A DNA stretch of 64,000 nucleotides, taken from assembly GCF_006345805.1 (NCBI RefSeq), contig NW_021832120.1:186001-250000 (forward strand). Direction: 5' to 3'. Below, piece by piece: positions 1 to 64,000 of the stretch; positions within the stretch are counted from its first letter, which is position 1; each line of letters begins with the position of its first letter. The notes beneath the pieces were generated by a model. That model ran no database searches. It saw only the letters and a program-made list of their open reading frames with translations, and was not told the origin of the DNA. Origin of the DNA: Octopus sinensis (Eukaryota). The position numbers and the translations under genes are program-made.

Positions 1-59
1 GGGACGATCTCAATGCACTACGGGACGTCGCCTGTCGTCGCTCAGCCTTCTTAGCTGCA

Positions 60-690
60 GATTTAGCCTCCAGAGCACACGAAGTCAAATGAGAAGCAGA
101 AAAGGTGTCCCAGCAGGTTGCATCCCATACGAGGCCTTTTCCGCCTTCAGAAGGAGAGTAGAAGAAGAGTGCCAGAAGGAGAGTAGAATTTCCATGACAA
201 GTGTGTGGCTCGCGGAGACGGACGAGAAAAGCAGGTAACGATAGGTCGGAACATAAGCGGATGCCGAGCCCTTCAAAAGATAATGGGATGGTTGCCTGTC
301 TCCAACCCATATTGTCGAAGGGGGAATTGCATATGTTCTGAGTATAGGTGCGGATAAAGTGGTCAATGGAGGAAAGTCTCTCTGGAAAATCAAAACACGG
401 AGAAGAGCTCCCGAAGCAGACGGGATAGTGTCGGAATCAAAGATAAGGGAAGATGGTTGGCCGAAACTGGGTCAAACGGCGCCCGGTCGGAGGGGTTTGG
501 ACGCCATACAGGATAGCTTCGGACTGTGCCCAGGTATGAAGAACAATTCCAAGTGGAAATAGCGGACATTGCCTTCTTGGTCATTTTGGCACAGGACATG
601 TGAGATGGATTCGAACAAGTTGCGCAGTAGATCCACCGCTTACGACTGTTCGAAGTGTTGCAAATGATATAAATTTTCATTAGATCACGA
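60..690 (-). mobile_element. Internally deleted CRE-like (RLE-type) non-LTR retrotransposon derivative
   Basis: Minus-strand frames give in order a PHD-like segment (IC..CATC..HMSC..WNC, ORF 390-680), the post-RT motif GWRQATIPLSFEGLGIRLCSDLSLPAFL (~200-300) and the endonuclease motif EGGKGLVWDATCWDTFSASHL (~90-160); the RT core is missing. Confidence 0.75.
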
Positions 691-739
691 ACACCACGTC
701 AACCAACCCAGCACGTTTGGATGCAGGATTGTAGCCGGA

Positions 740-2790
740 CTTGGTCCCAAACAAATTGCTTATACTGATCCTCTGGGATTTCCAATCCTAGCGAGTGCCA
801 CTTTAGGACCGCCTATGATATCTCAGAGGACACGTAATGTTCAAAATCGGTTGGGAGAACCGTGCCCATGAATTTCTGGCACGAAGAAAGTGACGACAGG
901 TAGGCAGGCAGTGCGACATCATTCGAAGTCCAAGGCCTCCGTGGCGTACGGGGAGTGAAGCTTGAGTCCACCATAAAGAGTCGAACTCGACATTGCATAT
1001 TGATTCGATCTTCGAACGAAGAAAGTCGCCGAGATCAGTGAGAATGTCCTCATGTAGGTAACAAGATGCACTTCTGAGGGAGTAGAGTAATTTAGACAGG
1101 GCGAAGAAGTTTCTCGCAAGAAACAGGCCGACGTGGCTGTCCAAAAACGTGAGGCGGTCCAGCAAACCAGTTAGCGTGGAATGTTTAGTAAGAAGATCAC
1201 TCTTAATAGCGGTCGGCAGGATGGGGGATCCGAGGATCCGGAGATCATTTACATCAGTCGTGCGCACTTGGCCAAGACCAGTGCGGAGGGACGATGATAG
1301 GTCGTCAAGGCGTTTATCAGGAAGGTTGAGACTGACTAATTCGGATTTGGTGGGGTTATTTTCCAGTCCAATCCTCAGAAGTGCAGGTGCCAACGATAAA
1401 TCGTCTTTGAAAATCGTCTCTGGGGAGCCGCCAATAGTGGAATCGTCCAGATACCAAATATTCAGTTCGGAAGAAACCGACCGAGCTATTCCATTTATTC
1501 CCAAGGCAAAGAGAAGGGGACCTAGTGGATCGCCCTGTTGAACTCCCGTACTTGAAGGAATAATATTCGAACCGAATACTAGAGAGCTAGGTCTTCCATA
1601 TGACAAGAGCGCCAGGGGGTACAAAACTCCGAGTTGAACAAGTCCGAAAAATAGATCAGAAGAAACGAGCCTGCAAGCAAGCTTAGCAGCCAGCCTTCTG
1701 AAGACATTTCCGACAGCGATGGGGCGAACTCCACCATCGGTCTTCCTAAAGGCAGTGAGATTGGCAGAGAAGAATAAGTCACGTGCATACGGGATAAGGT
1801 CGCCGGAGAAAAACCGATTGCAAAGGGCTGTGATTGCCTTCACCAGGCGGGTTCTTGCCTCGCCTGTAACCGGGGACGTCAGGTCACGTAGGTGGTCAGG
1901 ACGAAGACCGTCCACGCCACCACTGCTGCTGAGGGGGAAACTCGCGATGCAGCTTAAGATCTCCGAGGGTGTAAAGGAATGTGTAGGGGTTCCAGAGAGG
2001 ACTGACAAAGCACGGAGGTCGGTGGGGGCAGCCGGATGTTTAAGTTTGAGTGACTCGAGAAGCTCTTCCGACGGAGGTAGAACAATGTCATCGGAAGCCA
2101 CAAGGCGAACAGCTGCTTTAACATCATTTTCCATAAGCTTGGCGTGGACTGTATTACGAAGGTTAGTACGTTCAGGTTTATTTGTTAAAGAAGGCTCAAG
2201 TACAACGGGGGGAATGGGAAGAACCGTGAATAGGTTTTTGTCGAAGAGGGTCAAATTTTCCTCTAATTGCGAAGTCAGTGAACTGCCCTGTAAGGTGTGC
2301 CAATTGCCATGGAACCAAAGCAAAATAATTTCAGCCAATCAGCAGGCTGGTCAGAATCAAGGGCGTTTACAATGGTCTTAGTGAGCGAGTCAGCGACGGC
2401 AATCCGAGCTGCTTTCGGAATTTTTATGCATATCTTCCGTGCGCGGCGCAGACCGGCAACAGTGGATAACAAATCCTCGAAGGGGATGTCACAAACAACC
2501 GGGCGAGACGGAAGTGGGGGATTTTGAAGGGATACTGGCTTTAGGGGACATGCACTGAGACACGCTGGATATTTCCAGATTGCAAGGGCTGCAGATGATA
2601 ACTTAGTTAAGCCGGCACAAGATAGGTGCACATCTCTCTGACAGTCAAAGCACTTTCTCGCCTTCTTGCGAGTGTTATTGGTTAAGCAAATTAAGCATTG
2701 GAATGTTTGAAACGATTGAATATGAGATGGGATCATAGATAGGTGAGAATACAAGAATTCAAGAATATAAGAATGAGTACAAGAATATAA
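740..2790 (-). mobile_element. CRE-like non-LTR retrotransposon (PHD finger + reverse transcriptase), frameshifted, 3' endonuclease missing
   Basis: ORF 2275-2754 has CLIC..CFDC..HLSC..WKYPAC; ORF 803-2338 has GGVRPIAVG, VQQGDPLGPLLF, WYLDD and WTQASLPVRHGGLG; homology continues in shifted frames to ~745. Confidence 0.9.
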
Positions 2791-3299
2791 GAATGAATTT
2801 TGGTTAGTCGAAAATTAATTTAAAGATTTAAACTTCAAAGACAACAATGTCACAACCACTATAGATAGGTCTAAACCCATCGATAGTAAAAAAAATAAAA
2901 TTGTCTTTGAAATGATTAATAGAAAATGTCAAATCCCCTATAAACAACACCACTTTCCTTTATATTTATCCTTCATTTTTTTTCCAAGTAGTTCAGCAAA
3001 ATTCCATTCTACATTGTAATTTGTATCTTGATAAATATCTAGAGCGTATGCAATTGTATTATCCTTCATTTGTTGACTCGAGACAATCCAAAACCATCAT
3101 AATTAGATTCTTCAAAGTTCAACTCATGAAATTTTGGAATGCTAGTTACAGAACCCATTTACATATTTTCGATTCATATTTCTTTTATACCCATTATTAT
3201 AATTATAATATGACCGCAAGGGTGCGTGGAGTGCATTGCAGATGTTCTTCCTGAAATTGAGTCCACAAACTTTTCAATCGGAAGGCTATTAATTTTTTG

Positions 3300-4637
3300 A
3301 AAATACTCGATCTGAAAAAAAATACAGTTTTTTTGAGTAACATTTTTTATCCGAAATACGTAAACAAAAGGCCGTCTTTTAAATTCAGCTTCTTGTGTGA
3401 ATCGACAGGATCAGTTCCATTGTCAATTTTCTCTAACATCGCATCAAATTTAATTTTGTTGAAGTTCGCTTTAAATGAGCGGATGATTCCCTGATCCATA
3501 GGTTGTAAAATTGTGGTCGTTTTTGCAGGAAGGTATAGCAGTTCAATTGATACTAAATTCGAGTAAATTTTATGTGAAGGGCATCGATCCACAACAAGCA
3601 GAATTTTGTTTTTTTTCTTTTGAAAATCACGATTCCATGGAAGAAGCCATTCGTTGAAAATTTTGCTAGCCATCCACGACCTTTCAGAATGTCTATAATC
3701 AATATGTTTTTCCACATTAAAATTCTTAAAGCATCCAGGTTTCTTAAATTTTCCAATCATCAATGGACTTTTTTATCTGTCCCCGTCATATTTGCACACA
3801 GCAACAAAGAAAATCCAAAATATAAGAAATACAATAAACCGGTCTTTTAGCATTTTTTTCCCTAGGCGATTTTTCTGTCAAACACTTTTTGAAGGAATAT
3901 TTTTGTAGAATATTCGTGTTTCGTCGGCGTTATAAATATTTGCAGGTTCATATTCTTGCAATTTTGTGAAAATTACTGAGATAAAAGAATTTATTTCTTC
4001 TTCAAAGTTTACGTTAGTCATATAAGACTCTCCGTGAAAAGTTCTTAACTTAATATTGTTCCGTTTCTTGAATTTAGAGAGCCAGCCATTGCTAGCCTTG
4101 AAATCAGTAATTCCATGTAGATCGGCGACTTTTTTTGCTTTCAAAAGAATAGAATTATCGTCCATAAATCCGCCACGAAGTTCGAGATGTTCCATCCATT
4201 TCATAACTTCTGTATCAATAGTTGAATATGTTAGATTGAATAGTCGTTTTTTGCTTGAGAAAAGAGGATCACTATCAAGTATTTTTTGTTTTTCAAGCCT
4301 CAGATCATTGATTGATCTTCGGGAAATTTTTTTTAAAACGGAAGAGAAAACAGAGGCTATATGTTCCATTGTCATATGCTTGTTATCATCGATGTAGGCT
4401 ATTATGCGTCTTTTTTCAATGAACGTCAGTCTAGTACACTTGCGCATGTTGGATGAAGCGTGGTTAAAATTATTTTATATTTAAAGTCAGTTTAACCAAA
4501 AGAAAATTTTTTTTAATAATTACAAATAGTGGCGAGATTTAGAATTTGGCGAGCAATAGAGGTTTCTTTAGAAATTCTCAATTTTTTGGAAAAAATGTGG
4601 CGAGCAATAGAGGTGGCGACCAATAGAGGTTTGACTG
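3300..4637 (-). mobile_element. Tigger/pogo-family DNA transposon (CENP-B HTH + DDE_1), disrupted, one terminus retained
   Basis: ORF 3878-4447 (FKASNGWLSKFKKR, IYNADETRIFY) and ORF 3347-3763 (LLVVDRCPSH, TTILQPMDQGIIRSFK); TA-flanked terminus CAGTCAAACCTCTATTG at 4621-4637 with subterminal GGCGA(G/C)CAATAGAGG repeats; no partner TIR found. Confidence 0.88.
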
Positions 4638-4719
4638 TACCTGCAAAATAAAAGAATATATTGATAAAAGAATGAAATTATGAAAATTGTTAACGGAGAA
4701 AAAAATTTTTCGCCTATGG

Positions 4720-4858
4720 AAAAGTTGCGACTACTCCAATGTCAGGCAACTACATGTTCTGTGGAGCGTTCATTTTCAATTCTCCATAAAATTTAGACAA
4801 AAGATCGGAATTTTAAACCGGAGAACCTTAAATTTTATATGATTCTTTATAACTCCTG
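4720..4858 (+). mobile_element. hAT transposase C-terminal dimerisation-domain remnant
   Basis: Translates to QCQATTCSVERSFSILHKI*TKDRNFKPENLKFYMILYNS; the (T/S)xSxERxFS motif is typical of hAT C-termini. Confidence 0.65.
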
Positions 4859-4964
4859 ATTTAAAAAAATTCTTGGCTCTTTTTAGGTCAACTTTTAGGT
4901 CAACTTTCGATTTTTTTTGACTCAATTTAGTTGACTTTTAGAGGTCATTTTTTGATATTTTTGG

Positions 4965-5070
4965 AGCCGAGATACCACGAGGACACTCAGCTGAACAATT
5001 ACTTTTAAGCAGAAGTAGAAAATGAAGCGAAGAAGAGAACTCACTGACGATCTGAATTTTTAATTAAATA
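4965..5070 (+). repeat. Dispersed repeat, shorter copy of the segment inserted at 41165-41420 (opposite strand)
   Basis: Shares GAGGACACTCAG(C/T)TGAACA..TTACTTT..GCAGAA and AGCGAAGAAGA..GAA(C)TCACTGACGATCTG with the reverse complement of 41165-41290. Confidence 0.7.
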
Positions 5071-5299
5071 ATTTAAAATAGAATGCCTATGCCGCAGGTG
5101 TGCCTCGGTCGGTTCCATTTTTCAAAAAAAATTACCAGATGGGTTATTTTTATTTCCTAGAAAGATTTCTCATTTTTTATTTTCAAATTATTAACTATTT
5201 TTGGAATCTCGAATCGTTTGTCGTAAATAAATATAGTATCGTAAGCTTTTTTCCGACATCCCTTGAGTAAACTCGATCCCGCGCTGTATAACTTCGAAC

Positions 5300-6180
5300 G
5301 CATTAGCCATTTCATTTTCAGAAGGTCTTTTTTAAGTAAAATCTTATTTTATATCTTCTTCATCACTGTCATTGATTCTTTGAATTGTAGACAATACTTA
5401 GTCTTCTTCAATATGACAGTCTGTTTTAGCATTACTGTCCACCAAAACATATTCGTTGACATCCATCTCATCATTAATATTCAATGTTGAAATCAGTTGA
5501 TTCAATAGATTTTGATCAACAATTTCTTTTCTCGAATTTTAAAGTTTCGACAGTTTTTTGGTAATGTGCCTACAAACTATGTATTATTCCGGAATTCAAT
5601 GGTTGTAAGTAACTTGTTGTTGGAAGCAAAAAGTGCACTTCAATATTCGATAACGTCGAAATAATGTGGCATGGACATTGTCCAAAATTGTAAGTATTTT
5701 TCTCCCACAGCATTTCATTTGATTATCCAATCTTGAAATATAATTGATGTCATCTATGATTTAGTATTAAATCTGTAATCCGAATATAAATGATAATATA
5801 AACCTTTGGAAAAACGCGGATTATTAGATTTTCCAATCACAAGTGGACGGAGTTTTTCGCTCCCATCTTAATTATAACATAAAACAATTGTAATTCTTTC
5901 AATTGTAAAAAATTTTGATGTCAACGTTCAACACAATCACATCCCGGCTTTAGTTTTATATATGATTATGTTTAAGAGCCCCGTGTCTTCAGTTTCTGTG
6001 ATATCATCATAAAGTGATCCAAGCTTGTTTCTTAATTATCTCAAAGCAGCTTCCAAGTATAGAATCAATAAAATTAGGGATAATGAATCACTTTGGAAGT
6101 TTCCTGTATTATTGTTAATCTTCGAAATTTTGTAATTCCAAATTTTACACTGAGAGAAGTATTTAAAAGAAGTAGCCTAG
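5300..6180 (-). mobile_element. Degenerate Tigger/Jerky-like transposase remnant
   Basis: Stop-interrupted frames give DGSEKLRPLVIGKSNNPR, KILTILDN, SYLQPLNSGIIHSL and an acidic tail MDVNEYVLVDSN..DSDEED. Confidence 0.75.
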
Positions 6181-7329
6181 TTATTTTTACACTGTCTTGA
6201 TCAGCAATATAAGCAAGTTGAGTAGTTTATTCCGATCAATCCAATCAAACGCTTTGCTGAGGTCAATTCCGAGGATATGTATAATAACTTTATACTTCTG
6301 ACATTCCAAATACATTTTTTGTTATTTTGGTTTTTGACGATGAAAACAGAAACCTTTCTGACGACCAATCTACGGAGACTATTAAAAGAAAACACCAAAA
6401 TACCGTAAATAATGTGGTCCATTATGTGCTCGGGCACAAGAAATGGTCAATTGTGAGGTCTCAGTTTATCTTCTATCGCTTCAGGCTTAAAAGTGAAAAC
6501 CGGAAACAATGTGCTTGTGATGTGGTTGAGTCTGCAAAGTCGAGATTTAAAAGGATACTCAAGGATTGATGGCCACTAATTAATTAGTCCTTCAATATGA
6601 AGTTTGGGACATCGAAATTGGTAACAAACCTCAAGGCCTTGCTTTCAACTAGAGGTGCTTGAAGCCCAGTGTGTGGCCTGCCATCCAAAGAATCCCATAT
6701 AATATTCTTTTTAACTGATTTCTTTGGAAAGAAAAACAAAATGATTTATCTATTGTTTTTGAAATCGAAATAGCCAATTTTTGTTTAATAGATACATTCA
6801 AAGACATCTAATCTTGTAGACTACTATTTTTGCAAATAAAGGCATATTCATTCATGATTTCTGTCGTATTTAAAAAATAGTGAAATAGTTTTCACTTGAT
6901 TTATTCACCATCGGTAAATAATTTTCCTTTTTTTGCGATCTCGTGACTTATCAAAAAACTGGAAGCTATTATTTAAACACTGAAATCTCAATTTAAATAT
7001 TTTTAGCAAGTTCTTCTCAGCTTTCTTTTTGAGTCACCAATTGAATATTTTTGCAAATTGCTTTGTGTTAAAATGGTTCTCTAAATTTGATTTTTGGGTA
7101 CTGTTGCATTTCATCCTGCGCGAAAATAGCTTCTAAATGAATTAATGAAAATTTTTATGAATATTAGATCGAAAATTTAAAAAATTGAACTATGCCGATT
7201 TTGTAAATTTTATTCTATTTTTTTTTAAATTTGAATTTTTTACCGGCTTGTGGAGATGAATGATACAGTTGTCAGGCGAAAATTTGCAAAACTGTAGGAC
7301 TATGAACTTCCCCGTACTGAAATGCAGTC

Positions 7330-7710
7330 AGTTGCCTTCCTTCAAGAGGTTGGAATCTTTCCCAAAGAAAAAAAGTTCTATTAGAAACGGTATAAGAGAG
7401 TACTTTATTTTTAGGTACGTCGCTCGAAGGCACGAAAGTGACCTTACAGTCATGTATTCGCTTTATGTACATGTGGAGTTTCGACAGACACAGTATTTTA
7501 TGGTGTCGGCTTCAACTGGAATGGACCAACCATACAATTCGTAATTGGTCTCACTCCCCCCCGCAATACAGGAAAATATCGCACCGGGATCAGTGATACA
7601 CACTGACAAATGGAAGGGTAATTCTACTTTATTCTTGCTAATAGGTTATTCAACGCCAGATCTCAATGCTCTTGCTTATGTGCACCTTACAGTTAATCAC
7701 AAGTTGCCCA
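7330..7710 (+). mobile_element. ISXO2/Merlin-like transposase remnant
   Basis: Fragments AFLQEVGIFPKEK, IQENIAPGSVIHTDKWKG and HLTVNH match ISXO2-type motifs. Confidence 0.65.
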
Positions 7711-7727
7711 TAATTCGTTTATAAATT

Positions 7728-7990
7728 TGTTGGACTGGATAGAGGGAACGGCAAACGCCCAGACGGCATGTCCACCTTTCCATACGAGCAGGGGAAATCC
7801 CTTATTTGGGATTCTACCTGTTTGGACACGTTTTCGCTCGATAAATCTTACTCCAATCGCCGTGGAGTCTTCTGGGATCTTCGGCCCCAAGACACTCCGC
7901 TTCCTTCGCTCGGTCGACGAGGGAGGCTGGCCGGGTGTCTCGTGAGGCCATTGGCTTAGCTATCTTTTAACTTTTATAAATTAAGAAGTT
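7728..7990 (+). mobile_element. 5'-truncated CRE-like retrotransposon 3' end (RLE domain)
   Basis: [34 protein letters not shown], then [17 protein letters not shown], followed by A-rich sequence. Confidence 0.85.
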
Positions 7991-8555
7991 CTGAAAAAAA
8001 ATTAAAACGTATAAAAAAGTTACAACTAAATAAAGTGAAATGAATGAATTTATTTATTTAAAAGAAAAAGCCGAAAAGAGAGAGAAAGTTAATGAGACAA
8101 AGTATGTCTCTTCTGTGTTGTTTCCCTCTTTTTTATGTTTAATTCCAGATTCAAGAGGGAAAGGCTCTCTCAAAAACACTTCCAATCGTTTCTGTCGCGT
8201 CTTCCATCTCTTGAGAGATGGGTTGGTCCAGCTGGAGTCCATTTGCCAATTTGATGGCATAAATAAAGTAAACTCTCGCAAATTTGCCATTTTTGACACA
8301 TACAAATTTTATTATAATTTTATTTTTTACTTAAAATAGATAAATAAAAATAAAAAATTGAAAAGGCTTACTTAAAACTTGAAAGAGCCACTAAAGGCAC
8401 GCAAGCCAGTTTTTGCCGAACTAGAGAATAAACAAAAGTTGTCAAAAATAAGAATTTTTTTAATTATGATTTTTGTATATTTCTAAACGTGCATTGAATG
8501 ATAGAATAGTTTGAAAAAATAATAAAATATTAATTCTTGACATAATTATTTAATT

Positions 8556-9733
8556 ATGAAGTCAATTATTTTTTGGGTCATTTTTCTGACATATATTTGT
8601 GCAACCTTTAAAATTCAAATCAAAGTCGGCAAGAAAAGAAAAAATTCAACTAGTTTATATGACACGAAAAGTAATCAGCGATGGGATGAGTTCACTAAAA
8701 AATTTGGTTGACAGTTAAAATATACAATTTTTAGCAAAAAAATACAATCAGACAGAGCTGTTAAAAAGACGGCGAATTTTTCAAAATAATTTAGCTCTGA
8801 TTGATAGACACAATTTGGAATTTAAAAGAAATGCTACGTCTTTCCAACTAGAAATAAACTCGTTTGCAGATATGGTCGTTTTGTGCTAAAATATTCCCAG
8901 GCAGAGGATGAATTTCTAAAGCTACACAAATTAAATTATTTTAGCACAAGTCACTACGGAACTTCTTTTTTTTCAGAAAATGAAAGAGATTTTGCGGAAA
9001 ACTATGACATTCCATTATCTTTTGACTGGAGAAATGAAAATGTAGTCACAAGTGTTAAAAATCAGCTTAATTGTGGATCATGTTATATATTTAGCCCGGT
9101 TTGTAAATAAATAGTTACTCTCCAGATTGCCAGTCTCGAAAGTCAATATGCGATTAAACATGGCAAGTTGGTTAGTTTTAGTGAACAAAACGTGCTTGAT
9201 TGCTGTAAGTATTGTGGATGTAAAGGCGGACATCCGGATGACGTTTATGAATATATTATTCAAAATGGGGGAATCAGCACAACTGAGCAATACCCTTATC
9301 TTGGAATGGTTTATGAAACTACTTTATCATAGAAAGAAGAATGTAGATATAAAAACAATCCAATAGCAGTCACAGACTATGTCAATACTTACTATTCCGA
9401 ATCAATGGCGTTAAGAACCTTACTGAAAATTGGTCCTATTGGGATTACAATTTGTATACCAAAATATTTTTATTTTTATTCAGGAGGTATAAATGTGTAG
9501 CATTATAGGAATCTTGGATGATACTGAATGTAAAGGCTTACATGGAGCGTGTCTCGTTGGATATGGGGTAGATAATGGAAAAGAATACTGGCTCATAAAA
9601 AACAGGCATTGAAATTAAATATAAAAATAGTTGGGGTAGTGCTTGGGGGGAAGATGGGTACCTTAGAATCGTAAGGAACAAAAATGACCAGTCGTCACGT
9701 GAAATTAACGTTCATTATCCGCTTCTTGGTTAA
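8556..9733 (+). CDS. Cathepsin L-like papain-family (C1A) cysteine protease, 7 exons
   Basis: Spliced protein has a signal peptide ([16 protein letters not shown]), an ERFNIN-like propeptide ([27 protein letters not shown]), [25 protein letters not shown] and KNSWG. Introns 8707-8734, 8875-8900, 9099-9125, 9309-9332, 9487-9508 and 9606-9630 (GC-AG) keep the frame open to TAA at 9731-9733. Confidence 0.93.
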
Positions 9734-10287
9734 TTAAATAAAAATGAGACATCCTTGGTTATAATTTTAAATCGCAACAGAATTTATAACAGACGATAAA
9801 GTTGCCTTTTCTTTAAAAAAAATTCTGAAACTTATAAATATTTAAACATTCATTTCGAATTTATCCTTCGAGATTCTCTCATATACAAAAGAGCATTTTT
9901 GAGATAAGTTTTATTTATGGTTTATTGTTTTCTTCCAAATATTGACCTAATTTAAAGAAATTTTATATAATCGGTACTATATCTTATGATACAGAATTAA
10001 TTTGTTTTTGTACGATATCCTTAGTTAAATAATGAAGATATCCTTAGTTAAATATGCTTCCAGATAATTATCATAAGTTTTAAAAAAGTTTTTCAACATC
10101 GATATTTCGCATGACTTTTTTTCACCAGAAATTGTTTTGAAAAAAGTTGATGACGTTTCTTTAAACGATCAAACCACTCATTGAAAGCTTTAAAATCGGG
10201 TAAATTTACAATTTTGACTGTTTTTATCAGTAGGTTGTAATGATGGTCTGGAGACTACTAAATTATCATTCCCTAATCTATAAAAAA

Positions 10288-11298
10288 TGTCACCGGTTGA
10301 GAGTGATACCAGGCTGAGAACGATCGCGCAAAATCGATTTAGCCGAGTGCCGTAACACCAATAGTTAACGGCAAACGACCGAGAAGGTTAAATACAAGTC
10401 ATTAAGTATCCAAACCTAATAAACTTTCATTTTAGTATGCTTTCCTCTTACTTAAAATCTTTACTTATTTGTCATTCTTTAAGCAAGTCTTCTATTGTTA
10501 GTATTCTTAAAAATCTACAACATACTTAGTGATTAGGTCAACGGATAGTCTCACGGGTGTTGAAATACTATCTATATCTACTGTGACCATCTTTTCTGAT
10601 ATTTGAGACTCCAGGTCACAATGGGAACACTAAATGGCTGACAACTCAGAGATCCATAAGGCAAGATATTAAGAAAAATTCATTTAAAGAAAAACAAGTC
10701 TTTTAATTTATTTCTAAACTGTCCAAGTCTTTCGCCTGACATTGGCAGCATGGTTTGAGAACTGACATAACCTCACTTCTACAAGATCCATAAACAGTAT
10801 CTTTAAAAAGAAAAAGCAGTTTGTCTCGACCAGGATGTAAATTTTTTAGATGGAGATTTTCGATAAACAGTTTCTTTTCTTCTACTTCCTCGAGAGCCAA
10901 GGTACAGAATAAGATCCCGGATGCTTTGAGGTAAACAATGTCATTTTTAGAGTCCGACAATCTGAATAATGATGCCGTTCTCCTGAAATTCGACTCATTC
11001 TGATTCTGAGTCACTTCATCTGGAATTTCACCATCCTTTAGAAACGCTATAATTTCCTCCTTTTTCTTTCAGAAAATTTCGAATCTCATATGAGGTCAGC
11101 CATTCTAAAAAATTAAAATTTTCTTTCTTTTTTAAATTAAAAAATCTAAAGTGATGCATTCTGTGGTTATATTCATTTAATTTTTTGATAATCTATATTT
11201 TTTGAGGTTTCGATTTAGCGTAGCAACGGCATGTCGTTAACGGCAAAATCGATTTTCCGCGATCATTCTCAGCCTGGAATCACTCTCAACCGGTGACA
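10288..11298 (-). mobile_element. Ginger/TDD-like TIR transposon, non-autonomous, with an integrase HHCC remnant
   Basis: About 50-bp inverted repeats TGTCACCGGTTGAGAGTGAT(A/T)CCAGGCTGAGAA(C/T)GATCGCG at both ends; flanks AAAAA/GAAAA; ORF 10703-11014 contains HLKNLHPGRDKL..CCQCQ. Confidence 0.8.
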
Positions 11299-11769
11299 GA
11301 AAATTAAGCGTGTTTAATAATTACTTTTTAAATAAAGTAAAAATAACCTTGTTAAAATAAACGTTTGTAACTATTATTTGGTTCTCTAAAAGGCTCAAAA
11401 CCTTCACATCTATCAAAATTATATATGTCTTGCTTGATTCTAGAAATAGTCAATAAGGGACGGAATTGCATTGTGCGACAAAATCTTTACCAAGTTTTTG
11501 ACCCTTTAGAGGCAATAATGCCAAAAGTTCTTGCTAAAGAAGCCTCGATGCATATAAAGAACAAACAGAGAAAAATTTACGACTAAATATTGTACAAATT
11601 ACAACAATCATATATAAAAAATAAGCATAAAAATAAAAAAATTAAAAGACCCTAGTTAAGACTTAAATAGCCATTAAAGTCTCTCGAGCCAGCTTTCGCC
11701 TATCCCTTCCTAGTTCATTAAGAACGGTCTGTATTGGTGCTACTAAAAACAGAGATTTAATACAACTAA

Positions 11770-11930
11770 TCCGATTATATCCTTTCTTCATTTTCAGATA
11801 TAGCTCTCGTCAACTCCAAAGATTCTTACCGTTTTAAGATTGCTCGTTTCTACTGCGGCCTTCATTACTTGTAGTTAGAAAGAAGCGTCATAAGACGTTT
11901 TTTCCAGGTTACCACCATACAGGTTGAATT
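11770..11930 (-). mobile_element. pogo-type transposase N-terminal (Brinker-like HTH) remnant
   Basis: KTSYDASF*LQVMKAAVETSNLKTVRIFGVDESYI*K*RK resembles the SYxAxFKLxV..FGVDE..WRK pattern. Confidence 0.5.
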
Positions 11931-12025
11931 TACTTGCATAATTCATTGCCATTCTATATTTAAAATCATCTAACATAAAATTGATTATCGTCAATTGAAT
12001 TTGATTTTGTTTAGTAAAGTACTTA

Positions 12026-13469
12026 CAGTGCTCGTCAAAAAAAATTGCTCAGCCATTTTTTCATGCTTTTATTGACAAATTAATAAAAAATTTAATCTTA
12101 CGCTTCATTTTTTATTCTAATTCTTAAATATAATAATTTATTAATGCGATTTTATTTCAATATAAGGAATTTAAAGCATAAAAATTTAAATCTCGTGACA
12201 AAAAACATTGCTCACTTTTCTTGTTATTGCATATGCCACGTTCTCCCAAGAAACAGTTAACTGAATTTAAAAAAGGGATGATTATTGCGTACTTTAAAGA
12301 GGGTAAATCAATCAGAGGAATCTCAAAAATACTTAATTTGCCGTATTCCACAATTTCATTTAATATTCGAAAATTTCGAGAATTTGGAACACTGCATCGG
12401 AGACCGGGCTCAGGACGTCTTCCGAAACTAAGTTCCCCCCAAATACAATTTTTATGTAATGAAACCGAATCACATCCTACATTGTTGTCAGTGGATTTGT
12501 CCAACAAAACTAAAGAAACTTTCAATATTGATGTTTCCCCTAGGACAATTCTGAGAACTTTGAATAAAAATGGGGTATATTGTCGTGTAGCAAAAAGAAA
12601 GCCATTGCTTTCTCAAAAAATATCATTTCGAGATGGTCTGCGTCACTACGATTTTTATCGATATCTGATAGTACATGGAAATCGGTGATATTCTCAGATG
12701 AGTCAATGTTCGATGTTTTTAACAACAGAAAACATCAGCTTGTTTACAGAAAAAAATAAAACGGAGTTAAAAAATGCACATTTGCTGCCGACTGTTAAGT
12801 TCGGATTAGGGAGAGTTATGATTTGGGGCTGTATATCGTATAGTGGTGTAGGCAATTTGGTTTTTATCGTAGAAACTATGAACTCTGGATATTATATAAC
12901 TTTACTGTCTAATAATCTGGACCAATCAGCTGAAAAAATGGGCTTATCCTCGTTTATTTTTCAACAGGATAATGCTTCATGCCATACATCTCGTATGGTT
13001 AAGGCATATTTCGAGACCAAAAAATATATTATTCTTGATTGGCCATCGCAATCACCGGATCTTAACCCAATAGAGCATGTATGGTGCTTTATGAAAGAAG
13101 AATTAGCTAAAAATCCCCCGAAAAGTAAAAAGGATCTAAAGACAAATATTATGAAAATTTGGCAGTCAATTCCTAAAAGTTTTTTTACAAAACTTAGTAA
13201 ATTCAATGAGAAAAAGGAGTTATTCTTTATATTTAGCAAGGGGAGGACATATTAATTACTGATAATGAGATTTCCAAATTTGTGCTAATGTTTTTTGTCT
13301 TGCAATTTTTTGTTTTGTTTAAGTTTGTAAATAAAAAAGAAAAATTTTATTATAAAAATTAAGGTATAATAATAAAATACTACTTAAAGATGTTTACAAA
13401 AAAAATAAATCAGAATAATGCTATATAAAGACATAAACATTGGTGAGCAATTTTTTTTGACGACCACTG
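12026..13469 (+). mobile_element. Full-length Tc1 (DD34E) transposon with frameshifted transposase
   Basis: TIRs CAGTG(C/G)TCGTCAAAAAAAATTGCTCA flanked by TA at 12024-12025 and 13470-13471; ATG 12233; paired-type HTH, VIFSDES, FQQDNASCH and SPDLNPIEHVW spread over several frames. Confidence 0.95.
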
Positions 13470-13494
13470 TATATTTTTAAAAAAAAGTTCATTG

Positions 13495-13640
13495 CGCCTA
13501 GCACTTGCAAGTAGACGATGATGATGAAAGTGACATCGAGACAACTTCCCACGTCGCTGAAAAAGTTACCTAGCGTAAATGCAAGCTTTCTTGGAAAATA
13601 AAAGAACTGCATTTAATGAGCAATTGTGGCTGTTTCTTAT
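13495..13640 (-). pseudogene. Duplicated first-exon fragment of the MFSD12-like gene
   Basis: MQFFYFPRKLAFTLGNFFSDVGSCLDVTFIIIVYLQV aligns with MQFLNFPRKLAFSLGHFLSDVGGCLYVTFIIVYLQV at 50555-50663; similarity extends into the upstream non-coding bases. Confidence 0.85.
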
Positions 13641-13764
13641 TGTTTATAGTAATTAATAGGAAATTACCAAGTTGACCTAAAAAATTAAAAAAATGCTTTC
13701 CTAAAAGCTGACTAAGATGATTCAAAAAAACGAAAGTTAACCAAAATTTAAACTTAAAAAGAGA

Positions 13765-14005
13765 CAATAATTTTCTAGAAACTTAAATTATAAAAAAATC
13801 ATATTATTTTTGACTAGTTCATATTATTTAGAAAATTTAGACAAAAAAGGGGCAATAATTTTCTAGAAACTTAAATTATAAAAAAATCATATTATTTTTG
13901 ACTAGTTCATATTATTTAGAAAATTTAGACAAAAAAGGGGCAATAATTTTCTAGAAACTTAAATTATAAAGAATCATATTATTTTTAACTCTTTCATATT
14001 ATTTT
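13765..14005. repeat. 88-bp tandem repeat, about 2.7 copies
   Basis: Unit beginning CAATAATTTTCTAGAAACTTAAATTATAAA at 13765, 13853 and 13941. Confidence 0.92.
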
Positions 14006-14074
14006 TGATAATAAATAAGATAGCTGTTCTCTTAATTGTTAAAATATAATAAAATCTTTTTACCGCAATTAAAA

Positions 14075-15130
14075 AATTTTTTTAATTACTTTCAAGCCAA
14101 ACCGAGCCTCTCACCGACCACAGGCTGCAGAGTAATCTTTAGACAATTTCCGTTTGGAAAGGTTTCGAAGAACGATGTCTGAGAAAGTACGAGAAGCGTA
14201 GTAGGCAGATGTAGGAATGCAGGGAGGGCAAGATCGGAATAAGATCTCAAGCCAAGGCCGCCCCAGCGCACAGGTAGGGATGCCTGAGTCCACCCTGGAT
14301 CGTCGAAACCCAGATTGCAAAAAGAGCTCGTACCGAGCCTGAGGATATTGTCAAAGTCGGAAAGAAAATCACCTCTTTGAAAGCAGGATGCGCATCTTAG
14401 AGTGTAAAGAATCTTAGTGACGGAAAAATGGTTTCGGAGGAGGAAAAGAGCCATATGAGGGTCGATGACTTTAAGCTTCTCGATCGTTTTGGATAGGTTG
14501 GAAATTTTTCCAGCGAGTGAGCATTAGAGGGCAAAAGGACCCATGGAAGCACCGAGGATCATAAGATTTGATTTGTCCGTAATCCGGACGTCGGAAAGAA
14601 TGCTTCGGCACGTGGAAGTTGCAGCAGTGAACTGACTCGGATTTAAGACATTGTTCACGATTTCGGATTTATCGGCATTTATAGATAAGCCAATGTCCGA
14701 GAGAGAAGGGAGAATAGAACAAAGGTCGTCAAAAACTGCATCGGGGGTACCGCAAATGGTTGCATCGTCCAAATACCATATGTTAACTGGGGATCGAACA
14801 GAATGAGTGATGTTGTTAACGCCCAAGGCAAAAAGAACAGGACCTAGGGGATCGCCCTGTTGGACCCTGGTAGACGAAGAGATAAGAACGTCGTCGAACA
14901 TAAGGAAAATGAAAGAACAGAGAACACAATGAACAGGGACGGCCCTGCTTTCTTTTGTTAACCATGTTGCAGATTTAGCAGGGGGAAACGGGATTAAGAG
15001 TGAGATGAGAGACCGCCATACGAAGGAATAAAAACAGAACGAATAATGGATAGAAAAGGATTGTTGAGAAAAAAAATAACACCACAAAAATGAACGTGAC
15101 ATGTAAACGTGACACTTTGAACGTGACACT
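14075..15130 (-). mobile_element. Partial CRE-like retrotransposon inserted upstream of lectin copy 1
   Basis: ORFs 14524-15177 (VQQGDPLGPVLF, WYLDD) and 14092-14454 (WTQASLPVRWGGLG). Flanks TTACCGCAATTAAAAAA and TGTGGAAAAAATTTCTTTAAC are contiguous in copy 2 (25006-25045). Three AACGTGACA repeats at the 5' end. Confidence 0.88.
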
Positions 15131-15229
15131 GTGGAAAAAATTTCTTTAACAATAAAACCCAAAAACCGGAAAAGCAATTCAAAAGCTCATTAAAATGATT
15201 ATATATAGAGTTAAAAAAGATTTTCAAAA

Positions 15230-17558
15230 ATGCTGATTTTAATTCTTTTTATTTGGCTGAAAACTGGTTTAGAAGTATTGGTATAATAGTCTAGAATCTA
15301 CAATTGGAGTAATCTATAACTTTGGCGGACATTCATATGGCTTATCTCTAGAAAAAACGGATGGCGGAACTTACGAAACTTCATGTCCTTCAAACTGGTA
15401 TCCAGTCGACATAACAGATCAAACAGAAAATGACGTTTTAGCAAGTAAATAATAAACTAAATTTCAAGGTGTTTTAAAAGAAGATCACCTTATTGGAGTG
15501 GATTACTATTGGTGGACTGGATCATTAAAAAGCCTGCATACTGGAAAAATATTGGTATTTATTAAAATAGTAAAATAAAAGACATATTCAAACTTTAAGA
15601 ATGGATACCGTTGGTTCGCAGCAGCAGCGTTAGAAGCGCACACCAGTAAATGGATACCCGTTACTTCTTATCACTATAAAAGATACTATATCTGTGAATC
15701 TGGTTAAAATAATGACCTTATTATAAACAGATAATATTTCTTCCAACGGAATTAATATAACCACAGCAAAAATCATAAACAGTAAAAGTATTATTACATC
15801 TTTTAGTCAATCCTGACGATATTTTGACATTTCGTAAACATACATACTATATCTATTACGCATATCGGAATTATTCAACAGCCAGACGAATATGTAACTA
15901 TGAACACAATGGATATATATTCATTCCCAACGATGGCGAAGAAAACTGTGCTTTCCACAGTATATAGATGTCGTTTTAAATCAATTGTTTAGATTATCTT
16001 AAAGGAGACGTATATCTTGGAATTACAATTTTTAATAACAAAGTTTTCACTGAAAAAAATTATGCTGCTGTAATAATAACATTTAAGTCTAAAGAAATAT
16101 CTGCCCTGGGCTCCCAACAGTCCGACATCAGAAGAATGTGTATCTCGTTCATACTCTAACGGAGAATTTATAAGCAGTGATTGTTACAAAAAACAATATG
16201 TAATTTGTGAAACAGGTCAAAAAATCTGGATTAAATATTTAGATGCAATATATGAAAATCCAACATATGTATCATGCAATAGGACCGATTTAAAATGTAT
16301 GCAATTTATTCATATCCAGTCTATTTCGCGCAAATCTTTAATTACAACGAATCCGTTTATTATATTTATGACATGCCAATGTCTTTCAATGAGGCGTTGG
16401 AAGTATGTGAATCTAAAAAGGCACAAATATATGTTCCTAGAAACGAATTTGAGAATTGTTTATTTACTGGTTTTGCGTAATAATTGTTATATAAGAAAAT
16501 GTTGAATTTACGGTTGCATTAAATTATGGAGAATATTTTGTTCGCAAGATAATGAGTCCATTAAATATATCATATTCTGTAAAAAACTATTAATTAAATA
16601 AATAGAATTTTACAAACTGGGCTCCTGGATATCCAGTTCGGATTGAAAATACTGATAAAACTTGCGTTTATCAAAATTATAAAACAGGAAAATGGGAAAA
16701 TAGAATATGCACAGATTCAAGATATGCCTGTGTGAGAAACAACGATCCAGGTGATAATTTAAAAAAATAAATATGTAATAGATATTAGGACAAATGCAAT
16801 ATCAAACTGTAAAAGCATGAATGCAAGTTCAAACCTTATTTATAACATTAGTAAATCCTTCACATCAAGTGACCGTTAAATATGGTGGGACTGAATATAT
16901 ACTATTTGCAATTCCAATGACATTTTATGAAGGCCATATGCTATGCGATAGTATGAATAAACAAGTCATTAATCCAACATCCCAAGATGTCGTAGATTTC
17001 ATAAATACTGGTTAATTATTTTATCATTCGATTTTAGAAACTGTAAATCAGAGTTTTTACATTAACAATCGAATAACGTGGGATGATAACATAATAATGT
17101 ATGATGACGGTCCATTATTGGTATACATAAAAAGTTGATTTAGATGACACCGAATTGGGATGTAAATCAACCTCATGTCATTGATGAAATGATGGCTTGT
17201 ATCAGCATTAATCACAATGGAAAGTGGAAAACAGATTATTGTGGAGAATATAAAATTCCGGTGTGCTCTGGCAAAGAGTCGACTTACTCGACTAGCAGTA
17301 TTTTTTTATAAAAATTGAATTTTAAAAAGGAAGCACTGCTCGAAAAGCAGGAATGGGATTCGGAATATTTATTGGGATAGCTGCGATTGTGGGAATTTCA
17401 GTAGGAATATTTATATTTCTCCGGTTGAAATACTTTTTATTTACATTTAGGAAAAAAAATTTGACTATGATCAGTCTGAAATCTTTCGGAAGCTTTAGAA
17501 CAAGTACATTTTTTATTTCACATGTATAGAGCGAAGTTTCTCCGGAACTTTCGAATAA
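15230..17558 (+). pseudogene. Four-CTLD type I membrane protein, copy 1 (+1 frameshift; probable pseudogene or sequencing error)
   Basis: Same 19-exon structure as copies 2 and 3. An extra base (AACAAAAGTTTTCAC vs AACAAAATTTTCAC) near 16044 gives an in-frame TGA at 16052-16054 in domain 2. Confidence 0.8.
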
Positions 17559-17684
17559 ATTAGTTAGCTATTACTATTTCTTTAATCTCTATTTTTATTA
17601 ATCTGATTTAAAATTATTCACAAAAATTCTCTTTTGGAATTAAAGTTGTTTTTAATGGTGTTGGCCTTGCTTGTCAAGAAATTC

Positions 17685-18060
17685 CCGTTTGAGGTCTGGT
17701 GATTGACTGCCCATTCCAAAACATTTATTTTGTTCTTTGTAACCATTCAACAGTCATTTTTGACTTATGTTTTGGGTTGTTGTCATGGTGGAATGTCCAT
17801 TGTTGTGTTAAATTTGATTTAAAGACCCAACAAAACATGGTTTTTTTTCAGGATTTCGCAATATTTGAGAAAATTCATTATTCTATTTATTACAAATAAT
17901 TTACCCTGTTGATGAAAAACAGCCCCACAACATGATCCTTCCTCCCCCGTGCTTTATGGTGGGTATGGTGCATTTTGGGTTATACGCCTGATTAAATTTA
18001 CGTTTAGTTCAGTCCAAAAAGTTGTATTTTTGATTTATCTGACCATATAATATTCATTTT
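17685..18060 (-). mobile_element. Tc1 transposase remnant
   Basis: [41 protein letters not shown] and a degenerate SPDL motif. Confidence 0.85.
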
Positions 18061-18301
18061 TTTTGTTTTAAAAGATATTTGGCTATTGTCGAGGATCCAG
18101 TAGCTATTTTCGAGAATTTGTCTAACAATTTCTGTCACCGTCCAGACCGGCCGGGGCGCCAGATCGGTCAGGTCAATTATTTAAATACAAAACAAATATT
18201 TTTCCTACAAAACATTTCATTGCAAAAAAATATTGATAATAAAAAAATAAAATCTTATTAATTAAAAAGTTTTAAAAAGTTGAAAAGATTAGCATTAATC
18301 A

Positions 18302-19200
18302 ATGGTTTTAGTTGAATTAAATCGAGACACTCTCGAAAAAATTAGGGAGTATTTGGAATCAGGCCACCTTGATGATTCCTTGAGTTCGGAAGAAAGGGCA
18401 CGAATACGGAGATATGCCAAAAAATTTAGTTTCAAGGAGAACAACACCTACATTTCTAAAAATGGCTCAAAGTTGCGTTTTTTTTGTATCGAAGACACTG
18501 AACTTAAGTTAAAATTCATTGAAGTAGTGTATTTGTTTATTTAAATTAGGCTCAACACAATCTTAATCACTTTGGACGTGATAAATTGTACAGTTTATTG
18601 ACACTCACCATTTATGGTGCCAGACGTACTGATGTGGCATCTGTGGTATCTAAATGTGTTTATTGTCAGGTAAATTACCAATTTTATTAATTCTAGTCGA
18701 AACGATTGCTTACGACTAAACCAGCAATAACGCCTATTACTGCTTCTTCCCCAAGAGAACGATACATTGTAGATCTTATCGATATAAGACGCTATTGGAC
18801 CCGAAATGAAAATTATTCCTGGGTAATTTAGTAATCTAAATAATAGATTCTTGTTTTATTGGATTCCTTTTCAAAATTTGCTATGGTAGAATGTGCTTTT
18901 ACCAAATCAGCTAAGGAGATCCGCTAAGGAGATCCGATGAAAAAAGGAAAAAAGCCCTTGAAAATATTGTAAAATCTGGAGAAAGAATGAAAAGGCGGAG
19001 AAAATGGAAATATGATGAAGTTGAAAGTGGCGATGAAATTTTAATACGCCATGATGGGGATGCAAACCCGGGTTATAGAAAATACCCATTATACGACGAG
19101 ATATCTGCACAAAAATATATTGTGAAAAATAGGGATCGAGAACTCGTAACGATAATTAATGAAGAGGATGAAAAAGATCAAAGGATACATATTAGCAGAG
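18302..19200 (+). pseudogene. Intron-containing retroviral-type integrase/transposase of the Ginger-like element; catalytic core deleted
   Basis: Phase-0 introns 18524-18549, 18670-18696 and 18823-18846 join HNLNHFGRDKL..CVYCQ, PRERYIVDLID and WILVLLDSFSKFA. The frame stops at a duplicated GCTAAGGAGATCC (~18910); a C-terminal piece (ORF 18987-19343) follows. Confidence 0.85.
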
Positions 19201-19371
19201 TAAAAAAAACTTTAACTGCAAATATTTATGGGGTTAGTTCTGTGTTTTTTCTTGTGTCATATTTACTTAATTGTGAAATAATTGTGCCATTGTTACAAAT
19301 TCGACGCGGCCGAAGGCCGCATAGGGAAAAATATTCACATTGAATCATCCGGCCGTAGGCCGGATTGTATT

Positions 19372-22186
19372 TTATTATTATTTTTATTATTATTATTAGA
19401 ACCTAGATCACCGTCCAAACCATAAAACTAATTAATCAGGTGATCCCGGCTTCTTTGAGGAGGGTCCTCAACTTTGCCCGGTGCTCCTCCCTTGTCCCGG
19501 CACAATTTCTGTGAGGGCGCGGTGGTGGTGTTTTAGGGCCTGTAGCCCCGAGGTTTCTTCTCAAGATTTCATTAAATGGGGCGATGAGTAGATGTTCATT
19601 CGGTCCTTGTAGAGCTTTTCGGAAGCGATCTTGAGTTTTCTCGATTTTAACGCGGTTCTTTCCACTGATAAACCCTCCCCACGCCTCACAAGCATAGCTA
19701 AGGGAGGGTTCGATGAATTGCCGGTATAATGCTTGGCGTGCGGGGAAGCTGATCCACTGTCTGCATTTTCGGAGAAACACTTTCAAGATGTTCAGTTTCT
19801 TCATGCAGCTAGTAGTAATATTATCGACTTGTTGAGAGAAACACATGTGACTGTCGTAAGTCACCCCGAGGATTTTCTGGGATTTTTTAAACGGGATTTC
19901 CATGTTATTTAGATACAGGTTCACCACCGTTTTCCCAAGCTTCCTTGCTGAAGTCATAAGCGTGGTGACCGATTTTTCCGGACTCGTTGATAGTCGATTT
20001 AGCGAGAGCCAACTTTCGAGATTGTTAAGGTGGTACTGCAGTTTTGTACTCGCCGTATTCACCTCACGGCTCCGGGTAGCAATTACGATATCGTCAGCGT
20101 ATGATAGTACGATTGAGTTTTTGCCGTTTGGTAGCGGGAGATCCGATAAGAATAAGTTGAAAAGGGCTGGTGAAAGGGGAGAGCCTTGAGGGACTCCGTT
20201 TGGAAAATAACGTGACATCGATCTTGTATTGTTTTGTTGGATCCTGCCTCTTCGGCTGCTGAGGAAGTTAGCTAGCCACATTTTCAGTCTTGGGTGAATT
20301 CCACTAAGGTATATTTTCCTAGTCAGTATTTTTCTGGGAACGGAGTCAAAAGCCTTATGGATATCCACTGAGCACATAACCGTTTTTTGGTTATACGGTT
20401 TGGTAGATAGTCCATCTGAGATGAAGTTCGTCAAAGTGACAAGGTGCGAGGTGGTTGATTTACCACATTTAAATCCATGTTGAAAGTCCAAATTCGGGAG
20501 ATATTGTTTGATGTGGTTGAGTATAAGTTTTTCCAGAACTTTGGAAAGGACGCAGAGGAGAGATATTGGCCTGTAGGACGCCGGGTTGTCTTTTGGTCTC
20601 CCTGGTTTCAGAATAGGGCGGATGTATGCCATTTTCCATAGTGTGGGTATTGCGTTGTTGTTTATAGAAAAGTTGTAAATTTGACAGAGAGCTGATATTG
20701 CCACCTGTCCTAGGTTTTTCACCAGAATAGTAGGAATTCCGTCAGGTCCACAAGAGCCAGTGCTTCTTAAATTTCTGATGGTCTGAGACACCTCCTCTTG
20801 AGTGAGGATAATCATGTCCCGACATCTTCGAGGTTTCAACGACTTCAAGCATGGTCCATCGTATTTCCTGTGGGGGATGTTGCTGATCCCAGCGTAGAAC
20901 TTTATCAGTTTGTTGGTGAAGGGAACCGCATTATCCTCACCCGATTTAAATCTCTCAGGGTTTGTGAATCTTCTTAGGGATGCCCATACTTTTGTTAGTG
21001 GGACCTCCGCATTTAAACCTCTGGCGAACTTTTCGGCCCTCCCGTACCGTTTGTCTTTTGCAGATTGGTCTATGACTTTATTCAGTAGTCTGATCCGATG
21101 CCGGTTATCTTTTGTAAGATGAGGGCGACCTTTCAATGAGTTCCGTTCCTCGATTAGAGGTAGAATCCCAGACGGAAATTTTCTTACTGGTTTTGGATAA
21201 ATTTTTCTCATTCTTAAGAATGATTTTCTTCCAATCAGAATTGTTCGGTAGAAGTGCTTGAGGGCGTTGTCGATCGAGTCGAAATCATGTACATCAAAGT
21301 TAACCAGTGCTTTGTCAATGAATAGGCAAAATTGACCCAATCTGGGTGCTTGTAGTCGTATTTCAGGTTGCGGAACCCCTTTCTAATGGGCAATTTGACT
21401 TGGACTTTTATAATTAACGGATTGTGATCGCTCCGTAGATCGTAGGTAACGCCCCATTTGACCAGAGGTGCGAGGTTGGAAGAACAGAGGGTCAGATCGG
21501 GGGAGGTAGGCTTGTCCTTGGTGTTGTATGGAGTTCTTGTGTGCAGTGAGGGGTTGTTCAGGATTACAAGGTTGTCCAATTGCTCGAGAATAGACTTTCC
21601 TCGGGAGTCAGCAGTTTGTGACTTTAGCCAAAGCGGGTGTTTTGCATTCAAGTCCCCACAGATAATTAGATTTTCGCGATTATCAAACGGGCGTAGATCT
21701 GTGATAAAATGTTTCGGGCGCGATCCTGTTGGTGGGATATACATATTGCAAATCACTGTTTCCAAGTGAGGTGGGGATAGTGATAGCAGAAAATTCCAGA
21801 CTCGTGTTTTTGCTTCCTTTAGAGCTAAGCGAAGGGGAGCTCTCCTGGTAAGTGATTTCCTTCTTAATAAGTGTTATGAGACCCCCTCCACGGCATGAGG
21901 GTCTGTCCAGGCGTTCCATGTGGTAGTTGGGGAAACGTGGGGACCTCGAAGAAGGATTGAGTTTTGTTTCTTGGAGTACACATATGTCGATATCATGGTT
22001 GATCAAAAAAGAGTTTAGTTCTGTTGATTTTCCAGTAACTCCGTTGATGTTTAGTTGGAGAAGTGATATATGTCTCTTTGGGCCGGGATTAGGTTCCACA
22101 TCCCCATAGATAGTGAGAAGGACAAAACGGGAGAGTGAGATCCACAGAGAAGGCCGCCCCGGACTGATGATAGTCGCGGGGGGATG
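19372..22186 (-). mobile_element. APE-RT non-LTR retrotransposon (possibly Ingi/Vingi-like) with a 2A-like motif and (TAA)n tail; two frameshifts
   Basis: APE (LLQLNING, ICVLQETKL, IICGDLNAKH, SDHNP) in ORFs 21683-22099 and 21235-21765; RT (SYRPISLL, QHGFK, DIHKAFDSV, GVPQGSPLSP, YADD) in ORF 19436-21340; no RNase H seen; tail at 19372-19398. The clade name is inference. Confidence 0.92.
22073..22125 (-). other. 2A/StopGo-like ribosome-skipping peptide
   Basis: Frame reads SRFVLLTIYGDVEPNPGP directly before the APE domain, matching D(V/I)ExNPGP. Confidence 0.8.
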
Positions 22187-22849
22187 ATCTGGAGCCCCGA
22201 CCTATCTGGACGGTGACAATTTCTTTAAAATCGAAGATTTTGCTGGGTTTATTAAGAATTTTCAGTCAATTCGACTTTAAATAATGGTTAATTATTATTT
22301 GTTACTTGTCAATAATTGACTTTGGTTAACTCCATTGACTTTGGCTGGGGACGAAGATCGCTAAGAAAAGCAAAAATTCCAACGAGACTCGTCATCTTCT
22401 CCAAAGAGTTCCGTTGGCGATCGCCTGGGGGAACAGCCAGGCCATCTTATGTGCCGGCAATTCGAAATCGTGAAAAAAAATTGTTAAATTTTAACTGTAA
22501 AATTAATTGATTAACATTCGTTTGAAAAAAATATAATTAGAAAAATTATAATAGAGTTTCTTTATTTTTGACAATCATTAACATTGATGGATCGCTCGTC
22601 AATTTTTAATGTTACGGTCAATTAAATTGACTTTTTATGGGGAATTCTTATTTTTTAAGTCAATAAAAATGTTCCCTTACTAATTAATAATCATTGTAAA
22701 ATCATTTGTGCTCCGATTTGATTTTAAAATTAGAAAATTATTTATTTATTAATCCGATTATGATTCGTGTCTAAAAATAATGAATTTTATATTTTTTTCT
22801 ATTTAGGAGTTCATCTTTTATTCTCGTATATTTCGTCCAAAAATGAAAA

Positions 22850-23600
22850 AGATGATTTACAAAATTAGATTTTGGTCCTTCTGCTTACAGTTAATAAAAA
22901 TATATTCGGTTATCCATCCTCTTTCGGAATTTTGATAGGAAACAGAATATCGATAAGCATATTTTTCGAAACATCTTGTAATTTTTGATTTTCCTATCAA
23001 TAAAGGCTTTAGTTTACGATTTTCAGACTTATTTGTGCATAACATCATAGATACTTTATCCTTAAAGGTTTTGTATCTTCAGAACAAAGTCCTACAGATA
23101 AATTTAGTTGGAATAAGCTTATAGAATATTCCAGTTTCATCCAGGTTATAAATCTGATCGCTGTACATGGCACTGAAAGTTCTTGATTTATTTGAGAAAC
23201 ACGACAATGTCAACACTTTTGTCAGTGCACATGTTTCGATGTAATTTCATCATCCGAAATCTATACCTTTTTTTAAATATGAATAAAAATCCATAAGAGT
23301 TTTTGAAATTTTCAAAAGAAAGCTGCTTAGCAAATAATTCTGCTTTACTAAATATTAATGCATCGTTCAGTAATGCACTAAAAAATTCAAAAACACTAAG
23401 ATATACCTTTTGATTTTAACGAATCATCCACTCAACAAGTTTTTCATCATGTTGTGGAAAACTTAACTTTTTGACTGTTTTTTAGATAAATTTTTAGTTT
23501 TTATTTGTTCCAGAATTGACTCACGATTTTTTGAAATAGCGTTAATTGTTTCCCACAAATGTTTAATTTAAACAAAAAGAAAATTTATTAGCAATTCTCT
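22850..23600 (-). mobile_element. Degenerate Tigger-like transposase remnant
   Basis: IYNLDETGIFYKLIP, RKLKPLLIGKSK and a CENP-B-like segment (HDEKLVEWM), interrupted by stops. Confidence 0.75.
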
Positions 23601-24039
23601 GGCATGATAATAAGTTGTTGGCATCTTATGACTGAATATTTGCACTTTTTATTTGACTGCGATTCTTGTATATCACCCATTAAAATCAAAACAAAGCATG
23701 GGAGTAAAATATAGTTTAGTATTTTAATTTTTAGAATTTTTTGAAAATTTTAAAAATACTGTCGAATTTCGTTATTGACAAATTTACAAGAATTTGCTGT
23801 ATAATATTTTTTATTGATTTCTTTGGTCTCTGAATCAATATTAATTGCCCTCATAACACTCTGGAAAAATTTTCTACGTGATACAATTAGGGGTGGGGCA
23901 CCCCACACTTTGGGAACTTGTTTTTAAAATCAACATTTTGGCAGAGTAAATGAAAAATCAATAAAAAATAATGAAAATTACACTATTCAATTAAGGTTTG
24001 TGCTACATGTTCCTATGCTATAAGTGGTTATGATATAGA

Positions 24040-24450
24040 CCTCTCCAAGAGTTTGAATCTACACTACCTCGGAGAAATAGTCAACTGCCTTGGTTCGTAC
24101 TCCGACCACGTAGCTAAACAGAGGAAGAGGAGTGTTAGAATCCTTAAAAGTTTAACAAGGTTTTATCTGGATCCGGAAACGTACATCTACGTCTACAAAA
24201 CGTGTGTACATCCAGTTCCCACATATGGTTACAAGGGCTGGTACGGATGAGAGTGACTACCTTGTCAAACAGTTGGAAAAAACAAGACATTTCGCATTGA
24301 AACTGGCTTATGGAGTACAACTTGACGGAAGGCTAGAAAACTCGCAAGAATCTTCTGTGCCCACGATCCGGATAATCTTACAGAAAAGTTGTCGACATCG
24401 ACAATAATTGGGGATACTCATTGAAAGAGACACTTCGGTGCCTCGTTTAA
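24040..24450 (+). mobile_element. LINE (jockey-like) RT C-terminal fragment
   Basis: HYLGEIV..DHVAKQRKRSVRILKSL..YVYKTCVHPVPTYG matches the post-RT KYLG..YKTxxRP..YG pattern. Confidence 0.65.
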
Positions 24451-25122
24451 TCTCGCCGTTAACGATTTTTCCTTGTTTTCTTTCGGTTTCTGTTTGCTTT
24501 TGATCAATAAACGACATTCTATTATATTCTAAAAAATCAAAAAGTTGTCTTTATTTTTGATAATAAATAAGCTAACTGTTTTCTGAATCTGTTATTTTCC
24601 CAATAAGAATACAATTTTTTCTCAACCAGGATCAGTTTCATTCCCAATCAAAAAAATGTTTTAATAATTAATAATTTGATTATCTCACTTATACGTTTTT
24701 GGCCAAGATAGGATCAAAAATTTGGATTTTTAGAATTATTTTATATACTATTACCGCATATGAAGAATTCTGTAACAAAAATTATTGTATTTAGGAAAAT
24801 GGCATCTAAATATAATTTTTATAAGCAGCAAAGCAATGATATGCAAACTAAAAAAAGCATTTAAATATTGGAAAATAAATATGTTTTTTGCCAAGAGTTG
24901 GAAGAACAAATGTATTTTTGAAAATGAATTGAATCAATGTTGACCTCTTTAGCCACCTAATAATTTTACCGCAATTAAAATTGTTAAAATATAATAAAAT
25001 CTTTTTACCGCAGTTAAAAAAATGTGAAAGAATTTCTTTAACAATAAAAGCCAAAAACCGGAAAAAGCAATTTAAAAGCTCATTAAAATGATTATATAAA
25101 CAGTTAAAAATGATTGTCAAAA

Positions 25123-27453
25123 ATGCTGATTTTAATTCTTTTTCTTTGGCTGAAAACTGGTTTAGAAGTATTGGTATAATAGTCTAGAATCTACAAATGG
25201 AGTAATCTATAACTTTGGCGGACATTCATATTCCTTATCTGTAGAAAAAACGGCTGGCTATAATTATGAATATTCATGTCCGTCAAACTGGTATCCAGTC
25301 GACATAACAAATCAAACAGAAAATGACGTTTTAGCAAGTAAATAATAAACTAAATTTCAAGGTGTTTTGAGAGAAAATCACCTTATTGGAGTGGATTACA
25401 GTTGGTGGGATGGAGCAGCAGTAAGCATGCATACCGGAAATGATTTGGTATTTGTTAAACTAGTAAAATAAAAGACATATTCAAACTTCAAGAATAGATA
25501 CGGTTGGTTTGATGCAGTCGCGTTAGAAGCGCATACCAGTAAATGGATAGGCGTATCTTCTTATTGGAGAAAATTCTACTACATCTGTGAATCAGGTTAA
25601 AATAATGACTTTATTATGAACAGATACAATTTCTTCCAACGGAATTAATATAACCAAAGCAAAAATCATAAACAGTAGAAGTATTATTCAACCTTTTAGT
25701 AAATCCTGACGATGTTTTTACATTTCGCAAGCATACATACTATATCTATTACGCATATCGGACTTATTCAACAGCCAGACGAATATGTAACAACGATCAC
25801 AATGGATATATATTCATTCCCAACGATGGCGAAGAAAACTGTGCTTTTCACAGTATATATACTGTCGTGTTAAATCATTTGTATAGATTATCTTAAAGGA
25901 GACGTATATCTTGGAATTACAAATTTTAATAACAAAATTTTCACTGAAAAAAATTATGCTGCTGTAATAATAATATTTAAGTCTATAGAAATATCTCCCC
26001 TGGGCTCCTTACAATCCGACAACAAAAGAATGTGTATCTCGTTCATTCCTTAACGGAGAATTTATAAGCAGTGATTGTGACGACAAAAAATATGTAATTT
26101 GTGAAACAGGTCAGCAGATCTAAAGTTAATTTTTAGATGCAATATATGAAAATCCAACATATGTATCATGCAATAGCACCGATTTAAAATGTATGCAATT
26201 GATTAATATCCAGTCTATTTCGCGCAAATCTTTACTTACAACGAATCCGTTTATTATATTTATGACATGCCAATGCCTTTCGATGAGGCGTTGGAAGTAT
26301 GTGAATTTAGAAAGGCACAACTGTATGTTCCTAGAAACGAATTTGAGAATTGTCTATTTACTGGTTTTTCGTAATAATTGTTATATAAGAAAATGTTGAA
26401 TATACGGTTGCATTAAATTTTGGAGAATATTTTGTTCGCGGGATAATGAGTCCATTAAATATATCATATTCAGTAAAAAAATATTTATTAAATAAATAGA
26501 ATTTTACAAACTGGGCTCCTGGATATCCAGTTTGGATTAAAAATACTGATAACACTTGCGTTTATCAAAACTATAAAACAGGGAAATGGGAAAATAGAAT
26601 ATGCACAGATTCAAGATATGCCTGTGTGAGAAACAACGATTCAGGTGATAATTAAAAAAATAAATATGTAATAGATATTAGGACAAATGCAATATCGAAC
26701 TGTAGAAGCATGAATGGAAGTTTAAACTTTATTTATAACATTAGTAAATCCTTCACATCAAGTGGCCGTTGAATATGGTGGGACTGAATATATACTATTC
26801 GCAATTCCAATGACATTTTATGAAGGCCATATGCTATGCGATAGTATGAATAAACAAGTCATTAATCCAACATCCCAAGATGTCGTAGATTTTATAAATA
26901 ATAGTTAATTATTTTATCATTCGATTTTAGAAATTGTAAATCAGAGTTTTTACATTAACAATCGAATAACGTGGGATGATAACATAATAATGTATGATGA
27001 CGGTCCATTATTGGTATACATAAAATAGTTGATTTAGATGACACCGAATTGGGATGTACATCAACCTCATGTCATTGATGAAATGATGGCTTGTATCAGC
27101 ATTAATCACAATGGAACTTGGAAAACAGATTATTGTGGAGAATATAAAATTCCGGTGTGTTCTAGCAAAGATTCGACCTACACAACTAGCAGTATTTTAA
27201 TGTCAAAGTTGAACTTTAAAAAGGAAGCACTGCTCGAAAAGCAGGAATGGGAGTTGGGATATTTATTGCAATAGCTGCAATTGTGGGAATTTCAGTTGGA
27301 TTATTTATATTTCTTCGGTTGAAATTCTTTTTATTTACATTTTAGGAAAAAAAATCTGACTATGAACAGTCTGAAATCTTTTGGAAGCTTTAGAACAAGT
27401 ACATTTTTTATTTCACATGTATAGAGCGAAGTTTCTCCGGAACTTTCGAATAA
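25123..27453 (+). CDS. Type I membrane protein with signal peptide, four C-type-lectin-like domains, TM helix and short tail; copy 2 (intact, 19 exons, ~610 aa)
   Basis: 18 GT-AG introns of about 23-34 nt give an open frame: MLILILFLWLKTES.., domains ending YICE, YVICE, YACVR and IPVCS, motifs LPWAP and FTNWAPGYP, TM GVGIFIAIAAIVGISVGLFIFL, tail RKKNLTMNSLKSFGSFRTKRSFSGTFE. Confidence 0.9.
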
Positions 27454-27999
27454 ATTATTTAGCTATTACTATTTCTTTAATCTCTATTTTTATTAATCTG
27501 ATTTAAAATTATTCACAAAAATTCTCTTTTGGAAATAAAGATATTTTTAATGGTTTTAGCCTCCCTTGTCAAGAAATTCCCGTTTTATATTTAGCCGAGT
27601 TCTTTCAGAGACACTTTCGTAGTTTTCTTAAAAGAAAATCAATGGATATAAGAATGTATGCACTCATATATACCAGATTTGTAAGTATCGTATTTGGTGA
27701 CCATACATTTAAACTATTATTCAATTTTTATCGCTAAATTAGAGTCAACTGAATTATCTCATTATGAGTCCAGCAAAAATAGTGGAAATTACACTATTTA
27801 ATTAAGGTTTTCACTCCTTATTGTTGGAGATCATTCTTCTCTTTCTAGGGAAAGAATTTTCTGCTAGTCCCTCGCTCTCCCCGGACAAAGTTTTTAGTGA
27901 ACCCTCGCAAATTTCCCATTTTTGGTACATGAAAATGTTATGATCAATTTAGACACGTTTAAATTTAATTATAATTTAATCCCCAATTCGTGTTTATTT

Positions 28000-28720
28000 C
28001 CCTTTTTAGGTTAGCTTTATATCTTTTATTGCTGTAATGAGGGAAATATCATTTTCTGCATTACAGTAAAGTTCCATTTCTATTCCAGTTAATATTCTTC
28101 CAATGTCTTTTCAATCAAATGGATATATGATTGTTGTATCTTCGTCGCTACTTTCATACTCTTGATCCTCTTGTATACAAATTTCGTGTATGTTTTGATC
28201 TTCTCTGTATTCGAAATCAAAAAACTCTTTACTCATTAAATGATCAAAAATATCAGTTCCTTCAATTTCAGTATCATAGTATTCAATCATTAAATTTTCG
28301 AGATTAGATTCATTTAAATCTTAAAAGAATTTTGAATGATTTCAGTAGATACGTCTCTCAACCCATATTAACAAACAAAATTGCATCTTTTAATGTCAAT
28401 TTTTTGTATGAATTTTATACAGAAACATTTTAAGTTTCAAGCAAATCAGTTAAGTATTGTAGCTTTCTTCTCATGAAATAAGCATTGAATGTTTTGATAA
28501 TTCCATATCCATTGGTTGTACTAATCCAGTAGAATTTTTAGGAAAAATAAAATGTCTCGGCATCTTTTTGTGTAATTTTAACATTCTGAAATCATATCTC
28601 TTTTTGAATTTTTCCAGAAATCCGTTAGAATTTTTAAAGTTAATAAGTTGTAACTCTTCGGCAAAATGCGCAGCCTTACACGATATTAAGGAATCATTCA
28701 AAAAACCGTAGTGGTGTTCC
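28000..28720 (-). mobile_element. Internally deleted Tigger-like remnant
   Basis: FKNSNGFLEKFKKR fused to FPKNSTGLVQPMDM, then an acidic C-terminal segment. Confidence 0.7.
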
Positions 28721-28721
28721 A

Positions 28722-28970
28722 TTGCGAGATTTGCGGGAGTTTTCCTCGGGAGCGATGGGTGCACAGACGGCCAAGTTTCTTATGATAGCAGCGTCTTGGC
28801 CCCAAAACACAGGAAGTCTCTACGGCAATTGCCCAAAATCAAAATCGATCGCGCAAATCCTCGTATTTTGTCAGTTTTGTGGATTCGGCCTTCTCGGCCG
28901 ACGAACCTAGGTCGCCAAATTGTGAAATTAGAAGGGTCCCTTTGCGAAAGAGTCGGCACAGGTGAGTCCC
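28722..28970 (-). mobile_element. CRE-like retrotransposon 3' (RLE) fragment
   Basis: GSSAEKAESTKLTKYEDLRDRF and AIAVETSCVLGP. Confidence 0.78.
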
Positions 28971-28979
28971 AAAAAAGGC

Positions 28980-30150
28980 ATATTCATTTATAGCATAGAA
29001 CAAGCTGACCGAATTTAGCTTTTTGTTGGAAAGCATTGTTATACTTTTTTTAGCATTTTCAAAGATGGAATCCATAACTTTATTCTTGAAGATATTACTT
29101 TCTTCATTCTCAAATACACCCAAATAACAATATCCTTTGACTCCTTCAAACGTCTCACGACAAGATAACGATTTAACATTTTACGCGGACTTTTCTGAAT
29201 TTATCTCCAAATTAACAATTTTGAAAAATCCATCAACAGTTTTCATTATTTTGATACTACACGTTCGTTAAAGGGGAAATATCTTTAGATCGTCAATGAA
29301 GAACAAATGATTCGTAGAATAGGACAACATATTTGGGTCCTCCTGACTAATCTGGACTTTTGGAAATATAGAGTTAAAAATCTTACTCAGAAGGTCCATT
29401 ACCATAAAAATAGTTGCGGGAATAATGAGTTTCTTTGTAGAATTACTCGGCTTAGCTTTATAGAAAAAATCCTTCTTCTGCCAATATGGAGCTTCGCAGT
29501 CCACATTTGTACAATACTTTTCGCCAAGTTTACAATACAAACAGGTATCTCGGGAATAATCCATCACATGAAATAAAAAGTCATGATCAACAGAATCAAA
29601 AGCCTTCTTGACATCCACCAATGCAGAGTATAGCCCATTTCCATACTCTTAACTTAGGCACTAGTCAATAAGGTCCTGCTCTCTAGCACCCTGACACTGT
29701 CTCCACGTGCCAAGTTGATTGCTGAAAATTAACACAAATGCATCAACGAACTCAGACAGTTCTCCATTAACACATTTGGTAACTAACTTAATCTTTTGGG
29801 ATCTCATACTAGTATAAAACCGTCTTCCCAATATAAAACCAGCTTTCGGAGATGTAGTCCCCATTGATTATTCTGTTAATCTCAACAAATAAGAATCCAA
29901 TCTTTTATCAAAGCGTATGACATTTTTTTATTGTTCCCTGATAAATTTCTGTAAAATCTTCTCAGGTTTAGTTAAAGGCAAACATTATATTTACGAAAGT
30001 CCTTCCTTGAGTTATTATACACAAATATTTGTTTTTTCTTAATTCTGATTAGGTCATTCAGCAAGGATTCGATCCTTGAAAGCTCTTCTTTATTGACTTT
30101 TTATATCTGTAACAACATAGAACATTCATCACATTTTTTTTCATTTCAAG
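28980..30150 (-). mobile_element. Decayed non-LTR reverse transcriptase (R4/Dong-like by motif)
   Basis: QGAREQDLID, VDVKKAFDSVDH, NHLFFIDDLK, GYCYLGVFE and KKLNSVSLFYAINEYA, in order, over several frames. Confidence 0.7.
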
Positions 30151-31410
30151 GCATAGCTTGCCTTATTATTATTATTTTAACCCAAGAATCACCAACAGTT
30201 AATTAGGGTAATTAATTAGGTGATTCCAACAATCCTCAAAATCTTTCTCAGCTTTTCCCGATGTTGGACTCTGGACCCAACGCAAGTGCGGGACGGGCGG
30301 GGAGCAGTTTTTGTGAGTAATTGGATCGGGGTGATGTGCTTCTGGTTGTTAAAGTCTTTTGGCAGGTGGTCTTGTTGGATGGCTAAGAAACCCTTTCCAT
30401 CTTTCTTAATAAGTTGGTCAAGCGGAGTTGGGGTAATGTTGTTCAATTTGGAAATTCTCGTTATGCTAGTCGCGGCTCGGCATAGTGTAGTCTCAATTTT
30501 GAGGCGGTTAGACCATGAGAGATTAGAACCCCAAGCGGCGCAGGCATAGCCAATTGTTGGTTCGATGAATTGTTTGTAGAGAGTGCCGAGAGCCGGGAAA
30601 GGTGTCTTTAGTCCACCAAAAATCGATTTGATTAGTCCAATCTTTCTCTGACTGGATCCGATGGCCTTCTCTAAATGGGCAGTAAAACACATGTGGGTGT
30701 CAAAAGTGACCCCCAGAATTTTAGGGTTCTTCGTGAATGGGATTTTTTCGTTGTCCAGAAAAAGATCAATAGTAAGGCTTCCAAGTCTCTTGTCCGACGT
30801 AAATAGGGTAGTGGACGATTTTTCGGGGGAGATGTTCATCCTGTTTTGATATAGCCAAATTCAAATTTGTAATAAGAGATCTTGTGTTCTTTTGGAAGCT
30901 TTCGAGAGGTCTTGGTCACGTGATCCAGTGAGTAGGTCGTCAGCGTAGGCGAGAATGATTGAGTCTTCCATTTCAGGGTTAGGAATGTCGGATAGGTATA
31001 AATTGAATAGAGCAGGAGAGAGGGGGAGCCTTGGGAAACTCCGTTTGGAAGTAATCTCGAGATTGATTTGATTCCATTCAGGCATACACGCGCTCTCCTT
31101 CCGCTGAGGAAATTCGAAAGCCAGAGTTTTAGTTCGAGTCGATAAATAGGCCGAATATTTTTTGAGTCAGTATCTTTCTAGAGACCGAATCAAAGGCCTT
31201 CTGAAGATCGAGTGAGCATACAATTGATTTGAGATGAGGTCTAGTTGCAAAACCTTCCATTATAAACTGGGTTAATGTGGTAAGATGTGTCGAGGTAGAG
31301 AAGTTACTCCTGAAGCCATGTTGGATATGAGTAAGGGGGAGAATAGGGGTGATCAAATCGAGAATTAGTTTTTCAAGAATCTTTGTAATCTTAATAATAA
31401 AATGGTATGG

Positions 31411-31442
31411 TGTGTGTCTGTCTGTCTGTCTGTCTGTCTGTG

Positions 31443-31473
<31 letters not shown>

Positions 31474-31478
31474 GTGTG
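31411..31478. repeat. (TGTC)n microsatellite near the Helitron 5' end
   Basis: Run of TGTC units with TGTG interruptions. Confidence 0.95.
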
Positions 31479-31504
31479 CACACAACTTCAAATTGGCAAT
31501 ACGA

Positions 31505-32860
31505 TGTCCTCGACTTACATGATGAGGTCCTTAAAACCTTCCCCCCAAAAAAATTAAAAAATTTTCTGCATTTTGGTTAAAATGAACAACTACAATGTCC
31601 TCGACTTACATGATGAAGTCCTTAAAACCTTCCCCCCCAAAAAAATTAAAAAAAAATTTTCTGCATTTTGGTTAAAATGAACAACTACAATGTCCTCGAC
31701 TTACATGATGAAGTCCTTAAAACCTTCCCCCCCAAAAAAATTAAAAAAAAATTTTCTGCATTTTGGTTAAAATGAACAACTACAATGTCCTCGACTTACA
31801 TGATGAAGTCCTTAAAACCTTCCCCCCCAAAAAAAATTAAAAAAAATTTTCTGCATTTTGGTTAGAATGAACAACTACAATGTCCTCGACTTACATGATG
31901 AAGTCCTTAAAACCTTCCCCCCCAAAAAAAATTAAAAAAAATTTTCTGCATTTTGGTTAAAATGAACAACTACAATGTCCTCGACTTACATGATGAAGTC
32001 CTTAAAACCTTCCCCCCAAAAAAATTAAAAAAAATTTTCTGCATTTTGTTTAAATGAACAACTACAATGTCCTCGACTTACATGATGAAGTCCTTAAAAC
32101 CTTCCCCCCAAAAAAATTAAAAAAAAAATTTTCTGCATTTTGGTTAAAATGAACAACTACAATGTCCTCGACTTACATGATGAAGTCCTTAAAACCTTCC
32201 CCCCCAAAAAAATTAAAAAAAAATTTTCTGCATTTTGGTTAGAATGAACAACTACAATGTCCTCGACTTACATGATGAAGTCCTTAAAACCTTCCCCCCA
32301 AAAAAAATTAAAAAAAAATTTTCTGCATTTTGGTTAAAATGAACAACTACAATGTCCTCGACTTACATGATGAAGTCCTTAAAACCTTCCCCCCAAAAAA
32401 ATTAAAAAAAAATTTTCTGCATTTTGGTTAAAATGAACAACTACAATGTCCTCGACTTACATGATGAAATCCTTAAACCTTCCCCCCCAAAAAAATTAAA
32501 AAAAAATTTTCTGCATTTTGGTTAAAATGAACAACTACAATGTCCTCGACTTACATGATGAAGTCCTTAAAACCTTCCCCCCAAAAAAAATTAAAAAAAA
32601 TTTTCTGCATTTTGGTTAAAATGAACAACTACAATGTCCTCAACTTACATGATGAAGTCCTTAAAACTTTCCCCCCCAAAAAAAATAAAAAAAAATTTTC
32701 TGCATTTTGGTTAAAATGAACAACTACAATGTCCTCGACTTACATGATGAAGTCCTTAAAACCTTCCCCCCAAAAAATCAAAAAATTATTTTCTGCATTT
32801 TGATTAAAATGAACAACGTGAATGTCCTCGACATTCATGATGAGGTCCATTAAAACCTTC
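31505..32860. repeat. Tandem satellite, ~95-bp unit, 14 full copies plus a partial one
   Basis: TGTCCTC(G/A)AC recurs at 31505, 31596, 31691, 31786, 31881, 31976, 32068, 32163, 32258, 32353, 32447, 32541, 32635, 32730 and 32823; units differ mainly in homopolymer length. Confidence 0.97.
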
Positions 32861-33076
32861 AAGGCAAAATCTCACGTATTAAGAATATCCTTGATGAAAA
32901 CGACAGCGAGAATATTAACAATGATGAACTCCCAATTATTCGCGATAAAGAAATTCAATTCATCCTATGTTTTTCTCTTTAAAATTAAATGCATATATCA
33001 TTATCGACCATGAATCAAAATTAAAGCTATTATCATATTGACTTTGACAGAATGTGCAATCACAGATTGCACGACT

Positions 33077-33273
33077 TTGAATAGAGTGTGCAAGTAACAG
33101 ATTTAGAAAAACCACTTTGATAGTTGAAACCACATTAGCACAATCATTAACACAATTTACCACCAATTGACGCACGACCTTGAATAGAGTGTGCAATTAA
33201 CAGATTTTGAAAAACACTTTGATAGTTGAAACCACATTAGCACAACCATTAACACAATTTACCACCAATTGAC
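33077..33273. repeat. ~104-bp direct duplication inside the Helitron
   Basis: TTGAATAGAGTGTGCAA..CACAATTTACCACCAATTGAC occurs twice in tandem. Confidence 0.85.
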
Positions 33274-35419
33274 AGCGCAATCAGAAGAATTTGCGTAAAA
33301 ATATTAACTATTTACTTGAGTTTTTCGTAAAGATAGAATTTATTTTCGGTATGCCTCTTTTCCTAAACTTTTTTATTATTCAAAAATAATTTTTTAAATA
33401 GATAACCGAAGGAGGAAAAACGAAGCTGAAGAAAAAACGGTCAGCTTAATAAGGTAATTAATTAAATCTTTTTTGTGTGTCGCTTTCTTGCCTGCCGCAT
33501 TTCCGCCTGCCGTATCTCCCCCTGCCCCATTTCCGCCAGTAAAAAATAAAAAAAGGAAATTACAAAGGAAAAATGAAAAAATTAAATATAAAAAAAATAA
33601 ACCACAAAAAATGAAAAAAAAAGTTTGCAATGACAATAAACAAGGCCCAGGGACAGTCATTAAAGTAGTTGGGTTATTTTTAGAGAGTGAGTGCTTTTCA
33701 CATGGACAGCTGTATGTGGGATGCTCGAGGGTAGGCAGAAGAGAAAATTTATTCATATATGCCAAGGAAGGACGGACGACAAACATCGTTTATCAACAGG
33801 CGATAGAATAGGGTTACATTAAACCAGGTAGTTTTATACATCTACATAAACTTATAGTTGTTTGATGAAACAGGCCCTCCGCAGGAGCTAGGTCGCGGTG
33901 AGCGAAGCGAGCTGCCGAGCTAGTTGAACATAAAAGTGAAATGGGTCTGTAGGAGGAGGGGACGTTCTTCGGTCGACCCGGCTTGAGAATTGGGCGTATA
34001 AGAGAATTTTTCCATATATTTGGTATTTGATTCTGGTTAACGGAATAGTTGAAAATGTTAGTCATTGCATCAATTCCGATGGGACCAAGGTGCTTTAGCA
34101 AGGTTGTTGGGATCAAGTCTGGTCCACAGGATAGGGATGATTTTGTACTGGTAATCACTGCTGCAACTTCAGCAGGGGATATATAGGTCCGTGGGTTTGG
34201 TTTCTTTGGTTTATTGTTTACATAATGAGCGTTTATCTTTAGATAATTCTTGTGGCTGATTCCGGCGTAGAATTTCATGAGTTTACTCAATTCAGATTGA
34301 CTTTTCTGTTCGGAGTCTTTGCAATAGTTGGCGGGTCTGAACTTTTTGAGTGTGTTCCACATGTGTTGGGTAGATTTTTCCTTATCAAGAGTTTTGATTT
34401 GTTTTTCCCATCTTCTTCTTTGGGATGCTTTCAGTTTCTTAGAAATTATATCATTTAGGTTCTTTATTTCTTTTCTTCCTCCAGGAATAGAAATTGGATT
34501 CTTTTTAAGAAAGTTTCTTTTCCTGATAAGGATTTTTGTCTCCTAGTCGAGATTTTGTTCGAAGTGATGAAAAGTGCATTTTGGGATGAATAGTTTTCTA
34601 CCCAGCAAGATCGCCTCATTTAGGTGCTTGACAGCTCCGTCGATTGATTTGAACAGTTTAGTATCAAAGTTTTGTAGCAGTGCGTCAGTGAAGTTGGCAT
34701 ACCCCTCCCAGTTTGCGTTCTTGTAATTGAAAAAGTACATAGCTTTGTTCGTACGGGGAAGGGCTTTTTTGATGATGATTGGATTGTGATCTGAATTAAG
34801 ATCGTAGTCTACTGTCCATGAAATGGCTGAGGATAGGTTAGTTAAGGATAGTGTAATGTCCGGGGATGTTAAGCGTTCGGTATCCTTATAAGGTGTCCTA
34901 GTGTGGGTCTTCGGATTGTTGAGGAAAGACATGACAGAGAGTTGTTCCAATAGAGACCATCCTCTTGAGTCTGCCCGTTAAGATTTAAGCCAAGTCGGAT
35001 GCTTTGCGTTTAAGTCTCCGCAAATTAAAAGGTTCTTTAAATTGGATAGCTTTGAGAAGTTTGGATTGAATCCCTTTGGACGGAGGGGGTGGAACATATA
35101 TGTTGGCAATAGTGGTCTTTCCAAATTTAGTATTCAGCGTGATTGGATTCATCTCGACATCGCTCGAAAGCAGAATACTCAAGCCTTTTGTCCATCGGGT
35201 GCTGAGAGCCCGGGATTGTCGTCTGGATAATTCCAGCTGGGAAGAGTGAATGGTTCTTTTGTCGAATGCTTTAGGAGCATTCTGTGCGCCTCCAGATTTG
35301 CAATAACTGGTGAACCACATAACGCAATAAACACGCTCTTATGTAACAATTTAAAAGTTCTGCAGATAATTTTAAATTAATTACTATTTTTGTTTTATTT
35401 TCAGTTTTTATTTTTTGTT

Positions 35420-36200
35420 TTAATTATGGATTACGAAACTAAATCGAAAATTGCTAAAGAACTTTTGAAGAACAATCTATTTATTTAAATAAATAAATAA
35501 ATAAGAACAATCTATCTCGTATTGTATTGTACTTTCTACTGTACTCCTGTATATTGTTCTTTTCTTATTCACCGGCAATACTAGTTCAGAGCTTTATGAG
35601 ACATTTAACGGTGATAAAGAAAAATTTTATGATTAAGTCATAAATATTTTAAAACTTCGGGTCTATAAAATTCCGATTTTAGGCTCTATTTTTGAAAAAA
35701 AGTTGCGTTAATTATAGCTTCAAAAATTGGATTTACTTTTTTAAAGCTTCTAATGGCTGGCTTGATAGATTTAAAATTACGACATTACTTGACAATGCGG
35801 GATGCACAAAATTGTTGAATGTTCAAATATTGAATTATTATTTTTACCGAAAAATAAAACTTCCTTTATACAACTTTTGGATATGGGAATAATAAAGGCT
35901 TTTAGAAATGAATATTCAAGTTTTTTAATGGAATTTTTGTGTTTTTAAAATGTCGAAAATGATTTTATCCTTTTATTTCAACATTAAACTTGCGTCATGA
36001 TGCTAATTTAAAAAGGCTGAGAGAAAATAGATGTGGAATGTATTTTTAATTGCTGGTAGAGAATCTATAAAACACTGATTCTTATGCAACAGAGTGTCTA
36101 ACAGATCAACATCTAAATCATGTTGTAGACGAAACAATTAAAGCAGAATATGAAGAGTCCGACAATTATATTTATAATGGATTTTCGAAAACTGAGAATT
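35420..36200 (+). mobile_element. Internally deleted Tigger-like remnant
   Basis: FFKASNGWLDRFK fused to LLDNAG; acidic tail. Confidence 0.6.
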
Positions 36201-36394
36201 CTGAAAATATCTCATTGGAACAAAAAATCTTCATAATAATTTAGAAAAAAAGATTTTACATGTTGCACAGAAAATCCTCTGACATTTTTACGATTTTTGA
36301 CTAAAATTGACGAATCCGACAAAACTCTAAAACAGAAAATAAAGTTTATTTTAAAAAAAATAAGAAAATAAAAAAGTCCAGGAAGATAGACGAG

Positions 36395-37330
36395 CTCGAT
36401 CTGCGCGCATTGCCAGAGAACGGTTAGGTCCCGGCCAAACATCGGTTTTTGGACCCATTGAGTCCATCTCTAGGGACCTCTCACATTTTATCTCTACCCT
36501 CGGACACCTCAGGCTAAAATTAAATGAAGGAAAATGCGGACTTTTGAATATCAACTATCCTCAGACAAATTTCTCGATTTGAGAAAATCAATAACCAATA
36601 TCATCCCCGGAGTTCAAACTACCAACATGTCCAAAGTCACATCCTTCGGCCCATTTTGGCCTAAGGGCCCGCCTGGTGAAGAAGGACCTAGAATTCCGTG
36701 ACCTTAAAAACAGGCTTCTGATATCCGACTCGCACATTGCCTTCTTCCTCGTGAAAAGCAGAATTCACATGCCAAAACTGATATACAAGCTCCGCTGCCT
36801 GCCATGCTACTCCCATCTTGACATGCTATCTTCATGGAAACCTCCCTGAAATGGTCCATGGAAGCAGTTATGAACTTCGCCTTTGACGAAATCGATTGGA
36901 CCCAAAGAAAACTTCCCGTCAGGTTTGGAAAGACCGGCCTCCGGTCTCCCAAAGACCTGGCGCCGTATGCCCTCTGAAATGTGAAGACAGAGGGATTGGG
37001 CGATATATAGGCAGCACACTTCGTTTTCATATTTCAGCCCCTACTGGACCAACATTGCCTAGTGTGCTTGCGTTCCGCAACATATAATAAAAATGGCTCC
37101 TAGCTCGACGCCTTCCCGCTGGGATTGGAGTTACTTTCCGGTTGGGTCTTGACATCTGCAGGCCTCATCGGTGTCGATGCGGAGGTATGGTGGATGGGAA
37201 AGGTCTGCACCCCTTCTCGTGCCGCCGGAGCGTAAGCCGCTCGCCTCGTCACGGGGCACTCAACGACACTCAATGCTGCCGGTTTCCCGAATGTACTTAA
37301 ACTAGCCGGTCTGACAGAAGGAACGGCAAA
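36395..37330 (+). mobile_element. Decayed CRE-like retrotransposon fragment
   Basis: VFGPIESISRDL..LKLNEGKC, MPKLIYKLR, DWTQRKLPVRFGKTGLRSPKDLA, RHGALND and LNAAGFPNV in element order. Confidence 0.75.
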
Positions 37331-37469
37331 CTTTAAAACTAAGGTTAAAATAAATGATTATTTGGTTATAAATGTTATTTGATGTTTATTATTGGTTTAA
37401 TTTAAAAAAGAATAACAAACCATTGTTTTGGGACACCCCGAGTTTGGGGGACTTGGTGGCCTATTTGCC

Positions 37470-37830
37470 GTTCGGACTGTAGTTGGTTCCCCACAAAGGA
37501 ATACGGGGATACCCGTATTATTTATCTGGAAAAAGCTTTGAGAGATCTAAAAGAAAAAATCGAAAGTCTGAACAGTCACTTGGTGGAACTCATTTACGCG
37601 GATGATGTTTATTTTGTCGCGGAAAATCTGGAATTTATAGACATTATTATGGAGAAAGCAAAAACAATTTTGAGCAAACTGTCTCTAAAGTCAATGAAAT
37701 AGAACAGAATATTGAACAAATGCCTATTCGCGTGGAGACGTAAAGGAACACCCAAAACTCGGTTCTTTACTTGGCAACTCAAAAGATATTAAACGGCGAA
37801 AAATATTGGCCACAATAACTCTCAAAAAAT
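37470..37830 (+). mobile_element. RTE-like RT fragment
   Basis: YLEKALRDL..ELIYADDVYFV, similar to the element at 53230-54960. Confidence 0.65.
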
Positions 37831-38599
37831 TACAATCAAATCAATCACGAATTTACCGAATTAAACAAGATTAAAGACTAACTTAATGATAATTCTGATT
37901 CTCTCACTATTCAAGGTGAGAATGAAGAAATTCACTGAACAAATTATTTTGTGAATCACCAAAAAACATTAAACACGCTAGAAAAATGAGAATCATTTTT
38001 TTATTGAATTGAAAATCTAGATATAAATTTATCTAAGCAAAAAAATGTCCTTGTGTGTAAAAAATCTATGTATCATAGCGTCGACAAATATCACACAATT
38101 GAAAATTAACGAATCGACATGACAGGTCAAATCCTAACGGAAAATCAAACAACGAAATACTATATTTAGCGAGAAACAAATTTGAGACATTGTTTTGAAT
38201 CTATCTTTGATAAAGCGACGACTTTCAGGTATTTTGTGTTCAATATTTTAGTCAAATCGTCCATTAAAAGTAAAAATATTTTCAGTGAAAGTGTCTACTT
38301 TATTTTATTTTGCAACGTCCACTTCATTATTTGAATTTTTCTAAATCTTCAATTTTTTAAAAATTAAATACATAGATTACTTTAAAATGAGTTGAGGTTT
38401 TAAAAATTTTAATTTACAAAAAAGGAAATTAATATAATTAGGAAATATCGTATTTCCAAAAATGCCTGTTCCACATTCTTCCTTCCTAACTACCAAAACA
38501 CTTTTCGATTACAAAATTACTACTAAAAAAAGCTCGAATTTCTTCACCTAATTGTCTTTTTTAAATAAAAAAAATAAAATTCAAACAATTTTTTAAAAT

Positions 38600-39159
38600 T
38601 TACCAGTCTAGTCTATTGTTTCTTATAGAATCGACTAGTAAGTAAAGATCACGCGCAGCTCTAGTTCGTGACCACGAGTCATAATTTTCGAATTCAAAGT
38701 CCAGAATGATTCTGGCCATTTCCTTTAATGATTTCTTTTCGCTGCCAGAATTTTTCATCATTTTAACGAGTTCTGGACACAAATATGTGTCGAAACAGTC
38801 AAAATAATGAATGTTAAATTCTAGGCAGGCGAAAAATTGGCTAAGGTCGTGACCAATTATGAGTGTGTCCTATAACTATAGACCAAACATATTATTACTT
38901 TCAGGATATCGAATATTATTGCTCTCGCTCTACGGAATGAGATTGAGTCATCCAGATCATACGGATGGACTCCTCCATACTGAGTCCGATAATTCGTGAC
39001 TAATTGGTTTGGTGTAATAAAGCTTTCGAAAAGGATGTTTAAGTCATTATCGACAATAAGACAGTGCGCTAAAATATATTTCAACAAAAAAGAGATACCT
39101 ATTGCAGATTTCTTTGGATATACCTCCACGAATTTCCAAGAGACAGAAACGTACATCAA
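38600..39159 (-). CDS. REXO4/ISG20-like DEDDh exonuclease-fold protein with catalytic residues replaced; 5' exon(s) uncertain
   Basis: Removing a 30-nt intron (~39070-39099) and a 29-nt intron (~38870-38898) gives YVSVSWKFVEVYPKKSAIAHCLIVD..VTNYRTQYGGVHP..ILKDTLIIGHDLSQFF..SLKEMARIIL..YDSWSRTRAARDLY, colinear with the REXO4 exonuclease domain as recalled. Confidence 0.75.
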
Positions 39160-39529
39160 TAAATTATATTTAACTTCCTTTTTAATACTATTTCTGTGGA
39201 GGTTAACAAATTAAAAATGTATATTATATTTAAAATATAAATAAAATTAAATTATTTATTTTAAAATTCTAAGAAGATTTTATTCAATAGTTTTGTTTTG
39301 GTAAGGTGGTGACATGCCTTGTTTCTTTTCCGTACAACGGTTAAGAAAAATTTGTAAAAAGCAGAAGATACAGAGAATATGCTTGCCCTAAAGATTCTTA
39401 CGTCCAATACATGCTGAATATCTAAGCCTAAGTCAAGAAATATTCTTTGTGACGACCTAGAAAGATTTAAAGTTTTTATTGGATGCATACAAGAAACAAA
39501 AATTACGCATTACCTCGATGAAAATATGG

Positions 39530-39880
39530 AAAATATTGACTATTATGTTTACCCAGTGACTCAAAACACTATGGTCTCGGATTTGTCATTGACAGAAACT
39601 ATCAGCTGACACTTGGCGGGTGAATGATAGGATCTGCCTAATACAGATCGATCTGAACAACCAAAGTTCCTCTAAACAATTATAAATGTATATGTGCCAC
39701 ACTGTGGAAGAGTGGCAAAAAATCCGACTGAACTGGATGAATTCTACTCAGCATTACAAAAACATACAAATTCCTCACTTATATTCATTTCCGGCGATCT
39801 AAATGCAAAAATCGGAATAAAAAAGAACTCAGAAAATAGGAAGACACGGACGTGCGAAAAGAAATTTGCCTGGGATTATA
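39530..39880 (+). mobile_element. APE endonuclease fragment of an RTE-like LINE
   Basis: INVYVPH..ELDEFYSALQ..LIFISGDLNAKIG. Confidence 0.7.
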
Positions 39881-40189
39881 TACAATACAATTAATAGATA
39901 GCTGTTTTGGAAATCCGTTATTTCTCTAATAAGAATATTTACAACATTTTTTACCGGCATCAGTCTTAGATTATACCTAACTTTTTTGATTGGAAATTAA
40001 ATTTATATAATTTTATTTATTCGAAAAAATATATTATTTTATCTAAGTTTTTTATTTCAAATTGTCACGTTTATTATTTGTTGTTTTGAAAAAGAGAAAG
40101 TGGAATGATAATTATGTCCGTTTTGGATTTAAATATACTAAAATCGATGATCTTTAAAGGCCCGAATATTTTTTATGTGAGGCTATATT

Positions 40190-41900
40190 CTCTAACCAGA
40201 ATATGAAACCTTCCAAACTGGAACAGCATTTTCTAAATAAACCTGGTGGAACTAATATTAGCGGCAATGATTTCAAATCTCTAAAAATCGAGAGAGCTGG
40301 ATATGATTCCCAAGTGACTCGTCCTAACTTAGGATTTGTATATCTTGAATACCGATTTTGCTTGCCTCTTATAAAGTGGCCTATAACATCGCAAAGTCTA
40401 AAAAGCCACAGATTTGATTAAACTATGTGCATTGGAAATGGTCTCATTAATACTTGGAACAGAGTCAAGACAAAAGATTGAATCAGTCCCGCTATTTAAT
40501 AATATAATTCACAGTCGAATATGTTAGTTAAGCTATGATATTTTGTCCCAAATTATTCAAGTCTTTTCCTTATATTTCTATGATATTTTGTCCCGAACGA
40601 ATCAACTGATGTCTCTAATTGTAGTCAACTTATTGCACTAGTGAGGTATTTTCCATGATGGTGCATCGAAAGAAGATTTTTTGGTTTATGAAAAATTAAA
40701 AATAACCACGAAAGGAATAGATGTCTTTAACATTGTTAAAGATTTTTTTATGAAACATGATTTGGATATCCAGACAATAGGGTCTATTTGTACAGACGGT
40801 GCTTCAGCAATGCTGGGAAATATTATCCGGTTTTGCTAGGCTATTATAGAATGAAATCCCGAACATAAGGATTAAGCATCGCTTTCTTCATCCCTATGCA
40901 TTACCTGTTAAAACTCTCTCCCAATTGTTGAAAAATGTACTTTACACCAGTGTAAAAATTATTAACTGGATAAGAGATCGTGCTATGAACCATCGAATTT
41001 TTAAAACAATTTGCAGTGGTCTTGGCAACAATGATTCTATTTTATTATTTCATACCGAAATTAGCTAACCCTTAACCCGTATCTTTGAGTTAAGAGAAAT
41101 AAAATTACTTCTTCATAAAAAAACGTCAATGTTTAATAAAATTAATATGTAAATTCTATCTTAAATTATTTAGAATCCAGATCGTCAGTGATTCTCTTCT
41201 TCTTCGCTTGGAAGAAGAGTTTGCAACAAAATTCTCATCATTTTCCATATTCTGCGTCAAAGTAATGTTCAACTGAGTGTCCTCACACATGCCAGCTCCG
41301 CAATTGATTGGCGGCAGAGGCGTACTCCTCGTTGTCTACCTTCATCCCATGTCTGTGTTCAATAAGCATACTCTCTAGAGTCCTCTTCAGCACAACCGAC
41401 GATGTATGTCTCGTTCCTTCTTCAATCACGAATTTCCCAACCTTAGAAAAGGTGGTCGACAATTCAATGAATCCTACTTTTCGTAAAGAAATTATATCTC
41501 ATTTAAAAGTATTGTCCACGTTTTTTGAGGGATATTTCGGAACGGATCTAAATATTACAGATGAATGGATTTTGAGTACATTTTCGTATAATCTGAAAAT
41601 TATGTCAAAGGATCATGAACTAAAAGAAGATCGGATTGATCTTCGAACAAACAAAGCACTTAAAATAGAGTTTCACAATTGTACATTGGAGCAGTTTTGG
41701 AGTTCAGTAGTGAAAATGTATCCAAAATTATCTCAAAAGGCTTTGTATGAAATTATTCCATTTGAAACGACATACTTATTCAAGTCAGGATTCAGCTCTC
41801 TTTTGGCAATTAAAACTAAATACAGAAATCGCCTGAATCCTGAACATTTGTATTGCGATTATCAAAAAAGTGCCAAGATTTGACAAAATCATTGAAAATA
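40190..41900 (+). mobile_element. Decayed hAT (Buster/ZBED5-like) transposase, interrupted at 41165-41420
   Basis: MKPSKLEQHF, ESTDVSNCSQL, ICTDGASAMLG, LLFHTEI and PFETTYLFKSGFSSLLAIKTKYRNRL. Confidence 0.85.
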
Positions 41901-42049
41901 AACAAGAAAAAAGAAGCCATTAATTGTTTACTTTTGTTATTGTATATTATTATTATAGCCGTACCGCAAGATGGCAACAAAATGTTGACATTTCTCATGA
42001 GCCAGCCACATAAGATCAAGACAGAGAGAGAACATGTTATTAAGAAATT

Positions 42050-42360
42050 AACTAATCCAAACGTGTTCCGTAACATTTTCTCCGTTAGTCTCGACAGGAT
42101 TTTCTGTTGCACGCGATAACTTTGAGGTTGTCTAGGTCGTCCGCCGACTTCAGTTTCAGACAAATCGTAGAGAGATCCTCATTTATGATGGTCGGAAGCG
42201 TCGCTCGTGGTCTACCACGGAATCCAGATCCCGTCTGCGCGAAGAAATAATCCACTGCAATCTTCGCTGGAACCAGGTCGTTTAAACATAGAAAATGGCC
42301 AAAAAGGCTCCATCTCGATCTGAAGATATCATCTGACAGGACATCGGATTTGCATTTATT
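42050..42360 (+). mobile_element. Possible degenerate CRE-like fragment
   Basis: GC-rich island; TTESRSRLREEII resembles TGEARTRLVKAI of the element at 740-2790. Weak similarity only. Confidence 0.35.
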
Positions 42361-42905
42361 ATATTTTTTTCGAGCTTCTTCGTTGAAACAAAAAGGTTTA
42401 TTTTTGTATTTTTAAACAAAATAATAATTTTTTGTTGAATTGACCTCGTAAGCATCTAATTTTCTTAAAAGATAAGATCAAAAAGTGGTATTTTTGGAAA
42501 TATTTTTTGTATTGTTGAACGTTACCACATTTAAGAATTTTGCTAAAAAAGGCATTGTATTTTGGAAAATTGCATCTAAATATAATTTTTCTAAGCCGCA
42601 AAGCAATTATATAGAAAATCGAATTACCATTTACAAGTTGGAAAAAAAGCATGTTTGTTGATAAGTTAAAACACTGAAAAATCTTCATGGCAATTAAATT
42701 CGAATTTTGATGCCTTAAAAATTTTTAGAAATCTAATAATTCGACAGTTACCTAATTGTTAAGAATATAATAAAACTTTTTACCGAAATTACACCAAAAT
42801 ATGCAATGAATTTCTTTAACAATGATCAATGAAAAGCAACAATTGAAAAGTAATTTAAAAGCCCATTAAAATAATTATATAAACAGTTAAAAATAATTGT
42901 AAAAA

Positions 42906-45235
42906 ATGCTGCTTTGGATATTTTTTCTTTGGCTGAAAACTGGTTTATGAGCATTGAAATAATAGTTTAGAATCTACAAATGGAGTAATCTATAACTTTG
43001 ACGGACATTCATATTCCTTATCTGAAGATAATACGTTTTTATATTTTTACGAATATTCATGTCCGATGGACTGGTATCCTGTCGACATAACAAATCAAAA
43101 AGAAAATGACGTTTTAGCAAGTAAATAAATAACTAAATATCAAGGCGTTTTGAGAGAAGATCGCTTTATTGGAGTTGAATACAGCTATTGGAATGCAAGG
43201 CCAGAAAGCCTTCATACCGGAAATGCATTGGTATTTGTTAAACAGGTGATATCAAAGACATATTCAAACTTCAAAGACCCCTCCTCTTATTTCAATGGAG
43301 TTAAATTAGAAGCGCACACCAGTAAATGGAAACGCATTATTTCTTGGTGGGAAGAAGGTTCATATATTTGTGAATCTGGTTAAAATAATGAGTATTATAA
43401 ACAGATACAATTTCGCCTGAAGGAATAAATATAACATCATCAAAATTCATAAACAGTAAAATTATTATTCAAACTTTTAGTCAATCCTGACGACATTTTT
43501 ACATTTCGCAAACATACATACTATATCTATTACGCATATCGGACTTATTCAACAACCAGACGAATATGTAACAACGATCACAATGGATATATATTCATTC
43601 CTAATGATGGCGAAGAAAATTGTGCTTTCCACAGTATATATACTGTCGTTTTAAATCATTTGTTTAGGTTATCTTAAAGGAAACGTATATCTTGGAATTA
43701 CAAAGTTTAATAACAAAATTTTCACTGAAAAAAATTATGTTGCTGTAATAATAATATTTAAGTCTATAGAGATATCTCCCCTGGGCTCCTTACAATCCGA
43801 CAACAAAAGAATGTGTAACTCGTTCATTCCTTAACGGAGAATTTATAAGCAGTGATTGTTACGACAAAAAATATGTGATCTGTGAAACAGGTCCGCAGAT
43901 CTAAAGTTAATATTTAGATGCCATATATGAAAATCCAACATATATATCATGCAATAGCACCGATTTAAAATGTATGCAATTGATTAATATCCAGTCTATT
44001 TCGCGCAAATCTTTAATTACAACGAATCCGTTTATTATATTTATGACATGCCAATGCCTTTCGATGAGGCGGTGAAAATGTGTGAATTTAGGAATGCACA
44101 ACTATATGTTCCTAGAGACGAATTCGAGAATTGTTTATTTACTGGTTTTGCGTAATAACTGTTATAAAAGAAAATGTTGAATATACGGTTGCATTAAATT
44201 ATGGAGAATTTTATGTTCGCGGGATACTGAGTCCATTAAATATATCATATTCAGTGAAAAAATATTTATTAAATGAATAGAATTTTACAAACTGGGCTCC
44301 TGGATATCCTGTTTGGATTAAAAATACTGATAACACTTGCGTTTATCAAAACTATAAAACAGGGAAATGGGAAAATAGAATATGCACAGATTCAAGATAT
44401 GCCTGTGTGAGAAACAACGATCCAGGTGATAATTAAAAAAATAAATATGTAATAGATATTAGGACAAATTCAATATCGAACTGTAAAAGCATGAATGGAA
44501 GTTTAAACTTTATTTATAACATTAGTAAATCCTTCACACGAAAAGACGGTTAAATATGATGGGACTGAATATATACTATTTGGAATTCCAATGACATTTT
44601 ATGAAGGACATATGCTATGCGATAGTATGAATAAACAAGTCATTAATCCAACATCTCAAGATGTCGTAGATTTCATAAATAATCGTTAATTATTTTATCA
44701 TTCGATTTTAGAAATTGTAAATCAGAGTTTTTACATTAACAATCGAATAACGTGGGATGATAACATAATAATGTATGATGACGGTCCATTATTGGTATAC
44801 ATAAAAAGTTGATTTAGATGACACCGAATTGGGATGTACATCAACCTCTTGTCATTGATGAAATGATGGCTTGTATCAGCATTAATCACAATGGAACTTG
44901 GAAAACAGATTATTGTGGAGAATATAAAATTCCGGTGTGTTCTAGCAAAGATTCGACCTACACAACTAGCAGTATTTTAATGTCAAAGTTGAACTTTAAA
45001 AAGGAAGCACTGCTCGAAAAGCAGGAATGGGAGTTGGGATATTTATTGCAATAGCTGCAATTGTGGGAATTTCAGTTGGATTATTTATATTTCTTCGGTT
45101 GAAATTCTTTTTATTTACATTTTAGGAAAAAAAAACTTCCCATGAGCAGTCTGAAATCTTTCGGAAGCTTTAGAACAAGTATATTATTTATTTCACACGT
45201 ATAGAGCGGAGTTTCTCCGGAGATTTCGAATAAAT
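42906..45235 (+). CDS. Four-CTLD type I membrane protein, copy 3 (intact, 19 exons)
   Basis: Same intron positions and open spliced frame as copy 2; starts MLLWIFFLWLKTES, ends RKKKLPMSSLKSFGSFRTKRSFSGDFE. Confidence 0.9.
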
Positions 45236-45784
45236 TAGTTAGCTATTAATTTTTCTTTAATCTCTATTTTCACTAATCTGATTTAAAAATTTTTAAAAAT
45301 TATTCACCCAACGATTCTCTTTTGGAAATAAAGATGTTTTTAATGGCGTTGGCTTTGCTAGTCAAGAAATTCCCGTTTCATTTCAGCCGAGTTTTTTTAT
45401 CTATAGTTATTTTTGGAATCGTTTGTATTACAACACAGCCATCTTGAACAAAGTTAAGTACTCTCATGACTGGATATATTTCACTGATTGTTCTAACGGT
45501 TGAGAAAGTCATCTTTATTTTAAGAAACAGTCTTTTAAAAAAACAAAAAGAAATCTGTTCATACGTTGGTAGGCATTTCGAAAATTAATTTGATCAACAA
45601 ACCAATCATTTATTAACTGTTCAATCTCATTGGTCAAGGCAACCGTTGGTGGATTGCTTCTGCAACGCCAGATAATTTTTTTAATCTAAAAATTTCCGAA
45701 CAATTAGATTTTTTATTTCATTTAATTTCTTTCTGAGAATGAATAATTAAACACACAAATATCAGAAATGTGAACTAAATATTA

Positions 45785-46370
45785 GTTTGGCTACACCCCC
45801 TCTCTTGTCGCCTCAGTACCGGCCGTATACCCAGACATGCCGCCTTGAATGATATTGTCAAGCGCGCGCTCAACGCCGCTGGATTCCCTTCGGTCCTAGA
45901 GCCGGTTGGTTTAGACCGTGGCGACGGAAAACGTCCCGACGGGTCCACGCTATTCCCGTTCAAGGGGGGACTCGCTCTCGTTTGGGACGTGACCTGTGTC
46001 GACTCGTTTTCCTCGTCATCTCTCATGGACTCTGCCTCCCGCCCTGGCTCAGCCTCCGCACATGCCGAAACAAAAAAAATAACAAAGTATGCCTCATTGG
46101 AGAACACCTGCCTTTTCGTCCCCCTGGCTTTCGAAACGAGCGGGATAATCGGCCCAAAAGCTCTTGAGTTCCTTTCGGAAATCGGCTTGATGATCTCAAG
46201 GAAGAGTCACGAGAAACGTGAGTCTAGTTGGCTTTTTCAGCGCATTTCGCTCGCGATATTGCGCGGAAACTGCCTATCTATTCGCGCGTCCTCTCAATCA
46301 AAGAATTAACATCATAAATTTACTTAATTAAAAAAAATAATAATAAAAAGACCAAAAAAAAAAAAAAGTT
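45785..46370 (+). mobile_element. 5'-truncated CRE-like insertion with open RLE domain and A-rich tail
   Basis: HPLSC..RHAALNDIVKRAL, GDGKRPDG, WDVTCVDSF, KITKY, FETSGIIGP and WLFQRISLAILRGN; poly(A)-rich run 46330-46367. Confidence 0.92.
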
Positions 46371-46389
46371 TAGAGTCTAAACTAATAAT

Positions 46390-47300
46390 GTTTAATTTTT
46401 GGTTATTCAAATTGATGAATTTACGGATATCACAAACTTAGCTCAATTATGTATATGTTTGTTATATACATGATAAGCACTTTTAAGATGAATTCTTGTT
46501 TTGTGAGACTTCCAGCACTAATACAACTGCCAAAGATATATTTGATAAATTGACAGATTTTTCAAATGCATAGCATTCATTGGAATAATTTGATTGGTGT
46601 GTGTAAGACGACGACCCACTAATGTTAGAACATTAGACAAAGAAAAATCTCCAAATGCTATTGGCATACATTGCATGATCCACCGTCATTCATTGATGAT
46701 GAAAACGATGGCTAATGATTTGAAAAATGTCATAATAAAAACGATAAACTATATTAAAACCAAAGCACTCAATTCGTGTCTATTTGCTGTGTTATGCAAA
46801 GATAACAACACTGAATATAAGACTCTTTTATTGCATTCACATATGAGATGGCTTTCAACAGGAAAAGTATTAAAGAGAGCATTTATTCTAAGAAAAGAAA
46901 TAAAAAAATTTTTAAAAAACGTCAAACCAAAATTGCTCGCTTAATTTTTATGATACTCGTTTTTTGACTTTATTGGCTTTTTTAAGCATATTTTGAATTT
47001 GAATTTCGTTAACTTAAACTCCAATGAAGAGATACCACAATTATCTTTTGCTATGAAAAAGTGAATGCTAGATTTTTTTAATTGCATAAATTATTAATAA
47101 TAAAAAAAACTTTCAAAACAGAATTAAAATTGTAGTATTCGAAATTAAATAATTACAACTTGCGCCATTTCAGCATCTAATATATTCATTGATGAAAATG
47201 AACTTTGCATAGATAACTACAGCATTGATGTGATCAAAACACAGCCGGACTTAGAAAAACTAGTGATATACAAACAAGTTCATCCAACTCAATAGCTATA
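46390..47300 (+). mobile_element. hAT (ZBED5-like) transposase remnant
   Basis: QIDEFTDITNLAQL, HCMIHRHSL and LLLHSHMRWLSTGKVLKR. Confidence 0.8.
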
Positions 47301-47329
47301 ACTGTTTAATTTTTCACTAATTTTTGTTT

Positions 47330-47900
47330 TTTAATGTTAATAAAGAACCGCAAGCAATGCACTAGTGATTTTATAAAACCATGCATTATGAAAGCTACTG
47401 AAATCATATGCCCTATTAATCGACCTGATTTTACAAGCATTAGCCTCAGAAGAAATAATACTCTGGCGAATAGGATTTCGGATCTTGCACTGATTTGCAT
47501 ATTTAACTCACGACGAAAATCAGTTCATTCATTACCTTTTCTATTGCTATTGATGAGAATGGTTCAGTTACCTATATTCATTCGTGAAGTGACGGCCACA
47601 AAGGAATTTGTGATTTGATACCAAAGATAGACACCACTACGGCAAATGAAATATTCAAATCTTTTTCCAGTGTGTTGGATAGCTTTGGAATGTAATGGGC
47701 ACGTGCTGTTAGTGTGGCTACAGTTGGTGCTCAATCAATGATTAGAAAAAACTGGCTTTATGGCTCAATTCAAGAAGAAGGTACAAACTGCAAGTGGAGG
47801 GTGTAATTTTTGAATATTTCACTATATTTTGCACCAGGAGGTACTCTCCACCAAATCGTTAAAAATCGACCATGTAATGGAGGTGGTCATTTGGGCGATA
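47330..47900 (+). mobile_element. hAT (GTF2IRD2/SPIN-like) transposase remnant
   Basis: DFIKPCIMKATEIICP, SIAIDE, DTTTANEIF and FHYILHQEVLSTKSLKIDHVMEVV. Confidence 0.7.
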
Positions 47901-47909
47901 TTTTTACCC

Positions 47910-48060
47910 GTGCCTTTACCCGTGCCCGACATTGGTAGAAAAATCTCTTCAAAAACGAATGACCGGGGGGAAACGAGCTGATTTTTCTGCAGATCTCGGT
48001 CGCTGTGTTCAGCCAGAACTGTCATTCGATACGCTGCGCGGTGTCTTTGAGTTTCCTTTA
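47910..48060 (+). mobile_element. CRE-like 3' tip
   Basis: IGRKISSKTNDRGETS followed by a frameshifted LQISVAV motif. Confidence 0.55.
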
Positions 48061-48972
48061 GGCTCTCAACTATTCTTTTAAACTTTTTCCAAACATATTT
48101 TTGTAAAAAATGGAAGTAAAAAAGTTTTTATTCAGTAAAAAAACATTGGAGAGAATGATCTTAGAATACAAACACAATATTCCTTATTGTGAAACGCAAG
48201 ACTAAAAAATTAAGGACATGGAATGAATCAATTTAAAATTGTAAGAAATTTCGGAAAAAGAATTGCAGCTGTAAACATATCTGAGACTGCAGTCGAGGTT
48301 GTTTTTTAATTAAAAAATTTATTTAAATACAATAATCATAACTAAGCTGAAAATACAATTAAAAAGGAAAACTAAAAAAATCATTTAATTGATGCAACTC
48401 GAAAAAAAACCAAGATGATATTCAAAACTATAGGCACAAAATTCTTTTAGAGCGATCGAGAGAAGCTAGAATGAATGAATGATTAATTTGTTCATCTATA
48501 TGTATCGGAGCTGTAAAAATTTGAGAATTATACAAAGTGTTAAAAACAAAACAGGTAGGTCGCATACAAAGTCACATGTAATTTATTATTAAATTTTTTA
48601 AAAAGCTTCAAATTTGCATTTAAAATAAAAAAAATATCTAAAATAAATTCACTTGTCTCATCACCACAAATTATCCCACAAAATAATAAAATCAGTATCT
48701 GAAAAAAGTAGAAATACACACTATTAAGCACAGGTCGTACTTTAAAAAAACGATAATAATTATTGATTAAGTAGGCAGAGATGGAGTGGAAACCTTTTAA
48801 TCATAGATAAAAACTCTTTCTTCTCTTTTTAAAAGGATCCCTCTTTGGAATATTTACTCTAAAAAAACAGCTAACACACAAAATCAGAATTCGGTTTGTA
48901 TAATGATTTTACCAATGCTATAAGAGGCAATTTATTTCAAATATTAATGATTAATAAAATTAGTGTAATAGT

Positions 48973-50663
48973 CTACAGATAGATCTGAAAACTATCAGAA
49001 AAATTGTAGTCTCTGATGATATGATTAGAATTAATTTTATTAAGAAAAGTCGAATTTATCAAAGAAGAATCCTCTGTAAAAATTTCTACCCGAAATAAAA
49101 AGACATAAAATACCTTCTTCTTCCTCCAACTCAAACTTGGACATACACGTCATACCAATCCCCACGGTTGAAATAAAAGGGAAAACCACGTTTACAAACA
49201 CAAGTATATATTTTACACATCTTCCGTTTGAATCGTCAAAATAACTAAAATTTCAAATTCAAATTTCCACCTAAGAGCAACTTGGGAACAAAAAACTAAA
49301 ATCCCCGTTGAAACTTTTTCCGAAAAACTGACTCCACTAAAAATGAAATTCCCCATAACCTACGTCATTATAAAGAAAATACTCCACCGAGTTTTTTCCA
49401 ATAATTGTCTCGAGCATACATCGAGATGTGACAATCATCGTAACTGTGCCAATGCCAGAGACAACAGCAATGACGAGTGTTGAGTAAAAGTCAGTCAAAG
49501 GAATAAATGGAAGTACAATTCCGCAAAAAAACGAACAAATAAGTCCAAAAGTAAATGAAAGCTTTAAATTAGTAAAAATAACTGACTTTAATTCCGACCA
49601 AAGAGACAAGTGAGTGTTGACACGACGAGACGACAAAGCCTCCAACAAAACTGACCAAAGGGACAAGTGCTATGTAGTACTGCACCCTTCGGTTATCACT
49701 TGTTGTTCACAAACCTTGACTTTGTCCAAATATTGGACCACGTAGAAGGGAAAGTACAACAATGTGAGGTTAGCCACAATGCGGGAAAGAACGTAGATTA
49801 ATCCATACTACAGATTTGATATATTTAAATTACAAGTATCTTTTTATGATGGAAGGCAAACGTGTGCCATCGCTTTATTCCCCGACAGTTCATCATTACA
49901 CAAGAAAACTTGGCTTCTTTTGTCAAAACGTGGAATACTAAAAACATAGCGATTCCCACGATTAGAGTAATGACAACAATTTTCTTAAAAATCAAAAAAG
50001 ACTTCAACATGAACTGCAGACATGTCTTCAGTGGCGAAAAAGTCTGTTCCAGTTCTTTTTAGGTACAAAATGCTCAAAGAATACACTAAAATGTACGCTA
50101 CGACACTAAAGACATATCTTCGAATAACAGAATAAGGAGAACCTTGTTCCGTTGAGAGAGGTCCGCTCTCGATCGGTCTCCGCAACTTCAGAGAGTAAAG
50201 AAAAATGTGAAAGTTGGCTGCTTGTCCATCCGTACTGTAGAATAACCGCTAAAGGAACGTAGAACAACACGTAGGAAATATTAGACCATTCGTGTCCCCA
50301 AAATGATTTCGGTTCGTGGAAAATAAGAGTTAAGGACAAGACCACACAACTCCCGCCTTTCAAATGTATGATTTGAAATCGTACCTATAAAATGCCACGT
50401 CTTTTTTCCGCCATAAAATTTGAGTATTTTAAAATTGATCCAATAAGATGAAGTTATTGTCGTGAAAGCGTCGGAAATTTGTCCTGCCAGGTATATCAGC
50501 CCTAGAAAATGTGGATAGTGGAGTCACCGACGGAGAGGGGATTGACTCCTCTGATCACTTGCAAATAGACAATAATGAATGTGACATAGAGACAACCTCC
50601 CACGTCGCTGAGGAAGTGACCTAAAGAAAATGCAAGCTTTCTTGGAAAGTTAAGAAACTGCAT
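48973..50663 (-). CDS. MFSD12: MFSD12-like major facilitator (MFS_2/GPH-type) transporter, multi-exon; 3' end approximate
   Basis: Splicing 25-35-nt introns gives RKLAFSLGHFLSDVGG, GQISDAFTT, YGGKKTWHFIG, QYGWTSSQLSHFSLLSE..ER, YVLSRIVANLT, IALVPLVSFVGGF and SGVSFSEKVSTG, matching recalled MFSD12 motifs in order. Confidence 0.85.
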
Positions 50664-51079
50664 TAAATGAACAATCGTGGTTGATTCTTATAGTTTATTT
50701 CTTACCGTACTTAGTGATAAATAATAGATTCTAGATAAATTCTCTGATAATTTTTTAAACCAAGAAATGCCTCAATGCTATTTCCGTTGTTTTGACAATC
50801 CAAGTTACTTTTAAAATTTTAATAATGACTTTTTGTTTGTTTTCGTGTTGGTTATTCAGTAATTAGAAACCGGAGATTATTTTTTTAATTTATATCTGAC
50901 AGTTTTATTTTTATCAAGTTAAGACCAAAAAGTTGAGTTTTAGAAAATTTTAGAATTTAGTTTTTTACTGTAAAATTAATTAACGTGGCGTTATTTGGTT
51001 CACCAACTCGCTTGAATCTCGCAATTCAGACGTATTTGGAAACTCTCAGGGGGTACCAAACGCCCACCGGAAAAGAACC

Positions 51080-51990
51080 ATCAAAATTTGTTCCCCTGGT
51101 GACATTTTCGTCCCAGGACGATGCACCCTACTAACCTGAGAATTAACGTGGCCATGCACCAAGAAACCAAACTGTCGCCGAATGACCACACTCCTTCATT
51201 TCCGGGATACAAGGCTATCAGGCTGGACCGGAAAGGGAAAGGAGAAGGTGGCCTTCTCACTTTAATCAGAAACAACGTGAATTTCTCTGACATCTCAGCT
51301 GAAGTGAGGAACATCATCGAGGCTGACGAGACGGTGAAGATCAAAAGAGGAGTTGTCACCAGGAAAGTTCCCATTCCATACTATTACAAAGTGGCCAACT
51401 GGCCATGGTTCCAAGAGATATTGAACACGAGACTAAAAAATTGCAATCTGTTCAACTTTAGCTTTTTCGACAAGGTCACTGGCTTCTTCTCGAAGATCAT
51501 TCTGGAAGCAATGGCTATTCATAAACGTGCACCTCACGCTGCTTGTAGTCGAAGGATATCCGGTCTGGCCAAGGAGAGAAATCGCTTCAGTAAAGGAGGT
51601 GGAAGATACCTTGCAATCTACAAAATCTTCGTATTCTCACGGCCCGGACAAAATCCTGGCCATTCTATTAAAAAACCTTGGTGTCAAAGGAGTCAGGTTC
51701 CTAACATATATTTTCAACTATTCAATCAACAACAATGTGATTCCGTCAATATGGAAACAGGCCCTAATAAGGCCGATACTGAAGCCTGGAAGACCAAGAG
51801 GGGACCCGGCATCTTTCAGGCCTATTTCTCTGTTATGTTTGATGTCAAAAATCCTGGAAAGACTGGTTCTTTGCAGAATAGAAGATTTCTTACCCGAAAG
51901 ACATTTTCAACATGGGTTTAAGAAGGCGAAGTCCACGTTTTCGTACCTTCAAAGATACTTCAATCCGAATTTCCTCTGAAGCTAAAAATA
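51080..51990 (+). mobile_element. Internally deleted APE-RT LINE fragment, same family as 19372-22186
   Basis: HQETKL..FPGYKAIRLDR..GGLLTLI; SFRPISLLCLMSKILERL..FQHGFK. Confidence 0.85.
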
Positions 51991-52049
51991 TGGATTACCA
52001 ACTTCCTAAGTGGACGAAGGGGAAGGGTGTGCCTCGGTGGTCTGAAGTC

Positions 52050-52180
52050 CAAATACATTTATTAATTTTTATAATTAATTATGTCCAAAAAACTTGACAT
52101 CTTTTTTTCTTCATCATAGCGTAAATATCTGGTGTAAAATTCTGAGTTTCCGCCAATCCTAGAATCTCATTTAGATTAGT
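52050..52180. repeat. ~130-bp dispersed duplicate of 59900-60030 (looks like a gene 3' end on the minus strand)
   Basis: AAAACTTGACATCTTTTTT(T)CTTCATCATAGCGTAAATATCT..CCGCCAATCCTA..TTAGATTAGTGTGGT at both loci; minus frame HTNL(N/S)EILGLA..IYAMMKKKRCQVFG. Confidence 0.85.
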
Positions 52181-52324
52181 GTGGTCAAAATCTTGTAAAT
52201 GTACTACTCCAAAACCCGTACAAACTAGATCTAAATTAGAAAATTCAAACTTACAAAAAGCGAATCAATTTATGGTAATTGATGATCGAATTATTTTAAC
52301 TATTCAACCAACGATGATAATTAA

Positions 52325-52430
52325 TTATTTTTTAGCCGAGAAGAGGGGCAGCGGCCTGACGGACCGTCAAACTATTCCTTCTGAGAACGGCGATAGAGGA
52401 CCGCTGGAAAAGCCATTGATGATCGGTATT
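52325..52430 (-). mobile_element. Severely 5'-truncated CRE-like 3' tip
   Basis: QWLFQRSSIAVLRRNSLTVR then an A-rich tail; compare SWLFQRISLAILRGNCLSIR at ~46225-46285. Confidence 0.7.
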
Positions 52431-52699
52431 TTCAATTACTAATTCATAGTCTTTATCTAAAAAACGATAATAACAAAACACAAATTGGTTATCCGCATGG
52501 AAAATGAAATGGAGATAAAGACATTGGCATTCGCTATTCACCAAAATACCACTAGAAAATACTAAAGATTTATAAGAAGTGCAGTGAATTTTATTTTACA
52601 GTGAAAGCCCTATTATCTAACAAATTATAAAAGACTGCGAAATTTGTAAATTTGCTTGGCAATTAAAAGTATTTTTGAATAAATATACTTAGGTATCCG

Positions 52700-53170
52700 A
52701 TTCTAATTATCATATAACGGCAAGAAGTCCAAATAAAAAGTTCCAGCTACACCAAATTTGTAGTCTGCAAATCCGTAAAAAATAAATCTGCTTTTGGTAA
52801 AACTCAACATTTACTTTTAAAAGTTGGAAATAAGTTTAAAAAAAATTTTGTCAAATTTAAAAAACGGACAACGGATTGGAATTCAAAAATCAACTTATGG
52901 ATCAACTTTGCGAAGAAAATAAAATCACACATATTTATAAAAGACCAAACAAGCTCCAGTCACAAGTTTATACAATTTGAAATAAATCATGGTTTAATTG
53001 AGCGCTTTAATCAAACATTAACACGGGGTATGGGGAAACTGATGAATAAAGAAGGAACTAAAAATTGGAAATTTACTTTTTCATATAACACGACACATAA
53101 TTCGGCGATCAATGAGACCCCCTTCAAAATGTTTAGGGCTATTTTTGGAATTAACAGTGTGGTTCATGAA
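52700..53170 (+). mobile_element. Integrase catalytic-core remnant (gypsy/Ginger type)
   Basis: NHGLIERFNQTL..FSYNTTHNSAINETPF. Confidence 0.7.
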
Positions 53171-53229
53171 ATTATTATTTTAGCACATTCCGTAGGGACA
53201 TAAACAGAAAAGAGTTATATTCCTAAACG

Positions 53230-54960
53230 TGCACACACGCGACACGACCTTCTGTACCAACGATTTCCAGCTTCCGCGGTTTTGGGTCAGTATCCGAAGT
53301 TCGTTGAGATCATCACAGGTCTTTGGCTTTTCTTTAAAAGCCTCAGATTGTCTTGCACAACAACCGGTAAGGTTGGAATTTTACGTCATCTGATGAGAAG
53401 TATTTTTCCATTGTCATTTAGGGAGGTGAAGTTGAATCAATCCTCAAGATGTGTTTAAATAGCCTCCAGCGACCATTGACGATTTCCCGGCTGATCTTGT
53501 AATTAGTCGAGTTGCTGATTTTCTTTGGCCAGTGTAGGCAGTTCAGGGAACGAAGCTGGTTTCTGTAAAAAGAATCAAGGTTCTTTAAATCTGAATCAGA
53601 AATGCCCCATGTTGAGGAGTTGAAGAGTATTACAGGTTTGACAAAGGCGTTATAGACTCTAGACTCTAGAGTCTAGAGCGTAATGATGGGCCCATCGGTA
53701 GTGTCGTAACCAATTATTAATGACAGTTTTTAGAGCAACAACAGCCAGTGTTTTTCTGCCCATTATATCCTCCCGGTCACCAAGCAGTGAGCCAAGCTTC
53801 TTGGATAGTCTCAATGTTTCCATAAGTTGAGTGTCTGAGCGTGATATCTTAACCACTTCCGTCTTGTCCGGGTTCATTTTTAGAAACCATTCTTTGAGTT
53901 TTCCTGGTGCAATCTCCAGCAGTCTAGCCAGTACTGATCTGTCGCTCGACACGAAGTCGACATCATCCGTGTAGATAATTTCGGTGATTGACTCCCTGTA
54001 TAGGCTTCTCAGCTTTTGTAGGGCAGCTTCGAGGTAAATCACGAAGAGTAGTGGTGAAAGGGAGTCGCCCTGATAAGTTCCCACATTTCTTAAAAAGGGT
54101 CTGGACAAAGTCCTCCCAAGGCGGACAGTAAGTTCCGTGTTTGTCAGTAGTACCTGGATCATTCTGGTTTCATCCTCTTCTTAGAAGCTCCGCAGGATCT
54201 TCATTAGTAGATCTCGGTGAATGCTGTCAAAAGCTCTCGACATATCGATCCCCAGGATGATCTTTTGAATCTTTGATGGGTTGCACACCGCCATCGGTAG
54301 CCCCACAGAACGTCTGCAGTAGATCTTCCTTCTCTGAATCCGCTGTGGTTTGGCGACAGAAATATGTTCACTCTGTGCCCGATACGATCCAGCACGATTA
54401 ATAAGAGAATCTTCCTCAGGGAGTTCAGCAGGATAACCGGGCAAAGGTTTTCTACTGGACCAATAGGTTTGTTAGATTTTTGAATAGGTATTAGAATCCA
54501 GGATCCGAGTGGAAGTAAGTCGTTTTCAGTGAACATATAATTCAGAATGTTTGCTATATTGCTTAAGAGAGACTCGGATCCGTATTTTAAAAGCTCCGCA
54601 CTCATGTTGTCCGGCCCCGCAGCTTGATTGTTTTTCAGCCTGCTAGCTGCCTTTTTAACTTCATCCAGAGTAATTTTATTCTACAGAGGTTATGTTGGGG
54701 CAGAGAATAGTGATATCGGCTCCGTGTTCGTGTTGAATCGTTGTACCTGTTCCACCGAGTCAAATACTTTAGTTCCTTTATGGTTAGGAGTCGAAGTTTG
54801 GGGCTGCTTTTCTTCTCAATCGTCAACTTGCGCTCGTGTTGTTCAGCCGATGGGGTGAAAACATCTTGATGGGATAGTCTGGTAGTGTTCTTGTTCTTTG
54901 GATGTTTTCAACACATTTATCTGCGGCCTGATCCAGGCTTTATATTTTTGAGTGATTCTT
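53230..54960 (-). mobile_element. RTE-like LINE, RT region, frameshifted
   Basis: AAGPDNMSAELLKYG, PVILLNSLRKIL, SGFREGRSTADV, IDMSRAFDSI, GTYQGDSLSPLLF and YTDDVDF. Confidence 0.88.
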
Positions 54961-55434
54961 CGATCGATGATTTTAGATAGTTCATGAAATACCAGGTTAT
55001 AATCGCATTTATAATTTAGATTATAATAATGAGGGCTTGTTTGTAGAAAATGAACTTGATTGTAAATTTATTACGTATTTATTTTTAGAAACGAATAATA
55101 AAATTTTTGATTTTACTCCTCTAAAGATGAGAGTACACAGGCCAAAATATGATTTTGAAATAAGGAATGACGTATAATAATAATAACAGTTTAGATTCAA
55201 AGTTTGAAAGATTATGCTACACAGACTTGAATCCTCATATGAAGAAAAGGGTAAAGTAAAAAATATAATGTCTAATAACAGATTAATGGTTAGTAGTCTT
55301 TCCTAGGATTTAGATCCATAATGACAGAAATCAAAGCACTGAGTTTTAATTGCTGATCATCAATTCTGTCACCAATGAGCTCATATTCTCTCGTCTTTTT
55401 ATGAAAAATATTTTTCATAAACCAATAACAACTG

Positions 55435-55625
55435 TTTTAAACTGCCGATCGTTACGTTTTCCGGCCGGTTGCTGTCGAAACCCTAAAATCGATTGGGAAG
55501 GAGTCGTTGCGGTTCCTCAAGTGTATTGGACGTCTCAAGACCCTGATAACACAATCCTCTGGAGACGAGATGGCTCCTCCAAAACGTGTCCCAAGCATAG
55601 TGAGGGGAAACAGGATCAGTTCTTC
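55435..55625 (+). mobile_element. CRE-like 3' tip
   Basis: RYVFRPVAVETLKSIGKESLRFLKCIGR..SIVRGN. Confidence 0.7.
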
Positions 55626-56659
55626 TATACATACATTATTATTTTTACTGCTTTAAATAAAATACTTTTTTTTCATCTTTTATTTTTACAAAATAACAAT
55701 AACTCAGTTAAACACCACAAATTCTTTTAAAGTACTGTCTTTCTGTTTTAGATAATAAATTTGAAATTGACTTTTTAAATTCTTGTATTTTTTTCTCCAT
55801 TGCTCGTCTTATTTAATAAATAAATTCATTGGTCTCTTAGTTTGCTTTATTAAGATGTATTTCAGCTTTCCTGATGGTCTGGTTTGCGTGGAATGCCAAC
55901 AAAAAAGAATCACTGGAAATGTCTTAATTTGAATTAAACATTCTGATTTTTTACAGTTTGTGTTGAATAAAAAATGCCTTAATGATTAGATTCACAATAA
56001 TATGTTTGTGGCAGGGACAATTTCTCTTTTATTTAAATTTGATTTTAAACAGTTTAGAACCTTAAAGTATTGTCATTCTAATCAACAGAAACTATTTTAA
56101 ATGAAAAAAAATATTTTTATTTAACATTTAATAAAAAGGACATCTTTTTCCTTATATGTCCCGGGAAGCGCCCATTTTTTTGAATCGGTCTCACAATACC
56201 AAGGAGTGGCACTATTCAACATTTTTAGCCGGTAGCACAATACCATTGGTAGCACTGTGCTAACCGGCCATAGATATTAACACGTACTATTATGATCCCT
56301 TTATCTTCTCAAACCGATTTTTTTTAAATTACGGTATTAATTCAATCACAAATTAACTAAAATTAACAAATAATGTTCTATTTCTATCTCATAATTTTCT
56401 ATAAATACTATATTTATAGTTTACTTTTCATTTCCTGGTTGTTTTCCCATCATATGTCAGACAATCATATGGTTAACCACACTAAACCCTCGACAGAAAT
56501 CTTGTCTATGTGTAAATACAATTTATTGTTGCTTAAGATTAATTTGAATCTTTTTTTCTTATTTTGAATAAGCTATAAAAACAAATGAAAATATATAATC
56601 TAAAAGTTAATAAATAATTAAATAAAATAAAGTAATTAAATTTTCTTGTGGCAAACCAT

Positions 56660-56920
56660 ATGTCTCAAATGATGAGCCAAGAGGAGTACCAGAAAGAAAT
56701 ACAAAAAAACAACAACCATATATATGTTCCCTCAGTGGATGTAGAAAGATATACACAACATTAGAAGGTTTCAAAATGCATTTTAAAAACATTTACAACA
56801 CCTCTATGGCAAGGATTTAGCCTGGTTAACCATAATAAAAACAAAATACGACACTTTCATTTCCGAAAGCGAATTCAAACATATAATGGAATGGCTGGAA
56901 AAAGAAGCCTTTAAAAAAGT
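56660..56920 (+). pseudogene. BRPF1/BRD1 (peregrin)-like N-terminal fragment: C2H2 finger fused to the end of the EPL1 region
   Basis: QPYICSLSGCRKIYTTLEGFKMHF resembles recalled BRPF1 [24 protein letters not shown]; in another frame KDLAWLTII..FKHIMEWLEKEAF resembles EDYAWL..FEFLMDRFEKES. Two frameshifts and an apparent internal deletion. Confidence 0.55.
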
Positions 56921-56979
56921 TTTTTAATTATTTTAATTAATTATATTAATTAATTTAAAATTATAAATAAATTTTTATA

Positions 56980-57540
56980 GCAAAAAGGTCTGGTGGGTTT
57001 AGATGTGGAGTACGCATTGTGCGCGGTTTTTCTGGACGGGTCCTCAGTCTGTCCCAACTTGTAGAATGTGCTCGTTGAGTATTTCAGTAAGCTCAGAGAG
57101 ATCTTGGAGGTTCAATTCGGGGAAAATATGGTTAGTTTTGCTTATTCTATAAACAGAGTGGAGGATTGGAGGGGACAACAGTCCTTCCTGACTCCGTGGG
57201 AGAGACCATGGCTAAATTTGGACGATAATTTGACAGACGTTGTCGTATGGTCTGTTGGTGTGATTGGTGAAATGTAGATTAGGGGAGATAATTTGTCTGT
57301 TATTGTGAGTGTTCCGGAGGATTGGTGTTGAAGTAATGATATGAGGAGTTTATGAGTCTTTTGACGGTTTTTTTCGTCAATTGCCAAAGTTTAGGGTTTG
57401 GTTGTGTGTAGGCATTTTAATATGGAAACTCCTTCCCAGTCTGTCACTTGGCTTATTGATATTAACTTCTTTTAATGATCGACAGGTCTATAGTCATCAA
57501 TCTTAACAAATTTGGAGATAAATTCAGCCAGTAGCCTCTA
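56980..57540 (-). mobile_element. Degenerate non-LTR RT fragment
   Basis: GC-richer island with DDYRPV and SHGVRKDCCPLQSSTLF (decayed GVRQGCPLSP). Confidence 0.55.
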
Positions 57541-58792
57541 ATTGAAGCAAGTCATTTTATGAAGAACTATGAGAATGAGTGAAAAGAGTAATAAATAATT
57601 TGGGACAGAGGATCAAAGAGTTGTGTGGTACTTCCTTCTCGAAAAGGAAGAAAGTGATTAACTTAACGGACAACGGTCGGATTGACATCAATTAAATAAT
57701 ATTAGCTTAATTAATCTATGTATGGTTCATAAATCATGTTTTTAAACAAAGATTAAATGCTCTATATCGTGAAAAATTTGTAAAATGTTGGGACGACGGA
57801 AAAGACTAGAACTTTTTGTAGTTCAGTTGGATGTAAACAGTTTGGAGATAACCAAAGAAGTTTTCACTTTTGTACATCTAGACATTTTTATTAATAAGAC
57901 TAAAATAAAAAATTTTAATTAAAAATTTTTATAAAAATGTGGGCCATCAGGTTCCGAAGCTTTGTAGTTTAGAGTATTTTGCATTTTGCATCCAGCCTAT
58001 AGTTTTAGACATCTATTTAGAAGAATTTAAATACTTTTCTGAATTGACATGATTTTCCTCTTGTCTTTTTTCTCTCATATTTATTTATTTTTATTTTTCA
58101 AATAAAATACTAGAAACACTTTTCAACTTCTTTTTATGTAATCTTTGTTTCACATTTTACTACACTGAATGGCCAGATGATTACCAGTTTTATGTTTTTC
58201 TTGCAATGATTGGAGAATGATCCTATGGACACAAAAAACTCGTTTCTATCAAGATCGTAAATGTTTCGGATATAAGATTCATACAAAAAACACCATTTTG
58301 TTCTAAATATTCTAAAATATTGACTCAATGCATCTTAATCCTTAAACTTGTGACACTGTATATTAAAGGCAGTCGAGTTCCTACTGTAAAGAAAACGTGG
58401 TTTGTCTACGCGAATCATCCATGCTGAACATTTTCTCATTTGGGTCTAGTCAACACGTTCACAGAAATAAGTAATGTTGATCTATGTATATTGAATTGGC
58501 TGACATTGCACATAAATTTTTGTCGGTAAATAAGTTTAAATCTCTGTCACTGATTTTGAACAAGTCGCCTATCAAACCCTGCTAAAGAACAAAAATGAAA
58601 TGGAAATACTACTATAGCATCTCAAACTTATTTTTGAAACATATATTTATGATATTAACATGAAAACGTGTTAGAGTCCATCTACCTTTGACTCAACTTA
58701 CTCAAGTTTTCTTAAGCATGATCATTATAAAATCCAAGAAGACCAAAGTCATGTTTTCAAGCTCCGAAATTATTTTTTGTGTCAAAGTTTAA

Positions 58793-59185
58793 TTATAAAA
58801 CATCATCATCAGCAAACATATCAACAGTGACCTTTGGAATGACAGCAGAGGATTCATTGAGGACATCCTCAATCTGTTCGCACGTGAATTGATATATATT
58901 CATTTCCCCATCACTCACCAAACTGTCCGCCAATCCAATCAGTCTATCCAATCCCTTCGAGTCACCCCTTCCCTCGTCCTTTCCACATTTCCGCTTTCTT
59001 CCCCACCGCTTACTCGCCTTCCCTGTCGTCCCTGCCCCCAACCGACGAATCGCCTCAGAAACGGACTCCCCGGGGTTCACCAACTTGAGGATTTCATGGA
59101 AAATTGCAGCCCTGTCAACTTCCTCCACATTTTGGTTGGAATATTCCTGTTTTGGTGGCCTCGGGTTGAAGGTTTGTACGATCGT
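58793..59185 (-). pseudogene. CD2BP2: Intronless internal fragment of a CD2BP2/Lin1 (U5-52K)-like gene
   Basis: ILKLVNPGESVSEAIRRLG, LDRLIGLADSLVSDGEMNIYQFTCEQI and VDMFADD are colinear with recalled CD2BP2 motifs; the N-terminus and GYF domain are absent. Confidence 0.8.
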
Positions 59186-59189
59186 ACGA

Positions 59190-59440
59190 TCGTTTGCTGG
59201 CGAATATCTACCGCCAGTACTTCGAACCTTGTATTGCCTACGCTTGCGGATCATGGGGTCCGCGGCTATCGTGGTCCAACAGGAGGCGAATCGAGGAGAC
59301 CCAACAAAGGGCCCTCAGATTAACCAATCGTTGGTCGCATGATAGTCAACGCCCCGGTCCAGCTTCTCTGGAAGCGAATGCTCCGCCAAAAACGGCCCGA
59401 ACATTTGTAAAATCCCGAACAGTCGTTTCGGTTGATGAAA
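59190..59440 (+). mobile_element. 3' fragment of the APE-RT LINE family
   Basis: LANIYRQYFEPCIAYACGSWGPRLSWSNRRRIEETQQRALR parallels LYKQFIEPTIGYACAAWGSNLSWSNRLKIET in ORF 30216-30839. Confidence 0.85.
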
Positions 59441-59899
59441 AGACTCACCTTTGCGATTCCTATTATTTCTGCCCGTTTTTTCTGATAAAGGCGTGGTTTA
59501 AAATTGACACAAAAATAAGATATTTACATAACAGAGTTTTATCAAATTAAACTTGAAAAGTAAAACTTCAAACTAATCAAAAATATGTTAATTTATGGTC
59601 CTATTTTTTTATTTTACCGCAGAATATCTTAAGTTTGATAATTGTACACATTTTAGTATCATGATGATGCAATTCAATTGATAATATATAAGTCAGTTGA
59701 TAGACAAAAGATAAAATGAAAAATGTTAGCCTTGTCACAATACAAATTTGGTTATAAAAACATTTAGAGTTGTCAAATTTTTTTTTTCGCGGGCAAGATT
59801 ATTAATTTTTGATTTTTCGATTTAACACGGTATTTGTTCTCTATTATGATGTTAATAATATTTGGAAACTTTTTTGTTATTCAAAAACAGTAAACACTA

Positions 59900-60662
59900 C
59901 ATTTATTAATTTTTATAATTAAAATATGTCCCAAAAACTTGACATCTTTTTTTCTTCATCATAGCGTAAATATCTTGTGTGAAATCCTGAGTTACCGCCA
60001 ATCCTAAAATCTCACTTAGATTAGTGTGGTGAGCCTCAATCGAAATCTTGTTTGTTTATTCTCATTAATAGGAAATTAACAAACTCTTCGCAGAAAGGCT
60101 GTTAAGTTGAGATATTTCGGCAAGAAATATTTATAAGAGTCTAAGCTTATTATGGAAAATTTATTTTTCAGATATAAGTCATATTTTAAATCATGAAGAT
60201 CGAAATACAGTAAATTCATTTTCAAATTCACGGAAAATTTCAAAACAAATAGTCGAAGCACTCCTGTTATTTTCTCCTTTTAACTATTCATATCAACATT
60301 CGATGTGGTGAAAATTACACATTTCAAACAAGAAAAATCTTTCCGACTGTCAATTGCGTCTCCCATAATATTAGTTTCACGATGAAAACTAGTATGCATT
60401 CGAATTACTGGGTAAAAACTTTATTTCGTATTTGCAAACTTTTGTTAAGCGTTGTCAGGTTTTCTGTAATATCTACTAAAGATGCTAAGTCTAACTCTGA
60501 CTAATGCCTTACTGTACTTATTTTTTGCTCAAGTAGTGCATCAAACTTGTTTTTTCTCATTTTTCTCATCAGGTATTTTTGAGTATTTTGGGTTTGAAAA
60601 GTGTCACTTTTTGGTGATAATTTGCATTCTGTATCAACTCGAAATTTTGTTGAAAAGGGCAT
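59900..60662 (-). CDS. Possible micro-intron gene of unknown function, head-to-head with the ORF at 60814
   Basis: ATG at 60662 and a chain of open segments that can be joined over ~30-nt GT-AG introns; no recognisable domain; 3' end ambiguous. Confidence 0.35.
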
Positions 60663-60813
60663 CCACACAAGACAAGAAAAACAATTAAAATAATATAAAT
60701 CCAAAACAAAATAATTTTCCAATACGGTGAACGGTGAAATGATGTTTTTTATTTTTTATATTTTAAATATCTTATTTATTAAAAGGTAATTTTTTCAATA
60801 AAATATTTATATC

Positions 60814-61404
60814 ATGTGGAACATTTATTCAGCTTTCTGTAAATTTCATTTACAAACTTTTTTTAATCAAAGAACTTTTTCTTCACTTTTTAAACCCAAA
60901 AGATCAATATTTGATTTTTTCAGAAATAAAAACATTGACAAAGTCACTCCTGGGAATATTCTCATTTACCAAAGACAAAATGTAAATTATTTTCTCGGAT
61001 TTGCATATACTTGTCCATTTTTAACATTAAATGTAATTTACAAATATTCATGCGAAATATATAACGCAGAAACGATTGGAATTATCGGGACTTTACAGTA
61101 TTCTTTAATAGCTGTTTATTGTCTTTTTATGTTGTTTTTATCACATCGTTTCATTTCGTCAATTGTATTAAGAATATATTACAATTCGTCACAAAATATG
61201 TATACTCTTGTCAAACGAGGTTATACTATGAGGAAATACACTTTGGAATATAATCGAAAACAAGTTCGGCTTATTGATAACAAAATATTTCAAATACCAA
61301 ATCCCGTGATGCCAAATTTGTTGATTTTGGGACATAAGCTGACAGTTCTTCCCGATTATTTTCACTCATATAAATTATATCATCAAATGATTAATAGCAT
61401 ATAA
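60814..61404 (+). CDS. Single-exon, probably mitochondrial two-TM protein (TMEM70/TMEM186-like)
   Basis: 196-codon ORF with a basic, acid-poor N-terminus, LIY motif, two hydrophobic segments, then SIVLRIYYNSSQNMYT and a C-terminal pattern (PDYFHSYKLYHQM) like TMEM70-family proteins. Confidence 0.6.
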   Translation: MWNIYSAFCKFHLQTFFNQRTFSSLFKPKRSIFDFFRNKNIDKVTPGNILIYQRQNVNYFLGFAYTCPFLTLNVIYKYSCEIYNAETIGIIGTLQYSLIAVYCLFMLFLSHRFISSIVLRIYYNSSQNMYTLVKRGYTMRKYTLEYNRKQVRLIDNKIFQIPNPVMPNLLILGHKLTVLPDYFHSYKLYHQMINSI

Positions 61405-61678
61405 TCGTTTTTTAAATAAAATGATAATAGTAAAGTTATTTAATTTTGAGTAAGCTACATTCGGACACGGACTTTTCGTTATTTTTGTTTAGGCAATTGT
61501 TGAAGATTAAAAACGTTGATTATTTAATCAATTATTTAATAATATCTTTAAATAATAAAATACTATCTACAGAGTAGCTTATGAAGAATTCCGGAAATTC
61601 TATGTGAGACCAATCAAAGGACAAATTCAGACATTTTATTACACCAATTGACGACAATGAGAACTGAATTTGTGAATA

Positions 61679-62700
61679 CAGTGCGACCTCGAATTGGGAA
61701 AAACCAAGTAGCGGGGAAACCCTCTTTTGGGGGAAAACTTTGCTTTTGGGGAAATATTTGTGCCATTCCTATAAAATACGATGAAATGAAGAAAATGAGG
61801 AAATTTTTCCCTTACTGGGGAAAAATTTCATCTTATCATAAACGATTCATTAAAATTGAAATTATAAATTTTTAGTCTAGAAAACTAAATCAAAGTGAAA
61901 AGATTAGAATTTGCAAGGATATACAGTCGGGTCATAAGGATAAAATGATTTGTGAAGGATTTAATATCTCTAAAGGAATGCTATAACGACTAAAAAAGAA
62001 AAGGGAAGGAATCCTAGCTCAAGGTTTCTCAACATCCGATGGGACAATTGGATACGAATTGAATGCCCAAGTTTACGAGATTTTTAGTAATCTTAGGTCG
62101 ATAGGTTTCCCAATCAATGGGCAAAATTGCGTATAAAAATTCAAATCATGATTTCACTGCTTTGGATGGCTCTACGGATTAAAGAAACAATTCGAAATAA
62201 AATTCAGAATATTACATGGCGAATCATGATCAGCTTAATAAAAAAATGCGGAAAACTTCCAATCAACTTTCAATGATTTGCTTGAAAACTATGTGGGAGA
62301 AAACATTTTTAACTCTGATGAAACTGCATTATTTTATAAAGCTGTTTCTAAAAAGCGTTTTGCTGAAAGAAATGAATCACACAACGGACATAAAATAAGA
62401 AAAAAACGTATGACACACACTTCTTTTGTGTTGCAGTGACACAGGAGAAAAATATAAACCGCTTATAATTGGGCGTACGACATTTCTTTCAAAAAGCTTT
62501 GGAATATGACTGTTGGGAAAAAGAGGACATTGGAGAAAGTCTAATTAATTCCGATATTGTGGAAAATGCGATTTTTGAGAGTTTCTGGGATGATAACAGT
62601 AGTAATGAAGACGACTGGAGCGAACACATTCTGGAACATTTGGATGATCAACAAGTTATAAAAATGCTATGCGTACTCACAATGCTGCTAAATGTTATTA
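61679..62700 (+). mobile_element. Decayed Tigger-like transposon
   Basis: TA-preceded CAGTGCGACCTCGAATTGGG terminus; psq-like HTH (KIRICKDIQSG), GWLYGLKKQF, IFNSDETALFYK, TGEKYKPLIIG and an acidic tail. Confidence 0.8.
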
Positions 62701-63433
62701 AACCTATTAAATTGAGTATCTTCAAAGGAGATATAGTCTGATATGATATACTAAGTTAAATAGGTTGAGATATTGGTAGGAAGATACAAAAGTAAGCATG
62801 GAACAGTGACAACTAGCCGACAATATAGAATAAAACAGTTCAGGAAGTGGAAAACCCAGTTCGTTTAATCGACTGTCTCTAATTAAGTAGTTTAAATACC
62901 AGTGGATACGACAGTTAAGAAAGATACTAAAGTTAATAATAATAAACCTTACATTCTTTTTTACAATTAGGTTTGGAACATCATGCTCATCGAAGTTGGA
63001 ATTACTTCTTAACATGTAGAAGTCAAATAATTACTCTGATTCCTTGTTATGAAAATTAAAGTTAATCCACAATAAAAAAGTTCTCACCTAAGATGGAATA
63101 GTATCCAAATTTTACATTTTCCACCAAAACTCCCTAAAAGTGGAATATAAGAATTGTGCCTATATGGTCCGACTGTATGATAAGTACTATTTTCTTAAAT
63201 TAGTACAATTTAAAATACAAAATAACAGCTGTGACAGTAAAAAACCAATTAAGCTGAGATTTATCAATGCCACCTCAAAATAACACATACCACCTGCAGG
63301 AATAGAAACCAAAAATCAAGACAAATCAGTCCGAACCGACAAGAAAACATACCAATAGATCTTTACACATGAAAAAAGAAAATTACAAAAAAGAATAAAA
63401 AACCAATCGCTAAAAAGGGAAACAACTCAAGAA

Positions 63434-64000
63434 TCAACTCCTAGACCTTCTAGAATTACGAGAAGAAGACCTCAAGGAACGGCTAACCATAACCCAGGAC
63501 CACCAACCTAGAGGAATAACTTCTCCTCCTCTTCTTATAGTGTGAATCAGAACTAGATCTACTATCACGTCTCCTCCTCTTATGGTGAGAGACAGAACTA
63601 GATCTGCTATCACGTCTTCTCCTTCTATGGTACGACCCTGAACTTGATCTACTGTCCCGTCTCCTCCTTCTATAAGCTGGAGATCTCCCTCTCGGGGACC
63701 TCCCTCTGGATCTTCCATAGGGGGCTGATCGAGTACAATCATAGGAGTAATGTCCAGTCTCATTACATCGATAACAACGATCGTCTGGGTTAAATGGACG
63801 TCTTCCGTTATTGGACCTGTTTGAGGACCCTTTTGAATGTTCCACACGCACACGATTGCCACAAATTACACTTTTTCTGAAAAAATGACTACTTACGAGC
63901 CGTCGAGTTTTCGGACTGCATCATCTGCGTCTCGGGAGTCCTCAAATTCGACAAAGGCAAAGCCTGGTGGGTTTCGAGCCACCCAGACGTTCTTTACTTT
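63434..64000 (-). CDS. SRSF7: SRSF7 (9G8)-like SR splicing factor: RRM + CCHC knuckle + RS domain; 5' end outside the window
   Basis: [31 protein letters not shown]|[35 protein letters not shown] and an RS tail; introns 63871-63896 (26 nt) and 63483-63507 (25 nt); TGA at 63434-63436. Confidence 0.92.

Follow-up and report, generated by a model that had tools for sequence, protein, structure and literature searches.

Three dispersed tandem genes for putative type-I surface receptors with a variable distal C-type lectin-like domain

Gene models and domain architecture

The window analysed here, a 64-kb LINE-rich stretch of DNA with a GC content of 34.6%, contains three copies of one gene, delimited by self-BLAST at 15130–17690, 25023–27585 and 42845–45378 (2.5–2.9 kb each, 88–92.6% identity). 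The gene models were spliced by hand and then carried across the copies via a three-way alignment. All three genes lie on the forward strand, copy 1 (c1) at 15230–17558, copy 2 (c2) at 25123–27453 and copy 3 (c3) at 42906–45233, and each comprises 19 exons, whose lengths are the same in every copy, and 18 GT-AG introns of 23–43 nt at shared positions, in agreement with the 18 common intron positions described in the initial annotation. The start codons, at 15230, 25123 and 42906, are those given in the initial annotation. Each spliced copy is open over 608 aa, none of the three frames or 54 splice sites is disrupted, and the three-way comparison shows not a single indel; the protein of c2 is 88% and that of c3 81% identical to that of c1. 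Gaps of 7.5 and 15.4 kb, holding differing transposon fragments and a 95-bp satellite, separate the copies, and around each gene homology runs out within 100–420 bp on the upstream side and about 150 bp on the downstream side. A LINE reverse-transcriptase fragment on the reverse strand (14077–15129, delimited by self-BLAST, with an RVT_1 match in the open reading frame 14524–15177) is inserted upstream of c1 and interrupts the upstream homology of c1 and c2 (14034–14076 equals 24979–25021).

Read from the translation, the product is a type-I membrane protein consisting of a signal peptide, four C-type lectin-like domains (CTLDs), a short Ser/Thr stalk, a transmembrane helix (aa 559–581; 17353–17421 on the forward strand in c1) and a Ser-rich basic tail of 27 aa that runs to 17558. 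The protein belongs to the CTLD superfamily: the Lectin_C profile (PF00059, gathering score 22.6 bits) matches the c1 protein in three stretches with 77.3 bits (1.9e-21), and domains 2, 3 and 4, run singly, reach 36.3, 27.7 and 36.0 bits, all above the threshold. In c1 these three domains occupy 15807–17297 (forward strand), encoded by the exon triplets 6–8, 10–12 and 14–16 with exons 9 and 13 as linkers. Domain 1 (D1; aa 13–131, exons 2–4 with introns 2–3) begins right after the signal peptide, at 15295–15702 in c1, 25188–25595 in c2 and 42971–43378 in c3, all on the forward strand, and run alone it gives no Lectin_C match in any copy. The previously proposed count of four CTLDs is therefore carried by Pfam for domains 2–4, whereas D1 lies below Pfam recognition and is assigned to the fold tentatively, from its exon pattern and weak alignments. 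Its exon lengths (150/86/121 nt) resemble those of domains 2–4 (153/77/121, 150/83/145 and 159/83/154), with phases 1-1-0-1 seen four times; hhalign aligns it with domains 2–4 at full length over 108 columns (E = 0.0033, at a stated probability of just 9.8%); and its best PDB match, albeit a weak one, is human mannose-binding protein (1hup, E = 0.21), with the TYSNF block of D1 lining up with TYT/SNW of mannose-binding protein.

All 17 Cys residues are conserved across the three copies. D1 keeps the outer pair alone (C43–C129), has lost the inner disulfide and is predicted to be a stripped-down CTLD without sugar or Ca2+ motifs. The pair of EPN/QPD and WND motifs that makes up Ca2+ site 2 was found in none of the four domains by domain alignment or alignment with mannose-binding protein, the equivalent residues being KNG.../WIP in D1, APN(Y)/FIS in D2, APG/WEN in D3 and VNQP/WKT in D4; classification as a Ca2+-dependent carbohydrate-binding C-type lectin was rejected on this ground. 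The cytoplasmic tail (RKKNLTMISLKSFGSFRTKRSFSGTFE) contains no Tyr and therefore no FxNxxY-type motif. Neither a Tyr-based nor a dileucine endocytic motif was found in it, hence a mannose-receptor-like uptake role is not indicated.

Variable and constant parts of the protein

D1 makes up 20% of the length yet carries 33–48% of the amino-acid differences, an excess over the rest of the protein in all three pairs (Fisher p = 3e-4, 3e-9 and 1e-10). According to the codon table, patch statistics and site-model posteriors, the differences are clustered in four patches, A to D, located on the forward strand at 15339–15380, 15501–15551, 15600–15629 and 15654–15686 in c1, at 25232–25273, 25394–25444, 25493–25522 and 25547–25579 in c2, and at 43015–43056, 43177–43227, 43276–43305 and 43330–43362 in c3. 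Patch length is fixed between the paralogs although as many as half of the bases in the patch loops differ, and the conserved D1 framework comprises YNF.GHSY, ENDVLASVL, IGV, HTG, TYSNFK, LEAHTSKW and YICES. The patches are enriched in Tyr (12.8%), Ser (11.5%), Gly (9.0%) and Trp (6.4%), which bears out an earlier description of Tyr/Trp-rich patches split by a fixed framework including LEAHTSKW, TYSNFK and HTG. Judging by the alignment with mannose-binding protein, three of the patches would lie where the long loop starts, in the ‘EPN’ loop, and in the ‘WND’ strand plus beta4–beta5 loop, the elements that make up the usual ligand face of CTLDs; the fourth would be the beta1–alpha1 loop.

Several details of the initial annotation could be reproduced. 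The exon 4 peptides are exactly as given there, with 17 of 40 residues differing between c2 and c3, exon 16 of the same two copies is nearly unchanged (1 nt, 1 aa), intron 2 is the same in c1 and c2 (0/24 differences), and the codon triplets act/gat/aat, cgt/ggt/tct and ccc/ggc/cgc belong to codons 79, 101 and 117. Its remark that the third base is often kept does not hold in general, since the variable sites in the patches fall on codon positions 1, 2 and 3 in 26, 31 and 26 cases. The ratio of transitions to transversions is about 0.5 in the patches versus about 1 elsewhere. Between c1 and c2, exons 2–4 diverge by 15.7% (56/357) compared to 3.7% (4/107) for introns 1–4 (p = 8e-4), while outside D1 the introns, at 8.6%, are similar to the synonymous sites, at 8.1%.

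Purifying selection acts on domains 2–4 as well as on stalk, helix and tail, with omega at 0.14–0.83 for domains 2–4, helix and tail segments (0.14–0.38 for the transmembrane and tail segments) and at 0.35–0.46 for the entire remainder outside D1. With D1 patches replaced almost wholesale, this is the constant-stalk, variable-tip build that had been suggested. The constant part is also partly homogenised by gene conversion between the copies. A 285-nt tract of c2 spanning exon 16, intron 16 and exon 17 (27070–27354, forward strand) is identical to 44850–45134 of c3, with c1 differing by 12–15%, and can be read as a recent conversion tract; moreover, which copies pair together shifts along the gene.

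Codon models were run on the three sequences in our own implementation, using a star tree and F3x4 codon frequencies. Across D1 as a whole dN/dS is 0.54–0.79, below 1, and for the ligand-face half, which was fixed beforehand (aa 74–127), it is 0.49–0.78 with bootstrap intervals that include 1. For the patches, whose boundaries were picked after the data were seen, omega is 0.84–1.56; patch dN amounts to 0.41–0.78 versus a framework dS of 0.16–0.25, with framework omega at 0.16–0.26, and D1 has an elevated local dS as well. A site model applied to D1 only favours M2a over M1a (LRT = 29.8, p = 3e-7), placing 24.5% of codons at omega ~8, and the 25 sites with high posteriors group into four clusters, while no class with omega > 1 is needed in aa 132–608 (LRT 0.17). 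However, once multi-nucleotide codon changes are allowed in D1, the LRT falls to 5.0 (p = 0.08) and the class with omega > 1 is no longer required; selection is therefore not established apart from the mutation process, and with three sequences it is inseparable from patch-targeted replacement by micro-conversion. The strong diversifying selection claimed earlier, and the site and domain dN/dS comparison proposed along with it, thus come out in part: a positively selected site class appears in D1 alone, but domain-wide dN/dS stays below 1 and the signal loses significance in the multi-nucleotide-aware model.

Explanations for the patch variation

The best explanation of the whole, and a probable one, is that the genes are dispersed tandem paralogs from a lineage-specific family of type-I surface receptors, whose D1 ligand patches are diversified by selection while the rest is kept constant. 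The four patches would form a ligand-binding surface, a non-sugar recognition site of protein type. Diversifying selection hitting the same codons repeatedly would hold the paralogs apart in the patches, where conversion over short tracts, with other family members as donors, possibly aids the change, and conversion together with purifying selection would hold the remainder constant. Such a receptor might serve in recognition or adhesion on the surface of a parasite whose introns are ultra-short, probably a dicyemid or else a myxobolid myxozoan.

There is a limited but real chance that the patches were instead overwritten by short templated events, that is, by micro gene conversion from diverged family members, possibly with intron-less or fragmentary donors, and that these events are roughly neutral and mostly tolerated by selection. 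Of the 37 D1 codons changed between c1 and c2, 14 carry more than one base difference and five of these are altered at every position, compared to 10 of 67 changed codons with more than one difference and no triples outside D1, and the estimated multi-nucleotide share is 21% in D1 versus 8.5% elsewhere. M1a with multi-nucleotide changes fits like M2a (lnL −885.49 vs −885.46), the low transition ratio and the variability of third positions, which equals that of first positions, point in the same direction, synonymous differences in D1 of c1 and c2 exceed those in introns (10/55.7 vs 4/107, p = 0.006), and the 285-nt tract demonstrates that conversion is active between the copies. On the other hand, the 64-kb window holds no donor, as tblastn matches are confined to the three genes and patch 13-mers recur elsewhere in it only twice, at chance level, and receptor and toxin families are known in which selection acting repeatedly on hot-spot codons produces multiple hits of this kind.

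It is rather unlikely that D1 is a degenerating CTLD under relaxed constraint whose loops drift neutrally and escape homogenisation, so that the variability is without function. The lost inner disulfide, the Pfam score below threshold, a D1-wide omega of 0.5–1.0 with intervals that include 1 and the non-significant multi-nucleotide-aware test would fit such decay. Yet patch dN is two to three times as high as framework dS and, for c1 and c2, roughly ten times as high as the intron divergence, the patches are separated by a framework better conserved than the remaining gene, loops that differ so strongly have gained no indel, reading frames and splice sites are all intact, and a patch composition rich in Tyr, Trp, Ser and Gly is typical of binding sites.

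An assembly artefact, with alleles or collapsed repeats misplaced in tandem, is very improbable: nothing direct speaks for it except that the region is repeat-rich, and it is contradicted by a window without N, by the differing spacers and the ends of homology around each gene, and by an overall difference of 7–12% between copies that is structured and codon-aware. Also very improbable is a dedicated hypermutation of D1, either by adenine-directed retro-mutagenesis as in diversity-generating retroelements (DGRs), which the initial annotation had considered, or by somatic hypermutation or assembly; although DGR variable proteins are built on the CTLD fold, several reverse-transcriptase open reading frames lie within a few kb and whole codons are replaced at constant length in defined patches, the observed variation is germline variation between paralogs, and the DGR form is largely refuted, as the differences affect all four bases about equally in every pairwise comparison, whichever copy is taken as template, blastn, tblastn and 13-mer searches of the 64-kb window found no template repeat or further copy of exons 2–4 beyond the three genes, two conserved introns interrupt the variable region, and no dedicated DGR-type enzyme adjoins it, the reverse transcriptases of the window being open reading frames or fragments of endonuclease-type non-LTR retrotransposons (Exo_endo_phos_2 and RVT_1) with jockey/BS-type elements as best relatives.

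Comparison with known systems

The mannose receptor family (MRC1, PLA2R1, LY75/DEC-205, MRC2/Endo180 and FcRY) shares the type-I topology and the tandem CTLDs, most of them without sugar-binding motifs, and provides the best PDB profile matches (LY75 1e-29, PLA2R 4e-27, MRC1 7.5e-15), whose scores sum many weak domain matches and do not indicate orthology. Its members have N-terminal ricin-type Cys-rich and FNII domains, 8–10 CTLDs and a tyrosine-based internalisation motif, whereas here Pfam (E ≤ 1) recovers Lectin_C alone, there are four CTLDs and the tail lacks Tyr; membership in the family was rejected for these reasons.

Introns under 30 bp are reported in just two animal lineages, those of dicyemids and myxobolids (PMC13644364), and both have expanded multi-copy CTLD families, namely the ‘macrophage mannose receptor’ cluster OG_10592 of Dicyema japonicum with 15 copies (Lu et al., 2019, PMC6736024, Table S3) and the CLEC genes of Myxobolus honghuensis (PMC8855578). 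The D. japonicum genome is also LINE-rich like the window and has a similar GC content (36.7% vs 34.6%). In contrast to the present genes, these families, compared here by description, are reported by copy number only, with a reading as endocytosis or immune mimicry and no mention of a hypervariable distal domain. The searchable protein and DNA collections, which exclude the genomes and proteomes of D. japonicum and M. honghuensis, contained no relatives of the family outside the window.

Parallels to the pattern of variation are offered by the Ly49/KLR natural-killer receptors of rodents and the C-type lectin-like proteins of snake venom, with clustered paralogs shaped by birth, death and conversion, substitutions in the ligand-face loops of the CTLD, and non-sugar protein ligands, as predicted here. 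In venom phospholipase and lectin genes the coding sequence diverges faster than the introns. Accelerated evolution has been described for venom genes (e.g. PMC6062510). These proteins have a single CTLD and are type-II membrane proteins or secreted heterodimers, whereas here three constant CTLDs on a type-I stalk are capped by one variable CTLD, and selection is as yet inseparable from multi-nucleotide replacement.

DGR proteins such as Mtd of the Bordetella phage and TvpA of Treponema likewise combine a CTLD-type scaffold and fixed framework with massive variation of a defined surface at constant length. DGRs occur in prokaryotes or phages, lack introns, and need a template repeat, a reverse transcriptase of their own and changes specific to adenines, none of which were seen in the window. 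Without sign of a special mutagenesis machine, the pattern at this locus resembles that of rapidly diversifying recognition or adhesion receptors.

Gene copies and the predicted product

The AT-rich window (34.6% GC, zero N) contains a unit of 2.5-2.9 kb which self-comparison finds three times, at 15130-17690, 25023-27585 and 42845-45378, with identities of 88-92.6%. Each unit carries one copy of the same gene on the + strand, extending from the ATG at 15230 to the end of the TAA at 17558 in copy 1, from 25123 to 27453 in copy 2 and from 42906 to 45233 in copy 3. Copy 1 was spliced by hand and copies 2 and 3 were modelled via the alignment of the three, all models being predicted from sequence. 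The frame of 608 codons is unbroken in every copy and closes with TAA, and the 19 exons have the same lengths throughout (37, 150, 86, 121, 51, 153, 77, 121, 54 and 150 nt for exons 1-10; 83, 145, 27, 159, 83, 154, 94, 53 and 29 nt for exons 11-19) with no exon indels. The 18 GT-AG introns of each copy occupy the same positions and measure 23-43 nt; the 54 introns taken together are mostly 23-28 nt long, with GT(a/t)...AG as their sole signals. The initial annotation had given the same three starts and 18 shared intron positions, which the spliced models reproduce. The peptides it quoted for exons 2-4 match the translated models exactly, and its counts for copies 2 and 3 (17 of 40 residues differing in exon 4, a single difference in exon 16) were recovered, as were, in the alignment and codon table, the identity of intron 2 between copies 1 and 2 and the codons it had listed.

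The predicted product begins with a hydrophobic N-terminus, MLILILFIWLKT, which is followed by four domains of about 120 aa (D1-D4) with short linker exons, a Ser/Thr-rich stalk, a single transmembrane helix (aa 559-581) and a basic, Ser-rich tail of 27 aa without tyrosine. Lectin_C is the only Pfam family found in the product (1.9e-21, three stretches); D2, D3 and D4 each exceed its curated threshold individually, while the membrane-distal D1 (aa 13-131, exons 2-4) stays below it. D1 is nonetheless predicted to be a fourth copy of the C-type-lectin-like domain (CTLD) unit seen in D2-D4, because every domain consists of three exons of near-equal lengths plus a linker exon, with intron phases 1-1-0-1 repeated four times, because hhalign joins D1 to D2-D4 over 108 columns (E = 0.0033, stated probability 9.8%), and because its top match among solved structures, weak as it is (E = 0.21), is human mannose-binding protein, with ENDVLASVL...IGV...TYSNF paired with ENGAIQNLI...LGI...TYTNW. 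The EPN/QPD and WND sugar-binding motifs are absent from all four domains in the domain and mannose-binding protein alignments.

Of the CTLD cysteines D1 has the outer pair only, C43 and C129, and all 17 cysteines are kept in the three copies. Their number in the ectodomain is odd in every copy, with extra residues at aa 196, 277 and 330 of copy 1 (exons 6, 9 and 10), which belong to the "ENC" motif of D2 and D3 and to linker exon 9. The odd count suggests an inter-domain disulfide as well as one cysteine that is free or paired between molecules.

Variable patches of the membrane-distal domain

Copies 2 and 3 are 88% and 81% identical to copy 1 in protein sequence. D1 makes up 20% of the length and holds 27 of 74, 47 of 118 and 39 of 81 amino-acid differences in the three pairs (Fisher p = 3e-4, 3e-9 and 1e-10, respectively). 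Within D1 the differences fall into four patches, whose boundaries were set after inspection of the data (A, aa 28-41; B, 74-90; C, 98-107; D, 116-126), and the framework between them is invariant. Patch residues are often Tyr (12.8%), Ser (11.5%), Gly (9.0%) or Trp (6.4%, compared with 1.7% in D2-D4). Judged by alignment to mannose-binding protein, patch B would come after the WIGL-type strand, where the long loop starts, patch C would stand in place of the EPN loop and patch D would span the WND strand plus the beta4-beta5 loop, so that the three together may form the usual CTLD ligand face, while patch A probably corresponds to the beta1-alpha1 loop.

All rates derive from three sequences, and pairwise dN/dS was calculated by the Nei-Gojobori method. 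For D1 as a whole, omega is 0.54-0.79 at a dS of 0.24-0.45, and no simple domain-wide dN/dS above 1 was found; the rest of the gene gives an omega of 0.35-0.46 (dS 0.10-0.15). The post hoc patches reach 0.84-1.56 (dN 0.41-0.78) and the D1 framework 0.16-0.26 (dS 0.16-0.25), whereas the ligand-face half of D1 (aa 74-127), which was defined in advance, gives 0.49-0.78 with intervals that include 1. The contrast between exons and introns is sharpest for copies 1 and 2, which differ at 56 of 357 positions in exons 2-4 and at 4 of 107 in introns 1-4 (p = 8e-4). In the remainder of the gene, introns diverge as much as synonymous sites (8.6% and 8.1%), and the tiny introns are therefore not generally frozen.

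A codon-model likelihood written for this work (GY94, F3x4, three-taxon star tree, with D1 given its own branch lengths) favours, for D1, the site model M2a, which has a class with omega above 1, over M1a, which has none (LRT 29.8, p = 3e-7), and places 24.5% of codons at an omega of about 8. The 25 sites with a posterior above 0.8 form four clusters that coincide with patches A-D, and aa 132-608 yield no class with omega above 1 (LRT 0.17 for the same comparison). Between copies 1 and 2, however, 14 of 37 changed codons in D1 differ at two or three bases (five triples) versus 10 of 67 in the rest (no triples), and once double and triple rates are added, the nearly neutral model equals M2a on D1 (lnL -885.49 vs -885.46). 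With multi-nucleotide rates included, the test for omega above 1 in D1 falls to an LRT of 5.0 (p = 0.08), and the fitted multi-nucleotide share of substitutions is 21% in D1 and 8.5% elsewhere. The strong diversifying selection proposed initially is partly supported, by the plain site model but neither by the domain-wide omega nor under the multi-nucleotide control.

In either case, something particular to the D1 patches has to be invoked (p ~3e-7). Repeated positive selection at the same codons and multi-nucleotide replacement, for instance by short conversion tracts, cannot be separated with three sequences, and the spectrum of the patches is compatible with both, the ratio of transitions to transversions being about 0.5 (elsewhere about 1) and variability being equal at the three codon positions. 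The frequent retention of the third base, put forward earlier as a signature, does not hold, as variable sites in the patches are distributed 26/31/26 over the codon positions. D1 represents a clean, small case in which the site-model evidence for positive selection vanishes once multi-nucleotide changes are allowed, which bears on how such families get reported.

Sequence exchange and the surroundings of the copies

The grouping of the copies shifts along the gene. Introns 1-3 in the 5' part unite copies 1 and 2 (14 sites vs 2), and from exon 16 to intron 17 all but one of 25 informative sites unite copies 2 and 3. A run of 285 nt covering part of exon 16, intron 16 and exon 17 is identical between copy 2 (27070-27354) and copy 3 (44850-45134), copy 1 being 12-15% different across it, which we read as evidence of recent gene conversion inside the cluster. 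The shifting groupings and the identical run indicate that the copies exchange sequence, and the D1 patches differ nonetheless.

D1 might also have been diversified by an exon-restricted templated process, in the form of short conversion tracts from intron-less or fragmentary cassettes elsewhere in the genome or of somatic change in clonal lineages, a reading that we consider very improbable. It would fit the whole-codon replacements confined to D1, the transition-to-transversion ratio of the patches, a synonymous divergence above that of the embedded introns and the strict preservation of D1 length, observations that ordinary point mutation alone leaves unexplained. If it were true, variable-tip receptors or variant adhesins would form a combinatorial repertoire in a very simple parasite.

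An assembly artefact, which the initial annotation had named among its refuting conditions, is not evident. The copies lie 7.5 and 15.4 kb apart, their homology reaches no further than a few hundred bases around each gene, and different transposon remnants separate them. Between copies 1 and 2 lies a near-complete non-LTR retrotransposon on the - strand (19436-21765), a 45% GC island with an Exo_endo_phos_2 endonuclease ORF and a 634-aa reverse-transcriptase ORF whose best relatives among 5.8 billion proteins are 36-45% identical. Between copies 2 and 3 lie a (TGTC)n run (31411-31477) and 14.4 copies of a 95-bp satellite that are 95% identical (31500-32860). The targeted mutagenesis initially suggested is not supported in the form of a diversity-generating retroelement: differences in every copy pairing involve A, C, G and T alike with no restriction to adenine, no template or other fragment of exons 2-4 occurs in the window (blastn, tblastn, 13-mers), two conserved introns interrupt the variable region, and the reverse-transcriptase ORFs (803-2338, 14524-15177, 19436-21765 and 53659-54605; RVT_1 match) are endonuclease-type LINE elements or pieces of them.

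Mobile and repeated sequences are found throughout the surroundings. Just upstream of copy 1 there is an 88-bp tandem repeat in three copies (13743-14004), and the upstream homology of copies 1 and 2 (14034-14076 = 24979-25021) is interrupted within 14034-15129 by an insertion of about 1 kb with a reverse-transcriptase fragment, which leaves copy 1 with a promoter region disrupted 100 bp before its ATG. DNA-transposon remnants comprise a Tc1/mariner transposase broken up into two ORFs, one HTH and one DDE_3 (12221-13255, +), and a Tc5/pogo-type HTH ORF (3878-4447, -), and two inverted 58-bp repeats (93%; 10288-10345 and 11241-11298), separated by about 1 kb, resemble the termini of a small non-autonomous element. 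Dispersed direct repeats of 133 bp (93%; 52054-52185 and 59898-60030) and 146 bp (84%; 13502-13647 and 50556-50698) are probably transposon fragments, and a 102-bp unit is duplicated at 33069-33273. By eye, ORFs at 30216-30839, 33814-34362 and 51121-51979 resemble LINE fragments; Pfam gave no match for the ORFs at 30216-30839, 33814-34362 and 51121-51921. At the window end, an ORF on the - strand (63483-63851), part of a gene that extends further, encodes a CCHC zinc knuckle and, after it, Arg/Ser-rich repeats, some of them from a 45-bp tandem repeat (63526-63671), and is similar to an SR-type splicing factor in its C-terminal half. A suspected likeness of the ORF at 58793-59254 to CD2BP2 was dropped for want of a Pfam match, and Rfam and tRNA scans returned no matches.

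Source lineage and known systems

The full-length protein of copy 1 and a nine-domain profile found no match in 5.8 billion proteins, in collections that hold no sequences of Dicyema japonicum or Myxobolus honghuensis, and exact-pattern scans with the conserved D1 framework and exon 15 found none in metagenome or prokaryote genome contigs. The length of the introns points to the source lineage, as a survey of 51 genomes knows animal introns below 30 bp only from myxobolid myxozoans and Dicyema japonicum (PMC13644364). The D. japonicum genome has 36.7% GC, 49% repeats and many LINE ORF2 copies, and a 15-copy cluster annotated as "macrophage mannose receptor" was interpreted as an endocytosis gene (PMC6736024, Table S3), while in Myxobolus honghuensis C-type lectins are expanded and LINEs are few (PMC8855578). 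A dicyemid source fits the LINE-rich window better than a myxobolid one and is the likelier candidate.

Dicyemids and myxobolids are animals whose bodies comprise, after reduction, a few dozen cells at most and, to our knowledge, no mechanism is known for their host recognition, attachment or host specificity. Their expanded lectin-like families have so far been interpreted solely as uptake or immune-mimicry genes. If the genes are dicyemid or myxobolid, a receptor whose diversifying tip is joined to three constant domains would be a concrete candidate for host recognition, adhesion or surface variation, with about 25 defined codons as a testable set for the tip. The literature searched contained no description of a link between Dicyema and lectins or of a hypervariable distal CTLD.

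In Ly49/KLR receptors and venom C-type lectin-like proteins, coding sequence diverges faster than introns, and gene birth and death together with conversion maintain the CTLD paralogs. These clustered, fast-evolving recognition proteins, the Ly49/KLR natural-killer receptors and the snake-venom C-type lectin-like proteins, would be the nearest functional analogues by comparison. Accelerated evolution has been reported for snake-venom gene families including the C-type lectin-like proteins (PMC6062510). Among solved structures, the domain profile best matches multi-CTLD receptors (LY75, 1e-29; PLA2R, 4e-27; FcRY, 6e-21; MRC1, 7.5e-15), but the Cys-rich domain, the FNII domain, the count of 8-10 domains and the tyrosine motif of the mannose receptor family are missing here. 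What is new is the architecture, in which one diversifying, disulfide-poor CTLD sits atop three constant CTLDs on a type-I stalk, and the lineage is likewise new.
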